A stretch of DNA of 64,000 nucleotides, from NCBI GenBank assembly GCA_036172245.1, contig JAYWIR010000013.1, positions 2,480,001 through 2,544,000 on the forward strand, read 5' to 3'. Under the pieces are notes generated by a model. It had not been told where the DNA came from, made no database searches, and worked only from the letters and a program-made list of their open reading frames with translations. The translations under genes were made by a program, and so were the position numbers. Positions 1-64,000 of this stretch are shown here, piece by piece. The stretch is from Raillietiella orientalis. Its lineage: Eukaryota. How positions within the stretch are numbered: the stretch's first letter is position 1; each line of letters opens with the position of its first letter.

Positions 1-793
1 CTGTGGTATGTGGGGAAACCCGTATACTGCGGCTTTTGCCAGGTGTCGGGGCATTTAAAAAAGAAATGCCCCAACATCGTGTGCTTGGGCTGTGGGGAGA
101 AGGGGCACATCAGGCGGATGTGCCCCAACCGAAAAGGTCCGTTCCGTCAGGCGCGAGGAAGGAAGAGACGCCGAAGGAAAAGGACCGAAGCCAACAACTG
201 GCAGAATCCCGCCCTGCCGACCAACCCGCTACTCAGGCATCCACCAGCGAACAACCAGCTGGAGAAAGCGCCGAGAACGAGGAAGGTTGGCAGGTGAAAA
301 GGGGAAGAAGCCCCCAGAAGAAGGGAGGCAAAGAAGACCGTGGGCGGGCCAGAAGAACCGATGTGGCTGACGAGGACCCGACGCGTCACCGTGCCGGGCA
401 AGAGCAACGGTGATCGTGCGTCGATTCTGGTCGTCGTCGCCACTGGTGATCACCGTGGTGACATTGTGTTCGCCATTGCCAGAAGGACGTCTGCGCGCCG
501 ATCGATGAAGCCGCCCCTGTCGCGCCTGCGCAAAGCGTCGGTGCGGAAAGCGAGGAGGCGGCGCGCATAACGGACGCGACCTTCGCGCAGGCCGCGGAAG
601 AGCTGGCAACCATGTTACGGCAGTCTGCCAAGGCCGAGAAGAAGGCCTTGAGACGACCGGCAACGGTGAAGGGCCCGGAAAATTCCGAGTCCGAAACCGA
701 AGCCGGTCATTCTCACAACCGTGCCGAAGAGGAAGGCTGGCAAGAAGACCGGTTGCCCGAGACAACCACGTTTACTCGTCAAGGGCTTCGGCG

Positions 794-1870
794 TTGCCAC
801 CCGGGTACGCCCGGAACGTTTATTTATAAAAAACTCTACAATCGCGGTACCAGGCTCCGCTCACGGCCTTATGCACGGGACCTACCGGGACGCCGGGACG
901 CAGCCCGGCGTGGCACTCCCCGGCAGCGAAAGGGGATGGGGAAAAACAAAAATAAAAACAAAAACGCAAACAAACAAATGAGGTTGGAGGGCAGGGAAGG
1001 GATCACTGTTCGCTGAGAGGACGGCCCATCCGTTGAAGGAAGCCCTCTAGGTCCATCCGCATATTCCCCAGTTGGGGCCATCCAGCAGCTCTTCGCAAGA
1101 AGCGTTGGGCATACGGGATGACATCCCTCGCTTGTGGAGCCACTCCTTCGTTTTTGGCGTCGCTCCATGCCGCCACGATGCCACGGAGTCAGCACAAGGC
1201 TGCGATGGCTGCGGCTGGCTGCAGTGTGTCCTTCACGCAGATGGTCCAAAGAACGTCTCTGGGGCTGCTGCCTGTAGGGAGCCAGAGGGTCCTCCCGAAC
1301 CGTTTTCAAAGGGGTCGGAGGGCAGCACAATCCACAATAAGGTGGGGAAGCGACTCCCGCTCCCCGCACCTGGCACACGCAGGATCCACAGCTCCCCTCG
1401 TCCAGTGGAAGCGGCGCGCGTTGCAGGGTAGATCCCAGTGCAACAAAAGCAACGCCGACTCTTGCCACTTGAGGGGGAGGATTCTGGATTCCTTCATCAC
1501 CGGGGGCCACTTCAGCTCATCCCTGGGGATGGCGAGCAGCTCGCCATATCTTAATAATCCTCGCGGCTGGACGCTCGGGGTCGTGGCGTCGGCCAGTTCT
1601 ACTGTTGTCCAGCCGCTGATCAACTTCTCGCGTTCCTCGATGCAGCAGGAGACTTGCCACCTTGGCGTCCGGCTGCTGTGAAGTGCCTTCCTCAGGAAGG
1701 GCAGCGCCGTAGCTAGGCAGGTCGTCTCTACCCACGTGCATCTTGCTGGTCTCTCCAGGAGATTCCGCAGCGTGCAGCGGGCCTAGGGGCTGCATCTAAG
1801 ACGATTTTACGTTTCGATGGTCCTCTGGTTAACCGCTGCCTACGTTCCAATATTCTCCTCCACCCAGGCG
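794..1870 (-). mobile_element. LINE copy B'1, 5'-truncated 3' fragment, antisense in G1 at the GFG site
   Basis: Minus ORF 1306-1623 has the ORF2 C-terminus (LHWDLPCNARRFHW..CARC..HL..C). T-rich 3' UTR. End aataaacgttccgggcgtacccgggtggcaa at 824-794. Confidence 0.9.
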
Positions 1871-2696
1871 GGGGAGTCAGGAACGAGCGGGCATACCTTC
1901 AGGCCCGCCGTTATTCCAGGCGTCCCGACGTCCGTTGCCTGGCAGAATTCAAGGCTGAGGCGGAGAGGCAAGCCTGGCAGTCAGGCTCGGCCTTCTTGCT
2001 GGACCATCAGGGCCAAGAACGCTCCAGCCCAGCTCAGCTAAACCGCATCGTGCGGGAGTTCCACTCCTCCTTGTACGCGCCACTAACACCGGAGCGCCAT
2101 TTCGCGCAGCGCCTAATGCCGGATGGTGCTCCCGCGCTTAAGGAGGAGGATCGTTTCCGGTTGGCGGATCCGTTCACGATGGTGGAGATCATCTTCGTTA
2201 TCGAAAAGCTGAAGAAACGGAAAACACCAGGGGAGGACGGCCTGCCCGTGGAGTTTTACCATCGTTTCGCGCTAGAGCTGGCTCCCCTGGTGCTCAGGTT
2301 AAGTACGCTGATCCGCGAACACGGCGAATTTTCTGCCTGGTTCCGGTCAGCAAAAGTACGTCTCCGGCCGAAATCAGCAGACTTACGCAACTTTGGCAAC
2401 TGGTGTCCCATCACAGTAGTGAATGCGGACGCAAAGTTGTATGCCAACTTGTGGGCTGAGCGTTTGGGGCGGGTGGCCGCTTCCGTGGTGAGTCCCGAGC
2501 AGACCTACGCTGTTCCTGGACGTACCATGGAGGCCAACTTGTTCCTCTCCAACTCATGGTGGCAGTTGCGACAACGCGTTGCTCAGGATGTTCAACGGAG
2601 CCTCGCACTCCCCTCTGACCAAGAAGATCATGCAGAGGATAGGACGGACTCGGCAAGAGCCTTTGCCGTCGCGGTCGATCTGCACAAAGCATTCGA

Positions 2697-4747
2697 TTTT
2701 CACCCGGAATTCTCCGGGTCGTTTATTAAAAAAAAAACTTTCTAACGAAATTATTAATGGCTGTGGCAATGCTCCAGCCAGAAGCTTAGAACAACGAAGC
2801 CTGCCAATTAACCGGTTTCTAGACCTGTACGGTCCACCAAGGCAGCAGGGGAAAGGGGAAAAACAAAAAAACTAAACAAAAAAAAAAAACAAAGGATGGG
2901 AGGGAACGGGAAGGGATCACGGATGCTGCTGGGGCCGCATCATCCCTCTCAGGATGCTGGCAAGCTCTTTTTTGTTATGAACATCCAGGTGGGGCCATCG
3001 CGACGCCCTCAGGAATTGGGAGGCGCACTATATGGCGCCCTGATCGCTAGGTCCTCCCGTCGCCGTGCTCCAGGCGGCGACGATCCCACGAAGGCAGCAC
3101 AAGGCTGCCATCGAAAACGCTGGCCGCAGGGCGTCGGCAACGGAGAAGGATTTTAGTGCGTCCCTGGGATTGCTGCAAGGGATACCGATGGCCGCGGCAA
3201 AGCGGAACCAAAGGGGCCGAAGGGCAACACAGTCCACTAGGAGGTGGGGTAGGGAATCCCGTTCCCCGCACCTTACACAATTGAGATCCACCGCTCCCCA
3301 GGTCCAGTGGTGTCGACAGGCGTTGCAGGGGAGTCCCCAGTGCTGCAACAGGAATGCCGACTCTTGCCATTTTAGGGGGAGGATGGAAGTGTTCATAAGA
3401 ATCGGGGGTCACTTCAGATGTTCAATCGGAACATCCAGCAGCGCTCCCCAGCGCGTTTCACGACGACGCTGCTTTCTTTTAAATTTTCGCTAACCTGCTT
3501 TCTTTTTATTTTTGTTGGCGAGCTTTTTTTAAGTTCGTGGTTTTTTCTTCGACTTTTTTTCTTTTTCGCTGTGACTTCTTGCTATTCCGACACCTGACCG
3601 CTTTTGTCGATCTTTCCGGCATTCGTTGCCGGGGTGTCGGCTGAAGCCTGGACCACGGGAGTGGGTGGCACAGCTTGAGCGGCAGCCTTCGCCGCCAGTT
3701 TTTTCTGTAGTAGCCGCGCGCGTTTTTCTAGGTTCCTCGCAGAAACCACGCGCACAGCGGATTGTGGACACACTTTCCTCGTGTGGCCCATTGTCCCACA
3801 TACCAGGCACTGTACGTTGAGGCACCTCCTTTTGAGGTGTCCCGACGTTTTCAGAAGCCACAGTATTTGGGCTTCCCCACGTACCAGAGGTCGACGCTTT
3901 CTCCGCCGACAACCAGTTTGTGGGGAAGGGTAGAGCCCTCTTGAACGGTTACACGGGCAGCGGTGAGGCGGCACTGAACTGTGGTATAGTCCTCGAAAGG
4001 ACTAGGTTTCGTCCATACTGCATGCACCGTGCCTTCTTTTCCCAACGCGGGCGTAACTGTTCTTTCCGCATCCGCGCGGTAACTCCTAGAAGGTGGACCA
4101 CCATACTGCGGTCCGCCGTAACGGGAAGGAGCCTGCGTCTCCCCATTACCACGGGGGATTTAAGCAGACGTTGGGGCAGATCTGCATGCTTGCAGATCAC
4201 CTCTACGTACTGCACCCCGCTACGAATGGTCATAGCGCAGAGCTCCTCCTCTTTAACATCGAGAGCGCGCATCCCCTTCGAAAAGGCGCGCGCACTCTCA
4301 GAAGAATACAAATTTTCTACTATGTAGAATAGTGATGGGTTATACCCCTCTTCCACATAGGCAGATAATTCCGCCGCGGCTGCAGGCGATGGCGCCGACA
4401 CGACGGCGCTCCACGCCCGCTCTGAAGCGGGGACCGGTTTTGTGCAGGCGGATGCCGCCACCTCCTTCGCTACTGAAGGCGACGTTGCCGCCGCCCCCTA
4501 GCACTCCACCTTCTCTAGAGGCGACGTCGCCTCCGCTACCTGGCGCTCCAACTTCTCTAGAGGCGACGTTGCCGCCGCCACCTGGCACTCCATTTCTTCA
4601 GGAGGCGACGTTGCCACCGCCCCCTAACACGCACTGGTGGTCGTGTCAGGCATTGCTGCCTGATCGATCACCACCACACACGAAGACTACACCAAGGGAC
4701 GGTTCTTGGCAAGAAAAGCACCTAGGAAACACGTCCGCTCTAGCCGA
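2697..4747 (-). mobile_element. LINE copy A1, both ends present with a large internal deletion (~3452), antisense in G1 at RT motif KAFD
   Basis: 5' motif gcggacgtgttt at 4738-4727. ORF1 remnants in 3582-4461. ORF2 C-terminus in 3028-3396. 3' end aataaacgacccggagaattccgggtgaaaa. Degenerate TSD cacaaagcattcga (2683-2696) / cgtaaggcattcga (4748-4761). Confidence 0.9.
4478..4628 (-). repeat. 42-bp tandem repeat (~3.5 units, GGGNVASREVGAPG) in the N-terminus of A1 ORF1
   Basis: Unit ggcgacgt(t/c)gccNccgc..cct(a/g)gc(a/g)ctcca..ttct.. recurs at 42-nt spacing; absent from A2 and A3. Confidence 0.85.
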
Positions 4748-6675
4748 CGTAAGGCATTCGAATGCGTCGATCAGGATCTCCTTCTGAAGCTCTTGGAACG
4801 CATGGGTTTCCCGTCCGTGCTCCGGTCTTACCTGCGCTCCTGCTGGCGCAATGCGTACATAAATATTGGTTTCAGCGGCCGACACGTGTACGGCGTGCCA
4901 GTGCGCCGCGGCATCCGGCAGGGTGACAGCCTGAGCCCCTTGCTCTTCATCATCTTTTTCGAGTTGGTGCTGAGGGCATACAGGGTAACTTTGGCAACTC
5001 TGCCGAGCTCGTTTGCCGACACGCCTGCCGTGTCGGCCTATGCAGACGATCTTCTGCAGCTGCTACCCAGGTACACCCCGGCGAGTGCGCTCGAGTACTT
5101 CTTCGAGTTGCTGCGCCTCGGGACGGGCCTGGAGGTGAACAGCGCGAAGTCATTTATGGTCTTTGTCGGTTCGGCGTGGGATGGACGGTCGGACTGGATC
5201 CGCTTGGGGATCCTTACGGGCTGGTGCTTGAAGTACCTTGGCGTTCCGTTGGGGGACATACGCGAAGCAGAAGCCTGGTCCGACCGTCTCCAAAAGGCAG
5301 CGTTGGCGATCGTTCCGTTCCAGGATAGCAAGTTCTACTTGCAGGAACGGGCCGCGGTGTGGTACGCGTTTGCGGCTTCCCTCCTTCGCCCCCTACTTTT
5401 TGTTTGCCCCGCCCCTTTTTTCTTTTGAAAGCGAGCAGCGCGCCTCCCGAGGACAGTCCTTTGGGGCAAAGGGAGGTCCCGTGTGAGGCTCAAAGACTTG
5501 TGAGTTCCACGTTAGCACGGTGGTCTTGGCGTACTTACGCTGGAGCGCATGGAACTGCAACTCCAATTCAGGACTCTCGTCATCGCGGCCGAAATGTGGG
5601 ACACGCATCGGTGCGTTCCAGCACGCCTCCTGGCCCAACGAGCCTGCGGATCCTGCGGACTTTTGTCGTTTCTGTCTGCGCGCGTCTGCAGAAGAGCACA
5701 CTGTGGCTCTATGCTGCGACGCATCTTCGTTGCGGTTGGGGAGAACGCCTGGATCTCCTGCCTTCCAGGGAACTACTCTGCCTGGTTGCACGAGTCAGTC
5801 TCCACCTGGGAAAGGATCGACGTAACGGCGGGCACAAGGAACACTTGCCTGAAAAGCCACGCCCGCTGGACGCTGCAGGAGATCGTGCAGTCCCACGACA
5901 AGCTTCTGTGGGCCTTGATAACCACCCTCTCTTCAGTGCTGGCCTTCCTTGTGAATGCCAGGGACAGTAAGGAGCAGGGGAAATGGACTGTGTCCTGCAC
6001 CATAGGCGGCAGGACACAATTGATAAAGGCGTGGACATCTCGGCAGCTAGCGGAGGCTGCAACGCCGAGTGTCCCGCCCAACGGAATTCGACGCTGGGGC
6101 GAGCTACTCGTTCTATCTCCGGAGGAGATGAAGTGGCCCCCGGCGTCCTGGAACAGTGGATCCCTTTCCCTTAAATGGCAGGAGGTGGCGTTGCTTGTAA
6201 TGCATTGGGGTTACCCTGTAAAGCACGCCTGTATCACATCACCTAGGGGGCTGTGGATCCCCAGTGCGACCGGTGCAAGGAAAAAGAGACCTTCCCTCAC
6301 CTTCTCATTGAGTGCAGAGCCATCCGCCTTTTATGGGATCGCCTTACGGCGATCCTGGACTTGCGCGGATGCGGCCCCAAGGACGTTTTCAGGCGCCTCT
6401 TCTGTAGTGACGCCTTGTTCCCCCCGCTTCCGCTTGTTCCCCTCCCTGCCCTCTTATCCCTAAAACATTTATCCCCTCCCGTATTTCAACTTTTTATTTG
6501 TTTTGTTTTTTCTGTCCCAACCCCCGCTCATCGGAAGGACCTCTCCTGGCTAGCGCCGGCAACCAGCAAGCTGTTTTGGCGTGGTGCACCTTAGTGTTCT
6601 CCACTGGAAAAATTAATGTATTTCTATTTTTCGAAATAAATGCCCAGGCATATCCGGTTGAAAACCGCAGTGACG

Positions 6676-9389
6676 GCAGACGTGTTTTTTTTGCTGCTCT
6701 CGCGTTTTAGCGCGATTTTGTAGGTTGTGTGGGTTTCGGGCGGTGTTTTGAAGGCAGAAATACCTGAGGACACCGCCAGTGCAAAAAAGGGGGACGGGCG
6801 AGCCTCCTCCCCTCAGCCCATGGATGTGGGGACCATCTCCCCCACAGATTCGTCCCCCTCCCCGGCGAGGGCTTGGAGTGCGGTGGTGGCGGCTCCCGCG
6901 CCGCCACCATGCGAGGAACAAAGGGCCTATGAGTCACACGGATACAGCCCGGCCCTACTGTATAAGGCAGGTGGGCTTTATTCTCCCGCGATATTGAGAA
7001 CGTTTGCCGCGGAATTTAAAAAACTGAAAGTGCCGGAAGAAGTTCTCGGGCTTTCTGTTCGCAGTGGCGGTCAGCTAGTCGAGCTGAACTGCAGAACTGC
7101 AGGAATGACTCATCAGTTGCTGAGATGCCCGGTGACCGTGAACGGGAGAAGGGTCTTCCCGTTTACTGCCGATAAATCGATCGTCATCCATTTGACTGGG
7201 GTGACGATGTGAATGGCAAAAAATGCCGTTAGGAAGGAACTGGAAAAGTACGGGACCGTCCACTCTCTTTGGGCTAAGCCGAACACCCTGGGCTTTACTA
7301 GGGCGTTCAGTGGCTATGCCGCCGCGCGTGTGACAGTCCGCGAGGATAGTGGTTTACCCCACCGACTACAGGTCGATGAAGAATACATCGATCTGTGGTA
7401 CATAGGGAAACCCAAATTTTGCGGAAACTGCGAGACTACAGGGCACCTTAAACGGAGGTGCCCCAACATCGTGTATCTACGCTGCGAGAACAAGGGCCAC
7501 GTGAGAAAGCTGTGCCCTCTTCGTTTTGCTTCCACTCCTGTTGGCAACAAGAGAACAGAGTCGCCACAGGATCCGGACAAACAGGATCCCCCATCGGGTG
7601 AAACCTCCCAACCAGGCGAGAAATGGACGCCTGTGGAACTAAAGCCGGAGGAAGGCGAAACACTTGCCGAAAACAGTTGGCAGTCAGTGAAGAAGGAAAG
7701 CATGGGGAAAGGTAAGGTCCCTAAGAATACGGTGAAAGTGGTGGGGAAAACCGTCCGCCGTTCCACCGTACACATCGATCGCGTTCCCGCGAAGGCTTCA
7801 ACCAGCAAGCCATCGATCGATACTGCAGCTGCGGCGTCGATCGATAAAGCGGTTCCGGCCCCGTGCGGCGAAATCGCCACGGTCGCCATCGATAGCGCGG
7901 CGCACGCTGCCGCGATCGATACTGTTGTTTCAGTCTTGTTAACTGGAAGCGTTGTAGCGGCGAGCGAAAGCTCAGCTGCGGCTGTGCCGAACGATGGAGC
8001 GCCGGTTGCCGCTATCGAATCGGTTGTTACGTCACCGGACACGCCAACAGGCGGCGAAATCCGTGATGAGGTGAAATGCATCTCGGATGCAAGCTTCCCG
8101 CAAGCCGCGAAAGAGTTGGCTGCCTTCTTGAGGCAGTCCGTGAAGGTCGAGAAGAAGGCCGTTCGACGCCTGGCTACGGCGAAAGACCCGGAAACTTCCG
8201 AGTCTGACGCCGAAACCGGGAAATCGTCCTCCGTAGGCTTGCCGAAGAGGTAACTGAAAAATGCAATGGGAGCTCGTAGGCGTGCTTTCACCTCTCAGGA
8301 AGAAGTCGAAATGGCATCCGACGGCGAGGAGGAGTCCATGTGCGTTGCACAATGCGACTCCGCGCCTGAGAGCATCCTTGTCCAGCTGCTAACACAGTGA
8401 TCGGCCGGCGGAATGCGCTATGCTCCTGAGCATTCCGACGACATGGACCCGGACCACCCGTCTTCTGAACAGGAGGCGGTTTCCTCCACCCCACCATACC
8501 AACACCATTGCGTGGACTCGCCTCCTCTCGCCGCTTGCGACTAACATCTTAGAACGTCAACGAGTTGAGCAGCGACGGGAAGAGGCGAGACGAAGCCGCC
8601 ATTCTGCGAGACTTCGACTGGCGGTACTACAAGAGACTCACATGCTCACAGCAGAAGCAGACCAGGATTTCGAAAGAATCACAGAATGGCGGTTACTGTG
8701 GAGGAACGGAACAGATTTCTTCTTCAAAGTGGCCTATCTGCTGAAGCCGGCCGTCGACAACTCACTGCGAAGCGCTCGGTTTGACGGGGACGGTCGAGTT
8801 AGACAACTTGTTCTCAAGTGGTCCGATTCGATCGAACTTGTGGTGACGAACTTATACGCACCAGTGAGCAAGCACAAAGCCGAAGAACCAACTGCGTTTT
8901 TCGAATCCCTGCAGCGAGACTGACTAGCTGAAGCTGGCTTACGGAGGGGGCACCTCATTGCAGGCGATTTCATTCTCCGCCTACTGGCAGGTGTCCTTAA
9001 CAGACGAGCACAACTGGTCAACGAGTTGTTTGCAGTAGTGACTGCGCGCAACCTCTTGGCCGGTGATGCAGGGAGAGGTCGGAACATCGACCACATGTTC
9101 CTCGACAACCACCTGTGCACGCGGATGGGAACTCGAGGAACGCTCCCAGCATAGCTGTCCGACCATCCACGGCTCACGCTCGAGTTAAATCCGCGAAATA
9201 AGGGCCGTCCCTTGAAAACATGACGTCTGCCAGGGCACTGTTTGCGACTCGCAGGAACGGTGGAACATCTGCGCGCCTTCCTGAGAGGAGTTCATCTTGA
9301 GACGCTCGCGGGCTGGGACGAAATGAAGTGCTCAGTCCGCAAGTTTTGCAACCAGTTTCCCCTGGAACGTCTTACGCCGGGTTTCGGCG
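6676..9389 (+). mobile_element. LINE copy G2, 5' portion (ORF1 + degenerate APE), cut by B'2 at GFG
   Basis: 5' motif gcagacgtgtttttttt at 6676. ORF1 6727-8253 has an in-frame stop at 7210 and a knuckle CGNCETTGHLKRRC. APE remnants (LQETH, TNLYAP, AGDF, IDH) in 8600-9389. Confidence 0.9.
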
Positions 9390-12300
9390 TTGTCACCGAG
9401 GTACGCCCGAGACGTTTATTCGAGAAAAATCTAGCCGCGGTACGAGGTTCCGCTCACGGGTATATGCACGGGACCTGTCGGGACGCCGGAACGCAACCCG
9501 GCGTAGCGTACCTCATCAGCGAAAAGGGATGGGGATAAAACAAAAATAAAAATAAAAATAAACCAGCAAAAAGAACATGGAGGGCGAGAAAGGAATCACT
9601 GCTTGCTGTGAGGAGGGCCCATCCTTTGAACGATGCCCCCGAGGTTCATCCTTATATTCCAGAGTTGGGGCCATCCACTAGCTCTCCGCATGGAGCGTTG
9701 GGCATATGGGATCACATTGATCGCGTTTGGATTCACTCCTTCGTTCTTGGTGTCACTCCAGGCCGCCACGATGCCTCGGACGCAGCACAAGGCTGCGAGG
9801 GCTGCGGCAGACAGCATGTCGTCCTTCACGAAGAGGGACCGGAGAACGTCTCTGGGCGTACTGCCCGTAGTGAGCCCGACGGTTGTTCCGAACCGTTCCC
9901 AAAGGGAACGGAGTGTAGCAAAGTTCACGATAAAGTGAAAGAGCGATTCTTGTTCTCCGCACCTAGCACACTCAGAATCCATAGCTCCCCTTGTCTAGTA
10001 GAAGCGGCGTGCGTTGCAGGGTAAACCCCAATGCAACAGCAGCAACGCCAAATCTTGCCACTTAAGGGGCAAGATCCTGGATTCTTGAAGCACCGAGGGC
10101 CACTTCAGCACATTCATGGGGATGGCGAGCAGCTCTCCCCATTTCTTCAGTCTTCGCGGCTGAACTCACGGGATCGTGGCGTTTGCCAGTCCTCCTGTTT
10201 TCCAGCCGCTGCTCATCTCCGTGCCTGCGATTCGGTAGGAAACTTGCAACCTTGGCTTCTGACGGGCGTGGAGCGCCCTCCGGAGGTAGATCATCGCCGT
10301 AGCAAGGGAAATCGCATCCGCCCACGTGCGTCTTGCAAGAAATTCAAGTATGTCCCGTAGGTTGCAGAGAGCGCATAGGCCGATAAGCAGGCAGTTCATC
10401 GGATCATTACTCCTTTGGTTTTGCTTAGCGCAGGTGCCAGCAGTCTCCTCCATCCAGGCGGAGGAGTTGTCGGGGACACGAACCATCCAGCTGTTCTCCT
10501 TCGCCAGGGTTGCCAAGCGCACGAGCAGTAGGCAGCATCTACGGATCTTCCGGCAGGGGCACAGAAGAAAAGACGCGAGTCCTTCGCACAGGGACACACG
10601 CCTGGAGAGGAGGCGGGCCGAAATGGCCCGAAGGGTGATCCACATCTTTACTGCGATGGAAAAGGTTCGCCACCGCAGCTGGATTTACACGCTCTCCAGC
10701 GTCAGGATGCTGAGACTGCCGTCCCGACGCGGAGTGCACAAGTCCTTCAGAGAGATTCGTGGCCTCCCCTTACCCCAAAGCGCGACGCGGAGTAGGTCCT
10801 TCATCCGCTTCTTGCATTCTACAGTGGAAGAACAAACAAAAAGCAAGGGGCGGAGGATAGGGGCCGCAAATTCGTTCCAAAGCGCGCCTCGTTCTGGCAA
10901 GTGAAACTTGCCTTCCAGGAACGGGCCGATCGCCGTCTCGACTTTTTGGAGACAGCTTCCGCAGAGGAGAAGTCTTCCAACGACACACCAAGATACTCGA
11001 AGCACATTGCCGTGGGGATCACCGGACGGACCCAGTCCTGGTGCCCTGCCCACGCCGCACCGACTGGGACCACCGTCGACTTCGCCTTGTTAACCTGCAG
11101 TCCTATCCCACGGTTGAGCAGATCGAAGAAACCTCCGACCGCCTTCGCCGGGGTGGACAAAGGTATCAGGAGCAGAAGATAGTCGGCAAAGGCTGCTGAG
11201 GCGGACGTGCCGTCGCACGAGCACTCCAAGGATGCTAAAGTCACCCTATTCGCTCTCAGCAACAACTCAAAGTAGGTGCTAAAGAGCTGGGGACTGAGAT
11301 TGTCGCCATGCATTATGCCCCGCCGAACCAACACGCCATACACCTTCTGACTACTGAAAAAGACCGTAATTATCGCATGGCACCAGCTGGAGCGCAGGTA
11401 GTTTATCAAAGTGGGTGGCAAGCTCATGCGACGCACGAGCTACAACAAAAGCTCCGGCTCTACGCAGTCGACCGCCTTGCGTGCTCCAGGGTGCACGTGT
11501 TTTTTCAGTGCTCCTCGTGCCAGGAAGTCTCACCCAGTGCAAGCGTCGTGTGATTCGATGGTCGATCAGGCAGCGATGCCTGACGCGACCACCAGGGATG
11601 GCCAGGGGGCAGCGGCAACGTCGCCCCCAGAGGCGATGGAGGTGGAGGCATCCGCCCCCACAGAATCGGTCCCCGCTGCAGCGCAGGCGTGGTGCGCCGT
11701 TGTGTCGGCGCCATCGCATGCAGCCGCGGCGGAATTGTCGGCCTATGTAGAGGAGGGGTACAACCCCTCATTGTTCTACAGGGTAGGCAATCTATATTCT
11801 TTAGAGAGCGCGCGCGCCTTCTCGAAGGGCATGCGCGCTCTCGATGTGAAAGAGCAGGAGCTCAGCGCTATCACCATCCGCAGCGGGGGTCAGTACGTTG
11901 AGGTGATCTGCAAACAAGCAGAGCTGGCCCGAAGACTGCTTAAAACGCCCGTGGTGATGGGGACGCGCAGGCTCCTCCCTATTACGCCGGACCGCAGCAT
12001 GGTGGTCCACCTGTTAGGTGTTACAGCGCCGATGCGCAAGGAACAGGTTCGCGCCGCGTTGGAGGAATACAGAACGGTCCACGCGCAGTGGACAAAAGTT
12101 AGTCCTTTCGAGGATTATACGGGGCTGTAACACGGCCTCACTGCTGCGCGCGTGACCGTTCGGGAGGGCTGCACTCTTCCCCAAAAACTGATGGTCGAAG
12201 GCGAAACCGTCGACTTCTGGTATGTGGGGAAGCTGAAATACTGTGGCTTCTGCAATACGTCGGGCCACCTCAAAAAGAAGTGTCCCAATGTGCAGTGTCA

Positions 12301-15300
12301 AGTATGCGAAACCATGGAACACACGAGGGAGGTGTGCCCTCAAGCAGCAGTGCGGATGGTTTCCAAGAGAAACCTTAAAAAACGTGCCCGGCTTTCGCAG
12401 AAAAGGCTGAAGGCGAAAGCTGCCGTGAAGGCTGTGCCACCCGCGCCCAAGGCCCAAGCCGCACTTGAGACCCCGGCGAACAACGCCGAACAAGTCGAGA
12501 GAACAAGCCAGGAGCCTGGGTGGCAGGTGCCTACGGCCAACAAATCAAAGAAGGACAGGAGGATGGAGAAAAAGCTCGCGTTTCGCCAGAAAAAACAGCA
12601 GGCAAGCGAGCAAATTATAGAATGCAGCGTTGTCGTCGAGCGTATTCCCGACCGCTGCGAAAAAGAACTCGCCGCTACCGACGACAACCCCTCTGTTGAC
12701 TCCGTCAACAGCGAGGGCAGCGAGCCGGCGGCGGAGTCAGTCATCGACACCACCATCGATGACGTAGCATCCGCGCGAGCCGCGGAGGAGCTGGCAGCCT
12801 CGTTGCAGCCAGAACCCTCCACGGCCAGTTGGAGGACGTGTTTTTCCTTCACTCCTCAAAGGGTAGTAGGAAAGCGCTTTCTTGTGTGTGGTGTTTGTTT
12901 ACATCGTCGGTGTCCAATGGCCACGATGCCAGAGGACACCGCGATGGAGGTGGGAGTGGGGGAGGCTAGTTCGCCTTCACAGCCTACTGGAGCAGGGGCA
13001 GCCGCCCTGGAATCATCCCCGGCCACGCCGAGGACATGGAGCGCCATGGTGGCCGCGCCCAGCGCAGAAGCCATGGCGGAGATGGCCGCATACAAGGCCT
13101 CCGGGTACAAGCCTTCGCTTGTGTACCAGGTAGGCAACTTGTTCGACGGCCGGACAGCGCGCGCCTTCAGCAAAGCGTTGAAGGACGCGAATGTTACCGA
13201 GAAGGATCTGGACGGCCTCTCCGTCCTCAGCGGCGGGCAGCGGGTCGAGGTGGTCTGCAAAGATGTTTCCTTTGTCTCACCGCCTAATCCATGCGCCGCT
13301 GAACGTAGACGGCCTCAAGATCCTTCCAGTATCAATGGACCCCTCCGTGGTGGTCCGCATGACTGGCATCACCAGCCGCATGACGCGGACAGCGGTTGGT
13401 GAGGAATTAAGAAACTACGGTGAGGTGCACGCGCTGTGGCCAAAACCCTCCATTTTCGACGGCTTCGATAGCATTTTTGGTGGGCAGGCTGCAGCGCGGG
13501 TCACCGTAAGGAAGAATTGTGGGCTTTCCCACACACTACAGGTGGCGCAAGAAAACGTCGACCTCTGGAATGTAGGGAAGCTTCGGTATTGCGGGCATTG
13601 TGATACCGTAGGACACCTACGTAAAAAGTGTCCCAATATACAATGCCATTTGTGCGGGGAGCGGGGCCACGTTCGGCGCGTGCGCTTCAAACGCCCCACC
13701 CCGGTTCCTCCTGCCGCGAAAAAAGCGCAGGGGAAACGCGCTTCAAAGGTCTCTAGACCTAAAGTGGAAAAGGGCCAACACAAGCTGCCAACACCTCAAC
13801 CTCCGGAGCGTAAGCCGGAGGATAAACCTTCCGAAACGGTGGAAGGCGAAGAGGGATGGCAGCTTGTAGAGGCCAGAAAGCCTAAGAAACTCCCACTTGC
13901 GGAAAGCAAAGAGCGCAAGACGGCCGGTAAGCCGAAAAAACCCGGTCCGCGCACGAAAAGTCTGTGCGAGTGCACGGTGTCACTGGAACGAATCGTCGTT
14001 CCCGAGATTGCCACCCGGAGCGTCGATCCTCCCCTTGCCGTTTCCGCTGCGCCCGAGGCTCGCGACGGCGAACCCTCTGTTTACACAGAGGGTGAGCCGC
14101 GCGACATAGCGGCGGTCGAAGCCGCGGACGCCGCGTTCGCGCAGGCGGCGGAGGAGCTCGCGGTCACGCTGGCCGAGCGTAAGAACCCCTCGCGCAAGGC
14201 CTTGCGAAGGCCGGCTCCGGCGAGAAAGGCACCCACAGGTGAGTTAGACCTGAGGGCCGGAAGTACATCCTCCTCCTCGGAGGCACCCCCCAGGAAGTCG
14301 GGACGCAAGTCGCAGAAGCCCAGGAGGCGCCTCCCCTCCACCAGCGAGGAGGAGAAGACGGAAGCCGTCGCCAGCGTGGGAAATTCGGAGGAGGAATTCC
14401 CACGCTCGGAAGCCGTCGATGCGGCCACCCCCATGGAGGAGGGTGAACAGGTAGGCGCGACTCCACCTGCGGGTGATCCGGCCGACGCGCCGGCACCGAT
14501 GGAGGAGGGGGACCAGGTGCCTTCAGCACCTGACCCCCCTCCTCCACCTAGCGTCCTGCCCCAGCAGGTGGCGGACGCCGCACTGCCATCTTCCCAGGAG
14601 TAACACCTGGGCTCGCCAGTCGCCGTCGGATTCGCGCGGCCTGTTGGAATGTCAACGGGCTGCGCGACGACGGTAACAGGCGAGATACAGCCGACACCCT
14701 GCGGGAGTTCGACCTGGCCCTGTTGCAGTAGATCCACGTGATCACCGCGGCAGACGTCCAGGAGATCGAGACGATCGCGGGAGGTCGGCTGTACTGGCAA
14801 TGCGGCATCCGCAACACCTGCGGGGTCGCGTTCTTCGTGAAGCCGGCCATCGACGTTGCCGTGAAGGGCGTGCGCTTCGATGACGACGGTCGGGTCGGTC
14901 AGCTGACTCTCGGCTGTTACGACTCGATCGAACTGATCGTCACGAATGTGTACGCTTCCAGCGGTAAACAAGGATACAGCGACCGCATCAGGCTGCTGGA
15001 ATCCCTAAAGCGCGACTGGCTGGCGGACACGAACGTGCGGAAGGCTCACCTGATAGCGGGAGATTTCAATCTCCGCCTGCTAACAGGTGAGCCGGAAACA
15101 CAAGTGAACGCGATGAACGAGTTGTGCGCCGCCATGCGTGCGCCCAACTTGTTCGCGGGTGAGAGAGGAATGATCCGCAGCATCGACCACGTCTTCCTCG
15201 ACGCTGACCTGTGTTCACGGGTCGGCACACGGGGGAGGGTTGCGTCGACGTTGTCGGACCATTCCCGGCTAATTTTCGAGATGCGGCCTCGCAACAAAGG

Positions 15301-17840
15301 ACCGCTATCCAGGGATTCGCTTCTGCCGGGAAACTGAACGCGACTCTCAGGTGCGAAGGAACACCTTCGCGAATACCTGAGAGGCGTCACGTTCCGGAAT
15401 CTCCATTAAAACCCGGGTGCGCCGGGACGTTTATTCTCACGAATAAACTTATACAATCTGTGACTGGACCAGTATTCCAGCCACGCCCTGGAAAGATATA
15501 GCCTGCCGGGCTACCGGTGCGCAGACCTGCGCGGTCGACCTCGGCAGCAGAGGGGAGGGGAACGAAACAAAAAGAAAACAAAAAATAAACAAAAATCAGG
15601 GAGGGAGCGCGAAGGGATCACAGTCTGCTGGGAGGGTCCGTCATCCTCTAAAGGATGCCGGCAAGCTGTTTCTGCTTGTGTGGTTCCAGATGGGGCCATC
15701 GCGTCGCCATCCTGAGGAAACGGGCGGCATACACGTTGGCATCCCTGTCGCTGGATCCTCCCGTCGCTTTGCTCCATGCCACGACGATCCCGCGTAGGCA
15801 GCACAGGGCTGCAAGCGAGGCCGCTGGAGGCAGGGCGTCACGGACGAAGAGGGGGCGGAAAGCGTCTCTGGGGTTGCCTTCGGGGATCCCCAGGGCTGCG
15901 GCAAAGCGTTCCCACAAGGGACGGAGGGCAACACAATCCACTAACAGGTGGAGGAGGTATTCCCTCTCCCCGCACCTGACACAATTAGGGTTGACAGCCC
16001 CTTGCGTCCAGTGGTGTCGGCGGGCGTTGCAAGGAAGCCCCCAATGCAACACCATCAGTGCCGACTGTTGCCACTTCATGGGGAGGGTGCGCGAGTCCAT
16101 GAGCACCGAAGGCCACTCGAGATGTTCCTCTGGAACATCCAGTAGCTCTCCTAAGCGCAACAGTCCATTTGGGGTGGTCTTCGGGGTCGCAGCGTTGGTG
16201 AGCTGACCCGTTCTCCAATCCCCGATCTTCTTTGCCCTGCTGGCGATCTTCACAGTTACCTCCCATTGTGCCGCGACGTCGCTGCCCAGATGTTCCCGTA
16301 GGGTAGGCAGTACCACAGCAAGGGAGGTTCTTTGTGCTCACGCTCTCCTTCGGGGATTCTCGATGATTTCTCGGAGCGTGCGGCGGGCATGCGGCCCGAA
16401 CAGAGCTATTCGCTCGTGTTGCGGGCTCTGCTCCTGAATCATCGCCCACGTGCGGACGGTTTCCTGCAACCAGGCAGGACGGTTCGCGGGGCGTACGAGG
16501 ATCCGCGCCGAGTTGTTCTTCACGAGCTTGGCCGCCCTCCCAAGTTGAAGTCCGCAGTGGCAGATGGGGCTTCGGAGTGCAAAGGAGGACGAGAGTCCCG
16601 CATTGCCGGTGGCCCGCTCGACGAGGAGACGTGCAGGGAGGCACCAAGGGGTGCACCAATTTCCTGCCATAAAGGCAACAACTCGGAACTGGAGCTGTAG
16701 CTCCAGCCGCTCCAACGTCAGGAGGCCCAGACCACCATCCCGACGAGGAGCGCACAAGTCCGAAAGACGGACTCGGGGCCTCCCTCTGCCCCAACGGGCG
16801 ATACTCAGGAGGTCCTTCGTCCTCTTCTTTGACTCCGCTGAGGGGGTGCAAACAAAGAGCAAGGGGCGAAGGAGGGGGGCCGCAAACGCGTTCCACGCCG
16901 CGGCCCGTTCCTGCAGGTAGAACCTGCCGTCCTGGAACGGGCCGATCGCCGCCTGAGCCTTCTGAAGGCAGCCGCACCACGCTTCCGCAGGGGAGTAATC
17001 CCCCAACGGCACACCAAGGTACTTGAAGTACCTCACCGTGGGGATCCCCAAACGGATACAGTCCTGCTGCCCTGCCCACGCCGCTCCGACTGGCATTACG
17101 GAGGACTTCGCCCTGTTCACCGTCAGTCCTGTTCCACGACTCAGCAGGTTGAAGAAGTCCTCGACCGCCGAGGCAGGGGTGGACATAGGCAACAGCAGCA
17201 GAAGATCGTCCGCGTACGCCGAAACCGCAGGCGTACCGGGGCAATCGCACGGCAGGTGCGCAACAGTTTCCCTGTACGCTCTCAGCACCAATTCGAAAAA
17301 GGCGCTAAAGAGCAGGGGGCTCAGGCTGTCTCCCTGCCGTATGCCGCGTCGCACCGGTACTCCGTGCACGGTTTGCCCGTTGAAAAGAACATTAATGAGC
17401 GCGTCGCGCCAGCTGGAGCGCAGGTAGGCCAACAAAGAGGCCGGGAAGCCCAAGCGTTCCAGAAGCTCCAGCAGGAGATTCTGGTCGACGCTGTCGAATG
17501 CTTTACGCAAGTCGTCAGCGACTGCAAGGGCTCCCTTCCCCACCCGACCGTTTCGTCTCCCGCCAACGGACGAACCGGAATTCCGGCTGCGCACCAAGCT
17601 CCTTTCATGTTGGAGCTCTAACCATGTGGAAGCGTGGAACAGGTTCGCCTCCATGCTCCGCCCGGGAACAGCATAAGTCTCTTCCGGGCTGATAAAGATG
17701 TTGGCAACCTGTCCCAGACGCTCTGCCCACATCTTGGCTAGAAACTTGGCGTGCGGACGTTTTTTTGTAGCGCTCCTCCGCGCCTGGTGTAAAGCGTTTC
17801 GTTTCTTTTGTGTTTGTGTGTGGAGCATCTGCGGTGTCCA

Positions 17841-19862
17841 ATGGCAGAAATGCCTGAGGACACCGCGATGGATATAGGAGGGGGAGAGCCTTGCTCCTCT
17901 CCCCAACCCACGGAGGTGGTGGCAACCGCCCCCACGGAGGCGACGGCCGCCGCATCCCTGAAAAAGGGGGCAACCGCCGCCTCGGAAGCGAGGGCAAAGA
18001 CCCCCTTGAAAAAGGGAACAAAAGCCCCGCTGGAACAGGGTGCAACCGCCTCCTTGTAAAAGGGGACAACCGCAACCCTGGAAAAGGGCACAACCGCCTC
18101 CTTGAAAAAGGGGGCACCTGCACCCTCGAATGCGTCTTCATCATCGCCGAAGACCTGGAGTTCAGTGGCTGCAGCCCCATCTCCTGCAGCCCTCGCCGAG
18201 CAGAAAGCCTATCTGGAGCAGGGATACAAGCCGTCCTTGATATACAAGGTAGGCAATCTGTTTGTCGGGAACACCGCTCGTAACTTTGAAAGGGAGTTAC
18301 AGCGATTGGATGTTAAAGAGGAAGACCTGGAAGGTCTCTCCGTGATGAGTGGGGGCCTGCGGGTGGAGCTGACGTGCAAAAATGCAAGACTGGCTCAACG
18401 CCTGCTGAACACTCCCATCACTCTGGAAGGCCGAAAGGTCTTCCCTGTAACGGAGGACCGCTCCATTGTTGCCCACCTTACGGGTGTAACTCTTTGCATG
18501 ACCAAAGCTGGCGTGCAGGAAGAGTTACAAAAACATGGTACGGTGCACGCGCTCTGGAACAAGCCCAACGTCTTCCAAACATACGGAAGACTGTTCAGTG
18601 GCATGGCTGCAGCGCGTGTGACGGTCCACGAAAACGGTGGGCTGCCCCACAAACTCGACGTCGGCAACGAGGTCGTCGACGTCTGGTACGTGGGCAAGCC
18701 CAAGTACTGTGGGCACTGTGATGCAACAGGGCACCTGAAAAAACGGTGCCCCCACATCCAGTGCTTCCACTGCGGCGAAAAAGGCCACCTGCGGAAGGTG
18801 TGTCCTAAACGCGAAACCCCGGCTCCCCCTGCTTTGAAAAAAGCCAAAGGGGAACGCGCGGGGCGATCGGACAAGCCTAAGAAGGCACCCGAGAGGCGGA
18901 ACCCACAGCCAGAGCCCGAACCCGTGCAGCAAGCGCCGGTCGAGGGTACTCCCGACGACGCTGGAGAGAGCGAGGGCTGGCATAAGGCGAAGCCTAAAAG
19001 TAAAAAATTAAAGAAAACCGAAGAACCGACAGCGGAACCCGCGACATCTTCTTTAAATAGGAGACAACGCCGCGCGTTGCTCCGCGAATGTTCGGTCGCT
19101 TTGGAGCGAGTGGAGATCCCCGAGACCTCCACCGGGTGAGATATCTCCCGCCTCGTTGACGCCGAAGCCGCGATCGAAAAAGGCGAACCCTCTGTGCAAA
19201 CAGAGGGGGAGCCGAGCGACGCGCTCGCCGCAATCGAGGACGCCGCCTTCCAGCAGGCGGCGGAAGAGCTCGCGGCCGAACTCGCGGAGCGTGAGAATGG
19301 CGCGCGAAAGGCCTTGCGAAGGCCGGCCGCGAGCAAGGCACCTCGGACAGGTGACCACGAACCGGATGCCGGAAGTGCGTCCTCCTCCGCGGAGGCGCCT
19401 CCGAAGAAGACTGGACGGAAGTCCAAGAATCCCAAGAGGCGCATCCCGACAAAGAAGAAGAGGGACGCACCGGCATCCGAGGGGGAAGCCGGCAGCGTGG
19501 GAAAGGAGGGAGGGATTTTCCCACCCTCCGCTACAGAGCAACTGGAGACCCCCATGCAGGAGGGGGATAAGGTGAGTGATTGCCGCCCCCTCCCATCGGT
19601 GGAACCTGTCCAGGAGATAGCCATGGAGGAGGGGGAGCAGACAGCTCACAACCGCTCCCCCCTGCCGTCCAACGCAGCCGACGAATCGGCCCCCATGGAA
19701 GAGGGGGAGCAGGTGCGTGAAACCCGCCCCCATCAACCGTTGCGGTCCGCCGAGAAATCGGCCCCCATGGAGGAGGGAGAACCGGTGCGCGGTGATCCCG
19801 TTCCTCCATCCGTCCCGCCCGACCAGGTGGCGGGAGCCCCATTGCCACTTTCCCAGGAGTAA
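17841..19862 (+). pseudogene. ORF1 of copy C: gag-like nucleic-acid-binding protein with two CCHC zinc knuckles and two in-frame stops
   Basis: ORF-track pieces 17808-18059, 18102-19139 and 19194-19862 share one frame, broken by TAA 18057 and TGA 19137. Knuckles CGHCDATGHLKKRC and CFHCGEKGHLRKVC. Confidence 0.88.
17940..18117 (+). repeat. Imperfect 24-bp tandem repeat (ATASLKKG-like) in C ORF1
   Basis: Repeated (g/a)caaccgcctccttgaaaaagggg-like units. Confidence 0.75.
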
Positions 19863-22800
19863 CACCTGGGCTCGCCTGTCGCCGTCGATTACGCGTGGCC
19901 TGTTGGAACGTGAACGGGCTGCGCGAGGACGGCAACAGACGGGACACGGCCGCCACCCTGCGTGACTTCGACCTGGCACTCCTGCAGGAGATCCACGTGA
20001 TCACCGCGGAGAACGCCCAGGAGATCAAAAGGATCGCAGGGGGACGGCTGATGTGGCAGTGCGGCACCCGATACACCTGCGGCGTCGCGTTTTTTATGAA
20101 GCCGGCAGTCAACGCAGCCGTGAAGGGCGTGCGCTTCGACGAAGCCGGCCGTGTCGGCCAGCTGATTCTCAGGTGGTCCGACACGATCGACCTCGTCGTA
20201 ACAAATGTGTACGCTCCGAGCGGTCCTACCAGGTACCAGGAACGTAAGGCGTTCCTGGAAACCCTAAAGCGCGACTGGCTGGCGGAAGCGAACGTGCGCG
20301 TGGCTCAGCTGATAGCGGGAGACTTTAATCTCCGCCTGCTATCAGGTGAGCCACACGCACAGGAACGGACGGCTAACGAGTTGTGCGCCGCCATGCGCAC
20401 GCGCAACTTGTTAGGGGATCTTTCGGAAATGGTCAGCAGCATCGACCACTTCTTCCTGGATGTCGACCTGTATTCACGGGTCGGCAAACGGGGGAAAGTT
20501 GCGTCAGAGCTGTCTGACCATTTCCGGTTGATATTCGAGGTGTGCCCGCGCGACAAAGGCCCCCCATCCAGGGCGTGGCGTCTGCCTGGGGACTGGACGC
20601 GACTCTCAGGTGCGAAGGAACACCTTCGCGAATTCCTGAGAGGCGTCACCCTCCGCAATCTCAATGATTGGGACCTTTTTAAGGCCTCGGTCCGCGAGTT
20701 TTGCGAGGAGTTCCCCTTGCACCTCCTGCCCCGGGGATTTAAGGAGGGCATCCGTAACGAACGGGCGTACTTATATGCCCGTCGTTACGCGAGGACCCCC
20801 AATGTCCGTCGCCTGGCAGAGTACCGAGCCGGGGCCGAACGTCAAGCCTGGCAATCCGGATCGGCCAGCTTGCTGGACGACCAGGGCCGGGAGCACTCGG
20901 CTCCGGCTAGAATACGGCACCTCGTGCGGCGTTTTTATTCCTCCCTTTACGCCAGGGCGCCCGCGGACCAAGATGTCTCTCGGCGCTTGCTTCCTAACGG
21001 TGCCCCGGCAATAGTGGAGGAGGAGAAGGAAAGCCTCGACGAGCCTTTTACCACCGGCGAAATTCTCGCCGGTATCAAAAGGATCAAGAGGCGGAAAGCA
21101 CCAGCAGAGGACGGCCTGCCTGCGGAGTTTTTTCAATGCTTCGTGGCAGAGTTGGCACCCCTGGTGCTTGAGTTGACAAGGCTGATCCGAGATGAAGGGG
21201 ATGTACCCGCCTCGTTTCGGTCAGCCAGAGTGAGGCTCCTTCCGAAAGGAGGAGACCTCAGGAAACTCAGCAACTGGCGTCCGATCACAATTGTGAACAC
21301 GGACGCCAAGCTGATCGCCGGACTGTGGGCTTCGCGTCTGAGGCAGGTGGCCAAATCCATAATTAGCCCGGAGCAGAATCACGCTGTTCCCGGGCGAAGT
21401 ATGGAGGCCAACCTCTTCTTCGCGAGCACATGGTTTCATGTGCAGAGTAGTAAAGAAAAGGAAGAGAGAAGGATTGGAATCCCCGCTTTGGGGGCGTCAG
21501 CCGGGCAGGGACAGTACTCCCGGGTGGGGAAGGGAGCCCTAGCGATCGCAGTCGATCTGCATAAAGCGTTTGACTGCGTGGACCAGGATCTCCTGCTGGA
21601 GCTCCTGGGACGCATGGGCTTCCCTTCCTCCCTACTGACCTACCTGCGCTCTTGCTGGCGCAGCGCGCTGATCAATATCTCTTTCAGAGGTCAAATGGCG
21701 TACGGCGTACCGGTACGGCGGGGCATACGGCAGGGCGACAGCCTCAGTTACCTGCTCCTTAGCACCTACTTTGAGTTGGTGCTGAGAGCGTACAGGGTGA
21801 CTTTGGCCCCCTTGCCGAGCTCGTGCTCCGGCACGCCCGCCGTTGCAGCATACGCCGACGATCTTTTGCTTCTGTTGCCGATGTCCACCCCGGCGAAGGC
21901 GGTCGGGGATTTCTTCGATCTGCTTAGCCGCGGGACCGCACTTACGGTAAACAGGGCGAAGTCGACGGTGGTTCCAGTCGGTGCGGCGTGGGCTGGGCAG
22001 CAGGACTGGGTCCGCTTGGGGATCCCCACGGCGAGGTGCTTGAAGTACCTTGGTGTGCCGTTGGGGGACTACTCCCCTGCGGAAGCGTGGTCCGGCTGCC
22101 TCCAAAAAGTGGAAACGGCGATCGGCCCGTTCCTGGAAGACAAGTTTCTCCTTCCGGAACGGGCCGCCGTATGGAACGCGTTCGCGGCTCCTATCCTCCG
22201 CCCCCTGCTTTTTGTTTGCCCCGTCCCCAGAGAGTTGAAAAAACGGACAAAGGACCTCCTGAGAATTGCCCTTTGGGGAAGAGGGAGGCCCCGAGTCCCG
22301 TTGAAGGACTCGTGTGCTCCACGTCGGGATGGCGGTCTCGGCCTCTTGACGATGGAGCGAGTAGAGATTCAGCTGCGGTGGCGAACCCTCGCCATCGCAG
22401 CGAAGTTATGCAGCACTTCTTGGTGCGTTCCGGCCCGACTTCTTGCCAGCCGTGTATCCGGGACGGAGGGTCTCGCGTCCTATCTTCTCTGCCGTGGCAA
22501 GAAGATCAAGAGATGCGGACTTCTCCTGGGACGCATGGCAACTCTGGCGAAGGAAAACGGCTGGATGGTATGCAGCCCCGCCAACTCCTCCGCATGGCTG
22601 GAGGAGACAGCTGGCACGTGGGCGAAGATTAATGAAAAAAATGAAGAAATATGGAACTGCCTGCGACGCGGCGCCTATTCCCGCGGCACTCTGCGGAAGA
22701 TACTCCAGTGTCCCGCGAGAAGCACGTGGGCAGAGACAACCCCCCTAGCTACGGCGATGCCCTTCCTGAGGAGGGCGCTCTCCAGCAGCCGCAAGCCTAG

Positions 22801-23449
22801 ATGGCAAGTCTCCTGCCGCATCGCAGGCAAGGAGAAGTTCATCAGCGGCTGGTCCACGGGTGAACTGGCGGACGCCAGTACCCCTAGTGTCCAGCCGAGA
22901 GAACTGCAGAGATGGGGCGAGCTACTCGGCATCCAGCCGGATGACCTGAACTGGCCCCCGGTATTAATTGGATCTAGGATCCTCCCCCTGAAGTGGCAGG
23001 AGTCGGCGCTTCTGTTGTTGCATTGGGGTCTACCCTGCAACGCACGCCGCCACCACTGGACCAGGGGTCGAGTAGATCCTACTTGCATCAGGTGTGGGGA
23101 ACGGGAAACTCTCCCCCACCTCCTTGTTGATTGTGCTGCCCTCCGACCCCTGTGGGAACGTCTTCGTGCCTCCCTACGGATCCAGGAGGGCAGCCAGCCC
23201 AGAGACGTTTTTCGGCTTTTGTTCGTGCATGATGCCCTGCGTCCAGCCGCTGCCCTGGCTGCACTTTGCATCGTACGCGGGATTGTGACGTGCTGGAGCA
23301 ACGTCGGAAGACCGAATCACGACAGGGATGCCGTCGTACTTGCAGTCCGCTACCTGCGGATTGTGACCAGATGGCCCCACCTGGGGATTATACGTTCGGA
23401 CCTCGAGGGCATCCTGCGAAGGATGGACCCTCCTCCCAGTGGTCAGTGA
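19862..23449 (+). CDS. ORF2 of copy C: AP-endonuclease + reverse transcriptase + C-terminal CCHC zinc finger; start codon uncertain (no ATG)
   Basis: 1184-aa open frame from 19895, open upstream to 19796. APE motifs WNVNG, LQE, NVYAP, GDFN, IDH, SDH. RT motifs WRPI, DLHKAFD, GIRQGDSLS, YADD, KYLG. C-terminal CIRC..HL..C. Confidence 0.95.
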   Translation, partial: TPGLACRRRLRVACWNVNGLREDGNRRDTAATLRDFDLALLQEIHVITAENAQEIKRIAGGRLMWQCGTRYTCGVAFFMKPAVNAAVKGVRFDEAGRVGQLILRWSDTIDLVVTNVYAPSGPTRYQERKAFLETLKRDWLAEANVRVAQLIAGDFNLRLLSGEPHAQERTANELCAAMRTRNLLGDLSEMVSSIDHFFLDVDLYSRVGKRGKVASELSDHFRLIFEVCPRDKGPPSRAWRLPGDWTRLSGAKEHLREFLRGVTLRNLNDWDLFKASVREFCEEFPLHLLPRGFKEGIRNERAYLYARRYARTPNVRRLAEYRAGAERQAWQSGSASLLDDQGREHSAPARIRHLVRRFYSSLYARAPADQDVSRRLLPNGAPAIVEEEKESLDEPFTTGEILAGIKRIKRRKAPAEDGLPAEFFQCFVAELAPLVLELTRLIRDEGDVPASFRSARVRLLPKGGDLRKLSNWRPITIVNTDAKLIAGLWASRLRQVAKSIISPEQNHAVPGRSMEANLFFASTWFHVQSSKEKEERRIGIPALGASAGQGQYSRVGKGALAIAVDLHKAFDCVDQDLLLELLGRMGFPSSLLTYLRSCWRSALINISFRGQMAYGVPVRRGIRQGDSLSYLLLSTYFELVLRAYRVTLAPLPSSCSGTPAVAAYADDLLLLLPMSTPAKAVGDFFDLLSRGTALTVNRAKSTVVPVGAAWAGQQDWVRLGIPTARCLKYLGVPLGDYSPAEAWSGCLQKVETAIGPFLEDKFLLPERAAVWNAFAAPILRPLLFVCPVPRELKKRTKDLLRIALWGRGRPRVPLKDSCAPRRDGGLGLLTMERVEIQLRWRTLAIAAKLCSTSWCVPARLLASRVSGTEGLASYLLCRGKKIKRCGLLLGRMATLAKENGWMVCSPANSSAWLEETAGTWAKINEKNEEIWNCLRRGAYSRGTLRKILQCPARSTWAETTPLATAMPFLRRALSSSRKPRWQVSCRIAGKEKFISGWSTGELADASTPSVQPRELQRWGELLGIQPDDLNWPPVLIGSRILPLKWQESALLLLHWGLPCNARRHHWTRGRVDPTCIRCGERETLPHLLVDCAALRPLWERLRASLRIQEGSQPRDVFRLLFVHDALRPAAALAALCIVRGIVTCWSNVGRPNHDRDAVVLAVRYLRIVTRWPHLGIIRSDLEGILRRMDPPPSGQ

Positions 23450-23655
23450 TCCCTCCCCAACCCTTCCAAATCTTTTTTTTTTTATGTTTTATTTTTCTTT
23501 TTGTTTTTTCCCCCACCCCTTTCCGCTGCCGAGGAGAGTCGCGCCGGTCTGCGTACCGGCGACCCGGCAGGTCCAGTTGAGTTGGCCGTAGTGGGGCCTC
23601 GTACCACGAATTATAGAGAATTTATAATAAACGCCCCGGCGTGACCGGGTGCAAA
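23450..23655 (+). other. 3' UTR of copy C: pyrimidine tract, multi-stem RNA structure, AATAAA and terminal hairpin
   Basis: Stems ctgccg/cggcag (23526/23565), gccggt/accggc (23543/23555) and gtgg/ccac (23591/23604); terminal cccgg-cgtga-ccggg. Confidence 0.75.
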
Positions 23656-26600
23656 TAGCAACTTGGCGTCCGCATTCACTATTGTGATGGGACGCCAGTT
23701 GTTCATGCTCCTTAGGTCTCCTCCCTTCGGGAGGAGCCGCACCTTTGCTGAACGAAACGAGGTGGGAACGTCACCTGTTTCACAGATCAGCAAGGTGAGC
23801 TGATGTACCAGGGGAGTAAGCTCAGCCGCGAAAGTTTGGTAAAACTCCGCGGGCAGGCCGTCCTCCCCTGGAGCCTTCCGCCTCTTGAGCTTTCCGATGG
23901 CCGAGAGGATCTCGTCCATCGTGAAAGGCTCGTCGAGGCTTCTTTTCTCCTCCTCCCCGATCGCTGGAGCACCTTACGGAAGCAGAAGTCGTGCGACCTC
24001 TCGCTCCGGAGGCGCCCTGGCGTACAGGGAGGAGTAAAATTTTCTCACTATCCCGCGTTTCTGAGCGGGAACCGAGTGCTCCCGGCCCTGGTAGTCCAGC
24101 AAGCTGGCCGACCCAGATTTCCAGGCTTGCCTCTCGGCTCCCGCTCGATACTCTGCTAACCTGCGCATGTCGGGGGTTCTCGCGTAACGTCGGGCCTGAA
24201 GATAGCACCTTTCGTTACGCGGTCCCTCCCCAAAACCCGCAGGTAGGCGATGCAGGGGGAACTGATCGCAGAACTCCCGGACCGACCGCTTGAAGCGGTC
24301 CCAGTCCTAAAGTGTCTGCATCCTGAAGCTCCGAATAAACGCGCGGAGGTGCTTTGCCGCGTCGGGAAACTTCAGCCAGTCCCCTGGCAGACGCCACGCT
24401 GACGAGGGGGGGCCCTTGTCGCGCGGACGCACTTCGAACATGATCCGACCATGGTCCGACAGCTCGGATGGTACCTTGCCGCGCCTGCCCACCCGAGAGC
24501 ATAGGTGCTGATCAAGGTACACGTGATCGATGCTGCTTTCCATGGCCGTGTCCCCGGCCAACAAGTTGCGTGTGTTCATTTCTGCGCACAACTCGTTGAC
24601 GCGGTCGTTCAGTGTATCCGGCGCACCTGAAAGCAGGCGCAGGTTGAAATCACCAGCGATCAGGTGCGCTTTGCGAACTCCAGCATCGGTCAGCCAATCG
24701 CGTCTCAGGGCAAGGTAGAATTCCCTTCTTGCCTTCGCCGTCAACGCGTTATTTCCGCTAGGAGCGTATAGGTTGATGACGACCAGGTCGATAGAGTCGG
24801 ACCAGCTGAGAGTCAGCTGACCGACGCGACCTGCGTCATCGAACCGAACGTCCTTTATTGCGGTCTCGATTGCTGGCCGAAGCAGGAAGGCGACACCGCT
24901 TGATTTCGCGGTGCCGCAACGCCACAACAGCCGCCCACCCGAGATCCGTTCGATCTCCCGGGCTTGATCTGCGGAGATAACGTGGATCTCCTGCAGCAGC
25001 ACCAGGTCGAAGGATGCCAGGGTGGCGGTCGCGTCACGCTTCTTGCCGTCGTCGCTTAGCCCGTTCACGTTTCAACAGGCGATCAGAAGAGGACGGCGAG
25101 AAACGATCCCCGGCATTATGGCTGGGAAAGTGGCGTCGCGGCACCTCCCGCGGGGCATGTGTAGGAAAGGTCCATCGGTACGAGGACCATCGGAACGAGG
25201 ACGAAGGCCTCTTCAGGCGCCTGGGGTAGCTGTTCGGCTTCCATCCTCACCATCCCCTCCGTGTCCGAGCGTGGAATTCTCTCGGGCGACGGGTGCCGGG
25301 AGTTTCCCACGCTCATGGCACCCTCGCGACCGGAAGCCATCTCTTCCCCTTCGTCGGGGGAGACGATCTTGCGGGGCATTGTGGACTTTCGTCCTGCCTT
25401 TTTGCGGGCTGCCGCGGAGGTGGATGCTGTGTTTCCGGCCTTCACCTCGGGGTCCGAAGTGGCCGACTCCTGAGGGGGAGCCGGACGCCTTGCGGCCTTC
25501 TTGCTATCCTTGGGGACAACCGGCTGCAACGAGGCAGCCAGCTCCTTCGGGGCGCGCTCGAAGGCGACGTGATCGAGCGTGGGTTCGATGACGGACGCCG
25601 CCGCCTCGCTCCCCTCCTTGTTGACTTTGTAAACGCAGGGTTGAGCAGGGGCAGCAGCGAATTCTTTAGCGCCGCATTCGTCGATGGCGGGAATCCGCTC
25701 TACGACGACGCAGCAGCTTTTCATTTTATCGCGGCGCAGAGCGGTTTCGCTCCGTTTCGCCACGTTGTTTCCCTTCTTATGGGAGTTTTTCTTGGGGTCG
25801 ACCTTCTGCCACCCTGGCTCTTGACCCTCGCCCTCGACCTTTTCGGCGTTTTTCGCCGAAGTCTTGGGGCTGGCCTTCGCCTTGGTGGCGGAGGTGACCT
25901 CCTTAGCAGCAGCACGAGCTGTAAGCTTCTTTCTCTTTTTTGCCGCGCGCTTTCTCGCGTTTTTCGCGGACACGACGCGGACTGTGTTCTGAAGGCACAC
26001 AAGACGGGTGTGCCCCGCTTGTTTGCATTGCTGACACTGCAAGCTCGGACACCTCATTTTAAGGTGACCAAAGCTGCTGCAGCAGCCGCAAAACTTGGGT
26101 TTCCCCACGTACCACACGTCAACGGATTCACCGTTGACGGTGAGTTTGTGGGGAATCTCACATCCCTCGCGAACCATCACTCGCGCTGCACCCAGGATGC
26201 CAAGCAACCCGTCGTAATCGACAAAAGGGGTAGGCTTTCCCCACAGCGCGTGTGGACAGTTGCGAATTTTTCCAATTCGTTCCGAACGGCCTCCTTCGTC
26301 ATCCGGAACGTGATACCGGTCAGGTGAATGATCACCGACCGGTCTTCAGTTATTGGGAGAAGCCTCCGGCTGCCCATACTTACGGGGGCTCGCAGAAGTC
26401 TCTGCGCAAGAGTTGCCTCCTTGCAGATAACTTCCACAAATTGACCCCCGCTTCTGACGGACATAGACAGAAGCTCCTCTTTCTGTACACGGAGAACGCG
26501 CATCACCTGCGAAAAAACGCGCGCGTTCTCGGGAGAATGTAAACCGCCTACCTTATATAGAAGGGGTGGGTTATACCCCTTCTCCAGGTAAGCGCGCATT

Positions 26601-29600
26601 TCCGCCATAGCCGCTGGCGTAGGTGCCGCAGCCACGGCGTTCCAAGCCCTGGGTAGCGCTGGGAGCGCATCCGTGCTGGCGGGAGCCTCCACTGATGCGG
26701 GAGCCCCCACCTCCATCTGCTCCGGGGGCAATGAGGTCATCGCCCCCGGATCCTCACCGGTGGTGGTATCAGGCATTTCTGCCTAATCCTCCACCCATAC
26801 CACGCACAAGCACCAACGGAAATGGAACTCAGGAGCAACGAAAAGACACGTCCGCTCGACGCTCCGGAATCTCCAAAACTGGGACTTTTTTAAGGAATGG
26901 GTCCGCGAGTCCTGTGAGCGGTTCCCCTTTGATCGCCTGCCCCCCCGGATTCGGCGAAGGTGCTCGCAACCATCGGGCCTATTTACAGGCCCGTAGGTGC
27001 GAGCGAACCCCTAATGTCCGTCGCCTGGCCGAGTACCGCGCCAAGGCCGAACACCAAGCCTGGCAATCCGGGTCCTCCAGCTTGCTGGACGATCAGGGCC
27101 GGGAATGTTGGTCCGCGGCGTCGGTACGGCATCTCGTGCGGAGTTATTATTCCTCCCTTTACGCCAGGGCGCCCCCGGATCAAGATGCCTCTCGGCTCTT
27201 GCATCCGGATGGTGCCGCGACAATAGGGGAGGAGGAGTCGTTAAGCCTCGATGAGCCTTTTACCACCGGCGAAATTCTCGCCGGTATCAAAAGGCTCAAG
27301 AGGCGGAAAGCTTTAGGGGAAGACGGCTTGCCCGCGGAGTTCTATCAGAGCTTCGCGGAAGAGCTGGCACCCCTGCTGCTTCAGCTGACAAGGCTGATCC
27401 GAGACGAAGGCGACGTTCCCGCCTCGTTTCGGTCAGCCAGAGTGAGGCTCCTTCCGAAAAGGGGAGACCTTAGGAATTTGAACGACTGGCGTCCGATCAC
27501 GATTGTGAATACGGACGCCAAGTTGGTTGCCGGGCTATGGGCTTCGCGTCTGGGGCAGGTGGCAGAATCCATTATTAGCCCGGAGCAGACATATGCTGTT
27601 CCCGGGCGAAGTATGGATGCCAACCTCTTCTTCGCGAGCACACGGATGCACGCGCAGAGGTGTCAAAAGGAAGGAAAAGGAAAAATCGGGAACCCCACTT
27701 TGGGGCCGCCAGCAGGGCAGGGAATGGACTCCCGGGCGGGGAAGGGGGCCTTAGCGCTCGCAGTCGATCTCCATAAGGCGTTCGACTGTGTTGACCAGGG
27801 GCTTTTGTTGGAGCTGCTGGGTCGCTTGAGCTTCCCACCCTCCCTCATTACCTACCTGCCCTTTTGCTGGCGGAATGCGATTATCTCCACCTCTTTCAGT
27901 AGCCAGAAGGTGTATGGCGTGCCGGTGCGGCGAAACATCAGGCAGGGAGATAGCCTGAGTCCCCTCCTCTTCAGCACCTACTTTGAGTTGGTGCTGAGAG
28001 CCTACAGGGTGACTTTGGTTTCCTTGCCGAGCTCGAGTCCCGGCACGCCCGCCGTAGCAGCCTATGCCGACGACCTTCTGCTCCTGTTACCTATGTCCAC
28101 CTTGGCGAAGGCGGTCGGAGACTTCTTCGATCTGCTCAGCCATAGGACCGGACTGCAGGTCAACAGGGCGAAGTCATCGGTGGTGCCAGTAGGTGCGCCG
28201 TGGGCAGGGCAGCAGGACTGGGTCCGTCTGTGGATCCCCACGGCGAGGTGCCTCAAGTACCTTGGTGTGCCGTTGGGTGACTACTTCCCTGCGGAAGCGT
28301 GGTCCAGCTGTCTTCAAAAAGTTGAGACGGCGATCGGCCCGTTCCTGGAAGGCAAGTTTCACTTGCCGGAACGGGCCGCGGTTTGGAACGCCTTCGCAGC
28401 CTCCATCCTCCGCCCCTTGCTTTTTGTTTGTTCCGCCCCAGGAGTAGTTAAAAAAAGGACGAAGGACCTCCTCCGCCTCGCCCTTTGGGGCAAGGGGAGG
28501 CCCCGAGTCCCTCTGCAGGACTTGTGCGCTCCGCGTCGGGACGGCGGCCTTGGCCTCCTGACGCTGGAGCGCGTGGAAATCCAGCTGCGGTGGCGAACCC
28601 TCGCCATCGCAGCGAAGATGTGGAGCACCCCTTGGTGCGTTCCGGCCCGCCACCTCGCCAGGCGTGTTTTCCGATGCGAAGGACTCGCGTAGTTTGTTCT
28701 GTGCCCTGGCCGGAAGATCCGAAGATGCGGCCTTATGCTCGGACGCATAGCAACCTTGGCGAAGACGAACGGTTGGATGGTTTGTGGCGCCGCCAACTCC
28801 TCCGCCTGGTTGGAGCAGTCTGCTGGCACATGGGCTAAGCTGAACCGGAGGAGTGAAAACCACATGAACTGCCTGCGAATCGGCCCATACGCCAACCGCA
28901 CCCTGCGGGAAAAACAGGAATTTCCTCGGAGTCGCAGGTGGGCGTTGACGACCCCGCTTGCTACGGCGATGCCCTACCTCCTGAGGGCGCTTCAGGATCG
29001 CCAGAAGCCGAGGTGGCAAGTCACCTGCCAGATCGCAGGCAGGGAGAAGATGTTAAGCGGCTGGACCACAGGAGAACTGGCGGACGCCACGACCCCGAGC
29101 GTCCAGCCGCGTGGATTAATGAGATGGGGCGAGCTGCTCGCCATCCCTACGGATGTGCTGAAGTGGCCCCAGGTACTGAAGGAATCCAGGATCCTGCCCC
29201 TTAAGTGGCAAGAGTCGGCGTTGCTACTGCTGCACTGGGGTTTACATTGCAACGCACGCCGCTTCCACTGGACAAGGGGAGCTGTGGATCCTGAGTGTGT
29301 CAGGTGCGGAGAGCGGGAATCGCTCTCCCATTTTATTGTGGACTGTGCTACCATCCGACCCCTCTGGGAACGGTTCGGGGCGACCCTAGGGCTCCCAACG
29401 GGCAGCACCCCATGAGACGTTCTTCGGCCCCTCTTCGTGAAGGACGCACTGCAGCCAGCCGCAGCCATCGCAGCCTTGTGATGTGTCCGTGGCATCGTGG
29501 CGGCATGGAGCGACGCCAAAAACTAAGTAGTGGCTCCACAGGCGAGGGATGTCATTTTCTACGCCCAACGCTTCATGCGGAGAGCTGCCGGATGACCCCA

Positions 29601-30425
29601 ACTGGGAAATATACGGACGGATCTCGAGGGCTTCCTTCAACGGATGGGCCCTTATCACAGCGCTTAGTTATCCCTTCCCTGCCCTCCAACTTCTTTTTGT
29701 CTGTTTATTTTTTTTGTTTTTCGTTTTGTTTTATCCCGATCCCCCTTCGCTGCTCAGGAACGCTACGCTGGGCTGCGTCCCGGCGTCCCGGCAGGTCCAG
29801 TGCATATAGCCGTGAGCGGGGTCTTGTACCGCGTATGTAGAGTTTTTTAAAAATAAACGCCCCGGGCGTACCCGGGTGTAAACCTTCAAGGCTGGCAAGA
29901 AGGCCGTAAGGCGTCCGGACTCCCCTCAGGAGTCCCCCACTTCCGACCCCGAGGTGGAGGCCGGAAGCGCAGCCTCCGTTTCCACGGCACCGCGCAAGAA
30001 GGCTGGACGTAAGTCCACAAAGCCAAGGAAGCTCGTCTTCCCCGTCGATGGAGAAGAGATGGCTTCAGCAAGCGAGGGTGCCATGAGCGTGGGAAACTCT
30101 CGGGACCCGTCGCCCGAGAGACTCCCACGCGCGGACACGGAGGGGATGGAGGGGGTGGAGGCCGAACAGGTGCCTCAGGTGCCTGAGAAGGCCGAAACCC
30201 GCATGGACATCCCTCCTGCCTCGCAAGAGAAGGGCTCCCCCACACCTTAATCTTCCCAGCAGTAATGCCGGGAATCTCCTCCCGCCGTCGTCTGCGCATC
30301 GCCGTTTCGAACGTGAACGGCATGACAGACGCCGGCAGGAGACGAGACATGGCCGCCCTTCTGGAGTCCTACGACCTTGCACTGCTGCAGGAGATCCACG
30401 TGATCTCTGCAGAACAAGCGCAAGA

Positions 30426-32426
30426 TATTTCTCACCCGTTCACGCCGGGGCGTTTATTCCATATAACATAACCAAAAAAAGCAATTATACAAAATAAACC
30501 AGTTGGGAACCAAACTCCCAACCGACGACTGAACAAGAATGAAGAGAATATTGCTGGCACGCAGGCCAGAGTAACAGTTTTTTGAACGGTGTGAGGGGGG
30601 CGGGAAACACAAAGAAACCAAAATAAAATAAAAACAATGAATAAGTAGGACGGGACAAGGATCTTTGGGATCGATCTGGAAGACACGGGGATAAAAGCAA
30701 GGGCACCGGAAATTTTACTGAGCGAACGGGGACGGGGTATGGGTGGGCGAGAGGTCGCAGGGGTCTCCGGATTACGCCGTTCACAAAGGTGTGTAAACCG
30801 GCGATGTATGCCGGTGATTTCCTCATTCACCTTGTCACGAAGATAGACCCCCTTGAAGCCTTCTCCATGAATTGAGCTGCAAGCAGGTGAGCCTCCCTTC
30901 GCTGCAATGACAACTCCAGGGCGTAGCGGGCCTTCACGATGGAGAGAACGCAACACATGGTTGCGACAATCGCGCTACCGAAAGTCCATTTCTGCTGAAG
31001 AAGCGCCGCAGCACATCAATGGCAGTGCCTCCTTGTGGCATGATGGCCGAAGTGAGCCTTCGCCACAGTTCCCGGAGGTCACCGCAGTCCAGCAAAAGGT
31101 GCGGAAAAGACTCGATCTCTCTGCACCTTGAACAGTTTGGCAAAGCAGCTCCCCCGGAAACGATGCTTCGCTGCCTATTACAGTGTAATGCACAATGTAA
31201 AAAGAGCAGCACATCTTGTTTCTACTTAGGAAAGAACACGGAGCTGTCCAAACAAACGGGGGGAACCACTATCTCTCCGGGGGGCACAATTAAATGTTCG
31301 CTCCACCGAAGCAGGCCCTTCGCCCGATTCCGAGGTGTGGCGGCATGCACCAGCTCCTATGTCGTCCAGCTGCCGAGGAGCTTACTGACTCCCGCTATTT
31401 TGCAGGAGAACTCCCATTCCGCCGGTAGGCAACCGTCGTTGCTTGCCCTGAGGGCAGACGGCGCTGCGGCGAGTGGTGTGGCGGCCAGACGATCCGACAA
31501 CTTCTTGTCCTGCATGACTTCGTCCATTTGATGACTGAGGAGAAGTCGCAAGCGTCGAAGATCTTCCGGGCGCGTTCCTTCGGAAGCTGCCCACGATGAA
31601 AAAGATTCCTGCCGCCATGCATGAATGTTCATGGGGCGGCAGGAGATCCAGCTTTGGGCTTCCAGCAGTGAGGACAGCTGCCTCAGCGGGAAGCCAAACC
31701 CTATTCTGGTGTGCCTAAAGTGGGGTAGCAACGAAAGCAGTCCCCCGCTTCCCGTGCAGCGCCTCAGTATAAGGCGTGCGGGTAAGCACCACCGCGTACA
31801 CCACAGCTTGACACAGAGCCGCAGCATGCAAAACTGCACCTGCAGTTCGATGCTGTTCAAGTCGAGGATGCCCAAGCCTGCATCCTGACGCGGCGCCACC
31901 AAGTCTTTAAGTCTAACACGGGATCTTGCAGCGCCCCACAACGCTTTGCGTAGAAGGCGCTGCGCCCAGACTTTGACTTCCTGGGGGGGTGGACAAACAA
32001 AAAACAGGGGGCAGAGGAGGGATGCAACGAAGGTGTTCCAGATGCAGGCCCGTTCCGGCAAGACGAACTCGCCTCCTGAAAACGGGCCAAGTGCACGCTC
32101 TGCCTTCCGATGGCAGTCCGACCACGCTTCTGAGATGCAGAAGTCGCCCAACGGCACGCCAAGGTACCTGAGGTACCTGCCCGTGGGGATCCCCAGGTCG
32201 ATCCAGTCGGACTGCCCCTCCCACGTCGCACCCACCGGAACAACCACACACATACTCCTGTTAACGCTCACGCCCGCACCGCGACCAGTGAACTCAAAGA
32301 TGTCTTCAAGCGATGTCGCCGGGGTGGACATGCGCAACAAGAGAAGCAGGTCGGCATAGGCTGCCACAACCTGCGTACCTGGACAGGTGCTCGGCAGGTT
32401 GGCGAGCGTCAGCCTGTAAGCCTGCA
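30426..32426 (-). mobile_element. LINE copy E1, 5'-truncated, antisense in A2 APE at EQAQ
   Basis: Minus ORF 31357-32427 (late RT) and a zinc finger at 30934-31212. 3' end aataaacgccccggcgtgaacgggtgagaaata. Perfect 13-bp TSD aacaagcgcaaga at 30413-30425 / 32427-32439. Confidence 0.93.
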
Positions 32427-35400
32427 AACAAGCGCAAGAGATCGAACGGATCTCCGGAGGGCGGCTATGGTACAGGTGTGGGAGAGCGAAAAGTTGCGGT
32501 GTCGCCTACCTGCTTTGGCCAGCCGTCGAGGCCGCGGCTCGGGGCGTGCGGTTCGACGATCACGGTCGTGTCGGCCAGCTGACTCTCAGGTGGTCGGACT
32601 CGATCGATCTGATTGTCACCAACGTGTACGAGCACCGAGCGGCGCGGAACTGATGAACAGGAGGGCGAGGAAAGAGTTTTTTCTTGTTCTCCGGCGAGAC
32701 TGGCTGACCGAAGCAGGCGTGCGGAATGCCCATCTGGTTGCAGGCGATTTCAACGTTCGCCTGAAACCAGATGGGCAGATTCCCGAGCGTGACCTGGTCA
32801 ACGAAGTCTGCATGGCGGTGCACACCTGTAATTTGTTGGCCAGTGCACCGGGGATGGAAGACAGCATTGACCACGTGTTTCTTGACGAGCACCTGTGCCC
32901 TTGCGTGGGCAGGCGCGGCAAGTTACCGTGCGAGATGTCCGACCATCGCCCGCTAGTCCTCGAGATCCATCCGCGGGACCGGGGCCCCCCCTCATCAGCG
33001 TGGCGTCTCCCAGGGGACTGGCTGAAGCTCCCGGACGCGGCGGAACATCTCCGCACGTTCATAAGGAGCTTCAGGCTGCGGACACTCCAGGATTGGAACC
33101 CCTTCAAGTGGGCGGTCCAGGAGTTCTGCGACCAGTTTCCTCTGCACCGCCTACCTACGGGTTTTGGGACCGGGGTCCGTAACGAGCGAGCCTGCCTGCA
33201 GGCCCGTCGTTACGCCAGGACCCCCGACATCCGCAGGCTGGCGAAATACAAAGCGGGAGCCGAGAGGCAAGCCTGGCAGTCCGGATCGGCCAGCTTACTA
33301 GACGATCTGGCCCAGGAGCACTCGGCACCTGCCCAAACCCGCGGCCTGCTGCGGAGTTACTACTCCTCCCTGTATGCCAGGGCACCTCCGGAGAGGAACG
33401 TCTCACGACTTCTGCTTCCGGAGGGCGCTCCAGCGATCGGGGAGGAGCAGAGAAAGACCCTCGACGAGCCTTTCACGATGGACGAGATCCTCTCGGCCAT
33501 CGGAAAGCTCAAGAGGCGAAAGACTCCAGGGGAGGACGGCCTGCCCGCGGAGTTTTATCGTACTTTCGCGGCTCAGCTAACCCTCCTGGTACAGCAACTC
33601 ACCTTGCTGATACGCGAAACAGGTGACGTTCCCGCCTCGTTTCGTTCGGCAAAGGTGCGGCTCCTCCCCAAGTGAGGAGATCTGAGGAGCATGAACAACT
33701 GACGTCCCATCACAATAGTGAATGCGGACGCCAAGTTGCTAGCAAAGGTCTGGGCAGAGCGTCTGGGACGCGTTCCCAACATCTTCATCAGCCCGGAACA
33801 GACATATGCTGTTCCCGGGCGAAGCATGGAGGCGAACCTGTTCCACGCTTCCACCTGGCTAGAGCTCCAAAATGAAAGGAGCTTGGAGCGCGGCCGGAAT
33901 TCCGGTGCGTGCGCCGGCAAGGGGTTGGATGGTCGGGGGGGGGAGGGAGCCCTTGCGGTCGCAATCGACTTGCGGAAAGCATTCGATTGCGTCGACCAAG
34001 ATCTCCATCTGGAGCTTCTGGAACGCTTGGGCTTCCCGGCCTCATTAGTGGCCTATCTGCGCTCCTGCTGGCGCAACGCGCTCATCAACGTTACTTTCAG
34101 CGGGCAGACCGTGCACGGCGTGCCGCTGCGGCGAGGGATCCGGCAGGGAGACAGCCTTAACCCCTTGCTCTTCATTACCTACTTTGAGTTGGTACTGAGA
34201 GCGTACAGGGGAACTCTGGCGCACCTGCCGCACCAGTGTGCCGGTACGCCGGCCGTTTCAGCATACGCGGACGACCTTCTGCTGCTGCTCCCTATGTACA
34301 CCCCGGCTGCGGCGGTCGAGGAGTTCTTCGACCTGCTGCATCGGGGAACCGGACTTACGGTGAACAGGGCGAAGTCGTCCGTGATGCCAGTTGGTGCGGC
34401 GTGGGCAGGGCAGCAGGACTGGGTCCGTTTGGGGATCCACACGGTGAGGTACTTCAAGTACCTTGGTGTGATGTTGGGGGACTACTCACCTGCGGAAGCG
34501 TGGTCCGGCTGCCTCCAAAAAGTAGAGACGGCGATCGGCTTGTTCCGAGTCAGCAGGTTTTTCCTGACTGAACGGGCCGCGGTTTGGAACACGTTCGCGG
34601 CTCCTCTCCTCCGCCCTCTGCTTTTTGTTTGCCCCCCCATAGAGAGAATTAAAAAGCGGACAAAGGACCTCCTCCGTATCGCCCTTTGGGGCAACGGGAG
34701 GGCCCGAGTTTGCTTAAAGGACTTGTGCGCTCCTCGTCGGGATGGTAGTCTGGGCATCCTGACGCTGGAGCGGCTGGAGCTTCAGCTCCAATTCCGATTG
34801 TCGGCACTCGTTCCAGAGTTGTGATGCACCTGTTGTTGCGTCCCTGCACGTCTCCTTCTCCAGCAAGCCACCGGCAAGACGGGACTGACGTCGTTTCTTG
34901 CACTCCGTCGCCGCGTCAACCGATGAGGACTCCAGCTACGGAGGGTGGCTTCGCTGTATCGGAAAAACCCAGGATTGCTCACCTTTCGCCCTTTGAACGG
35001 TAGTGCCTAGTTGCAGGAAACCGTTCGAACGTGGGGACAGTTCGGCATGCAACGCTCTCAACAGGAACGAAGGTTCCTGTTTGAAGGTTACAGAAGTTGC
35101 ACGCTCTGCGAGATCCTGGAGGATCCAAAGAAGAGAGCGTGGGCAGGAAGAACCCCCCTCTCTTCAGTGCTGCCCTCCCTGATGGAAGATCTGGACAGCG
35201 ATGTTGCGGCGAAGTGGGAGGATTCATTTACAATCTGCGGAAAGGAGAAGAAGATAGGAGAGTGGAAGACGGGCCAGTTAACAGACGCTGCGTCCCCGAG
35301 TACGCCTCCCAATGGACTTCTGCGCTGGAGCGCGCTGCTCGATGTTCCCATTGAACATCTGAAGTGGCCCCCGGTGCTCATGAACACTTCCGCCCTCCCC

Positions 35401-36940
35401 TTAAAATGGCAGGAGTCGGCTCTCCTGTTGCAGCACTGGGGACTCCCCTGCAACGCCCGCCGACACCACTGGACCTGGGGAGCGGTGGACCCCAATTGCG
35501 TCAGGTGTGGGGAACGAAAGTCCCTCCCCCACCTGCTAGTGGATTGTGTTGCCCTTCGGCCCCTTTGGTTTTGCTTTGCAGCGGCCATCGGAATCCCCTG
35601 CAGCAACCCCAGGGACGCACTTTAAGCCCTCTTTGTTGCCGACGCCCTTCGGCCAGCGGCCTCGTTACAGCTTTGTGCTGCCTACGCGGGATCGTCACCG
35701 CTTGGAGCAAGGCTACGGGAGGACAACGCGACCAGGGTGCCATCCAGCCAGCCTCCCAGTTCCTGAGGAGGGCGTCCCGATGGCCCCACCTGGATCCAGG
35801 AATACAGAAGGAGCTTGTTGGCATCCTGCAAAGGATGCAACGGCCCCACCAGCAACTGTGATCCTTTCCCTTAACCTCCCAACTTTTCCTTTCTTTTTTG
35901 TTTTGTTTTTTGTTTTTTCCATTTCCCGCTGCTGCCGTTTTGACCGTACAGGTCTGCGAACCAATGAACCGGCAGCCTCTGTGTTTCTTAGTGCGCGGCT
36001 GGAGCAATGGTCAAGCCACCGCACGTCTTTGTAAATGTTTATTTCACAACAAACGGCCCGGCGAAATCCGGGTGAAAATCGAACGCCTCCTGGAGATCGA
36101 CTGCGAGCGCTAAAGCCCCCTTCTTCGCCCGGATATCCCTTCCCTGTTGGGAATCATTTTAATGTACAACTGGCAGCCCCAAAGTACGGTTGGAAATTTT
36201 CCCGTTCCCGTTTTTTTGACTCCTCTGCAGGTGCATTCACGTACTTTCAAAGACGAGCTTGGCCTCCATACTTCGCACGGGAACAGCATAACTCTGCTCC
36301 GGGCAAATTATGGATTCTGCCACCTGCCCCAGACGCGAAGCCCATAGCCCTGCTATCAACATGTCGTCCGTATTCACGATCGTGATCGGACGCCAGTTCA
36401 ATTTTCTGAGGACTTCACCTTTCGAGAGGAGCCTCACTCTGCCCGACCAAAACGAGGAGGCAACTTCGCTTTGGTCTCGGATCACCCTTGTCGAATAAAG
36501 CAGCAGGGGTGCGAGCTCTTATGCGATGCTCTCAAAGAACTCCGCGAGTAAGCCGTCTTCCCTTGGAGATTTTCGCCTCTTGAGCCTATTCATACCAGAA
36601 AGAATTCCGCCGGTGGTAAAAGGCTCGTCAAGGCTTAACATCTCCTCCTCCCCTATTGCCGCGGCGCCTTCCGGAAGCAAGCGCCGAGAGGCGTTCCGAT
36701 CCGGGGGCTTCCTGGCGTAAAGGGAGGAATAAAAACTCCGCACGAGATGCCGTACCGACGCCGGGGACAACCATTTTCTGCCCTGGGCATCCAGCAGGCT
36801 GGTCGACCTGGATTACCAGGTTTGGCTTTCAGCCCCAGCGCTGTATTCGGCCAAGCGACGGACATTAGCGGTTCTCTCGTACCAGCTGACCTGTAACTAA
36901 GCCCTATGTTTGCGAGGACCCTCGCCAAATCTCACGGTCA

Positions 36941-38962
36941 GCGGACATGTTTTTTCTGCGCTCCCGAAAGTATTGCTAGGAAGGTTTTCTTTGTGTGTGT
37001 TTGATGTGTGGACATCGTTGGTGTCCGATGGTAGCGATGCCTGAGGACACCACGATGGAGGTTGGTGTGGGTAAGGCTTGCCCACTCTCACAGCCTACAG
37101 AATCAGGGGCGTTCGTCCCGGAATCGCCCTCGCCGCGCAAGGCTAGGAGCTGCAGCGCCATGGTGGCCGCGCCTAGCGCGGAAACCATGGCAGAGCAGAT
37201 GGCATACAAGTATGCTGGAAGGAAGCCTTAGCTTGTTTATTAGATAAGCCCTCTATTCGATGGCAAAGCCGCACGAGCCTTCTCAACGACGCTGCAAAAC
37301 GCCGGAATAGAAGAACAAGATCTTGACGGCCTGTCCGTTCTTAGCGGAGGTCAGGGAGACGAGGTGGTGTGCAACAACATCACCTTGGCTCAGAGCTTGA
37401 TCACCAACCCTTTGAACGTCGACGGCCGCAAGATATTACCAGTGACGAGGGAACGCTCCGTGGTGGTCCATCTCACAGCCGCATGACCAGGTCTGCAGTT
37501 AGTAAACAATTAAACAAATGCAAAGATGTGCACGCGTTGTCGGCAAAATCCACGATTTTCAATGCATTCGAAAGCCTTTTTGGGAGACAGGCCGCAATGC
37601 GTTTCACGGTAAAGCAGGATGGTGGGCTTCCCCACAAACTAGAAGTCCGAGACGAAGTAGTACACCTCTGGTACGTGCGGGAACCCCGCTTTTGTGGCTA
37701 CTGCAATGCAGTAGGGCACCTTCTTAAGAGGTTCCCGAACATTGTGTGTCATTTCTGCGAAGATAAAAGACAAGTTCGCCGCATATACCCTAAATGCTCC
37801 ACTCCGGTGCCGCCTGCTGCCAAGAAAGCGCTGGGAAAAAGGTAGAAAATTGATTGAAAGACCAAAGAGAGATACTGGCCGGCAGCAGCCGCCAGGCCCC
37901 CTTCCTCATACACAGGCGTCAGAAGAAATACCTACCGAAGACGGGGGAGTCCAGAACGGCTGGCAGCTGGTTAAGGCCAGAAAAAAGAAGGTGCTCCCCG
38001 CGAAACCCGTGAGAGCGGTGAAGAAGACGTCGGTAGAAGGAAAAAGCCTGGCAGCGCTTAAATACTCTGCGGGAGTGCACTGTGGCACTGGAGCACATAG
38101 CCGTTCCCGAGACTGCCACCCGGGGCGAGGAGCCTACCCTCGCCGTTTCCGCCGCACCCGAGGTTCGCGACGGCGAACCCTCTGTTTACACAGAGGGTGA
38201 GCCGCGCGAAATAGCGACGGTCGAAGCCGAGGACGCCGCGTTCGCGCAGGCGGCGGAGGAGCTGCCGGCAACGCTGGCCGAGCGTGAGAACCTATCGCGT
38301 AAGTCCGTGCGAAGGCCGGCTCCAGCAAAGAAGGCCCCCGCAAGTGAGTGCGACCTGGAGGCCGGAAGTTCATCCTCCTTCGCGGAGGCGCGCCATAGCC
38401 AGTCGGGACGCAAATCTCAGATCCCAGGAGGCGCCTCCCCTCCACCAGCTAGGAGGAGAAGCAGGAAGGTAGCAGAAGCGTGGGAATCCCGAAAAGGGAA
38501 CTCTCACACTCGGAAGCCGTCGAGCCGTCCACCCTTATTGAGGAGGGTATGCAGACGGGTAAAGTCCTCCCCGCAGTCCCCGACTCTGAACAGCCCGCCC
38601 CCATGGAGAAGGGCAAAAAGGTAGGCGCGACTCCCCCAGCGGTTGACCCGCTCGACGCGGCGTTACCCATGGAGAAGGCGCATCAGGTGTCTTCAACACC
38701 TGACCTTCCTTCTCCACCTAGTGTCCCGCACCAGCAGTGGGCTGACGCCGCACTGCCCCTTTCCTAAAAATAGTACCTGGACTCGCCAGTCGCCGTCGGA
38801 TTCGCGCAGCCTATTGGAATGTCAACGGGCTGAGCGACGACGGTAACAGGCGAAATACGGTTCACAATCTGCGTCACTTCGATTTGCCGCTCCTGCATAA
38901 GATACACGTGATCACCGTTGAGAACGCCCAGGAGATAGAGTCGATCGCGGTGGATCGGCTGT
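36941..38962 (+). mobile_element. LINE copy B'3 (B-related; subfamily assignment inferred), 5' portion, antisense in B'2 at FGEG; cut by E'1
   Basis: 5' gcggacatgttttttt. ORF1 remnants (MPEDTTMEVG.., CGYCNAVGHL). APE start at 38771-38962. Confidence 0.85.
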
Positions 38963-41045
38963 TTATCACCCAAGTGCGCCGGGGCGTTTATTAAGAAATT
39001 ATCCGGGAACAGAGTTCGTAAACAAAGGAAAAACCAGAGACGAAGGGGATGGAATCCCCGACACGCAATTCAATATGCCGAAAGTCCGAAATGGAAGGGA
39101 AAGGGCCACATCTACACTACTGTGAAAAAATAAAAATATGGAGGGCAAGGGACAGGGGACTTTGGTAACGCCTTTCCTTCCTTTCAGAACCGGCGATGGA
39201 TGCCGGCGAACTCTCTTCTTTCGTCCTCTGGCAGATAGGCTCACTCGGCAGCCAACGATATGCTTGCGCTGACTAATCCGAAGAGCTTACGAAGGATGTC
39301 CAGCTTCTACAACTCTCGGTGGGCCTTGTCGATGGCGCGGGTGCAAAACACGGTTGCAACGACAGCACCCAAACACAGGCCGCCTGGCGTGAAGAAGTGG
39401 CGCATCAAGTCCCTCGCGGTATCCCCCTGGTGCGGGAGAGCTGAGGCCAGCCTCCACCAAAGTCCTAGGAGGGCACTGCAGTCCAGGCTCAGGTGCGGGA
39501 GCGTTAACACTTCCACGCACCGCTTGCAGTTTGGAGAGACAACCCCCCGGAAACACGGTTCGTCCGCTGGTTGGAGTGAAAACTTCAATGCACCAGAACT
39601 ATGACTTCCTGCTTCTACGAAAGGAAGAACACAGAAGTGTTGAGACACGAGGGAGGGACCACAAGTTCTTCGGAGGGCACACTCAAGTGTTTCCTACATC
39701 GGAGGAGTCCATTCGAGATATGGCGAGGCGTGGCGGCGTCTGCCAGCTCGCAAGTCCTCCAGCTGCCAATGGATCGTGTTGTTGCTGCGATGGTTCAGGC
39801 GACCTCCCAACTTGCCGGTTCGTAGCCGTCATCACTTGTTCTGAGGGCTAACAGCGCTTCGACGAGGGGCTTGACGGCCAGGCGAGTCCACTTATCCTGG
39901 CTGTTGCACACCTCATCCACCTTGCAGTACAGGGAGAGGTGAGCGCAACAGAGTTCCAGGAGTGAAACGTCCTGTTGCTTTGCCCAGCCATGCAACGGTT
40001 CCTGCCGCCAGGATTAGAAGTTCGTTGGGCGGCAGGAGATCCATGTGTGGGCTGCCAGGAGCCGATAGAGTGGTTTCAACGGGAAACCGAAGCTATTCGT
40101 GGAGCGCTCTGTTTGCGGACGCAGCGACAGAAGTCCGTCGCTGCCGCTGCAGCGCCGCAGGAGCTGGCGCGCAGGAGCGCACCACGGAGTGGACCAAAGG
40201 TTGGCGCACAAGACCAACATTCGAAGCTGCACCTGCAGCTCGATTCTCTCCAGCGTCAGGATGCCTAAGCCAGCATCCCCACGCGGAGCTGCCAAGTCTT
40301 TGAGGCGGATCCTGGACCTCGCAGATCAATACAGAGCATTCCTCAACAGGCTGTGTGCAAAAAGCTTGCCTGAGTAGAAAAGCGGGCAAACAAAGAGCAG
40401 AGGGCGCAAAAGCAGGCCAACGAAGGTGTTCCATATGGCATCCCGCTACGGCAGGACGAACCTGCAGAAAAGTAACGGGCTCAGAGGACTCGTAGCCTTC
40501 CGAAGACAGTCCGATCACACTTCCACACTGCTGATATTCCTCAGCGGGACGCCCACATATTGGATGTGCGAAGCGGGCAGTATCCCCAGGCGGATCCAGC
40601 CGGACTGCCCTTCTCACGCCGCACCAATAGGAACGACCACGCTCTTTCTCCGTTTTATGCTCATTCCCGCTCTCCGGCAAACCAGCTCGAAGAAATTCTC
40701 AAGAATGGACGCCGGGGTGGTCATGGGTAAATGGAGAAGCTGGTCTTCAGCGTAGACCGCCACCGACGGCGTTTCTGGAGAAGAGCTCGGCAGGTTGGCC
40801 AGCCGCAGCCTGAACGCCCTCAGCACCAACTCAAAGAAGATGCTAAAGTGCAACGGGCTCAAGCTGTCGCCCTGCCTGATGCCCCGCCGCACAGGCACGC
40901 CGTACACGTGTCAGCCGCTGAAAAAGATAAAAATGAGCGCGTGGCGCCAGCAAGTTCGCAAATAGGCCTCGAGGTGTTCTGGGAGACCGAGGCGTTCCGG
41001 GAGCTCCAGAAGGAGATCCTCATTCCCGCAGCCGGACGCTTTATA
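38963..41045 (-). mobile_element. LINE copy E'1, 3' half, antisense in B'3 APE at GGRL; cut by A3 at a degenerate KAFD
   Basis: RT remnants (GIRQGDSLSP, YAED) in 40614-40907. Zinc finger in 39307-39648. 3' end aataaacgccccggcgcacttgggtgataa. Confidence 0.88.
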
Positions 41046-41050
41046 CGCTC

Positions 41051-42410
41051 GAGGGCGGAAGTGTTTTCTCGGTTCTCCTCGTGCCAGAAAGTCTTCCCTA
41101 AAGCAAGCATCGTGTGGTTCGTTGGTCGATCTGGCAGTGATGCCTGACGTGTACACCAGAGGTGGCCAGGGCGCAGCGGTAACGCCGCCCCCAGAGGCGA
41201 TGGAGGAGGGGCATCCGCCCCCCCTCCATCGCCTCTGGGGAATCAATCATCGCTGCAGCGCGAACGTGGAGCGCCGTTGTGTCGGCGCCATCGCGTGCAG
41301 CCGCGGCAAATTGTCGGCATATGTAGAGGAGGGGCACAACCCCTCATTGTTCTAGAAGGTAGGCAATTTATATTCTTCAGAGAGCGCGCGCGCCTTCTCG
41401 AAGGGCATGCGCGCTCTCGATGTGAAAGAGGAGGAAATCAACGCTATGACAAACCGCAGCGGGGGTCAGTACGTTGTGGTCATCTGCAAACAAGCAGAGC
41501 TGGCCCAACGACTACTCAAAATAACCGTGATGTTGGGGACGCGCAGGCTCCTCCCCATTACGGCGGAACGCAGCATGGTGGTCCACCTATTAGGCGTCAC
41601 CGAGCGGATGCGGAAAGAACAGGTTCGCGCAGAGTTGGAAGAGTATGGAACGGTCAACGCGCAGTGGTCGAAGGTTAGTACATTTAAGGACTACACGACG
41701 GTGCAACATCGCTTCACGGCTGCACGCGTGACTGTTCGGGACGGCTGCACTCTCCCCCACAATCTGGTGGTCGATGGCGAAACCGTCGATCTATGGTATG
41801 TGGGGAAGCCGAAATACTGCGGCTACTGCAATACGTCTGGCCATCTCATAAACGAATCCCAACATGAAGTGCCAAGTATGGGGAACAATGCGTCACACGA
41901 GGGAGGAGTGCCCAAAAGCAGCAGTGCGGTTGGTTTCCAAGAGAGACCGTAAAAAACGCGCCTGATTGCTATAAAAAAGGCTGGCGACGAAACCTCCGCG
42001 AAGGCTGTGCCACCCGCGCCCAAGACCCAGGCCGCACCCGAAACCCCGGCGACCAACGCCGAAAAAGTTGAGGGAGCCAGCCAGGAGACTGGGTGGCAAG
42101 TGGCAACGGCCAAAAAATCAAAGGAGAGGAGGATGGAAAAGAAAGTCGCCTACCAACAGAAGAAGAAAGAGCAGGGTAGCGCGATAATTGAAGAGTGCAA
42201 CGTTGTCGTCGAACGCGTGCTCGATGTTACCCAGCGCTGCTAGAAAGAACTCACCGCGACCGACGACCTCCCCTCTGTTGACTCTGTCAACAGCAAGGGG
42301 AGCGAGCCGGCGGCGGCGTCAGTCACCGACAGCACCAACGATGACGTAGCCTTCGCAAGAGAAGCGGAGGTGCTGGCTGTCTCGTTCCAGCCCCCCCCTT
42401 CCGCGGCCAG
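41051..42410 (+). mobile_element. LINE copy A3, 5' portion (ORF1), cut by B2
   Basis: 5' gcggaagtgttttc at 41055. ORF1 homologous to A2 (MRALDVKEEE.., CGYCNTSGHL). Confidence 0.9.
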
Positions 42411-45400
42411 TTGGAGGACGTGTTTTCCCTTCACTCCTCAAAGGGTAGTAGGAAAGCGCTTTCTTGTGTGTGGTGTTTAGTGTACATCGTCGGTGTCCAA
42501 TGGCCACGACGCCAGAGGACACCGCGATGGAGGTGGGAGTGGGGGAGGCTAGTTCGCCCCCACAGCCTACTGGAGCAGGGGCAGCCGCCCCGGAATCATC
42601 CCCGGAAACGCCGAGGACATGGAGCGCCATGGTGGCAGCGTCCAGCGCGGAAGCCATGGCAAAGATGGCCGCATACAAGGCCTGCGGGTACAATTCTTTG
42701 CTCGTGTACCAGGTAGGTAACTTGTTTGACGGCATGATTGCACGCGCATTTAGATGGGCGCTGCAGAAGGCGAATATACTAGAAAAGGATCTTGACGGCC
42801 TCTCTGTCCTCAGCGGCGGGCAGCGGGTCGAGGTGGTGTGTAAGGACGTTACCTTGGCTCACCGCCTAATCCATGTGCCGCTGAACGTAGACGGCCGCAA
42901 GATCCTGCCAGTATCCATGGACCGCTCCGTGGTGGTCCACATGACTGGCATCACCAGCCGCATGACGCGGTCAGCGGTTGTTGAGGAATTAAGAAACTAC
43001 GGTGAGGTGCACGCACTGTGGCCGAAACCCTCCATTTTCGACGGCTTCGATAGCCTTTTTGGTGGGCAGACTGCAGCGCGGGTCACCGTACGGGAGAATT
43101 GTGGGCTTCCCCACAAACTACAGGTGGCGCAAGAAAACGTCGACCTGTGGTATGTAGGGAAGCCCCGGTATTGCGGGCATTGTGATACCGTGGGACACCT
43201 ACGTAAAAGGTGTCCCAATATACAATGCCATTTGTGCGGGGAGCGGGGCCACGTTCGGCGCGTGTGCCCTACACGCCCCACCCCGGTTCCCCCTCCGCGA
43301 AAAAAGCGCAGGGGAAACGCGCTTCAAAGGTCTCTAGACCTAAAGTGGAAAAGGGCCAGCACAAGCTGCCAACACCTCAACCTCTGGCGCGTAAGCCGAA
43401 GGATAAACCTTCTGAAACGGTGGAAGGCGAAGAGGGATGGCAGCTTGTAGAGGCCAGAAAACCAAGGAAACTCCCATCCGCGGACAGCAAAGAGCGCAAG
43501 ACGGCCGGAAAGCCGAAAAAACCCGGTCCGCGCTCGAAAACTCTGCGCGTGTGCACGGTGGCACTCGAACGAATCGTCGTTCCCGAGATTGCCACCAGGA
43601 GCGTCGATCCTCCCCTTGCCGTTTCCGCTGCGCCCGAGGCTCGCAACGGCGAACCCTCTGTTTACACAGAGGGTGAGCCGCGCGACATAGCGGCGGTCGA
43701 AGCCGCGGACGCCGCGTTCGCGCAGGCGGCGGAGGAGCTCGCGGTCACGCTGGCTGAGCGTGAGAACCCCTCGCGCAAGGCCGTGCGAAGGCCGGCTCCG
43801 GCGAGGAAGGCCCCCAAAGGTGAGTTAGACCTGGGGGCCGGAAGCACATCATCCTCCTCGGAGGCACCCCCCAGGAAGTCGGGACGCAAGTCCCAGAAAC
43901 CCTGGAGGCGCCTCCCCTCCACCAGCGAGGAGGAGAAGACGGAAGCCGTCGCCAGCGAGGGAAATTCGGAGGAGGAATTCCCACGCTCGAAAACCGTCGA
44001 TCCCGCCACCCCCATGGAGGAGGGTGAACAGGGGGGTTAAGTCCCCCCTGCGGCGCCGACCATGAAAAGCCCGCCCCCATGGAGGAGGGCGAACAGGTAG
44101 GCGCGACTCCACCTGCGGGTGATCCGGCCGACGCGCCGGCACCGATGGAGGAGGGGGACCAGGTGCCTTCAGCACCTGACCCCCCTCCTCCACATAGCGT
44201 CCCGCCCCAGCAGGTGGCGGACGCCGAACTGCCATCTTCCCAGGAGTAACACTTGGGCTCGCCAGTCGCCGTCGGATTCGCGCGGCCTGTTGGAATGTCA
44301 ACGGGCTGCGCGACGACGGTAACCGGCGAGATACAGCCGACACCCTGCGGGAGTTCGACCTGGCCCTGTTGCAGGAGATCCACGTGATCACCGCGGCAGA
44401 CGTCCAGAAGATCGAGACGATCGCGTGGGGTCGGCTGTACTGGCAATGCGGCATCCGCAACACCTGCGAGGTCGCGTTCTTCGTGAAGCCGGCCATCGAC
44501 GCTGCCGTGAAGGGCGTGCGCTTCGATGACGACGGTCGGGTCGGTCAGCTGACTCTCGGCTGGTCCGACTCGATCGATCTGATCGTCACGAATGTGTACG
44601 CCCCAACCGGTCAAAAGCAATACAGCAACCGTACCAGACTGCTTGAATCCCTGAAGCGCGACTGGCTGGCGAACACGAGCGTGCGGAAGGCTCACCTGAT
44701 AGCGGGAGATTTCAATCGATTGCGGACGTGTTTTTCTTCGCTCTCGTCTCCGTGCTTTCATCCGCTCCATCTTGGAGTCGTACATTTTGACGACGATGTC
44801 GACCCAACTTGAAGCTACTGAAGTTGGAGGAACAGCATCCGGATCTGCAATCGCGGAACCGACGGCCGCCTCCACTTCGTCTTTCTCGCCAATGAAGAGG
44901 AGTTTTGCTGACGTTGCTGCCACAGCAGCCGTCAAAGGGAAACCACTCGACGAGTCGGAGTTGCGGGCATACGTAGCCCAAGGCTATAGACCTGCTCTCC
45001 GATATAAGGTGAGTGGTTTTCTTTCTGCGCGCGACGGGAATCAGTTCAACGATGAACTGACCTGTGTTGGCGTGCGGGAGGAGGACCTTCTCGCCATTAT
45101 GCCCGTAAAAGACATGGGCTATTTCAAGGTGCGTTGCAAAGACGCTGCACTTGTGCAACGCTTGCTGCGCACACCGTTGTCGATCCGTGGCCAGAAGGTA
45201 TTCCCGGCCGCCATGGAAGACTCATTTGTGGTAGAGATTTTCGACATCGAGTCGGAAATCTCCGATACTGATATTCAGAACGCGTTGGCGAAATTCGCCA
45301 CGGTCCATGCGCTGTGGAGTGTGCGTAGCAACCTCAAGGACTTCCCGTCTATACACAGCGGAGTCGCTGGAGTCCGGCTTACAATGCCGGACCGCCGTCT

Positions 45401-48400
45401 GCTGCCCACCAAACTACAGGTGAAAGACACGGTCGTTCACCTGTGGTTCGTGGGCAAAGTAAGAACGTGCGAGCAATGCGGGAAGGAGGGACATTGTTTG
45501 GATAAATGCCCCTCTGGAAAATGCCGTTATTGCAAACTATCCGGGCACCAATTGAAAAATTGCCCGGATCTTTTGCGAAAAAAGGCAGCCGCGGAGCTTC
45601 ATTTTAAAAAAACAAAGCGCGGATGAAAACAAAAAATCTGCGAAAAACCTGGAGACCCCACGGCAGAAATTCGGTAAAAACGCGAGGCGGAATGTCGCCC
45701 CAAAGCAGCAGGAAACCTCGCACGCGAAGCCCTGCGCGCCCCCTCTCGCGGCAGGGGAGCCGCAAAAGAAAGGGTGCGGGGAATCCGGGGCAATGGTAAG
45801 TCCCCCTAGGCGCAATAGCTGTCCTTCCCAAGCACGCCCGGCTCTCTCAGAGTTCGAGCAACCGGCGGGGACGCCAATGGACAACGGCGGTAAGGACACT
45901 TCCAGTACCGTCAGATCCATTCCTTCACCTCCTGCAGTGGCTGAGAAGCCCAAATCGGGTAAGAAGGGTTGTGCCGTGTCGACTTCGAAAGTCGGCAAAA
46001 AAAAATCCGCGTCGCGATCCAACACCGCGAAAGCGGAGAAAAATCTCACTCCGTCGCAGTCGGAGAGCAAGCTCTCGACTGGCGCGGATGCCATGCCAAC
46101 GAAGGGATTAAAAGCCCTTCCGAAAGCAGCGTCCATGACGAGCGTATCGGAGCCATCGAAAGTGCTCCCGTCCAAAGACGCGGATGGCTTCAAAGATGGC
46201 AATGGAGCACAATCTCCATTTACGGCGCCACGCGAAGTGAGGAACCGTAATAAAGTAAAGAAGACTTCAGCAAAGGTCCCTCGTGCAACTGCGCGTGAGC
46301 ACGCTGAAAACGCGCGCGCCGGGAAAGCAGCCGTCACCAAAAGCGATGCTCTGGTGACGGAAAACGAAAACAGGACAGCTGTCAATCCAGCAGAACCTGT
46401 CACTGCTTCGCGGACGGCCGAAACCCGATCGAACATGCGCCGGTCGGACTCCGAAATGGATGCCGTTCCGATCACCGAGACGAGGACAACTCGTTCGAAA
46501 GCGTGTGCGCGCCGATCAAAAGTAGGCAGCCAGGCAACGCTAGCCGCGAAGCAACGCGAAGTCTCCACAAAACCCGACGGGGTTCAGCCTGGCGTGGAGG
46601 CATTACATGCATGCAGCACGACAGAGGACGGTGGCGACCGTCCCCTCAGGCCAGTCGTGCTGCTCGCCGTCTGCTCGCCGGATAAAGCGAGCAAAAAGCT
46701 GCCACATTCCCAGCAGTAATGCGGGGAATCGCGTCTTCTCGTCGTCTGTCCGTAACGTGTTGGAACGTGAACGGACTGCAGAACGACGAGAAGAGGCGAT
46801 TAGTAGCCAACGCCCTGCGCCCCTTCGAACTCGCGCTGCTGCAGGAGATTAACGTAATCTCCGACGAGCACGCAGCCGAAATCGAGGAGCGCGCAGGCGG
46901 AACGCTACATTGGCTGTGCGGCGGCGCACACACGTGCGGCGTCGCGTTCCTCGTATGAGGAAAAATGGCGGAAGCGGTGCGTAGTGTTCGTTTCGATGAC
47001 AACGGACGGATAGGCCAGATTGTCATCAAGTGGTCCGAGTCCATCGATCTCGTCGTTACGAACGTCTACGCGCCGAGTGGCTCTCGCTACCTCGAAGAAA
47101 GAGTAGCTTTCTTTGGTGAGGTGCAGAGCCAGTGGCTCAACAACTCCGGCTTCCAAGTGGCGCATCTCGTCGCTGGGGACTTCAACGTCCGCCTGCTCTC
47201 CGACGATTGGAGCCGCCCGAGGGAGCGCGCGCTGCCCATCGAGATGTGCGCGTCCGTGCACGCCGCCAACTTGATGGTCAGCGAACCTGGAATGCAAAGA
47301 TCGCTCGATCCCGTTTTCCTCGATGAAAACCTGCATTCGCGTGTGGGTAGGAGAGGAAGATTGTTGACTGAGCTTTCTGACCACCACAGGTTGGAGCTTG
47401 AGATCCTTCCGCCAGGCAGGGGGCCTCCGTTGCAAAGCTGGAGGATGCAGGCGGATTGGCTTAGCCAACCGGAGGCTGCGGAGCATCTACGTGGATACCT
47501 CCGCGGCTTTGCCATTCAAGAACTTGCGGACTGGGACGATCTCAAAAGATCTGTCCGCGAGTTCTGTTGCCAATTCCCCTTGCACCGGCTTCCACGCGGT
47601 TTCGGAGAGGGCGTGGCCAACAGTAGAGACTTTCTGCAGGCCTGCACGTTTTCGAGACGCGCGGATGTCGGGCGTCTCGCAGAGTACAAGGCGAGGGCCG
47701 AGCGCCAGGTCTGGCAGTCCGGAGCAGCATGCCTGTTGGACGACAAGGGCCAGAAATGTTCGGCCCCAGCCGAAGTACGTCGCATTGTGAGACGCTACTA
47801 CTCCTCGCTCTACGCGGAATCTTCGACGGAGGATATTCTTTCTGAGATACTCCTGTCTCAGGATGCTCGTGTTGTCGGCGAGGAGGAACGCGAACGTCTC
47901 GACGAGCCCTTCACGGCGGATGAAATTTCGTCCGCAATCGCTGGGCTGAAGAGACGAAAGGCGCAGGCGAGGATGGGCTCCCTGCAGAGTTTTATCATTG
48001 CTTTGCAGTGGAGCTCATTCCCTTGATGCCGAAATTCGCGACGCTGATGAGTGTTCCGTTGGGCGCTTTCGGCGCAGCCGAAGCGTGGGCGGACTGTCTT
48101 CAGAAAGCAGAGTTGGCCATCTGCCCGTTCTTTAACGGCAAGTTTACCTTGCAGGAACGGGCGACTATTTGGAACACCTTTGTGGCCCCCCTCCTCCGTC
48201 CCCTGTTTTTTGTTTTGGACTTCCTCTATGCAGCAAAACAGCGGGCTAAGCGCCTGCTTAGGAACGCTCTCTGGGGTCCGGCGAGATCCAGGATCCGCCT
48301 TAAAGATTTGTCAGCTCCGCGTCGGGATGCTGGTTTGGGTATCCTGACAATGGAGCGAATCGGACTGCAGGTGCAGTTCCGACTGCTGGCACTGTGTGCA

Positions 48401-51400
48401 CAGCTATGGACATCCCCCCTGTGTGTGCCCGCTCGCATTCTCCTGCGGAGATGCGCCGGCAGCGGAGGATTTCTCTCGCTTTTGCCGGGCACTCAATACA
48501 GGAAGCGGGGTTTCGGTTTTCCATTGCGGAGGTTGACCGCACTTCTGGAAGCACACTCTTGGATCTCCTGCCGCCCAATGAACTTTGAAGCTTGGCGGCA
48601 GAAGTCTGTTGAATCCTGGGCGGCGTTCCAAGGAATACGCCCTGAAGATCTTCGCCTTCTGCGCCAATTTTTTCCACGATCCTTGGAAGAAGTACTGCAG
48701 GACGAGGTGAAGTTTTCTACCCTGGCTTCCACGCCTCTTGCCGCAGCGCTGTCTGCCCTCAGGGCAAGAAACGACAGTTACCAACCGGCGAGGTGGGAGG
48801 TTTCCTGCACGATAGCGGGAAGAACCAAACTCCTTGGCACCTGGAAGACAAGTGAGTTGGCGGACGCCGCCACTCCTCGTGCTACTGCAAAGGGACTCCT
48901 CCGGTGGGCAGAAGAACTTGCTGTCACCCCCGAAGAACTTGTAGTCCCTCCACAGTGTATGGACAGTTCGCTGCTCCCCCTTGCTTGGAAACAAGCCGTG
49001 CTGCTTTTCGTTCACTGGGGTTTTCAGTGCAACGAGCGTTGGCATCGTGACTCCGGGGGACTTGCGTCTGCGAACCGCGTTCGGTGCGGATCGACGGAGT
49101 CGATTCCGCACCTACTTCTGGACTGCGGTGTCCTACAAGGACTGTGGCGTAGGCTGGCAACAGCACTATTGCATCCCGTGGACACCGCAAGAGACTTGAT
49201 GCGACGATTCTTCACGCCGAGCGGGCTTTCACTAAGCGCAAGGATTGCAACCATCGGTTGCATACGCGCGATAGTTTCCGTCCGCCAGGCGTTGGTAATC
49301 AACGGACAGCACCAAGAGGTAATCAGCAAAGCATCCTTCTACATGGGAGCATCCGCTAGATGGCCTCATTTGACAGAGGAGACAAAGAGGAATCTCGCCG
49401 CACTACACCGCCGGTTTACACACCCTCATCAGCGGCCAACCCGGTGATCATTGCCCTACCCTCCATAAACTAAATTTGTATTTTCTTTTTACACCCGCGT
49501 CTCCATAGGCTCCGGAACATTTTAGGTGTTCATGGTATAAATACCCGTGAGTACGGAGCCTAACCAAAAACCCGTTACCCTTCCCTCCAGTTTTTGATTT
49601 TTGTTTGTTTCCCCTCATTCCCCCCCCGCTGCGAGCGGTTTGTTTACCAGGCCTGCGTGCCGGTAATTTTTCTATGTTCTCTGTCGTTCTCTTGGTTGGC
49701 GACATTGTCCCTGACCAGTTTATTATTATTAATAAACGCCCCGGCGTGACCGGGTGATAAATTTCAATCTCCGCCTGCTAACAGGTGAGCCGGAAACACA
49801 GGTGAACGCGATGAACGAGTTGTGCGCCGCCATGCGTGCGCGCAACTGGTTCGCGGGTGAGAGGGGAATGGTCCGCAGCATCGACCACGTCTTCCTCGAC
49901 GCTGACCTGTGTTCACGGGTCGGAAAACGGGGGAGGGTTGCGTCAACGTTGTCGGACCATTCCCGGTTAATTTTCGAGATGCGGCCTCGCGACAAAGGAC
50001 CTCCATCCAGGGACTGGCGTCTGCCAGGGGACTTGACGCGACTCTCAGGTGCGAAGGAACACCTTCGCGAATACCTGAGAGGCGTCACGCTCCGGAATCT
50101 CCAATACGGTGACCTTTTTAAGGAATCGGTTCTGGAGTTCTGCGAGCAGTTCCCCCTGGACCGCCTGCCCTCCGGATTCGGCGAGGGTCGTCGCAACCAT
50201 CGGGTCTATTTACAGGCCTGAAGGTACGAGCGAACCCTTAATGTCCGTCGCCTGGCCGAGTACCGCGCCGGGGCCGAACGCCAAGCCTGGCAATCCGGGT
50301 CGGCCAGCTTGCTGGACGACCAGGGCCAGGAATGTTCGTCCCCGGCGTCGGTACGGCATCTCGTGCGGAGTTATTATTCCTCCCTTTATGCCAGGGCGCC
50401 CCGGATCAAGATGCCTCGCGGCTCTTGCTTCCGGATGGTGCCCCGGAAATAGGGGAGGAGGAGTCGTTAAGGCTCGATGAGCCTTTTACCACCGGCGAAA
50501 TTCTCGCCGTTATCAAAAGGCTCAAGAGGCGGAAAGCTCCAGGGGAAGACGGCTTGCCCGCGGAGTTCTATCAGAGCTTCGCGGAAGAGCTGGCACCCCT
50601 GCTGCTTCAGATGCCAAGGCTGATCCGAGACGAAGGCGATGTTTCCGCCTCGTTTCGGTCAGCCAGAGTGAGGCTCCTTCCGAAAGGGGGAGACCTTAGG
50701 AATTTGAACAACTGGCGTCCGATCACGATTGTGAATACGGACGGCATGTTGGTTGCCGGGCTATGGGCTTCGCGTCTGGGGCAGGTGGCAGAATCCGTAA
50801 TTAGCCCGGAGCAGAATTATGCTGTTCCCGGGCGAAGTATGGATGCCAACCTCTTCTTCGCAAGCACATGGGTGCACCTGCAGAGAAGAGAGAAGAAAGG
50901 GATAGGGAAAGTCGGCAACCCCACTTTGGGGCCGCCAGCAGGGCAGGGAAAGGACTCTCGAGCGGGAAAGGGGGCCTTAGCGCTCGCAGTCGATCTCCAT
51001 AAGGTGTTCGACTGTGTTGACCAGGGACTTTTCTTGGAGCTCCTGGGTCGCATGGGCTTCCCACCCTCCTTGATCAACTACCTGCGCTCCTGCTGGCGCC
51101 ATGCCATAATTTCCGTTTCTTTCAGCAGTCAGAAGGTGCATGGCGTGCCGGTGCGGCGGGGCATCAGGCAGGGAGATAGCCTGAGTCCCCTGCTCTTCAG
51201 CAGCTACTTTGAGTTGGTGCTGAGAGCCTACAGGGTGACTTTGGCCACCTCGCCTAGCTCGTGTCCCGGCACGCCCGCCGTAGCAGCCTATGCCGACGAC
51301 CTTCTGCTCCTGTTACCTATGTCCACTCCGGCGAAGGCGGTCGGAGACTTCTTCGATCTGCTCAGCCGTGGGACCGGACTGCAGGTCAACAGGGCGAAGT

Positions 51401-53106
51401 CGTCGGTGGTGCCAGTAGGTGCGGCGTGGGCAGGGCAGCAGGACTGGGTCCGTCTGGGGATCCCCACGGCGAGGTGCCTCAAGTACCTTGGTGTGCCGTT
51501 GGGTGACTACTCCCCTGCGGAAGCGTGGTCCAGCTGTCTTCAAAAAGTTGAGACGGCGATCGGCCCGTTCCTGGAAGGCAAGTTTCACTTGCCGGAACGG
51601 GCCGCGGTTTGGAACGCCTTCGCGGCCCCCATCCTCCGCCCCTTGCTTTTTGTTTGCCCCGCCCCAAGAGTAGTTAAAAAGAGGACGAAGGACCTCCTCC
51701 GCATCGCCCTTTGGGCCAAGGGGAGGTCCCGAGTCCCTCTGCAGGACTTGTGCGCTCCGCGTCGGGACGGCGGCCTTGGCCTCCTGACGCTGGAGCGGGT
51801 GGAAATCCAGCTGCGGTGGCGAACCCTCGCCATTGCAGCGAAGATGTGGAGCACCCCTTGGTGCGTTCCGGCCCGCCACCTCGCCAGGCGTGTTTTCCGA
51901 TGCGAAGGACTCGCGTAGTTTGTTCTGTGCCCTGGCCGGAAGATCCGAAGATGCGGCCTTATGCTCGGACGCCTAGCAACCTTGGCGAAGACGAACGGTT
52001 GGATGGTTTGTGGCCCCGCCAACTCCTCCGCCTGGTTAGAGGAGTCTGCTGGCACATGGGCTAAGCTGAACCGGAGGAGTGAAAACCACATGAACTGCCT
52101 GCGAATCGGCCCATACGCCAACCGCACTCTGCGGGAATACTGGTATTTCCTCGGAGTCGCAGGTGGGCGTTGATTACCCCCCTTGCTACGGCGATGCCCT
52201 ACCTCCTGAGGGCGCTTAAGGATCGCCAGAAGCCGAGGTGGCAAGTCACCTGCCAGATCGCAGGCAGGGAGAAGATGTTAAGAGGCTGGACCACAGGAGA
52301 ACTGGCGGACGCCACGACCCCGAGCGTCCAGCCGCGTGGATTAATGAGACGGGGCGAGCTGCTCGCCATCCCTACGGATGTGCTGAAGTGGCCCCCGGTA
52401 CTAAAGGAATCCAGGATCCTGCCCCTCAAGTGGCAAGATTCGGCGTTGCTACTGCTGCACTGGGGTTTACCCTGCAACCCACGCCGCTTCCACTGGACAA
52501 AGGGAACTGTGGATCCTGAGTGTGTCAGGTGCGGAGAGCGGGAATCGCTCTCCCACCTTATTGTGGACTGTGCTGCCATCCGACCCCTCTGGGAACGGTT
52601 CGGGGCGACCCTAGGGCTCCCTACGAGCAGCAACCCCAGAGACGTTCTTCGGCCCCTCTTCGTGAAGGACGCACTGCAGCCAGCCGCAGCCATCGCAGCC
52701 TTGTGCTGTGTCCGTGGCATCGTGGCGGCATGGAGCGACGCCAAAAACTAAGTAGTGGCTCCACAGGCGAGGGATGTCATTTTCTACGCCCAACGCTTCA
52801 TGCGGAGAGCTGCCGGATGGCCCCAACTGGGGAATATACGGACGGACCTCAAGGGCTTCCTTCAACGGATGGGCCCTCCTCACAGCGCTCAGTGATCCCT
52901 TCCCTGCCCTCCAACTTCTTTTTGTCTGTTTATTTTTTATTTTTCTTTTTGTTTTATCCCCATCCCCCTTCGCTGCTGAGGAACGCTACGCTGGGCTGCG
53001 TCCCGGCGTCCCGGCAGGTCCAGTGCATATGGCCGTGAGCGGGGCCTTGTACCGCGGATGTAGAGTTTTTTAAAAAATAAACGCCCCGGGCGTACCCGGG
53101 TGTAAA
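42411..53106 (+). mobile_element. LINE copy B2, full-length but degenerate. Segments 42411-44717 and 49761-53106; hosts F.
   Basis: 5' ttggaggacgtgtttt. ORF1 42500-44249 is frameshifted. APE is split at GDFN. RT in ORF 50332-51918. 3' end aataaacgccccgggcgtacccgggtgtaaa. Confidence 0.92.
44718..49760 (+). mobile_element. LINE copy F, both ends present, RT core deleted (~48050), sense insertion in the B2 APE GDFN motif
   Basis: 5' gattgcggacgtgttttt. ORF1 44796-46719. TAATG at 46717. APE 46719-48026 and ORF2 C-terminus 48008-49447. 3' end aataaacgccccggcgtgaccgggtgataa. Perfect 9-bp TSD atttcaatc at 44709-44717 / 49761-49769. Confidence 0.93.
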
Positions 53107-54621
53107 CCTCCGTGGTGGTCCACATGACCGGCATCACCAGCCGCATGACGCGATCAGCGGTTGTTGAGGAATTAAGAAACTACGGTGAGGTGCACGCACT
53201 GTGGCCGAAACCCTCCATTTTCGACGGCTTCGATAGCCTTTTTGGTGGGCAGGCTGCAGCGCGGGTCACCGTACGCGAGAATTGTGGGCTTCCCCACAAA
53301 CTACAGGTGGCGCAAGAAAACGTCGACCTGTGATATGTAGGGAAACCCCGGTATTGCGGGCATTGTGATACCGTGGGACACCTACGTAAAAGGTGTCGCA
53401 ATATACAATGCCATTTGTGCGGGGAGCGGGGCCACGTTCGGCGCGTGTGCCCCAAACGCCCCACCCCGGTTCCCCCTGCCGCGAAAAAAGCGCAGGGGAA
53501 ACGCGCTTCAAAGGTCTCCAGACCTTAAGTGGAAAATTTGCCAGCACAAGCTGCCAACACCTCAACCTCCGGCGCGTAAGCCGAAGGATAAACCTTCTGA
53601 AACGGTGGAAGGCGAAGAGGGATGGCAGCTTGTAGAGGCCAGAAAGCCAAGGAAACTCCCACCCGCGGAGAGCAAAGAGCGCAAGACGGCCGGTAAGCCG
53701 AAAAAACCCGGTCCGCGTTCGAAAACTCTGCGCGAGTGCACGGTGGCACTAGAACGAATCGTCGTTCCCGAGATTGCCACCCGGAGCGTCGATCCTTCCC
53801 TTGCCGTTTCCGCTGCGCCCGAGGCTCGTAACGGCGAACCCTCTGTTTACACAGAGGGTGAGCCGCGCGACATAGCGGCAGTCGAAGTCGCGGACGCCGC
53901 GTTCGCGCAGGCGGCGGAGGAGCTCGCGTTTACGCTGGCCGAGCGTGAGAACCCCTCGCGCAAGGCCGTGCGAAGGCCGGCTCCGGCGAGGAAGGCCCCC
54001 AAAGGTGAGTTAGACCTGGGGGCCGGAAGCACATCATCCTCCTCGGAGGCACCCCCCAGGAAGTCGGGACGCAAGTCCCAGAAGCCCAGGAGGCGCCTCC
54101 CCTCCACCAGCGAGGAGAAGACGGAAGCCGTCGCCAGCGTGGGAAATTCGGAGGAGGAATTCCCATGCTCGGAAGCCGTCGCTCCGGCCACCCCCATGGA
54201 GGAGGGTGAACAGGGGGGTGAAGTTCCCCCTGCAGGCGCCGACCCTGAACACCCCGCCCCCATGGAGGAGGGCGATCAGGTAGGCGCGACCCCACCTGTG
54301 GGTGACCCGCTCGATGTACAGTTTCCTATGGAGGAGGGGGAGCAGGTGCCTTCAGCACCTGACCCCCCTCCTCCACCTAGCGTCCCGCCCCAGCAGGTGG
54401 CGGACGCCGCACTGCCATCTTCCCAGGAGTAACACCTGGGCTCGCCAGTCGCCGTCGGATTCGCGCCGCCTGTTGGAATGTCAACGGACTGCGCGACGAC
54501 GGTGACAGGCGAGTTACAGCCGACATCCTGCGGGAGTTCGACATGGCCCTGTTTCAAGAGATCCATGTGATCACCGCGGCAGACGTCCACGAGATCGAGG
54601 CCATCGCAGGGGGTCGGCTGT
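53107..54621 (+). mobile_element. LINE copy B3, internal fragment (ORF1 from SVVVHMTG to the APE start), cut by E'2
   Basis: Closely matches B2 42924-44438; TAACA junction at 54430. Confidence 0.9.
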
Positions 54622-55058
54622 TTGTCACCCGGTTGCGCCGGGGCGTTTATTACAAACTATCCGGGAACAGAGTTTCCGGACAAAGGGGAAAACAAGAGAG
54701 GCAGGGGGTGGGATCCCCGACACGCAGGTCGGTATGCTGAATGTCCGGAACGTGAGGGAGGGGACCACAAATACACTACTATGAAAAATACAAATAAAAA
54801 TATGGAGGGCAGGAGACAGGGGGCTTTGGTGAGTCCGTTCCTTCCTTTCAAAAAAGGCGATGGATGCCGGCGATCTCTCTCCTTAATTCCTCTGGAAGAT
54901 GGGCCCACTCGGCAGCCGACGACATTCTTTCGCTCTCTAATCCGGTGGGCTGTCGAACGATGGCCAGCTTCTCCAACTCTCGGTGGGCCTTGTCGATGGC
55001 GCGGGTGCAACACACGGTTGCAACGACAGCACCTAAAGACAGGCCGCCTGGCGTGAAG
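54622..55058 (-). mobile_element. LINE copy E'2, short 3' end, antisense in B3 APE at GGRL
   Basis: Homologous to E'1 38963-39395. 3' end aataaacgccccggcgcaaccgggtgacaa. Confidence 0.88.
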
Positions 55059-55755
55059 AATCCAGGATCCTGCCCCTCGAGTGGCAAGAGTCGGCGTTGC
55101 TCCTGTTGCACTGGGGTCTACCCTGCAACGCGCGCCGCTTCCACTGGACGAGGGGAGCTGTGGATCCTGCGTGTGCCAGGTGCGGGGAGCGGGATTCGTT
55201 CCCCCACCTTATTGTGTTTTGTGCTGCCCTCCGACCTCTTTGGGTACGGTTCGGGACGACCCTCGGGCTCCCTACAGGCAGCACCCCCAGAGACGTTCTT
55301 CGGCCCTTCTTCGTGAAGGACGCACTGCAGCCAGCCGCATCCATCGCAGCCTTCTGCTGTGTCCCTGGCATCGTGGCGGCATGGAGCGACGCCAACAACG
55401 AAGGAGTGGGTCCACAGGCGAGGGATGTCATCCCGTATGCCCAACGCTTCTTGCGGAGAGCTGCCGGATGGCCCCAGCTGGGAGATATGCGGAGAGACCT
55501 CAAGGGCTTTCTTCGAAGGATGGGCCCTCCTCACAGCGACCAGTGATCCCTACCCTGCCCTCCAAACTCTTTTTGTTTTTTATTTCTTTATTTTTCTTTT
55601 TGTTTTTTCCCCTCATCCCTTTTCGCTGTCGGGGAGTGCCACGCCGGGGTGCGTCCCGGTGTCCCTACAGGTCCTGTGCATAAGGCCGTGAGCGGGGCCT
55701 GGTACCGCGATTGTAGAGTTTATTAATAAACGCCCTGGTCGTACCGGGGTGGCAA
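55059..55755 (+). mobile_element. LINE copy B'4, 3' fragment, antisense to G3 at GFG
   Basis: ORF 55097-55546 is the ORF2 C-terminus with zinc finger. 3' UTR like B'1. End aataaacgccctggtcgtaccggggtggcaa. Confidence 0.9.
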
Positions 55756-56183
55756 CGCCGAAGCCCGGCGGGAGACGTTCCAGGCGAAACTGATCGCAAA
55801 ACTCGCGGACTGAGCACTTCATTTCGTCCCAGTCCGCGAGCGTCTCAAGATGGAATCCTCGCAAGAAGGCGCGCAGGTGTTCCGCCGCTCCTGCGAGGCG
55901 CAACCAGTCCCCCGGCAGGCACCACGTTTTCAGGGGATGGTCCTTGTCGCGTGGATGTATCTCGAGCACGAGCCGTGGATGCTCGGACAGCTGTGCCGGG
56001 AGCGTTCCTCGAGTTCCCCCCTGCGTGCACAGGTGGTTGTCGAGGAACATGTGGTCGATGTTCCGATCTCTCCCGGCATCACCGGCCAACAAGTTGCGCG
56101 CGTTGATGGCTGCGCACAACTCGTTGACCAGTCGTGCTCGACTGCTGGGCGCACCCGCCAGAAAGCGGAAATTGGAGTCCCCG
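55756..56183 (-). mobile_element. LINE copy G3, APE fragment
   Basis: GDSNFRFL..NIDHMFLD..LSEH..LPPGFG in minus ORF 55613-56299; homologous to G2 8960-9389. Confidence 0.85.
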
Positions 56184-56390
56184 TTATTTCTCTTTTTGTT
56201 TGTTTTTTGTTCTACTTTTCCCTTCCCATGCGCCTCGGGAATGGACCTAACCGATCTATGCACCGGCAACAGACACGTCAACCAAGGTGGGAAAAGCAAG
56301 TGTTTCCCACAACCAACTTTTGAAAGACTTTATTACCTAATTTTTGTAACAAATTAGAATAATAAATGCCCCGGCATATCCGGGTGACAA
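56184..56390 (+). mobile_element. Isolated LINE 3' UTR (copy H, G-related)
   Basis: T-rich tract, hairpin gtgggaaa/tttcccac, and end aataaatgccccggcatatccgggtgacaa resembling the G1 end. Confidence 0.8.
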
Positions 56391-58153
56391 ACGTCGGCTG
56401 GAGCCGAGCATTCCCGGTCCTGGTCGTCGAGCAGAACTGTCGCCCCTGACTGCCAGACCTGGCGCTCGGTCTTGGCCTTGTACTCGGATAATCGACCAAC
56501 GTATGCGCGCCTGGAAAAGGAGCAGGCCTGCAGAAAATCTCTGCTGTTATCTACGCCCTCTCCGGAGCCGCGCGGAAACTGGTGCAAGGGAAACCGGCAG
56601 CAGAACTCGCGGACCGATCTTTCAGATCGTTCCAGTCAGCGAGCTCACTTATAGCGAAGCCGCGAAGGTACTGGCGAAGATGCTAAGCCGCCTCCGGGTA
56701 GCTTAGCCAGTCTGTCGGCATCCTCCAAAAACAGTTTGGAGGCCCCTTGCCTGGCGGAAGCAACTCGAACTCGAGCCTGTTGTGGTCTGAAAGCACGGAC
56801 GGCACGGAACCTTTCCGACCAACTCGAGAGAGCAAGTGTTCATCAAGGTATACGTGGTCCAGCGTTGCTGTTATAACAGGGTCGCTAGCGAACAAGTTGC
56901 ACGCGTGCACGGACGCGCACATCCCTTCCGCTAGCAACTTTTCTTTTTTGTGGGATCTATTCTCGGAAAGCAGGTATACGTTAAAGTCCGTCGCAATGAG
57001 ATAGGACACAGTAGGCTAAGATCGAGTGAGCCACTGGCTTTGACCGGTACCGAAGAACTCAATCCTTTCGGCCCATCGTCCAGCACCGCTCGGCGCGTAC
57101 ACGTTGGTTACGACAAGGTCGATCGAGTCGGACCACTTGAGTACAAGCTGTCCCACTCGGCCTTCCGTGTCGAAACGAACGCTTGGCACCGCTCCCGCCA
57201 AAGTTCCTCGCACGAGGAAAGCGACGCCGCAAGTACGTGCAACGCCGCACCTATAAGGTAGCGTTCCGCCCGCGCGCTGTTCGATTTCGGCAGCCTGCTC
57301 TTCGGAGATGCTGTGAATATCCTGCAGGAGCGTCAAGTCGAAGGCGCGCAGAGCGTGAGCCACTAGTCGCCTCTTCTCCTCGTGTTGGAGCCCGTTGACG
57401 TTCCAAGACGTCACGGTAGCACGACGAGAAGACGCTATTGCCCTCATCACGGCTGGGAAAGCAAGGCCGCGGTGCTCGCCTCACCCGGCGAGCGGGCAGT
57501 AAGAAGCACGAAGGGCTGGAGAACCCGCTCACCACCGGTCTCAACTGTGCTGCACGTAATCGAGTGCTCCTACCCGGGTGCAGAACCTGTAGGTTCCGGG
57601 GTGAGCACTCGCCATTCTGCGGCGAGTGTTTCACGCGTCAGGGCTTTAGCCCTGCGGACGGTCGCTCCCGCGCGAGTAACGCGTCGTTCAGCGACGCTAT
57701 CGGACTCCATTGCGGAGTCTGAAGCTCGCACGATCGACGTGCGCTTCCATTCGTCCGATTGCACCGGAATGGTCTTCTCGGCGGTCACAGGAGCGGACTT
57801 CCACGCGTTGAAGGCGCTGGCTTTTTCCTGGGAAGAGGCACAAGCTGCGCGTGTTTTCGTATTCGCGCGACTGCTTTTCCCTTTGGAAGAGCTCGGGGAT
57901 GCATGTTGCGGAGCTTTTTTGGAGATTTTTCTTTCCTACTCTCCACAACCTTCCATTCGCCTTCGCGATTTTTGGAGGCTTCCGCGACAGTAGTGCGGAA
58001 ACCTCCGGGATTTTCGCTACGTAATCAGGGAGCGCTGCTTTCGCTACGTCTTTAAAAGGCGGCAACGTAGTCACCTTCTTGACAGTCGGGAGATTGCTCC
58101 TCTCCTGCCGAGTCGGTAAACTTGCTTCGCGGCTGAAAGTATTGTGCGCTTGA
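56391..58153 (-). mobile_element. E/F-group LINE internal fragment (ORF1 C-terminus + APE)
   Basis: TGATG junction at 57449-57445. APE motifs WNVNG, LQD, NVYAP, TDFN, LDH, SDH in minus ORFs 57016-57450 and 56683-57009. Confidence 0.88.
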
Positions 58154-61100
58154 TTTTCACTCGGATTTCTCCCAGTCGTTTATTAAAAACATAAACTTTG
58201 TAAACAAATTATTAATGGCTGTGGCAATGCTCCAGCCAGAAGCTAAGAACCACGGCGCCTGCCAATACACCGGTTTCTAGACCGGTACGGTCCACCAAGG
58301 CAGAAGGGGAAAGGGGAAAAACAAAAAAACTAAACAAAAAAAAAAAAGGGTGGGAGGGAACGGGAAGGGATCACTGTTGCTGCTCGGGCCGCATCATCCT
58401 TCTCAGGATGCTGGCAAGCTCTTGTTTCTTGTGAACATCCAACTGGGGCCATCGCGACGCCCTCCTCAGGAATTCGGAGGCGCACTGGATGGCTTCCTGA
58501 TCGCTAGGTCCTCACGTCGCCGTGCTCCAGGCGGCAACGATCCCACGAAGGCAGCACATGGCTGCTATGGAGGACGCTGGCCGCAAAGCGTCGGCAACGA
58601 AGAAGGCTTTTTAGTGCGTCCCTGGGGTTGCTGCAAGGGATACCGATGGCCCCGGCAAAGTGGAACCAAAGGGGCCGAAGGGCAACACAATCCACTAGGG
58701 GGTGGGGGAGGGACCCCCGTTCCCCGCACCTTACACAATTAAGATCCACCGCTCCCCAGGTCCAGTGGTGTCGACGGGGGTTGCAAACGAGTGCCCAGTG
58801 CTGCAACAGGAATGCCGACTCTTGCCATTTTAGGGGGAGGATGGAAGTGTTCATAAGAATCGGGGGCCACTTCGGACGTTCAATCGAAACATCCAGCAGC
58901 GCTCCCCAGCGCAGAAGTCCATCAGGAGGCGTACTCGGGGTCGCAGCATGAGTTAGCTGACCCGTCTTCCACTCTCTCTGCTTCTTCTTCTTCCCGGAGA
59001 TTTTTATTGTAACCTCCCACTTCGCCGCAACATCGCTGTCCTGATGTTCCACTAGGGAGTCAAGCGCAGCAGCGAGGGGGGTTCTTCCTCACCACACTCT
59101 CTTCTTAGGATCCTGCAGGATCTCACGGAGCGTGCAACTTTTGTAACACCCAAACAGGAACCTTCGTTCCTGATGGGAGGGTTGCATGCCGAACTGTCCA
59201 CACGTACGAACGGTTTCCTGCAACCAGGCACTACCGTTCGCGGGGGAACAGGTGATCCATCCTTGATTCTTCCTTGCCAGCGCAGCAACCCTCCGTAGCT
59301 GAAGCCCACATCGGTTGATGCGGCTTCGATGGAGTGCAAGAAACGACGTGAGTCCCGACTTGCCGGTGGCTTGCTGAAGGAGGAGACGTGCAGGGACCCA
59401 CCAATAGGTGCACCACAACTCCGGCACAAGTGCCAAACTCCGGAACTGGAGCTGCAGCTCCAGCCGCACCAATGTCAGGAGGCCGAGACCACCGTCCCTA
59501 CGCGAAAGCACAAGTCCTTCAAGCGGACTCGGGCCCTCCCGTTGCCCCAAAGGGCGATACGAAGGAGTTCCTTTGTCCGCTTTTTGATCCTCTCTGTGGG
59601 GGGGGCAAACAAAAAGCAGGGAACGGAGGAGAGGAGCCGCGAACATGTTCCAAACCGCGGCCCGTTTAGGCAGCAAAAACCTGCCGCCTCGGAACGGGCC
59701 GATAGCCGTCTCTACTTTTTGGAGGCAGCCGGACCACGCTTCCGCAGGAGAGTAGTCCCCCAACGGCACACCAAGGTACTTGAAGTACCTCACCGTGAGG
59801 ATCCCCAAACGGACCCAGTCCTGCTGCCCTGCCTACGCCGCACCAACTGGCATCACGGACGACTTCGCCCTGTTCACCGTAAGCCCAGTTCCTCGATTCA
59901 GCAGGTCGAAGAACTTTTCGACCGCCGAAGCCGGGGTGGACATAGGGAGCAGCAGCAGGAGGTCGTCCGCATATGCTGAAACCGCAGGCGTTTTGGCTCA
60001 TTCATGAGGCAGGTGCGCCAGAGTTTCCCTGTACGCTTTCAGTACCAATTCAAAGTAGGTACTGAAGGGCAAGGGGCTCAGGCTGTCTACTTGCCGGATC
60101 TCACGTCGCACCGGCACGCCGTGAACAGTATGCCCGCTGAAAGTAACATTAATTAGCGCATCGCGCAGCTAGAGCGCAGATAGGCCAATAATGAGGCCGG
60201 GAAGCCCAAGCGTTCCAAAAGCTCCAGAAGGAGATTCTGGTCGACGCTGTCGAATGCTTCACGCAAGTCGACAGCGACGGAAAGTGCTCCCTCCTCCATC
60301 CTACCATCCGTCGCATGACTGACGGACTCACCGGAATTCCCGGTGCGCATCAAGCCCCTTTCGTGTTGGAGCTCTAGCCAGGTGGAAGCGTGGAACAGGT
60401 TCGCCTCCATGCTTCGCCCCGGAACAGCATACGTCTGTTCCAGGCTGATGAAGGCGTTTGCAACCCGTCCCAAACGCTCAGCCCAAACCTTAGCTATCAA
60501 CTCGGCATCCGCATTCACAATTGTGATGGGACGCCAGTAGTTCATGCTCCTCAGATCTCCTCCCTTAGGGAGAAGCCGCACCTTTGCCGAACGAAACGAG
60601 GCGGGAACGTCACTTGTCTCGCGTATCAGCAAGGTGAGTTGATGTACCAGGGGGGTTAGCTCAGCCGCGAAAGTTTGATAAAACTCCGCGGAAAGGCCGT
60701 CCTCCCCTGGAGCCTTTCGCCTCTTCAGCATTTCGATGGCCGAGATGATCTTGCCCATCGTGAAAGACTCGTCGAGGGGCTTTCTCTGCTCCTCCCCGAT
60801 CGCAGGAGCGCCTTCCAAAAGCAGGATTCGTGAGAAATCCCGCTCGGGAGGCGTTCTTGCGTACAGGGAGGAGTGAAAATGCCGCAGCAGACCGCGGATC
60901 TTAGCGGGTGCCGCATGCTCCTGGCCCTGATCGTCCAGCAAGCTGGCCGATCCTGACTGCCAGGCTTTCCTCTCGGCTCCCGCTTTGTATTCCGCCAGCC
61001 TGCGGATGTCGGGGGTCCTGGCGTAACGGCGAGCCTGCAGATAGGCTCGCTCGTTACGTACCCCCTCCCCAAATCCCGCAGGTAGGCGGTGCAGAGGGAA

Positions 61101-61806
61101 CTGGTCGCAGAACTCCTGGACCGACCGTTTAAAGGGGTCCCAATTCTGAAGTGTCTGAATCCTAAAGCTCCGTATAAACGTGCGGAGATGTTCCGTCGCG
61201 TCCGGGAGCTTCAGCCAGTCCCCTGGCAAACGCCACGCTGACGAGGGAAGGTCTCTGTCGCGCGGATGGATTTCAATCACGATTGGTCGATGGTCGGACA
61301 ACTCGCACGGTAACTTGCAGCGCCTGCCCACACGAGTGCACAGGTGCTCGTCTAGGAACACGTGATCGATGTTGTCCTCCATCCCTGGTACACTGGCCAA
61401 CAAATTACAAGTGTGCACCGCCGCGCACACCTCGTTGACCAGGTCACGCTCGTGATTCGGACCATCCGGTTTCAGACGAACGTTAAAATCGCCTGCAGCC
61501 AGATGGGCATTCCGCACGCCTGCCTCGGCCAACCAGTCGCGATGGAGGGCGAGGACAAATTCTTTTCTGGCCCTCCTGTTCGTCAGGTCGGCTCCGCTCG
61601 GGGCGTAAACGTTCGTAACGATCAGCTCCATCGAGTCGGACCAGCTGAGAGTCAGCTGGCCGACACGACCGTGATCGGCGAACCGAACTGCACGGGCGGC
61701 GGCCTCGACGGCGGGCCGAAGCAGGTAGGCGACACCACTACTTCTCGATGTTCCACACCGATACCACAGCCGCCCTCCGTAGATGCGTTCGATCTCCTGC
61801 GCTCGT
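58154..61806 (-). mobile_element. LINE copy A4 (most of ORF2 + 3' UTR), cut at EQAQ by E2
   Basis: Minus ORFs 60153-61631, 59089-59808 and 58504-59052. 3' UTR nearly matches A1. End aataaacgactgggagaaatccgagtgaaaa. Confidence 0.9.
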
Positions 61807-63165
61807 ACAGTGCAGACGTGTTTCCGCGTCTATCCTCGCCAACGATCGGGCAACTTTGTGCCTGCGTTTTCGCTCGCACTTGTGTGTTCCTGTGCAATCA
61901 GCCAAGTAGCATAGTGCAACATGGCCAGTACACAGGATAGTGTGGAGGAGCAAGCCACTGGATGCACTTCAGCTGCACTTGAAGTGGCCGCATCCTCCGT
62001 AATGGTTACCTCGCCCCCGGTGAGGACTTACGCCGCCGTTACCTCCCAAAGTCCAGGAACCTGCGATGCGGAGTTCCAGGCATATGTGTCATCAGGATAC
62101 ATGCCTGCACTCCGTTATAAGGTCGGTGGGCCACTTCACGGGAGAATCGGTCGTGAGCTCAATGATGAGCTCGTCCGGATAGGCGTTCGCGAGGAGGAAC
62201 TTGTTGCCATAATGCCTGCTGGCAGGATGGAATATACGAAGATTCGGTGCAAGAACGCAGCACTTTTGCAGCGCCTTCTCCGTACGCCGTTGACCATCAA
62301 TGGCAAGCAAGTCCTACCTACGGCGATGGACGACTCTTTTGTCGTTCAATTGTGCGACATCGAACCGGAAATTTCCGACCGCGATGTCGTAAGTGTGCTG
62401 GCGAAGTTCGCCACCGTGCACGCTCTGTGGAGGAGGCCGAACCCTTTGAAGAATTTCTCCTCTGTCCACATCGGACAAGCCTCCACGCGGATCACCGTCG
62501 CGAACAGGCGTGTTGTGCCTGAGCAGCTGCAGGTGAACGGCACGGTCGTTCACCTGTGGTTCATAGGCCAGAATCGCGCGTGCGAGCAGTGCGGGAAGGA
62601 GGGGCACCGAATTAAAGAGTGCCCCTCACCAAGATGCCGCTATTGCAAAGATTCCGGGCACGAAATCAAAAAGTGCCCGGTACTTGCAAAAAAAGAGCCG
62701 CAGCGGAAATTCGTCGGGTTCAAGAGACCACAGCACGAAAAGCCGCAGCGGCGAATAAAAAACATCTTCCGCAAAAACTCGAAAAAAACCACGAGCGATC
62801 CACGGATAAAAAGAAAGCATCCCCGCCCGCAACGCCCCGAAAGGGGATAGTCACGGCGGGGAAGCCAATTAAAAAGGAGCGCGAGGGTTTGACGCGTGCC
62901 GTGCCTTCCCTCTCTGCCGAACTCGCAAGCACCTTTCCGAGCCTGGAACCAGGAAATCTCCGTAACACCCTGGAGGGAAAGGTAGGAAAACAGGAAGATC
63001 GCAACAGTGCGAAGACTTCTTGCCCCGTTCCGTTGTCCCTTCCGAGTTCCGGACAACCCCACTGCAGCGCAGGCCCCACTGCAAAGGCTACGAAAGCCGT
63101 AAAAAGCAGCGTCGCGACGAGCAAAAGCACGCTGCATGCAGTCGCCCCATCGCCGACTCGGCAGG
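61807..63165 (+). mobile_element. LINE copy E2 (E/F group; link to E1 inferred), 5' portion with ORF1, antisense in A4 APE
   Basis: 5' gcagacgtgtttcc at 61812. ORF 61921-62850 with CEQCGKEGHRIKEC and CRYCKDSGHEIKKC, homologous to F ORF1. Confidence 0.88.
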
Positions 63166-64000
63166 TTTCCCCAAGTCCCACAAGGGGTGGGGTAAGTTTA
63201 TTTTTCTATAAAAATACAAAATTTACATTCGCACCCTCACTCACTCAATACAATTATTTTGCACTTGGGAGTCCTTGGGTTGCACTAGAGTTCTGCTTTT
63301 CAGGGGGGAATTCCAGCTGGATGGTCCCGGGCGTCGTCCTGGATCCTCTTCAGGATGAATCGGTACGTCCAGGCGTGGATCTTCCCGCAGTTCCTGATGC
63401 CGATTTCCCTCTACAAGAGCCCTTGTAGGATCTCCATCGGTGGTGCGGCTCTCCTGGCTTTCCTCATTTTCCACCACCGCACAAGTATGGCGGTGATGAA
63501 GAGGGCTATGTTCGTCCTCACCATGGGATTGTAACAGGGAACATTACCATCCCCATGAAACATCCCGGCGAGGATCTCCATAACGGACTTGTTGGTAAGT
63601 CCTATGATCCTTTTCAGGATCAGCCAGTCATGCAGCAGTGTGGGACATGTCAAGACGTGAAGTCTTGTGTCGTCGTCTCCACATGCTGCGCAGTCTCGGT
63701 CTTCCCGTCTTCCTGTAAAGTGCTGCAATCGGGACCCACTCTGGATTCCTCCGTGATAAAACATCAGGAGGTCATCCTGGGTGCCCGGCGAAAGGTCACT
63801 CCTCCAGAGCGTCGTGCCGATCGCTAACAGGTTGAACCGTTCACTCCCGTAGCGTTCGGTGGCTTCCTGGAGGGCACTGGTGTCACGGTCGTTTTCTTGG
63901 ATAAACCTTCGGAGGTTTGTTCTGGTTACCCTCGACCATGCGAAGTCGTTGTGGTTGAACCACACTTCGCGGGTCCTGTGGGTAAACCTTCCTAACATCA
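63166..64000 (-). mobile_element. Divergent LINE (family X), 3' end; runs off the window
   Basis: Minus ORF 63411-63998 with CAACGDDDTRLHVLTC, a LINE C-terminal CCHC finger unlike the other families. End aataaacttaccccaccccttgtgggacttggggaaa. Confidence 0.7.

Follow-up and report, generated by a model that had tools for sequence, protein, structure and literature searches.

LINE families of Raillietiella orientalis apparently targeted to family-specific sites in one another's coding sequences

The window analysed here, a 64,000-nt stretch of Raillietiella orientalis DNA (GCA_036172245.1 JAYWIR010000013.1:2480001-2544000; one strand, positions 1-64,000), was found by tblastn/blastn mapping and domain profiles to consist throughout of nested APE+RT LINEs. 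Comparison of their junctions supports family-specific, sequence-specific targeting inside other LINEs within this window: five families (A, B, B', E and E') recur at nucleotide-identical sites, and each family keeps a constant orientation relative to its host at its canonical site. A first-pass annotation had proposed that each family aims at a fixed site inside other LINEs. Every junction that it listed was recovered at its position, and for these five families the proposal held within the window; exclusivity was not supported, as one A copy lies off-site and B and B' also enter their own kin. The scope is a single 64-kb window of LINE sequence alone, in which insertion outside LINEs would be invisible.

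At least ten related L1-group lineages are present (A, A', B, B', C, D/X, E, E', F and G). The ORF2 of element C, open over 1217 codons (19796-23449), matched Pfam Exo_endo_phos (E 9e-11) and RVT_1 (E 7e-19); the top PDB match was human L1 ORF2p (E 2e-44), with R2 scoring 2e-11 or worse. Since ORF2 combines an RT with an APE endonuclease at its N-terminus, the elements can be classed on domain content as L1-group APE-type non-LTR retrotransposons. ORF1 carries a zf-CCHC match of 23.6 bits (cut-off 20.8), and the Cys-rich end of ORF2 scored 21.1 bits with zf-RVT, under the cut-off of 27.5 for that profile. The nearest protein in the database carries no name and shares 25% identity, and a metagenome scan found no related sequence. 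Between families the EN domains are 42-73% identical, which leaves room for differing specificities.

The copies share a common 3' end, made up of AATAAAYG, a CCCGG-loop-CCGGG hairpin and then TG..AA. Sixteen such ends were mapped, at 795, 2697, 9391, 15407, 30427, 38964, 54623 and 58153 on the (-) strand and at 6664, 23655, 29881, 36077, 49760, 53105, 55755 and 56391 on the (+) strand; all terminate 2-6 bases past the hairpin, and none of the 16 has a poly(A) or A-run after it. In an alignment of the 16 ends the stem-loop has four consensus pairs, kept in 13-14 of the sequences, with a double change in one pair only, so that it is backed by sequence conservation and not by covariation. A conserved 3'-terminal stem-loop common to the copies, the mark of a stringent-type LINE, is thus present, and the hairpin end looks like the 'stringent' signal that is recognised by RT. 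Full-length 5' ends are likewise conserved (..GG-ACGTGTTT..), and were located at 4734 (-) and at 6680, 11495, 12836, 36945, 41059, 42418, 44726 and 61816 (+). TSDs span 8-17 bp overall. Five complete insertions have TSDs of 9 (F), 10-11 (A-del), 12 (E1, perfect), 16 (A') and 17 bp (C), the TSD of B1 is degenerate at ~12 bp, and B'#1 shows microhomology only.

The nest was resolved element by element, with insertion sites expressed as amino acid positions on the intact ORF2 of C. The window opens with an A-like ORF1 fragment (H0, 1..794, +), recognised from tblastn matches to ORF1a/ORF1b and by comparison of its flank with A1. The last ~40-65 nt of H0 are a stub of element X terminating in ..GGGCTTCGGCG (GFG). 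At this GFG lies B'#1 (795..1877, -), antisense and 5'-truncated at ORF2 aa ~930. X continues (1878..6664, +) from ORF2 aa ~316 to its 3' end and is interrupted at KAFD by the antisense A-family copy A-del (2698..4750, -), which keeps both termini and has an internal deletion fusing ORF1 aa ~350 to ORF2 aa ~1039. The 3' end of X directly adjoins the 5' end of D (6665..9390, +), which extends to ORF2 aa 315 and is interrupted at GFG by B'#4 (9391..11478, -). B'#4 runs from its 3' end to aa 590, resumes at 36078-36940 (aa 593-315), and hosts both A1, at KAFD, and Bx, at GFG. A1 (11479..12829, +) comprises a 5' end and ORF1 here and resumes at 29882-30426 and 32428-36077. Within it, B1 (5' part 12830..15406, +; resuming at 26860-29881) is inserted sense at CCCTCCACGG; within B1, A' (3' part 15407..17755, -; resuming at 23656-26859) is antisense at TLRNL; and within A', C (17756..23655, +) is antisense at NADAKL. 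Judged from the nesting, C is the youngest element. Further along A1, E1 (30427..32427, -) lies antisense at EQAQ.

The second half of the window is built in the same manner. Bx (36941..38962, +), B-like with a full 5' end and 72-73% identical to B, is interrupted at GGRL by E'#10 (38963..41045, -; 3' end to aa 589), which hosts A2 at KAFD. The 5' part of A2 (41046..42411, +) is interrupted at CCTTCCGCGG by the 5' part of B2 (42412..44716, +), which resumes at 49761-53105 and holds F (44717..49760, +) sense at GDFN; F, for which there is also a weak contig hint, has both termini and is without ORF2 aa ~446-752. The 3' end of B2 adjoins B3 (53106..54621, +), a B-family fragment that begins at its own ORF1 CCTCCGTGG and is interrupted at GGRL by E'#13 (54622..55054, -). 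B'#14 (55055..55755, +; aa ~1060 to the 3' end) is antisense at GFG of Dx (55756..56182, -), a D-like ORF2 fragment (aa 315-175). The short piece #15 (56183..56391, +), with an X-like 3' hairpin at its end, adjoins at aa ~375 the F-like ORF2 N-terminus and upstream spacer of Fx (56392..57738, -). A#16 (58153..61806, -), which reaches from its 3' end to aa ~72 and shares 84.7% identity with A1, hosts at EQAQ the full 5' end and ORF1 of E2 (61807..63160, +). E2 and F share 68% identity in ORF1, and the 3' part of E1 is comparable, at 69% to F. The window closes in G (63161..64000, -), a further and more divergent LINE whose 3' hairpin differs.

Read directly from these junctions, A is at KAFD (aa 590-593) in three of four events (2697/4750, 11479/36078 and 41046). 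The three B' 3' junctions (794, 9390 and 55755) are all at GFG (aa 313-315), and the 5' junction of Bx at 36941 lies 17-18 nt upstream of the B'#4 GFG nick, a spacing compatible with a TSD. B is at CCYTCCRYGG in 3/3 cases (12829/29882, 42411 and 53106), E at EQAQ (aa about 72-75) in 2/2 (30426/32428 and 61807) and E' at GGRL (aa 86) in 2/2 (38963 and 54622). We infer the family labels of Bx and E2, since these are 5' parts and have no stretch in common with the B' and E copies, respectively, that are known from their 3' portions. For A', C and F there is one event each, at the sites given above. In terms of who enters whom, A was found in X, B' and E'; B' in D, X and B'; B in A and B; E in A; E' in B; A' in B; C in A'; and F in B.

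A null model in which position and orientation were drawn at random along a 6-kb element, with coincidence defined as within 10 bp, gave p ~1e-5 for three of four events, ~3e-6 for three of three and ~1.7e-3 for a pair. Occupancy was then set against the nucleotide sequence of each homologous site. Of the 12 GFG sites, six contain TTYGGCG, and four of these are occupied, as against none of the six that lack it; of the 11 GGRL sites, four contain TCGGCTG, two of them occupied, as against 0/7 of those that lack it; and AGCGCARGA occurs in A1 and A#16 only, both occupied, with none of the eight other copies occupied. The B motif CCYTCCRYGG occurs three times in the window (128 kb counting both strands). 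Two of these coincide with B 5' junctions and the third is the ORF1 site of B1 itself, the B3 homologue of which bears a B 3' junction, so that the motif was used in two non-homologous ORF1 contexts. This tracking of nucleotide motifs by occupancy, together with the use of the B motif at two non-homologous ORF1 positions, supports sequence-specific targeting. Sites bearing a target motif are mostly empty (KAFD, 6/9 unoccupied). The idea that the targets are simply the most conserved motifs failed, as target-site conservation fell at percentiles 12-90 with no enrichment, and conserved motifs as a refuge are thus not a general rule.

These data also bear on regional targeting, in which chromatin or a tethering factor would draw the elements to the island, an assumption also made for Zepp, ZeppL and Celine at centromeres, a weak endonuclease preference would do the rest, and the recurrent sites would be the best loose matches in a small region. 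The fourth A 3' end, at 58152, fits such a scheme in so far as it is still within the island; it is 92% identical to the 2697 copy, is not at KAFD, appears sense, and is flanked by unassigned spacer upstream of an F-like ORF2 with 6 of 9 bases matching the canonical target. There are parallels as well, in the centromere-restricted Celine, described as lacking sequence specificity with a TSD unique to each copy (PMC11288735), and in Zepp clusters, reported as one per chromosome (PMC3446292). A loose preference, however, predicts many varied sites across a 64-kb stretch of LINEs, whereas five families have nucleotide-identical, orientation-fixed junctions with shared targets of 10-17 bp, and the B junctions lie at or are homologous to all three copies of a 10-mer that occurs nowhere else on either strand. 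We therefore regard regional targeting as unlikely.

Not every junction conforms to simple nesting. The 5' flank of B2 is A2 and its 3' flank is the B-family ORF1 of B3, so that B2 is either a chimera or rearranged; E'#13 and B'#14 meet truncated 5' end to truncated 5' end near 55054, and Dx adjoins #15. Together with the X/D junction, these indicate that the island has also been rearranged. Such junctions lend something to the view that recurrence was inherited, a small number of original junctions having been copied by segmental duplication, unequal exchange or gene conversion, as do blastn alignments that cross some junctions (e.g. 8963-10086 with 56182-55056) and the report that ZeppL arrays in Chlamydomonas expand and contract in a satellite-like fashion (PMC9977147). 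Equal divergence of host and insert, the pattern that the first-pass annotation had named as counting against its own proposal, was nevertheless found at none of the recurrent sites. The hosts at KAFD (X, B'#4 and E'#10) belong to different families and are 58.6-60.7% alike, whereas the A inserts are 72-83% alike. At the B site (CCTCC) the hosts A1 and A2 are 83.4% and the inserts B1 and B2 93.5-94.2% alike; at GGRL the hosts are 73.5% and the E' inserts 84.1% alike; and at GFG the hosts D and Dx are 84.3% and the inserts B'#4 and B'#14 78.9% alike. B'#14 is nearer to B'#1 (89.4%), which occupies a different host, than to B'#4. At EQAQ the 5' junctions of E1 and E2 fall at the same host nucleotide, yet E1 is 5'-truncated at aa 663 and E2 has a full 5' end. 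Inheritance of copied junctions is thus highly improbable. The same comparisons leave very little room for co-mobilised composites, in which a host already bearing its insert retrotransposed as a unit. A1 and A2 do each hold B at the same ORF1 position and each stand at KAFD, but their A and B parts differ in divergence as given above, B2 runs at its 3' end into B3 and not into A2, and recurrence at KAFD, GFG, GGRL and EQAQ in unrelated hosts would be unexplained. With independent copies at one nucleotide-defined target and with TSDs, A, B, B', E and E' would therefore rank among sequence-specific APE LINEs.

The explanation that we consider probable is that related L1-group lineages have endonucleases cutting different sequences in one another's ORFs, and that the LINE-only island arose by successive target-primed reverse transcription from at least ten of them. 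Each lineage would nick one strand of its own 8-17-bp sequence, present in ORFs of the other lineages and in some cases in those of its kin; the hairpin-ended RNA would be primed for cDNA at the nick, and a second nick 8-17 bp away would give rise to the TSD. As the targets are inside LINEs, each new copy enters an old one, and repetition would produce a nest and, now and then, head-to-tail neighbours. We infer that the target is read by the APE domain, as opposed to another DNA-binding part or pairing by read-through RNA, and by analogy with algal Zepp clusters the island may be a safe haven, possibly a centromere. A wider reading, to which we give slightly less than even weight, is that of a closed 'ecosystem' in which the endonucleases of sister LINEs have been redirected time and again to 8-17-bp words within each other's ORFs, such that the LINE population is their sole habitat and the web of who hits whom builds and renews a LINE-only island, perhaps a centromere. 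If so, the APE endonucleases of these families, closely related at 42-73% identity, would form a natural series in which the long recognition site differs from member to member.

No description of a multi-family LINE web of this kind was found in the literature, the original Zepp papers (Higashiyama 1997, Yamamoto 2003) being outside the reach of the search. Sequence-specific APE LINEs are established, one of them targeting a transposon (PMC4640811, PMC6719617), and 'transposons' are listed among LINE targets (PMC4640811). For the Xenopus Tx1L/Tx2L LINEs, insertion is described as directed to a fixed position within DNA transposons, Tx1D/Tx2D (PMC6719617, citing Christensen et al. 2000). They resemble the present elements as APE-type LINEs with a specific target within another transposable element, a likeness of targeting. 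In contrast, the targets in the window are coding sequences of sister LINEs, not a DNA transposon, and at least five related lineages use different sites. R1/R2 in rDNA and other R1- and Tx1-clade LINEs are reported as site-specific (PMC4640811, PMC1919474) and share with the window a nucleotide-precise target, a TSD and a stringent 3' end, as well as the use of a multicopy target as safe haven; the targets described there are host genes or simple repeats, whereas here that role falls to the LINE population. Celine, a centromere-colonising LINE of poplar (PMC11288735), is similarly confined largely to one chromosomal compartment and often nested; its TSD, reported as unique in every copy, makes its targeting regional, whereas in the window the same TSD sequence recurs. 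Zepp (Chlorella, Coccomyxa) and ZeppL-1_cRei (Chlamydomonas) form centromeric L1 clusters, and for Zepp insertion has already been described as one that 'targets existing copies' (PMC8226300, PMC3446292, PMC9940879). Both settings are GC-rich islands made up almost entirely of nested L1-group LINEs, and nesting of LINEs in their own kind was found over the whole 64-kb window. Zepp and L1-1_CR, however, are listed as terminating in poly(A) (PMC3472496, Table 1), as against the poly(A)-less hairpin at 16/16 ends here, and the clusters in those accounts are of a single family, as against many diverged families with family-specific sites. Relative to Tx1L in Tx1D and to Zepp nesting, what would be new on the evidence of the junctions is that many sister families have family-specific sites in each other's ORFs.

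The order of nesting was read from tblastn alignments of the frames of element C and from self-alignments of the window. Element X, on the left side, is the host of B'#1 and of A-del, an internally deleted A copy. D is the host of B'#4, and B'#4 that of A1, a split A copy, and of the B-like piece Bx; A1 in turn holds E1 and B1 (also split), with A' nested in B1 and C nested in A'. Within Bx lie successively E'#10, A2, B2 and F, and on the right side an F-like copy, Fx, appears to be the host of A#16, which contains E2. Target-site duplications (TSDs) flank five complete insertions and measure 9 bp at F, 10-11 bp at A, 12 bp (perfect) at E1, 16 bp at A' and 17 bp at C; that of B1, about 12 bp long, is degenerate, and at the 5'-truncated B'#1 microhomology is seen instead of a TSD. 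Both termini and a TSD are also present in A-del (2698-4750), in which ORF1 aa ~350 is fused to ORF2 aa ~1039, and in F (44717-49760), from which ORF2 aa ~446-752, the RT core, is missing; these two look like non-autonomous derivatives mobilised in trans, or copies that lost internal sequence once inserted.

The window contains no N, and its G+C content is 54-63% throughout. When ORF1a, ORF1b and ORF2 of C were used as tblastn queries, pieces of ORF1 and ORF2 were recovered on both strands in a near-complete tiling. The longest open frame is C ORF2 (19796-23449, 1217 codons), with Exo_endo_phos and RVT_1 domains; RVT_1 was also detected in other frames of the window. Among solved structures, human LINE-1 ORF2p was nearest to C ORF2 (E 2e-44), with R2 proteins at 2e-11 or worse. 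A search of 5.8 billion proteins returned six homologues with E <= 1e-10; none is usefully named, and identity is 25% for the best of them. An Atlas search gave RVT/APE clusters without taxa. A CCHC knuckle is present in ORF1, and the zf-RVT-like end of ORF2 scores under the cut-off. In C (18060-19862), an element otherwise open, a lone in-frame stop at 19137-19139 separates ORF1a from ORF1b, whereas B1 reads as a single frame (13182-14603) through the region of this stop; C ORF2 lies in a different frame from ORF1b, with a 67-nt overlap, and lacks an ATG ahead of the endonuclease motifs. Tandem repeats occur just within the 5' regions of both A-del (4477-4630, 42 nt x 3.7) and C (18001-18113, 24/48 nt x 4.7/2.3). 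The final 840 bases (63161-64000, minus strand) belong to a more distant LINE, G, with a Cys-rich ORF2 end around 63650-63780 and a 3' hairpin unlike the others (AATAAAC, then CCCCACCCC..GGGG).

In 16 elements AATAAAYG is followed at the 3' end by a CCCGG-loop-CCGGG hairpin and then by TG with 2-6 further bases, the last an A, and none of these 16 hairpin ends in the window carries a poly(A) tail. The hairpin stem is kept in 13-14 of the 16 sequences, with a double change at one pair only. Grouping by the last 400 nt placed the B and B' ends together (795, 9391, 29881, 53105 and 55755; 78-96% alike), joined the A ends at 2697 and 58152 (92%) with that at 36077 (72-74%), set the A' end at 15406 at 65-69% to A, and paired the E' ends at 38963 and 54622 (83%); C, E, F, X and the short piece #15 remained singletons. 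A full 5' end with ..GG-ACGTGTTT.. was found in nine or ten elements. This 5'-terminal word, ..GG-ACGTGTTT(T/C).., lies 8-19 nt from the junction and is common to full-length copies of families otherwise 45-70% alike (4734 on the minus strand; 6680, 11495, 12836, 36945, 41059, 42418, 44726 and 61816 on the plus strand; 17756 in C); it may act as an initiator or promoter element shared among them.

The first-pass annotation had suggested that each LINE family inserts at its own fixed site inside the coding sequence of other LINEs, and all the junctions that it listed were found in the window. Members of the A family have 3' or 5' junctions at identical host nucleotides, in the codons of the ORF2 word KAFD, in three different hosts and antisense each time. 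Three B' 3' ends, likewise antisense, adjoin ..TTYGGCG at the codons for GFG in X, in D and in the D-like piece Dx, and the 5' junction of Bx in B'#4 falls 17-18 nt upstream of the GFG point, a spacing that fits the TSD size seen elsewhere. Both E' 3' ends adjoin ..TCGGCTG (GGRL) in two B-like hosts, and the 5' junctions of E1 in A1 and E2 in A#16 fall at the same host nucleotide, at EQAQ. The 5' junctions of B1 in A1 and B2 in A2 lie 5-6 nt past CCCTCCACGG and CCTTCCGCGG, and the 3' end of B2 adjoins CCTCCGTGG in a B-family ORF1, at a position non-homologous to the A1/A2 site.

Occupancy of these sites tracks the nucleotide word. TTYGGCG is present in six of the 12 copies covering the GFG site, and four of these six are occupied as against none of the six without it; for GGRL, TCGGCTG is present in four of 11 copies, with two of four occupied as against none of seven. 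At EQAQ, A1 and A#16 alone have AGCGCARGA and both are occupied, while none of the eight other copies is. At KAFD three of nine copies are occupied, and ARGCRTTCGA occurs seven times against 0.64 expected, in every case at the KAFD codons; the B-site 10-mer, CCYTCCRYGG, occurs only three times in the window against 2.1 expected. The notion that the targets are simply the most conserved motifs was rejected, the seven ORF2 sites lying at percentiles 29, 35, 60, 12, 27, 90 and 76 of 15-nt-window identity. The KAFD target reconstructed in X (2687-2697 with 4752-4766) is a perfect 12-bp palindrome, which is probably incidental because the KAFD site in B'#4 is non-palindromic.

Against random insertion (6-kb target, two orientations, +-10 bp) the recurrence gave p of about 1e-5 for A (3/4), about 3e-6 for the three B' 3' junctions and about 1.7e-3 per pair. 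Segmental duplication was rejected as the source of the same-site pairs, since host and insert identities differ at the recurrent sites. The KAFD hosts are 58.6-60.7% alike and their A inserts 72-83%; the corresponding values are 83.4% for A1/A2 and 93.5-94.2% for B1/B2, 73.5% for Bx and the B-like B3 and 84.1% for E'#10/E'#13, and 84.3% for D/Dx and 78.9% for B'#4/B'#14. B'#14 is closer to B'#1 (89.4% identity), whose host is X, and E1 is truncated at aa 663 while E2 is full-length. Along 11100-15406 and its look-alike, sliding identity was 52-69% where the hosts are compared, and rose to about 84% over the A parts and to about 94-95% over the B parts. Because identity to the left of the A 5' end is only 52-69%, the reading of 11251-14518 and 40815-44098 as a duplicated block or a 5' transduction was also rejected. 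As the source of the junctions, template switching of the RT between RNAs was dismissed on anatomy, as the inserts are mostly antisense to the host and have their own termini and TSDs.

We conclude that the insertions arose by site-specific target-primed reverse transcription through lineage-specific nicking. By analogy with Tx1L, R1Bm and TRAS (PMC4640811, PMC6719617), the specificity of nicking is most likely set by the APE endonuclease domain, which is 42-73% identical among the families. The proposal of mutual targeting among several families is supported in part: recurrence is family-specific and at nucleotide-defined sites, but KAFD is absent from the flank of the A-family copy ending at 58152, which is 92% alike to the copy at 2697. 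That flank lies in 415 unassigned nt (57739-58152) upstream of an F-like ORF2; neither blastn nor tblastx matched this stretch, which separates the F-like copy from the A#16 3' end, to anything else in the window. Bx and E2 have no sequence in common with the B' and E copies known from their 3' parts, and their family labels are provisional, drawn from site and from similar distances to B and F.

Four joints are at odds with simple nesting, and the island has therefore been shaped by rearrangement too. At 53105/53106 the B2 3' end is next to a B-family ORF1, whereas its 5' flank is A2; at ~55054 the truncated 5' ends of E'#13 and B'#14 face each other head to head; at ~56183-56300 Dx adjoins the ~200-nt piece #15, which has an X-like hairpin end; and at 6664/6665 the X 3' end stands head to tail against the D 5' end. 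Such joints may have arisen by recombination among copies, by several hits at a single target or by double-ended priming.

Outside the window, the 3'-end pattern was met at 16 metagenome loci, none of which (0/16) had blastn or tblastn likeness to the LINEs of the window, and these were discarded as chance matches. Only one public run (X1) shared words with the window, 0.14 of those sampled. One of its contigs (80% likeness) links 44708 to 49761 with nine letters fitting both sides, the shorter side being 21 letters (caution level 30), and 98%-identical F contigs stop 29 and 19 letters inside the flanks, short of the 31 that bridging needs. Since the overlaps are sub-threshold, the joining contig is only a hint of an empty F site.

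Site-specific LINEs have so far been known target by target. Close relatives with different long targets in a single locus would allow the residues of APE specificity to be mapped, a matter of interest for programmable insertion. Such a system would also supply a concrete mechanism for the origin and confinement of Zepp-type LINE-only islands, and would exemplify transposons that have other transposons as their niche, with a host range among families. Family-specific sites are not mentioned in the matching passages of a paper on Chlorella centromeres (PMC11005252), of that on Chlamydomonas v6 (PMC9940879) or of a CENH3 preprint (10.1101/2025.03.28.645958), and no account of several LINE families each with a fixed site in others was found by full-text search, the original Zepp papers (Higashiyama 1997, Yamamoto 2003), Repbase reports and supplements lying outside the scope of this search. 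A LINE aimed at a transposon (Tx1L into Tx1D) has been published, as has the preference of some transposable elements for their own kind (PMC6719617), and Celine is restricted to the centromere with unique TSDs (PMC11288735). In contrast to Zepp and L1-1_CR, which have a poly(A) 3' end (PMC3472496, Table 1), the elements of the window are without poly(A). Site-specific APE LINEs and Zepp-type nesting are both known already, and the elements of the window are a variant of both.

Follow-up and report, generated by a model that had tools for sequence, protein, structure and literature searches.

A family of L1-like retrotransposons that appears to target the reverse-transcriptase motif of other LINEs

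Known targets of site-specific LINEs are ribosomal DNA, telomeres, small RNA genes, microsatellites and, in a few cases, DNA or LTR transposons. In R1 (R1Bm), TRAS1 and SART1, ORF2 starts with an apurinic-type endonuclease, continues with a reverse transcriptase and ends in a zinc-finger-like motif, and R1-clade elements insert at a single defined sequence within a multicopy target (28S rDNA or telomeric repeats), with a fixed stagger and a constant duplication. In the cited section on R1Bm, this duplication measures 14 bp (PMC1919474). LINEs of the Tx1 clade, described as found in animals, also carry an apurinic endonuclease and have a specific target inside another mobile element: Tx1L inserts into Tx1D, Tx1-Mar into Mariner-N4_AMi and Tx1-9_AMi into Harbinger, while Tx1-8_Crp and Tx1-4_AMi target LTR retrotransposons, and the insertions are sometimes tandem, sandwiching the duplication (PMC4494074, in the excerpts used here). 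According to these excerpts, Tx1 elements target DNA transposons or LTR elements, within one family or a small number of close ones (about 90% alike). Here we describe a 64-kb window (the whole stretch of DNA analysed) that consists of L1-like LINEs, with endonuclease and reverse transcriptase, nested within one another. Judged by its recurrent antisense insertions, one of its families, A, behaves as a site-specific parasite of other LINEs. It shares with the R1 elements the ORF2 layout and a fixed stagger at one defined sequence of a multicopy target, and with the Tx1 elements an apurinic endonuclease and a target inside another mobile element, but its duplication is 11 bp long and its target is a conserved catalytic-motif coding stretch of LINE families that are 37-45% identical in protein, the invader's own relatives included.

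In some algae, Zepp-like LINE islands are candidate centromeres, and the Zepp 3' end is a poly(A) tail. A tail of this kind is absent at all 15 element 3' ends of the window, each of which comprises a stem-loop, TG and 3-7 further bases closing with only 1-4 A. By layout alone, as clusters of nested LINEs, the window resembles Zepp/ZeppL of green algae, described as GC-rich clusters of mutually nested L1-type LINEs whose pile-up is unexplained, the cited excerpts reporting no specific target sequence for Zepp (PMC3446292, PMC8226300, 10.1101/2022.06.16.496473). Chlamydomonas has a single ZeppL family according to the part of the source cited (10.1101/2022.06.16.496473), whereas the window contains at least six lineages.

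Family A was found three times at the codons for KAFD (aa 590-593 in the numbering of the window's longest ORF2) in three host LINE families, always antisense to the host. The first of these insertions, A1, lies in host G1:

1873 to 2696, plus strand: upstream part of host G1, ORF2 aa 318-593 (tblastn and sequence)
2686 to 2696: left duplication copy, AAAGCATTCGA, closing the upstream part of G1 (sequence)
2697 to 4750, minus strand: A1, copy of family A, internally deleted at about 3454 (sequence comparison)
4751 to 4761: right duplication copy, AAGGCATTCGA, opening the downstream part of G1 (sequence)
4751 to 6664, plus strand: downstream part of host G1, ORF2 aa 590-1115 and 3' end

Both junctions are present, and the G1 duplication corresponds to AARGCATTCGA, 11 bp. 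Read over both duplication copies, the host frame gives ..VDLHKAFD followed by KAFECVDQDLLL. The 3' part of A1 (2697-3454) is 91% identical to the copy A4, and its 5' part (about 3607-4750) is 79% identical to the 5' segment of A2; a loose end also occurs at 3454 among the contigs of sequencing run X1. Scanned for tandem repeats, the window showed one of 42 bp within A1, one of 24/48 bp at 18001-18113, and no others.

The second insertion, A2, splits host B'2 and has itself received further LINEs:

9390 to 11478, minus strand: 3' half of host B'2, ORF2 aa 590-1217 and 3' end ..TGACAA
11468 to 11478: TCGACCGCCTT at the A2 5' junction, read in A orientation (sequence)
11479 to 36078, plus strand: A2 as a whole, both junctions present
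11479 to 12831, plus strand: A2 5' segment with full-length 5' end, 5' UTR and ORF1 region, colinear with A5
12832 to 29882, plus strand: B1, a later B-family insertion in A2, duplication about 16 bp
15406 to 26858, minus strand: A5, carried by B1, the uninterrupted sister element of A2
about 17753 to 23655: longest-ORF2 element, carried by A5
29883 to 30425, plus strand: A2 middle segment, covering the last part of ORF1 and aa about 19-77 of ORF2
30426 to 32430, minus strand: E2, a later 5'-truncated E/F-clade insertion in A2
30416 to 30425 and 32431 to 32440: duplication AAGCGCAAGA flanking E2
32431 to 36078, plus strand: A2 3' segment, ORF2 from aa about 74, 3' UTR, stem-loop and TGAAAA (36073-36078)
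36079 to 36089: TCGAACGCCTC at the A2 3' junction, in A orientation (sequence)
36079 to 36931, minus strand: upstream half of host B'2, ORF2 aa 315-593, reading ..VDLQEAFD

The two halves flanking A2 form one minus-strand B-like host, with tblastn alignments of aa 590-1217 at 11478..9599 and aa 315-593 at 36929..36078. A2 reaches 24.6 kb because other LINEs nested into it; its three segments are colinear with A5, the middle one being 75% identical to A5 25512-24962. The nest is six elements deep (H1, B'2, A2, B1, A5 and the longest-ORF2 element, from the outside inwards). A B1 5' end at 11483 was rejected based on an identity step at 12814-12832 (from about 80% to about 94%) and a second 5'-end motif found there. 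The X11 host was likewise rejected as the upstream part of B'2, being 69% identical to B3 (83% for B'2) and 84% identical to H1. A scan against Rfam gave no matches.

The third insertion, A3, contributes a 5' junction only, and neither its 3' part nor the other half of its host E'1 was found in the window:

39331 to 41042, minus strand: host E'1, ORF2 aa 589-1163, ending at the decayed site AAAGCGTCCGG (host sense)
41043 to 42413, plus strand: A3, the 5' segment of a family A copy with full-length 5' end

The E'1 alignment covers aa 589-1091 at 41045..39543 on the minus strand, where the host reads YKASGCGNEDLLLEL. A B-family insertion cuts A3 short at 42414, using the internal site that is also hit in A2. 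Altogether, the placement of A1, A2 and A3 antisense at KAFD in G1, B'2 and E'1, first noticed in the first-pass annotation, was confirmed.

The junctions agree closely between the hosts. All three full-length A 5' ends have an identical 5' junction (marked by a slash), ..TCGAATGCCTT/ in G1, ..TCGACCGCCTT/ in B'2 and ..GGACGCTTT/ in E'1, so that the A3 junction falls at the same base as those of A1 and A2. At the other end, the window's A copies terminate in a stem-loop followed by TGAAAA, their last ~100 bp finishing ..CCGGGTGAAAA, and the two 3' junctions read ..TGAAAA/TCGAATGCTTT in G1 and ..TGAAAA/TCGAACGCCTC in B'2. The target duplication is 11 bp in both two-junction events, its copies matching at 10/11 positions in G1 and 9/11 in B'2. 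The host sequences downstream of the site have ..GAGATCGAC in common.

The ORF2 of family A, of which the window holds no intact copy, comprises an apurinic-type endonuclease, a reverse transcriptase and a C-terminal Cys/His motif. Pfam RVT_1 was matched in A2 (E 5e-19, 33703-34824) and weakly in A4 (E 9.2e-5), and Exo_endo_phos in A4 scored 21.1 bits, below the curated cut-off of 24.5. Over aa 67-619, A4 shares 61% identity with the longest ORF2, and the endonuclease of the latter clears the cut-off with 42.3 bits. The motifs NVNG, QEIH, GDFN, SIDH and SDH, which we take to be the catalytic endonuclease motifs, are kept in both A2 and A4. Among solved proteins, human LINE-1 ORF2p comes closest to the longest ORF2 (E 4e-45; R2: 2.7e-11). 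The Atlas clusters nearest to this ORF2 carry RVT_1, Exo_endo_phos and zf-RVT. By Pfam, zf-CCHC, which like the C-terminal Cys/His motif would be compatible with the L1 clade, occurs in the ORF1 of three elements and is absent from that of A5. Relatives elsewhere are distant: five matches to the longest-ORF2 protein among 8000 scored candidates were at best only 25% identical, the A2 reverse transcriptase found two metagenome loci with only 22-24% identity, which were left out of the analysis, and a degenerate pattern of the A 3' end had no exact match in the metagenome collection.

We consider it probable that family A is a sequence-specific L1-like non-LTR retrotransposon whose site is the KAFD-coding DNA (motif A of the reverse transcriptase) of other LINE families. 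The A protein would take hold of its own RNA via the conserved 3' stem-loop, and its endonuclease, as the junctions suggest, would nick the host LINE's sense strand directly downstream of 5'-AARGCNTTCGA-3'. The freed 3' end would prime reverse transcription of the A RNA, placing the A end ..GGGTGAAAA directly against TCGAA.., antisense to the host; this arrangement is the one seen at the two 3' junctions. A second-strand cut 11 bases off, just before AAR in the host sense, would give rise to the 11-bp duplication, and each insertion splits the reverse-transcriptase gene of its host. By the precedents of R1, TRAS and Tx1, target specificity may be seated in the endonuclease domain.

It is also conceivable, though we regard it as unlikely, that pairing of nucleic acids, more than the endonuclease protein, selects the site. 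Either A would be read through into the TCGAANGC downstream of its parent copy, and the transcript would anneal to the nicked target, or the RT-coding part of LINE RNA would pair with homologous host DNA and expose the sense strand. Transcript-target annealing was proposed earlier for R1/R2 co-transcripts. TTCGA at the primer end would pair with a read-through ..UCGAA, several families of the window insert antisense in conserved LINE coding stretches (KAFD, GFGV and aa about 77), the flank of A4 starts with TC.., possibly a few transduced bases, and co-transcription with the target can strengthen target-specific integration (Kojima 2015, PMC4494074, section cited). However, the recurrent site of the B family is used in sense orientation, RT-coding homology gives no account of one precise, A-specific 11-bp stagger, and the specificity of known apurinic-type specific LINEs is attributed to the endonuclease in the section cited (PMC1919474).

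We then asked how far the use of KAFD exceeds chance. Internal ORF2 breakpoints in tblastn alignments fall at aa 588-594 in 5/57 cases, against 0.34 expected (binomial P 2.5e-5), and among the 15 element 3' ends in the window, KAFD was used by 2/3 A-type ends and by 0/12 ends of other families. Four A events were found in total in this one 64-kb window, three at KAFD and one (A4) elsewhere, a share that within this window lies above the working threshold for target specificity of >20% of flanks given by Kojima (PMC4494074, part cited). KAFD is unoccupied in six further elements of the window (the longest-ORF2 element, B1, B3, A2, A5 and A4), with AARGCNTTCGA perfect in three of them (B1, A2 and A5), and perfect octamers of the TCGAANGC type number 18; the short site alone is therefore not sufficient, or is rarely used. 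A single G-like contig of run X1 crosses an empty site uninterrupted, reading ..GCATTCGA and then CTGCGTCGACCAGGATCT. This run (share 0.20) yielded 65 contigs, mostly 85-95% alike, with a depth of 0.5-4 over the A 3' UTR (2748-3182), where low cover says nothing either way; these contigs added no further A flanks. One contig joins 2578 to 4748, the intervening letters not being seen; it is compatible with an empty G-like copy and was not counted.

The fourth event lies away from KAFD:

58154 to 61811, minus strand: A4, family A copy outside a KAFD site, 3' end at 58154
58153 to 58146, minus strand: 3' flank of A4, TCAAGCGC (sequence)

A plus-strand element that begins at 61812 breaks A4 on its 5' side, near aa 75 of ORF2. 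Its flank had been credited with a match to the target at six of eight positions, a count that includes a free N; the flank matches 5/7 specified bases, a score reached by 1.6% of window positions (P 0.016 for 8 bases), and against the full 11-bp site it matches 5/10, reached by 10.7% (P 0.11 for 11). This resemblance is weak and does not separate recognition of DNA sequence from positional recognition, so the earlier argument for the former is not established. The placement of the flank in an ORF1 is plausible by colinearity only, an F-like ORF2 starting ~700 bp downstream of it. Over its first ~400 bp, the flank has no other match in the window, which hence provides no empty paralogue of the A4 site.

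A4 is one of the points in favour of a reading without real specificity, in which A would be drawn to LINE-rich, perhaps centromere-like, chromatin and KAFD, as a hot spot of structure or composition, would have been hit by chance. The window being all LINE sequence, every insertion is necessarily in a LINE, and GCATTCGAATGC in G1 is a 12-bp palindrome. We hold this to be very unlikely, considering that the same nucleotide, strand and 11-bp stagger recur three times in hosts whose 600-bp flanks are 63-70% identical in DNA, together with the breakpoint clustering and the absence of other families' ends from the site.

A still less probable source of the pattern, and one largely refuted, is a single ancestral composite of host and A, multiplied through segmental duplication or gene conversion among LINE copies. 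One blastn match of 69% does run over the junction (4588-5406 versus 11641-10833), and the junctions at 38964 and 54627 do resemble copies of one composite, with 81% identity on both sides. However, over about 480 aa the host proteins are 45% (G1/B'2), 44% (G1/E'1) and 37% (B'2/E'1) identical, and the tree places the three hosts in separately supported clades, each with members that lack the insertion. Furthermore, the A copies are more alike than their hosts, with 75-87% DNA identity at the 5' end and 79-91% at the 3' end, and the duplicated bases keep the wobble of their own host rather than that of a donor, GCA on both sides in G1 and GCG on both sides in B'2. The three clades, the closer inserts and the host-specific wobble bases together exclude a duplicated composite, in agreement with the first-pass annotation, which had taken the hosts for distinct families and not one duplicated copy. 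Finally, chimeric assembly of this repeat-rich region is the least probable explanation, since mis-joins cannot yield true termini (5' start, 3' stem-loop and tail) beside matching 11-bp duplications in in-frame host halves, even though none of the 65 run X1 contigs bridges an A/host junction and only 1/65 is at least 99% identical.

Recurrent site-specific insertion is thus the best reading of the three KAFD events, and A is best taken for a LINE of the known target-specific R1/Tx1 type whose kind of target is new. A full-text literature search, with Repbase reports and subscription journals outside it, returned no report of a LINE aimed at the reverse-transcriptase motif of other LINEs. If A indeed lands in the active-site motif codons of its relatives' reverse transcriptases, it would be a parasite of parasites. 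Such a target is multicopy, harmless to the host genome, renewed with every LINE burst and constrained at the protein level, and each A insertion kills a competitor.

Other families in the window also have recurrent sites. We tentatively suggest, as a possibility that falls somewhat short of probable, a guild of L1-like lineages, each with its own fixed landing sequence in conserved coding stretches of other lineages. Within this reading, the site of A would be KAFD, that of B' the GFGV codons (aa about 316), that of B a stretch in the ORF1 region of A, and that of the E/F-type elements a position near aa 77. If such a guild exists, its targets could not be lost by the victims at the protein level, and its members would supply apurinic-type endonucleases that differ in their long recognition sites, a natural collection for comparative work. 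Mutual sequence-directed hyperparasitism alone would then build and renew an island made only of LINEs, providing a concrete mechanism, with no need for a chromatin cue, for the unexplained self-clustering of Zepp-like LINE islands.

Nested non-LTR retrotransposons make up the entire 64-kb window, whose G+C content is 54-63%. Among 25 long frames tested, Pfam recognized RVT_1 in seven, a CCHC knuckle in three and Exo_endo_phos in two. As coordinate reference we used the longest uninterrupted ORF2 frame (19796-23449, 1217 aa), whose nearest solved protein is human LINE-1 ORF2p (E 4e-45; R2 at 2.7e-11) and whose nearest Atlas clusters contain RVT_1, Exo_endo_phos and zf-RVT. Mapping by tblastn places the reverse transcriptase motif KAFD at aa 590-593 of this frame. 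The element carrying the unbroken frame (17753-23655) is the youngest-looking in the window: its 5' start is full-length, its ORF1 frame (18060-19139) includes a CCHC knuckle, and it shows a duplication, AACTTGGCGT. It lies antisense in A5, a sister element of A2, at aa ~500. An Rfam scan of the window returned nothing relevant.

All 15 element 3' ends found in the window share one architecture, comprising AATAAACG, a G+C stem-loop (CCCGG..CCGGG), TG and a short family-specific tail (for example at 2697-2741, 23611-23655, 29838-29882 and 36034-36078). The tails read TGAAAA in family A, TGTAAA in B, TGGCAA or TGACAA in B', and TGCAAA or TGAYAAA in the remaining families; in all LINE families of the window they span 3-7 bases after the TG, with only 1-4 terminal A's. 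None of the 15 ends carries poly(A), which, together with the shared stem-loop, suggests that the reverse transcriptase recognizes the 3' stem-loop. At their 5' ends, full-length elements begin with GCGGACGTGTTTT-like sequence.

Three family A copies lie at the KAFD codons of other LINEs, and a fourth lies elsewhere.

Family A copies in the window
2697-4750, minus strand: A1, in host G1 (plus strand)
11479-12831, 29883-30425 and 32431-36078: A2, in host B'2 (minus strand; halves aa 590-1217 and aa 315-593)
41043-42413: A3, 5' segment of a third copy, adjoining host E'1 (minus strand)
58154-61811, minus strand: A4, followed by TCAAGCGC, outside any KAFD site

The first-pass annotation had described these four copies from the sequence, and self-comparison, tblastn mapping and reading of the junction sequences confirmed each of its statements. 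A1 is flanked by AAAGCATTCGA (2686-2696) and AAGGCATTCGA (4751-4761). G1 reads VDLHKAFD to the left of A1 and KAFECVDQDLLL to its right; each copy of the 11 bp is therefore host-derived, and the duplication is genuine. A2, a full-length copy, extends over 24.6 kb. Two later insertions split it: a B-family element (12832-29882, duplication ~16 bp), within which lie A5 and the longest-ORF2 element, and an E-type element (30426-32430, duplication AAGCGCAAGA). The three A2 segments are colinear with A5, which is uninterrupted in that region. The sequences flanking A2, TCGACCGCCTT and TCGAACGCCTC, each belong to one half of a single B-like host. A3, which has a 5' junction only, adjoins E'1 (reading YKASGCGNEDLLLEL) at the same base as A1 and A2. 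In each of the three events, A runs antisense to the host LINE; nucleotide, strand and 11-bp stagger are the same throughout. No intact A copy is present in the window. In A1, an internal stretch is deleted at 3454, where contigs of sequencing run X1 diverge from the element. The 5' region of A1 also holds a 42-bp tandem repeat (4477-4630, 3.7 copies, 81% matches), with no repeat at this place in A2 or A3; the tandem-repeat scan of the window otherwise showed nothing relevant.

The annotation's further claim, that the hosts are distinct lineages and not one duplicated copy, held up. Over ~480 aligned residues (aa 594-1090), protein identity was 45% for G1/B'2, 44% for G1/E'1 and 37% for B'2/E'1, against 77% for A2/A4. 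A maximum-likelihood tree was built from 11 RT fragments, excluding the short rows X1, X11 and A1. It joined E'1 to E2 and F (support 100/100) and B'2 to a group of B1, B3 and the longest-ORF2 element (100/99), leaving G1 on its own. Copying of a single host-plus-A composite predicts equal divergence in host and insert; however, the 600-bp host flanks are 63-70% identical in DNA, whereas the A copies are 75-87% identical over their first and 79-91% over their last 600 bp, which argues against it. Gene conversion from a donor is likewise argued against by the duplicated bases, whose third codon positions are those of the respective host (GCA in both copies in G1, GCG in both in B'2). One G-like contig of run X1 spans an empty site, reading ..GCATTCGA then CTGCGTCGACCAGGATCT, with 23 differences in 297 bases.

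The 39 tblastn segments have 57 internal ends, of which five fall at aa 588-594 (expected 0.34, P 2.5e-5; the ends are partly paired). Among the 15 3' ends found in the window, two of three A ends and none of the 12 others lie at KAFD. Site specificity of family A within the window is well supported. Clearly, the short site by itself does not always attract an insertion: the window holds six empty KAFD sites, three of them perfect matches, and 18 perfect TCGAANGC octamers. Many empty KAFD sites belong to younger elements, and some members of the B and A clades alike keep the site intact. Beyond the window, run X1 gave too little cover over the A 3' UTR, the best protein hit to the longest ORF2 was 25% identical, a related-locus scan with the A2 RT protein reached only 22-24% identity, and a metagenome pattern scan for the family A 3' end gave no matches.

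The flank of A4 had been taken as pointing to sequence over positional recognition, which it does not show: it matches TCGAANGC at five of seven specified bases and the full 11-bp site at five of ten, scores reached by 1.6% and 10.7% of window positions, respectively. A few bases transduced from a parent flank are an alternative source of the likeness.

At the KAFD junctions, the host sense strand, with its 3' end at ..TTCGA-3', is the primer strand, the A cDNA begins at ..TGAAAA, the second cut lies 11 bases from the first, and full-length A copies are joined precisely. R1Bm, TRAS1 and Tx1L are described as precedents for specific cutting by an element's own endonuclease (PMC1919474); by analogy, the A endonuclease would make both cuts specifically. 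The conserved 3' stem-loop would be the feature of the RNA that the reverse transcriptase takes hold of. Endonuclease motifs are kept in A2 and A4, which differ here from A5 and B mainly between GDFN and SIDH. In the endonucleases of L1 and R1, this interval holds a hairpin loop linked to the choice of target, and the stretch may be a lead to the basis of A target choice. Read-through A RNA (..UCGAA) could also pair with the primer. We consider it likely that the endonuclease drives the site specificity of family A.

A second recurrent target is used by B'-type elements, each with its tail (TGGCAA or TGACAA) followed by CGCCGAARCCC. Their antisense insertions directly follow the codons for GFGV, at ORF2 aa ~316, in G1, H1 and an H-like element.

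B'-type elements at GFGV
794-1878: element X1
9390-11478: B'2
55061-55755: X11

X1 in G1 and B'2 in H1 are independent insertions, with 81% identity between the inserts and flanks that align over only ~40 bases; reuse of this site by B' elements thus extends to at least two clearly independent hosts. The H1 and X11 cases (flanks 85%, inserts 79% identical) may be copies of one composite. B'2 is itself adjoined at its GFGV codons (36932-36953) by a full-length plus-strand element from ~36941. In sense orientation, full-length B elements entered both A2 (12816-12832 and 29883-29899) and A3 (42398-42414) at one shared position of the ORF1 region, with a ~16-bp CCTCCACGGCCAGTTG-like duplication; with A parts ~80% and B parts ~94% identical, they look like two separate insertions. 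Antisense elements interrupt ORF2 aa ~75-77, 7-8 bases apart, in A2 (E2, 30416-30425/32431-32440, duplication AAGCGCAAGA) and in A4 (61804-61824, a full-length element that begins at 61812 on the plus strand). Because B', B and E-type families also reuse fixed sites, the window suggests a guild of LINEs that target one another.

One junction occurs twice (38040-39396 and 53700-55060), and on either side of it the two copies are 81% identical. In it, a B-like ORF2 is interrupted at aa 86-88 and adjoins the 3' end, TGACAAA, of an antisense E-type element. The pair may stem from duplication of a composite or mark a further fixed site. Head-to-tail joins link the B3 3' end (..TGTAAA) directly to a 5'-truncated B copy (53107 onward), and the G1 3' end (..TTGAAAA, 6664), after 11 bases, to the full-length 5' start of H1 (6676). 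No target duplication is visible at these joins (53100-53110 and 6660-6676), which could have arisen by template switching or from a site that was used more than once.

Target-specific apurinic-endonuclease LINEs are described as well known, most of them in the R1 and Tx1 clades (PMC4640811), and some Tx1 families are listed as targeting transposons (Tx1D piggyBac, Mariner-N4_AMi, Harbinger and some LTR elements; PMC4494074). Family A resembles these LINEs in its mode of working, but its target is the coding stretch of a conserved catalytic motif, common to LINE lineages only 37-45% identical in protein, including the invader's own relatives. The window also resembles Zepp/ZeppL in its nested clustering, and the short tails of its LINEs differ from the poly(A) tail at the 3' end of Zepp. 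Zepp/ZeppL form nested L1-type clusters in green algae, of an origin described as unexplained (PMC3446292, PMC8226300, 10.1101/2022.06.16.496473). Among target-specific LINEs, family A stands apart by its type of target.

Follow-up and report, generated by a model that had tools for sequence, protein, structure and literature searches.

The window, a stretch of 64,000 nucleotides from Raillietiella orientalis, contains copies of several LINE families inserted into one another (Table 1). E1 comprises the C-terminal half of the reverse transcriptase (RT), the zinc-knuckle region and a 3′ UTR with AATAAA, a hairpin and a short A run at its end; its 5′ end lies inside the RT. The original prediction had given E1 a perfect TSD. 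The 13-mer concerned indeed had exactly two exact matches in the 64-kb window, at 30413 and 32427 (chance of such a repeat at a fixed place, about 2.5e-8), while the full TSD was found to be 15 bp long with one substitution (30413-30427 and 32427-32441), which therefore sets the limits of E1 at 30428-32426 on the minus strand. The 5′ part of host A2 terminates in the first TSD copy. The 3′ end of A2 itself was positioned at the KAFD codons of a different LINE.

E2 carries the motif RGACGTGY in its 5′ UTR (61814-61821) and an ORF1 with CCHC knuckles from 61921. It had been expected to follow a motif at 61795, which was present, although the last three bases assigned to that motif belong to E2 itself; they were conserved in 36 of the 37 full-length copies and the host sequence continues differently there, so that E2 starts at 61804. 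E2 also holds the nested element X2 (5,625 bp in total, 13 bp TSD at 63153-63165 and L021:4791-4803, L021 being DNA beyond the window), of which the earlier account made no mention. Examination of the sequence past 64000 showed that E2 resumes after this LINE at L021:4791-9380, with an ORF2 (L021:5450-8857) interrupted by stops. Its 3′ end at L021:9380, 9.4 kb beyond the window and past the nested 5.6-kb LINE, was followed by the second copy of an exact 11 bp TSD (61793-61803 and L021:9381-9391). E3 encloses the nest around A4 as its outer layer, its 5′ part lying outside the window; X1 is an X copy in the ORF1 of E3, and A4 was inserted into X1. A duplicate of the surroundings of E2, C129:23040-43734, was colinear with them at 95-97%. 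The A-I ORF2, in which the E site is empty, served as coordinate reference.

Table 1. LINE copies and their parts in the window
Feature	Position	Strand	Description
A-I copy ORF2	19796..23449	+	open, 1,217 codons; APE, RT, CCHC
Host A2, 5′ part	29883..30427	+	ORF1 tail and first endonuclease part, to EQAQ codons
E1	30428..32426	-	antisense in A2; 5′-truncated E copy
Host A2, 3′ part	32427..36077	+	begins with TSD copy 32427-32441
E3, 3′ part	56391..58115	-	ORF1 tail and endonuclease of an older E copy
X1 remnant	58116..58153	+	X1 5′ UTR piece
Host A4, 3′ part	58154..61803	-	terminates in TSD copy 61793-61803
E2, 5′ part	61804..63165	+	5′ UTR and ORF1 start
X2, 3′ end	63166..64000	-	divergent LINE, antisense in E2 ORF1

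One insertion site in sister LINE endonuclease genes

As originally predicted, two E-group elements were inserted at the EQAQ codons of the family A endonuclease (EQAQEI was present at the site in both hosts) and antisense to that gene, E1 being 5′-truncated and E2 having an intact 5′ end. The truncation of E1 lies within the RT; E2 is full length. Over 2,004 bp the 3′ part of E2 was 97.4% identical to E1. The 3′ junctions were located at the same base of the endonuclease gene and the 5′ junctions 4 nt apart. Judged from their sequences, E1 and E2 are members of one L1-like LINE family, and because the hosts A2 and A4 are 84.6% identical, the 5′ ends and TSDs differ and the 3′ junction base is common, they represent two separate insertions of this family at one site, again in agreement with the prediction.

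E-type 3′ ends were counted by eye throughout the genome. Since 88 of 102 were located at this site (76 directly and 12 as tandems in the TSD, with 14 elsewhere), it is the regular target of the family, and all 37 full-length 5′ ends were also found there. Insertion takes place at a single fixed base, which belongs to the Ile codon of EQAQEI; E was antisense in every case, TSDs measured 11-15 bp, and additional E copies stack within the TSD. Thirteen of the ends located elsewhere were fetched: four were without an E body, and seven of the nine others showed a related core at the junction. The E flanks consist of LINE ORF2 DNA, not of 28S rDNA or telomeric repeats, and Rfam and tandem-repeat scans of the window revealed no RNA-gene or satellite target. 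By the criterion in the accessible part of PMC4494074, a LINE counts as target-specific when over 20% of its flanks belong to a single type of sequence, a share that E exceeds.

Most E copies are independent insertions, because they are about 96% alike in hosts that are about 74% alike (96.1% for 24 on-target copies, across host classes 74.3% alike). Copies from differing host classes were intermixed in the tree. The recurrence might instead have been inherited, if segmental duplication, recombination or co-retrotransposition had multiplied a few ancestral E-in-A composites; duplicated blocks are present, with pairs of duplicate copies on C84 and C69, and there was a weak correlation between E distance and host distance (Mantel r 0.14, p 0.004). 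We regard this as very improbable, however, as young, near-identical E copies were distributed over five or more divergent types of host, including a pair 99.2% alike in hosts 74.5% alike. Furthermore, the copies vary in TSD length and in the point of 5′ truncation, and tandems and off-target sites show the common core. Amplification of composites appears largely refuted by this comparison of E with its hosts.

Empty sites were represented by 92 and 38 exact matches; because these counts rest on exact patterns, the resulting occupancy of at most about a third is an overestimate. Within 524 kb, filled sites amounted to 7/13 in A-II, 1/16 in A-I and 0/17 in E and its sisters (Fisher p 0.0008 and 0.01), A-II families being the preferred hosts. 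The homologous site of E itself has one synonymous core-base difference and was empty in 75 copies and filled in none, a result to be expected in part from the young age of the E copies. One insertion was observed in an E-like RT region (L038).

Fixed sites were not confined to E. About ten related families, whose endonucleases are approximately 45-70% identical among themselves, each had their own site, and the sister families occupied other fixed sites in one another's ORFs. Different sites were used by A-I subfamilies whose 3′ UTRs are alike at 84% or more. Of eight local X-type ends, five were at a site in E ORF1 and one was a tandem; genome-wide, the site held 8 of the first 44 distinct places among the matches listed (100 of 335 redundant rows). 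X as a strict E-ORF1 specialist thus holds locally and is unsupported genome-wide, and the pattern may derive from several X-type families pooled. Several separate sites per contig were observed on C1, C5, C13, C26 and C33; one centromeric cluster per chromosome, also considered, is not supported by the spread of matches.

Preference for a short motif, combined with a chromatin preference for LINE islands, would make the A site the commonest good match and self-avoidance incidental. The off-target copies, which have only a short core in common, and the mostly dispersed X-type ends are consistent with it. The short core is very frequent in 210 Mb, yet 86% of the ends were at one codon, and A-I copies, in which the core is shared and both sides diverge, were rarely filled, making this an improbable explanation. 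The reading that we prefer, with a probability of about 0.86, is that E, an APE-type, L1-like LINE with two ORFs, is sequence-specific and targets the DNA that encodes the endonuclease in sister LINE families.

Endonuclease, element ends and proposed mechanism

E has the organization of a broad L1/Tx1-type APE LINE, with zinc knuckles in ORF1 and an N-terminal APE domain, RT and C-terminal Cys-His motif in ORF2, and shows the TPRT hallmarks of TSD, 5′ truncation and fixed 3′ end. An intact two-ORF copy exists (L131) and holds the QE, GDxN, DH and SDH motifs. The best solved-structure match was human LINE-1 ORF2p (E 4e-45); comparison of the endonuclease fold with 1vyb gave Z 21.6 and rmsd 3.0 over 214 aligned residues, APE1 and ExoIII entries tying. 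Protein searches yielded five distant matches with A ORF2 and L1-like proteins of 21-35% identity with the X RT. A quick RT tree, built with homologs at most 35% identical and without a verified Tx1 reference or an R1 RT, placed all 40 genome rows on one side of a branch versus 33 database rows (SH-aLRT 95).

In a profile alignment with L1, about 16 residues at the betaB5-B6 hairpin had no counterpart in the endonuclease. The spacing between motifs was 40-44 aa in each of the 16 clan rows that allowed measurement; of 55 such rows from the database, 48 had 54-78 aa. The predicted model showed coil and a short helix in this region (pLDDT 53-59). As aligned and modelled, the endonuclease is without the beta-hairpin typical of LINE endonucleases (L1, R1Bm, TRAS1). 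The accessible portions of PMC1919474 and PMC8565326 describe this hairpin as shaping specificity in R1Bm and TRAS1, and L1 mutants with a shortened loop as inactive. The hairpin-less endonuclease counts against the targeting reading, which does not account for the protein basis of specificity.

The 5′ TSD copies deviated toward a common donor sequence in 5 of 13 paired ends, a donor-type copy was likewise observed in L128, and off-target copies of the KAFD-targeting sister had the canonical half of the target at the 5′ end. Because the E 5′ junctions hold donor-type target sequence together with a Drosophila-type downstream promoter motif, transcription is suggested to start in target DNA. 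An initiator test was non-discriminating: RGACGT at +28 pointed to a YR start in 10/17 contexts and an offset of 23 in 11/17.

A loose, hairpin-less endonuclease might alternatively obtain its precision from target-derived RNA ends that pair with the nicked DNA, the target being inherited from the flank. The shortened betaB5-B6 segment, the target sequence in the 5′ leaders and the different sites of closely similar A-I subfamilies would agree with this, and accurate priming by R1Bm needs downstream target sequence in the RNA, according to the accessible part of PMC7265360. AATAAA was located about 25 nt upstream of every 3′ end, however, which speaks for cleavage and against read-through. Off-target sites have bases upstream of the nick in common as well, with which 3′ read-through RNA could not pair, and a 5′ leader acts only after the first nick. 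RNA-assisted targeting therefore seems unlikely to us, and it modifies the preferred reading more than it replaces it.

Under targeting by the element's own enzyme, ORF2p would nick the host coding strand within the core YCGA/TCTC (as read on the element strand, the slash marking the nick), reverse transcription would be primed at the short A run behind the 3′ hairpin, and the second strand would be cut about 11 bp away. The E RNA would begin in upstream target sequence, which would anneal at the 5′ junction and sometimes be copied in. Each insertion would split the host ORF2 soon after the catalytic QE motif. Sister families act likewise at other fixed sites in one another's ORFs, and LINE islands exceeding 100 kb are built up in this way. 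In these islands insertions are safe for the host genome, and the elements inactivate one another.

Relation to known LINEs and significance

By analogy, E works like the site-specific R1 or Tx1 LINEs, with the gene of a sister LINE as target. As described in the accessible part of PMC4494074, Tx1-clade elements target DNA transposons (Tx1L in Tx1D, Tx1-Mar in Mariner-N4_AMi, Tx1-9_AMi in Harbinger) or LTR retrotransposons (Tx1-8_Crp and Tx1-4_AMi), and E shares with them two ORFs, APE and RT, a transposon target, one orientation per site and tandems around the TSD. Unlike those described there, E targets coding DNA of sister non-LTR families of the same local radiation, with single-base precision and mutual targeting among families; the likeness is descriptive and does not imply clade membership. 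With R1, especially the melanogaster-type R1A, as far as the accessible text of PMC2718515 describes it, E shares a fixed first nick, tandem arrays in the 5′ TSD (in E, 12/102 as tandem copies separated by the TSD), TSDs of 11-14 bp and, in off-target copies, upstream target sequence at the 5′ end. In contrast to R1, its target is not rDNA (no Rfam match in the window) and its ORF2 is L1-like in sequence; it also lacks the hairpin common to R1Bm (accessible part of PMC1919474), TRAS1 and L1. Zepp and ZeppL of green algae are likewise L1-type LINEs that nest in existing LINE copies and build clusters. In the accessible parts of PMC3446292 and PMC8226300, however, Zepp inserts into copies of itself and is gathered in a single cluster on each chromosome, whereas the own site of E is unused and many interlocking families occupy several separate sites per contig. 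Human LINE-1 differs from E in its long poly(A) tail, which E replaces by a 3′ hairpin, in the single target site of E and in the betaB5-B6 segment missing from E.

The targets of site-specific LINEs in the accessible literature surveyed are rDNA, snRNA genes, telomeric or simple repeats, DNA transposons and LTR elements. A search of the main texts of articles outside subscription journals yielded no report of a LINE that is directed to a fixed position within the ORF of a different LINE, a question on which the target figures in the supplement of PMC4494074 may have a bearing. The target described here lies within the enzyme gene of sister LINEs, with its own site for each of the related families.

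Tentatively, and with more doubt than confidence, the families might form a guild of sibling LINEs, in which each has evolved to cut a conserved part of the ORF of a rival, which it inactivates by landing there and from whose DNA it borrows a transcription start, E being spared by its synonymous change and the hairpin-less nuclease perhaps being aided by RNA ends. If this were true, the element would supply only the downstream promoter motif, target-derived RNA ends would permit quick target switches, and the nest of host, E, X, A, E and X, from outside inwards, would be a frozen record of the cycle.

The families provide a natural panel of closely related endonucleases with different, readable targets, which makes the encoding and switching of APE-type LINE specificity directly testable. 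They also represent a conflict of transposon versus transposon that shapes genome structure, and could be a source of new site-specific insertion enzymes.

An insertion site in a LINE island

The window (C13:2480001-2544000 of the 210-Mb assembly) is filled end to end by pieces of related APE+RT LINEs. ORF2-like coverage on this contig was 0.15-0.77 per 10 kb across ~155 kb and about zero for tens of kb on both sides; the island edges are sharp, GC content of the flanking DNA ranges from 31% to 68% per 10 kb, and another small LINE patch follows ~70 kb beyond (L057-L062, L068-L076). Database homologs returned by protein searches were distant; among solved structures, human L1 ORF2p was the top match (E value 4e-45), with R2 at 3e-11. 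A 42-bp GC-rich tandem repeat is located at window 4477-4630, and the Ala/Pro-rich start of ORF1 of X, a further related LINE family, contains a degenerate repeat resembling it (L021:4300-4560).

E is an L1-like LINE family inserted antisense in the endonuclease gene of the sister A families, and its copies E1 (in host A2) and E2 (in host A4) had been predicted to be separate insertions at the same EQAQ codons. The duplication around E1, originally called perfect, is 15 bp long with one substitution, although its 13-mer does occur only at 30413 and 32427; at the truncated 5′ end the junction bases are similar to target and element alike. The proposed E2 site is indeed homologous to that of E1 and lies in A4, with the element start corrected to 61804. 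The 3′ end of E2, sought past position 64000, was found adjoining the downstream copy of an exact 11-bp TSD; the 3′ part of E2 is 97.4% identical to E1 over 2,004 bp. The hosts are 84.6% identical, and both 3′ junctions fall on a single shared base in the EQAQEI Ile codon, a short way downstream of a QE motif that aligns with the region of catalytic Glu43 in L1. Recurrence of the insertion site is real.

Coordinates of E1, E2 and X2, and target sites of the related families in A ORF2 numbering
Feature	Position	Orientation	Remarks
E1	30428-32426	minus	flanked by the 15-bp duplication
E2	from 61804; resumes in L021, end L021:9380		interrupted by X2; followed by second TSD copy, then remaining A4
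X2	within E2	antisense	5,625-bp LINE splitting E2; 13-bp TSD
Antisense sites	aa 78 (E), 87, 291, 318, 467, 509, 594, 1074	antisense
Sense site	aa 175	sense	

Occupancy and independence of E insertions

A genome-wide search with a 19-base pattern of the E 3′ end yielded 102 places, which were classed by eye. Seventy-six directly adjoined the homologous endonuclease site (64 in A-II, five in A-I and seven in more distant hosts), 12 were followed by a TSD and then another E, and 14 were located elsewhere. Thirteen of the latter were fetched and comprised four ends lacking an E body, two young E copies and seven older relatives (76-89% identical); a related core was present at the junction in seven of the nine off-site loci having an E body. 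Among the best 40 5′-end matches, all 37 full-length 5′ ends read from loci were at the site, and the other three, in stretches examined separately, likewise occupied either the site or a tandem's TSD. Vacant sites persist (92 and 38 exact matches to two A-II patterns).

One young copy is sense-oriented within an E-like RT region whose core matches that of the regular target (L038, C72:268037). In a copy with both ORFs open (L131:2110-6015), ORF2 reads into the 3′ UTR for ~150 codons; a small frameshift close to the usual stop is the probable cause. L127 (C84), a relative with 79% identity to E, lies at the homologous codon in a distant host, where the sequence is quite different, hinting that element and target may be co-evolving.

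From 30 fetched 3′ loci, 24 on-target loci with enough flank were compared, three tandem, two off-target and one short-flank locus being left out. E identity was 96.7% among copies in one host class and 96.1% across classes, host flank identity was 96.0% and 74.3%, respectively, and the E tree intermixed host classes. This near-equal E identity across unlike host classes, the mixed tree and a Mantel r of 0.14 between E and host distances (p 0.004) indicate that most E events were separate insertions. Duplication and recombination were also at work, so that the census counts are upper bounds on insertion events: C129:23040-43734 (L091-L096) and the sequence surrounding E2 are 95-97% colinear, a product of duplication combined with inter-island recombination, and identical pairs occur on C84 and on C69. 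The outer hosts of the C129 region differ from those around E2, and it carries one extra tandem E.

In 524 kb, E occupied 7/13 A-II sites, 1/16 A-I sites and 0/17 of those carried by E and its nearest sisters (Fisher p 0.01 and 0.0008). At the site in E itself, EIER is still encoded and the upstream target half is retained, but GAA replaces the GAG of the targets and more differences follow past this codon. This site was found in none of the 102 E 3′ flanks, with 75 exact empty copies genome-wide; that E copies are young accounts for part of this absence. In A-I endonuclease genes, a sister lineage of E inserts 27 nt away from the E site (window 38968 and 54627, minus).

Endonuclease, element ends and candidate promoter motif

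The E endonuclease model has an APE fold (Z 21.6, rmsd 3.0, 214 residues aligned to L1 1vyb), this score being tied with APE1 and ExoIII. About 16 residues are absent at the betaB5-B6 hairpin, where pLDDT is low (53-59). Motif spacing was 40-44 aa in 16 of 20 rows from the clan of related families, the remaining four not being measurable, and 54-78 aa in 48 of 55 database rows that could be measured (126 in all). The hairpin is described as common to every LINE endonuclease with a solved structure and as influencing specificity of R1Bm and TRAS1 (PMC1919474), and L1 variants with shortened loops are reported to be inactive (PMC8565326). Given its absence in E-type enzymes, RNA-assisted targeting stays a rival to target reading by the endonuclease alone.

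Across all clan families, 3′ ends comprise AATAAA followed by a short hairpin and a run of two to four A's, without long poly(A). In 13 full-length E copies read at both ends, TSD pairs matched in six, differed by one scattered base in two, and in five the 5′ copy was altered toward the common donor sequence; L128, in a distant host, likewise showed a donor-type change in the 5′ copy. In the KAFD family, a sister family targeting KAFD codons in the RT, five of 25 5′ ends among the matches listed were off-target yet had the canonical target half, three of them probably representing a single event, and one further end had part of it. A parallel is melanogaster-type R1, described as bringing along upstream 28S sequence in its off-target copies (PMC2718515).

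Clan 5′ UTRs contain RGACGTGY, which fully matches the downstream promoter consensus reported for Doc, F, G, I and jockey at about +29 to +36 (PMC1636488). With consensus spacing, +1 would lie in the target, about six bases ahead of the nick, and carried leaders start ~27 nt upstream of the motif; a dinucleotide test of the start position did not discriminate between offsets. Transcription may thus start within target DNA.

Related families and known systems

A survey of the guild formed by these families gave 55 3′-end matches in 524 kb (~3 expected false), and clusters defined by 3′ UTR each mapped to fixed positions in related ORF2s, with additional sites in ORF1. The KAFD family (aa 594), to which hosts A2 and A4 belong, was on its antisense site in 21 of 33 distinct places among the matches listed genome-wide, counted by eye. 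Its insertions were seen in A-type, E-type and other copies, its own kind included (window 2702, 36073; L025, L026). X was inserted in E ORF1 in five of eight local cases plus one tandem, and in 8/44 genome-wide among the matches listed. At E2 a six-layer nest was observed (A-I host > E3 > X1 > A4 > E2 > X2; window 56391-64000, L021-L022), with E, X and A all present both as invader and as host. A-I subfamilies whose 3′ UTRs are ≥84% alike differed in target, ORF1 sense or EN-RT linker antisense (window 29877, 53101, 55750, 799, 9395), a sign of quick target switching. A quick RT tree placed 40 genome rows and 33 database rows on opposite sides of a branch (SH-aLRT 95), with E nested among A families, which fits a local radiation with target switching.

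Tx1 families aimed at DNA transposons or LTR elements (PMC4494074), Zepp insertion into its own copies (PMC3446292, PMC8226300) and R1 tandems within its TSD (PMC2718515) have been described. A LINE aimed at a single site in the ORFs of sister LINEs was not found in the literature searched, closed journals and Repbase lying outside the search. E acts in the manner of R1 or Tx1L, a likeness of mode from which no clade assignment follows.

Follow-up and report, generated by a model that had tools for sequence, protein, structure and literature searches.

The 64-kb window (i.e., the whole stretch of DNA that was analyzed) is filled entirely by a nest of LINEs, with nothing else in it, and is best read as a guild of diverged APE-type LINEs, in which each family has a nucleotide-precise site inside other LINEs of the guild and the graph of which family enters which is cyclic, a reading to which we would assign a probability of roughly 0.8. 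The element termini, the TSDs, the host halves that can be re-joined, the recurrent sites and the steps in identity at element boundaries are all directly established.

Composition and layout of the nest

Self or ORF similarity covers 89.5% of the window, and the remaining part lies inside elements. The families of the guild, long diverged yet related, number eight or more and fall into four clades; an RT-region tree separates clades B, A, T1 and E, at a between-clade nucleotide identity of 50–69%. Their shared architecture consists of an ORF1 with a CCHC knuckle (zf-CCHC at 23.8 bits, E 4.5e-5, against a Pfam cut-off of 20.8) and an ORF2 with an APE endonuclease, an RT and a putative C-terminal zinc motif. 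For the 1184-aa ORF2 of element F1, Pfam places Exo_endo_phos at residues 4–209 (E 9e-11) and RVT_1 at 450–722 (E 6e-19); zf-RVT, at 19 bits (E 0.0023), is under its cut-off of 27.5, and a C-X2-C-X7-H-X4-C string is readable in the translation. APE and RT domains within ORF2, TSDs, 5' truncation and no LTRs mark these elements as APE-type LINEs, with an L1/Tx1-like architecture. A 5' core, GGACGTGTTTT, is common to all families of the window, as is a 3' end made up of AATAAACG, a hairpin and GGGTG with a tail of 0–5 nt, preceded by an AATAAA signal 20–25 nt upstream of the element end; the hairpin (RNAalifold, 16 ends: 4 pairs, covariation term of -0.19 kcal/mol) is sequence-conserved, and covariation gives no proof of it. 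Canonical 5' ends are seen at 11 insertions versus five clearly 5'-truncated copies (el798, E, B3, S10 and X), and the nesting reaches four or five layers.

The copies were placed by a tblastn map of the window. The reference case for the A family is A1 (2698–4750, minus strand), a complete but internally deleted copy in host T1 at the codons for the RT motif KAFD, with an 11-bp TSD (AAAGCATTCGA at 2687–2697 and AAGGCATTCGA at 4751–4761, 10 matches); A1 lacks EN and RT and is nevertheless precisely at the A site. A second host, the B'-type LINE T2, is split into 9394–11481 and 36079–36928 (the latter on the minus strand, from ORF2 aa ~560 back to ~282), each half being ~81% identical to B2, with a 24.6-kb nest headed by A2 in between (11482–36078, plus strand; A2 proper at 11482–12833, 29883–30427 and 32425–36078), the A2 3' end reading GGGTGAAAA/TCGAACGCC at 36078/36079. 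A2 itself contains B1 (12834–15408 and 26859–29882), whose 3' flank is the continuation of A2 when the uninterrupted homologue D is used as the guide bridging the two sides, and E (30428–32424, minus strand), with a 13-bp TSD matching at all 13 positions. B1 is, in turn, interrupted by CD (15411–17755 and 23656–26858, minus strand; TSD matching at 16 of 17 bp), and CD by F1 (17756–23655; 14 of 16 bp).

The second large nest runs, in order, through B'3, E'1, A3, B2/B3 and E'2. B'3, a B-related LINE (36929–38962, plus strand; 5' end with core GGACATGTTTT at 36943, ORF1, and ORF2 aa 1–53), occupies, in antisense orientation, the T2 site at aa ~282. E'1 (38963–41048, minus strand), a member of the E clade in the RT-region tree, is antisense in B'3 directly after GGATCGGCTGT and is present from the 3' end, AATAAACGCCCCGGCGCACTTGGGTGATAA, as far as ORF2 aa ~556, the KAFD equivalent, where A3 (41049–42415, plus strand; 5' leader, core, and ORF1 at 41317–42219) has entered antisense to it. 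The A site holding B1 in A2 holds B2 in A3, and B2 consists of a left part (42416–44717, plus strand; 5' core to ORF2 aa 145) and a right part (49761–53106, plus strand), which starts at ORF2 aa 143, runs to the 3' end ...CCCGGGTGTAAA and has 94% identity with the corresponding part of B1. The two are separated by G (44718–49760, plus strand), an E-clade LINE in sense orientation that has both termini and an internal deletion near 48030–48053, and whose 9-bp TSD is perfect (ATTTCAATC at 44709–44717 and 49761–49769); a contig from sequencing run X1 links 44708 directly to 49761, i.e., represents the B-type site without the insert. The tail of B2 is adjoined (GTAAA/CCTCC/GTGGTGG) by B3, a 5'-truncated B copy (53107–54621, plus strand; ORF1 aa ~121 to ORF2 aa 53) read as an older insertion into the A3 site also used by B2, and the location of B3 inside A3 depends on this tandem-insertion reading. 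E'2 (54622–55058, minus strand), the terminal 437 nt of an E' element with the tail GGGTGACAA, is antisense in B3 directly after GGGTCGGCTGT. It is followed by S10 (55058–55755, plus strand), a 5'-truncated B'-type 3' end, which adjoins the H-like S11 (55756–56182, minus strand; ORF2 aa 282 to 142). The E'2/S10 boundary is not a clean insertion junction, and the S10/S11 boundary was considered as the lost 3' junction of B'3 in T2 and dropped, the putative TSD copies agreeing at only ~13 of 22 positions.

Searches for relatives returned long protein matches of at best 28% identity, none of them named Zepp, and, among short proteins, the JGI protein P0055 (619 aa), which is 68% identical to the F1 query by BLASTP and 62–69% identical to B-clade and A-clade ORF2 copies when compared with the window by tblastn. 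The ESM Atlas gave generic RVT/APE clusters only, to which no taxa were attached, and a metagenome scan with the common 3' motif AATAAACGCCCCGG gave 0 of 120 loci with blastn similarity to the window (E 1e-10); one metagenome sample contained seven contigs with a different repeat whose first 14-mer is the same as the 3' motif. For one DNA run (X1), the fraction of sampled words present was 0.19; RNA runs sharing them were not listed. The X1 contigs cover 20 of 30 bins over 36500–56400 (gaps at 36500–41147, 41812–42475 and 53100–54427) and are 95–99% alike to the window; they hence derive from a different strain or a relative and offer no check of the assembly at the four junctions discussed below.

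Recurrent target sites and the junctions of the nest

Each family with at least two events has one nucleotide-precise site, 15 events of five families (element length ~5.6 kb) falling on five sites at single-nucleotide precision, as counted in one 64-kb all-LINE window, and the same families may also sit outside LINEs. Within the window, five families behave in this respect as target-specific LINEs do, separate copies of a family meeting one target sequence at one nucleotide; that these copies are independent is shown by the identity steps given below. All four A events lie in the antisense KAFD codons of hosts belonging to three different clades, with 3' junctions that read GGGTGAAAA/TCGAAYGC at 2698 and 36078, a third at 58155 in which GGGTGAAAA is followed by a variant 8-nt remnant, TCAAGCGC, and 5' junctions at 4750, 11482 and 41049. 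The KAFD target is found in every family, A included, and six such sites are unfilled, A's own among them. The B'-type target is antisense ORF2 aa ~282 in four of four events (798, 9394, 55751 and the 5' side of B'3), that of E' is antisense aa 53, GGRTCGGCTGT^, in two of two (38962 and 54621), B uses a single site 3' of ORF1 in A (3/3), and E-type elements use antisense aa 40–43 of A (2/2). The downstream flank is constant per family (TCGAAYGC for A, ACAGCCGA for E' and CGCCGAA for the B'-type), and no motif is common to the target sequences of different families. CD, F1, G and X are single-event families with no recurrence to count.

A first-pass annotation of this DNA had named four junctions, E'1 into B'3, A3 into E'1, B2 into A3 and E'2 into B3, and all of these are present, at or within ~15 bp of the coordinates it gave. 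The string GG[AG]TCGGCTGT has three matches on the plus strand of the window (38952, 44428 and 54611) and none on the minus strand. At 38962/38963 and 54621/54622 the B-type sequence ends after ...GGCTGT, the break nucleotide being identical for E'1 in B'3 and E'2 in B3, and a reverse-complemented LINE 3' end (TTRTCACCC..GCGCCGGGGCGTTTATT) adjoins both breaks; where the B site is uninterrupted, at 44438 (B2) and 14792 (B1), it reads on as ACTGGCAATGCGG. E'1, on the minus strand, ends at the KAFD-equivalent codons YKASG, where A3 takes over with its conserved 5' end, the leader of which starts at 41049 and the core of which, GGAAGTGTTTT, lies at 41057. The conserved core of B2 begins at 42416, versus the 42411 proposed earlier, because the earlier start takes in five nucleotides (TTGGA) common to B1 and B2, and the B2 5' boundary is ambiguous over ~42398–42416. 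The string CACGGYCAG upstream of the B core was tried as a B/B' leader and rejected; in B'3 it is host T2 sequence, so the B 5' boundary stays ambiguous. A single junction is present in the window for each of A3 in E'1, E'1 in B'3 and E'2 in B3, the expected second halves being absent from the tblastn map of the window.

Chance does not account for the shared breaks, as the breakpoint is the same to the nucleotide in separate insertion events whose hosts are of different families. Whether the junctions might be products of deletion or recombination had been raised as well; deletion is not their origin: element 3' or 5' termini adjoin the host LINE, and the insertion nature is backed by the parallel two-ended TSD cases of A1 in T1, A2 in T2 and B1 in A2. 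TSDs of 9–17 bp accompany seven insertions, and the host halves can be re-joined for A1, A2, B1, CD, F1, G and E. The TSD of A2 matches at 9 of 11 positions (GAGGCGTTCGA / AAGGCGGTCGA), and that of B1 is poor (9/13, or ~5 bp only).

Origin of the shared junctions and the targeting network

Integration would proceed by target-primed reverse transcription at a nucleotide-precise site of the family's own: A would enter the antisense strand of the K-A-F-D codons of any family, B'-type elements antisense ORF2 aa ~282, E' the antisense strand at ORF2 aa 53 in B or B', B a position just 3' of A ORF1, and E-type elements antisense aa 40–43 of A. The specificity is probably located in the endonuclease of each family, and read-through RNA that anneals to the nicked target may assist it. 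A stronger form of the latter, in which the sites are real but set mainly by base pairing instead of the endonuclease, read-through transcripts annealing to the same sequence at the new nick, seems unlikely, if still worth weighing. A base-pairing model with a read-through flank has been proposed for R1-type elements, and here the position of the AATAAA signal is such that cleavage could lie just past the element end, the same flank stands behind all copies of a family (A, E' and B'-type), and A1 landed precisely all the same, devoid of EN and RT as it is. Base pairing alone, however, can neither fix the first nick at one nucleotide nor hold the TSD length constant, as it is at 11 bp for A1 and A2, and A1 could have been mobilized in trans by A proteins.

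That the shared junctions are instead copies of a few ancestral composite blocks, multiplied by segmental duplication, unequal crossing-over or gene conversion, with the cycle recounting the same events, is improbable to a much greater degree. Self-BLAST alignments do cross junctions (11251–14518 with 40815–44098, 37476–39396 with 53138–55060, and 8963–10086 with 56182–55056, the last at similar identity on either side, 79% and 84%), and within 55058–58155 there are deletion-requiring junctions at 55058, 56182 and 58146. Identity, however, changes stepwise at the boundaries. Along the host–A–B succession it goes from ~57–64% (hosts T2 vs. E'1) through ~83% (A2 vs. A3) to ~93–98% (B1 vs. B2), i.e., ~60/83/94%; at the E' junction pair the hosts B'3 and B3 are 73.6% identical (73.6–73.9% for B'3 against B3 and B2) against 84.2% for E'1 and E'2; and in the KAFD class the guests are 74–92% identical against 57–66% for their hosts. 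Such jumps, falling exactly at element boundaries, rule out copied composite blocks, and both the three-clade origin of the A hosts and the lack of an E' insert in B2, 94.9% identical to B3, also speak against copying. Only the aa-282 pair, taken alone, is compatible with a copied composite, because guest (T2 vs. S10, 79%) and host (H vs. S11, 84%) identities are close; for the A, B and E' classes, the block-copying explanation is largely refuted.

Slightly less probable still is that host-plus-guest composites (e.g., B with an antisense E', or the A 5' part fused to B) were retrotransposed as units, the shared junctions being inherited from a master. The last 12 nt of both A/B junctions are indeed identical (CGGCCAGTTGGA), although A2 and A3 are only ~83% identical upstream, but A2 resumes beyond B1, which means that the A entered by B1 was whole, A1, itself complete, lacks B and has a TSD of its own at KAFD, divergence that differs between the sides of a junction misfits a single master, and an E' inside B would break the B ORF2. 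A pile-up of LINEs devoid of site specificity in a permissive region (centromere or heterochromatin), with the shared breakpoints arising by chance or as alignment artefacts, would be in keeping with the four families known from single events and the lack of a cross-family target motif, but it is refuted within the window by 15 events at five sites, where even one coincidence has a chance of ~1 in 5,000 under random entry, and retains next to no probability.

With nucleotide-precise, family-specific insertion as the preferred reading, the sites of A, B and E' lie inside other LINE families, and each insertion brings the target of the next family, just as the first-pass annotation had proposed. 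The closed loop that it had drawn from this holds at the family level, where B enters A, A enters E' and E' enters B, but as one path in a dense network of mutual targeting and not as a special three-member ring, given that the KAFD target exists in all families and even in A itself. Each edge of that loop corresponds to two to four events. The overlapping periods of activity that had been suggested are supported by the chain from E'1 through A3 and B2/B3 to E'2, according to which E' was active in periods overlapping those of A and B. As the targets lie inside other LINEs, each new full-length copy supplies fresh targets to other families; nests come back to the same family several layers down, and the process may be self-sustaining, with the indefinite growth of the array that the first-pass annotation had suggested as a possible outcome.

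Relation to known LINE systems and implications

Target-specific APE LINEs are known from the Tx1 and R1 clades, R1 residing in 28S rDNA and TRAS/SART in telomeric repeats, and Tx1-group elements using snRNA or 5S genes, microsatellites and other transposons. The families of the window resemble them in nucleotide-precise integration, a constant TSD, an APE endonuclease and the use of repeated DNA as a safe target, and differ in that the targets are coding sequences of sister LINEs instead of host multicopy genes, simple repeats or a DNA transposon, in that targeting is reciprocal, and in that several specificities coexist in one nest. Several LINE families sharing and building one chromosomal niche are also seen in the telomeric arrays of Drosophila HeT-A/TART/TAHRE, whose elements are added head-to-tail to chromosome ends and are not known to insert into one another at fixed internal positions; no telomeric repeat was seen in the window.

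Zepp (Coccomyxa/Chlorella) and ZeppL (Chlamydomonas and relatives) are, according to the descriptions consulted, L1-type LINE clusters at putative centromeres, and in several green algae they are the candidate for centromere DNA. As described there, these are LINE-dominated domains of tens to hundreds of kb grown by LINE insertion into existing copies, and nested insertion into existing copies is likewise observed here; both have an ORF2 with APE and RT, and both are GC-rich (61% for Zepp in C-169, 54–62% for the window). The differences, as far as those descriptions go, concern the number of families (essentially one, or one to two, per species, against at least eight in four clades here), the make-up of the arrays (mostly 5'-truncated 3' ends of a single family (PMC8226300), against 11 canonical 5' ends versus five truncated ones here) and the target, for which they state no fixed nucleotide, whereas each family here has a distinct precise site. 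These clusters and the target-specific APE LINEs come closest among known systems, and the window can be regarded as a variant of the self-nesting clusters in which several LINE families take part.

In the consulted Zepp/ZeppL literature, how new copies find old ones is put only as "targets existing copies", whereas here the targeting is readable at single-nucleotide resolution and is family-specific and reciprocal among diverged families. This would offer a concrete, testable mechanism for the origin and persistence of a transposon-only domain, and would mean that target-specific LINEs are able to use one another, beyond host repeats, as safe havens. One might go further and tentatively envisage, at somewhat less than even odds, a self-sustaining guild of at least five lineages, whose endonucleases have each been retargeted to a different 10–20-nt block in the coding sequence of fellow LINEs, and whose insertions seed targets, so that a LINE-only domain, possibly a centromere, is built and kept while host genes are spared. 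A set of related endonucleases that differ in their long targets would help in understanding how APE-type nucleases change specificity, and, if the guild reading is true, they would constitute a natural series of close APE endonucleases with different long recognition sites.

Composition and element ends

With a GC content of 54-62% across all 64 kb, the window is a eukaryotic nest consisting of LINEs only, since fragments on both strands, found by tblastn with its two longest ORFs as queries (an ORF2 of 1184 aa at 19895-23449 and an ORF1 of 345 aa at 18102-19139), tile it and, combined with self-similarity (120 self-BLAST alignments, each 300 bp or longer, with either orientation represented and 64-95% identity), cover 89.5% of its bases, the uncovered ones being UTRs or inter-ORF spacers within elements. 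Pfam places Exo_endo_phos, RVT_1 and, below threshold, zf-RVT on the ORF2 and a CCHC knuckle on the ORF1. The copy F1 (17756-23655), the innermost insertion of its own nest, is the sole one with both of these ORFs open plus both termini, and may therefore still be active.

Every element has the 5' core G(G/C)ACGTGTTTT behind a short family-specific leader, and a 3' end made of AATAAA(C/T)G, a CCCGG...CCGGG hairpin, TG and a tail of 0-5 nt (variants CAAA, TAAA, AAAA, AYAA, RCAA and AGAAAT), so that junctions can be placed to the nucleotide. Seven contigs from one metagenome sample carry a repeat with the same opening 14-mer followed by AATAAACGCCCCGGCGTTTATT..., which could come from the 3' end of some element unrelated to these; blastn revealed no similarity of these contigs to the window. 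Immediately 5' of the core, CRCGGYCAG (9 nt) is seen in B1, B2 and B'3 (12816-12834, 42398-42416 and 36925-36943, respectively); in B'3 it is sequence of the host T2, and in B1 and B2 the two copies match each other better than their A hosts do. For its leader, B possibly uses part of a former B' target.

A nucleotide tree of the region encoding ORF2 aa 630-1000 resolved four clades: the B clade (F1, T2, B1 and B2; 75-96% identity within the clade), the A clade (CD, A2 and A58; 75-87%), T1 alone and the E clade (G, E and E'1; 63-68%), with 50-69% identity between clades. Best long protein matches to these LINEs reach at most 28% identity; a single metagenomic protein shares 68% identity with the F1 query (BLASTP) and 62-69% with B-clade and A-clade ORF2 copies of the window (tblastn).

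Insertion sites and the loop junctions

Specificity seems to differ from family to family, as no motif is common to the five sites hit repeatedly. A lies antisense in the codons of the RT motif KAFD in 4/4 events (3' junctions: GGGTGAAAA|TCGAAYGC at both 2698 and 36078 plus, at 58155, a variant, TCAAGCGC, reduced to 8 nt; 5' junctions: 4750, 11482 and 41049), and B'-type elements lie antisense at aa ~282 of ORF2 in all four of theirs (GGGTG|RCAACGCCGAARCCC at 798, 9394 and 55751, and the same codons on the 5' side of B'3 in T2). E' occupies aa 53, antisense, both times (38962 and 54621), B one site downstream of ORF1 in A (B1, B2 and B3; 3/3), and E-type elements aa 40-43 of A, antisense (2/2: E in A2, and el61814, by its 5' end, in A58); for CD, F1, G and X there is one event each. 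Of 17 classifiable insertions, 13 run antisense to the host; the other four are the three of B in A and that of G in B2. No insert is present at six KAFD sites (CD, F1, B1, A2, B2 and A58), perfect ones in A itself among them.

The first-pass annotation had read a closed loop of E' into B/B', A into E', B into A and E' into B again, and each step was borne out at the junctions. B-type ORF2 halts at aa 53 after GG(A/G)TCGGCTGT (38962|38963 and 54621|54622), beyond which the reverse-complemented E' 3' end follows, B1 and B2 being uninterrupted at that position; E'1 (minus strand) stops at its KAFD-equivalent codons at 41048, where the A3 5' end begins; and the B2 5' core starts from 42416 (boundary ambiguous within 42398-42416), at the position in A3 that B1 holds in A2. 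B3, a 5'-truncated B, adjoins the B2 tail in a flank of GTAAA|CCTCC|GTGGTGG, in which CTCCG is target as well as native B sequence, and its place in A3 holds if B2 and B3 are taken for separate hits on a single site. Two head-to-tail tandems, one near 6630-6700 (the H 5' end 13 nt past the T1 tail) and one near 53095-53125 (truncated B3 about 5 nt past the B2 tail), look like repeated hits at a single target site. The far halves of A3, E'1, B'3 and T2 are absent from the 64-kb window.

True insertions, copying and order of events

Insertions with both ends and target-site duplications (TSDs) show that the nest consists of true insertions: G in B2 (44718-49760; ATTTCAATC, 9/9), CD in B1 (15411-17755 and 23656-26858, minus strand; 17 bp, 16 matching), F1 in CD (17756-23655; TAGMAACTTGGCGTSC, 14/16), E in A2 (30428-32424, minus strand; AACAAGCGCAAGA, 13/13), A1 in T1 (2698-4750, minus strand; AARGCATTCGA, 10/11) and A2 in T2 (11482 to 36078; 9/11). 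A related-strain contig connects 44708 with 49761, i.e., a site free of G. A2 parts T2 into halves (9394-11481 and 36079-36928), either being ~81% identical to B2, and resumes in the 3' flank of B1, as the uninterrupted homologue D shows. G has an internal deletion at 48030-48053, fusing ORF2 aa ~413 to ~719, and a contig of run X1, a DNA sequencing run from a relative or another strain, departs from the window at 48053 with RT-like sequence beyond (joint 48053 to 50707, 61 letters).

That junctions might be deletion or recombination products holds for some right of 55058 and not for those carrying the loop. The patch at 55058-58155 (S10, S11, X, a G-like 5' part and an 8-nt KAFD remnant), which cannot be closed as simple insertions, was shaped by deletions or recombination: E'2 is 437 nt long where it meets the 5'-truncated S10, on the far side of which lies an H-like fragment, and X (56183-56386) and the KAFD remnant (58147-58154) likewise require deletions.

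Copying of ready-made composites would leave guest and host equally similar, and the aa-282 class, with its weak contrast (guests 79-89%, hosts 84%), would by itself leave this possible; elsewhere, however, identities change stepwise at the A, B and E' boundaries. When 11200-15408 is aligned to 40764-44717, identity is 57-64% in the host, 77-91% (mean ~83%) in A and, from the first B base, mostly 90-99% (one 150-nt window at 80%, one at 88%). The two E' junctions give 73.6% on the B side (n = 1503) and 84.2% on the E' side (n = 431), B3 and the E'-free B2 share 94.9% identity, and the KAFD class combines guests at 74-92% with hosts at 57-66%, spread over three clades. The loop insertions are thus independent events. 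Misassembly is argued against by host halves re-joining over up to 24.6 kb.

The resulting guest-into-host graph (A into T1, T2 of the B clade and E'; B'-type into T1/H-type and T2; E' into B' and B; B into A; E-type into A; CD of the A clade into B; F1 of the B clade into CD; G of the E clade into B) closes through B into A into E' into B and also over shorter paths, e.g., from A into the B clade and back into A. A single nest shows the order T2 > B'3 > E'1 > A3 > B2/B3 > E'2, meaning that an E' copy (E'2) entered an element lying, via intervening layers, inside another (E'1), which excludes a strict family age order and upholds the overlapping periods of activity proposed earlier. The observation is thereby confirmed and its interpretation supported, with caveats regarding the one-sided junctions, B3 and 55058-58155.

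Mechanism and known systems

These facts fit target-primed reverse transcription. In every antisense case the nick lies on the host sense strand, just past a nucleotide that does not vary (A, TTCGA^; E', GGCTGT^; B'-type, GGCG^ or GTTGY^). TSDs of one family all have the same length, which for A is 11 bp. By analogy to the R1 and Tx1 clades as described in PMC4640811, we infer that the endonuclease domain carries the site specificity, and base pairing between read-through RNA and target possibly aids site choice, or stands as a rival explanation in its own right. In A1 (2698-4750), ORF1 runs straight into ORF2 from aa ~1006 onward and then the 3' end; as EN and RT are absent and, despite this internal deletion, the KAFD insertion is exact with an 11-bp TSD, A1 is a non-autonomous derivative mobilised in trans.

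Nested clusters of L1-type LINEs at putative centromeres are known from Coccomyxa (Zepp; PMC3446292) and from Chlamydomonas and relatives (ZeppL; PMC8226300, PMC9940879, PMC11005252), and are described as built in each species by a single family, or by one to two, targeting existing copies. The likeness of the window to these clusters lies in LINEs nested within existing LINE copies. Full-text literature, outside the original Zepp reports and supplements, returned no multi-family LINEs with distinct nucleotide-precise targets inside one another, an earlier description of such mutual targeting being possible. The nest in the window joins, in a new form, what is known from target-specific APE LINEs on the one hand and from self-nesting LINE clusters on the other.
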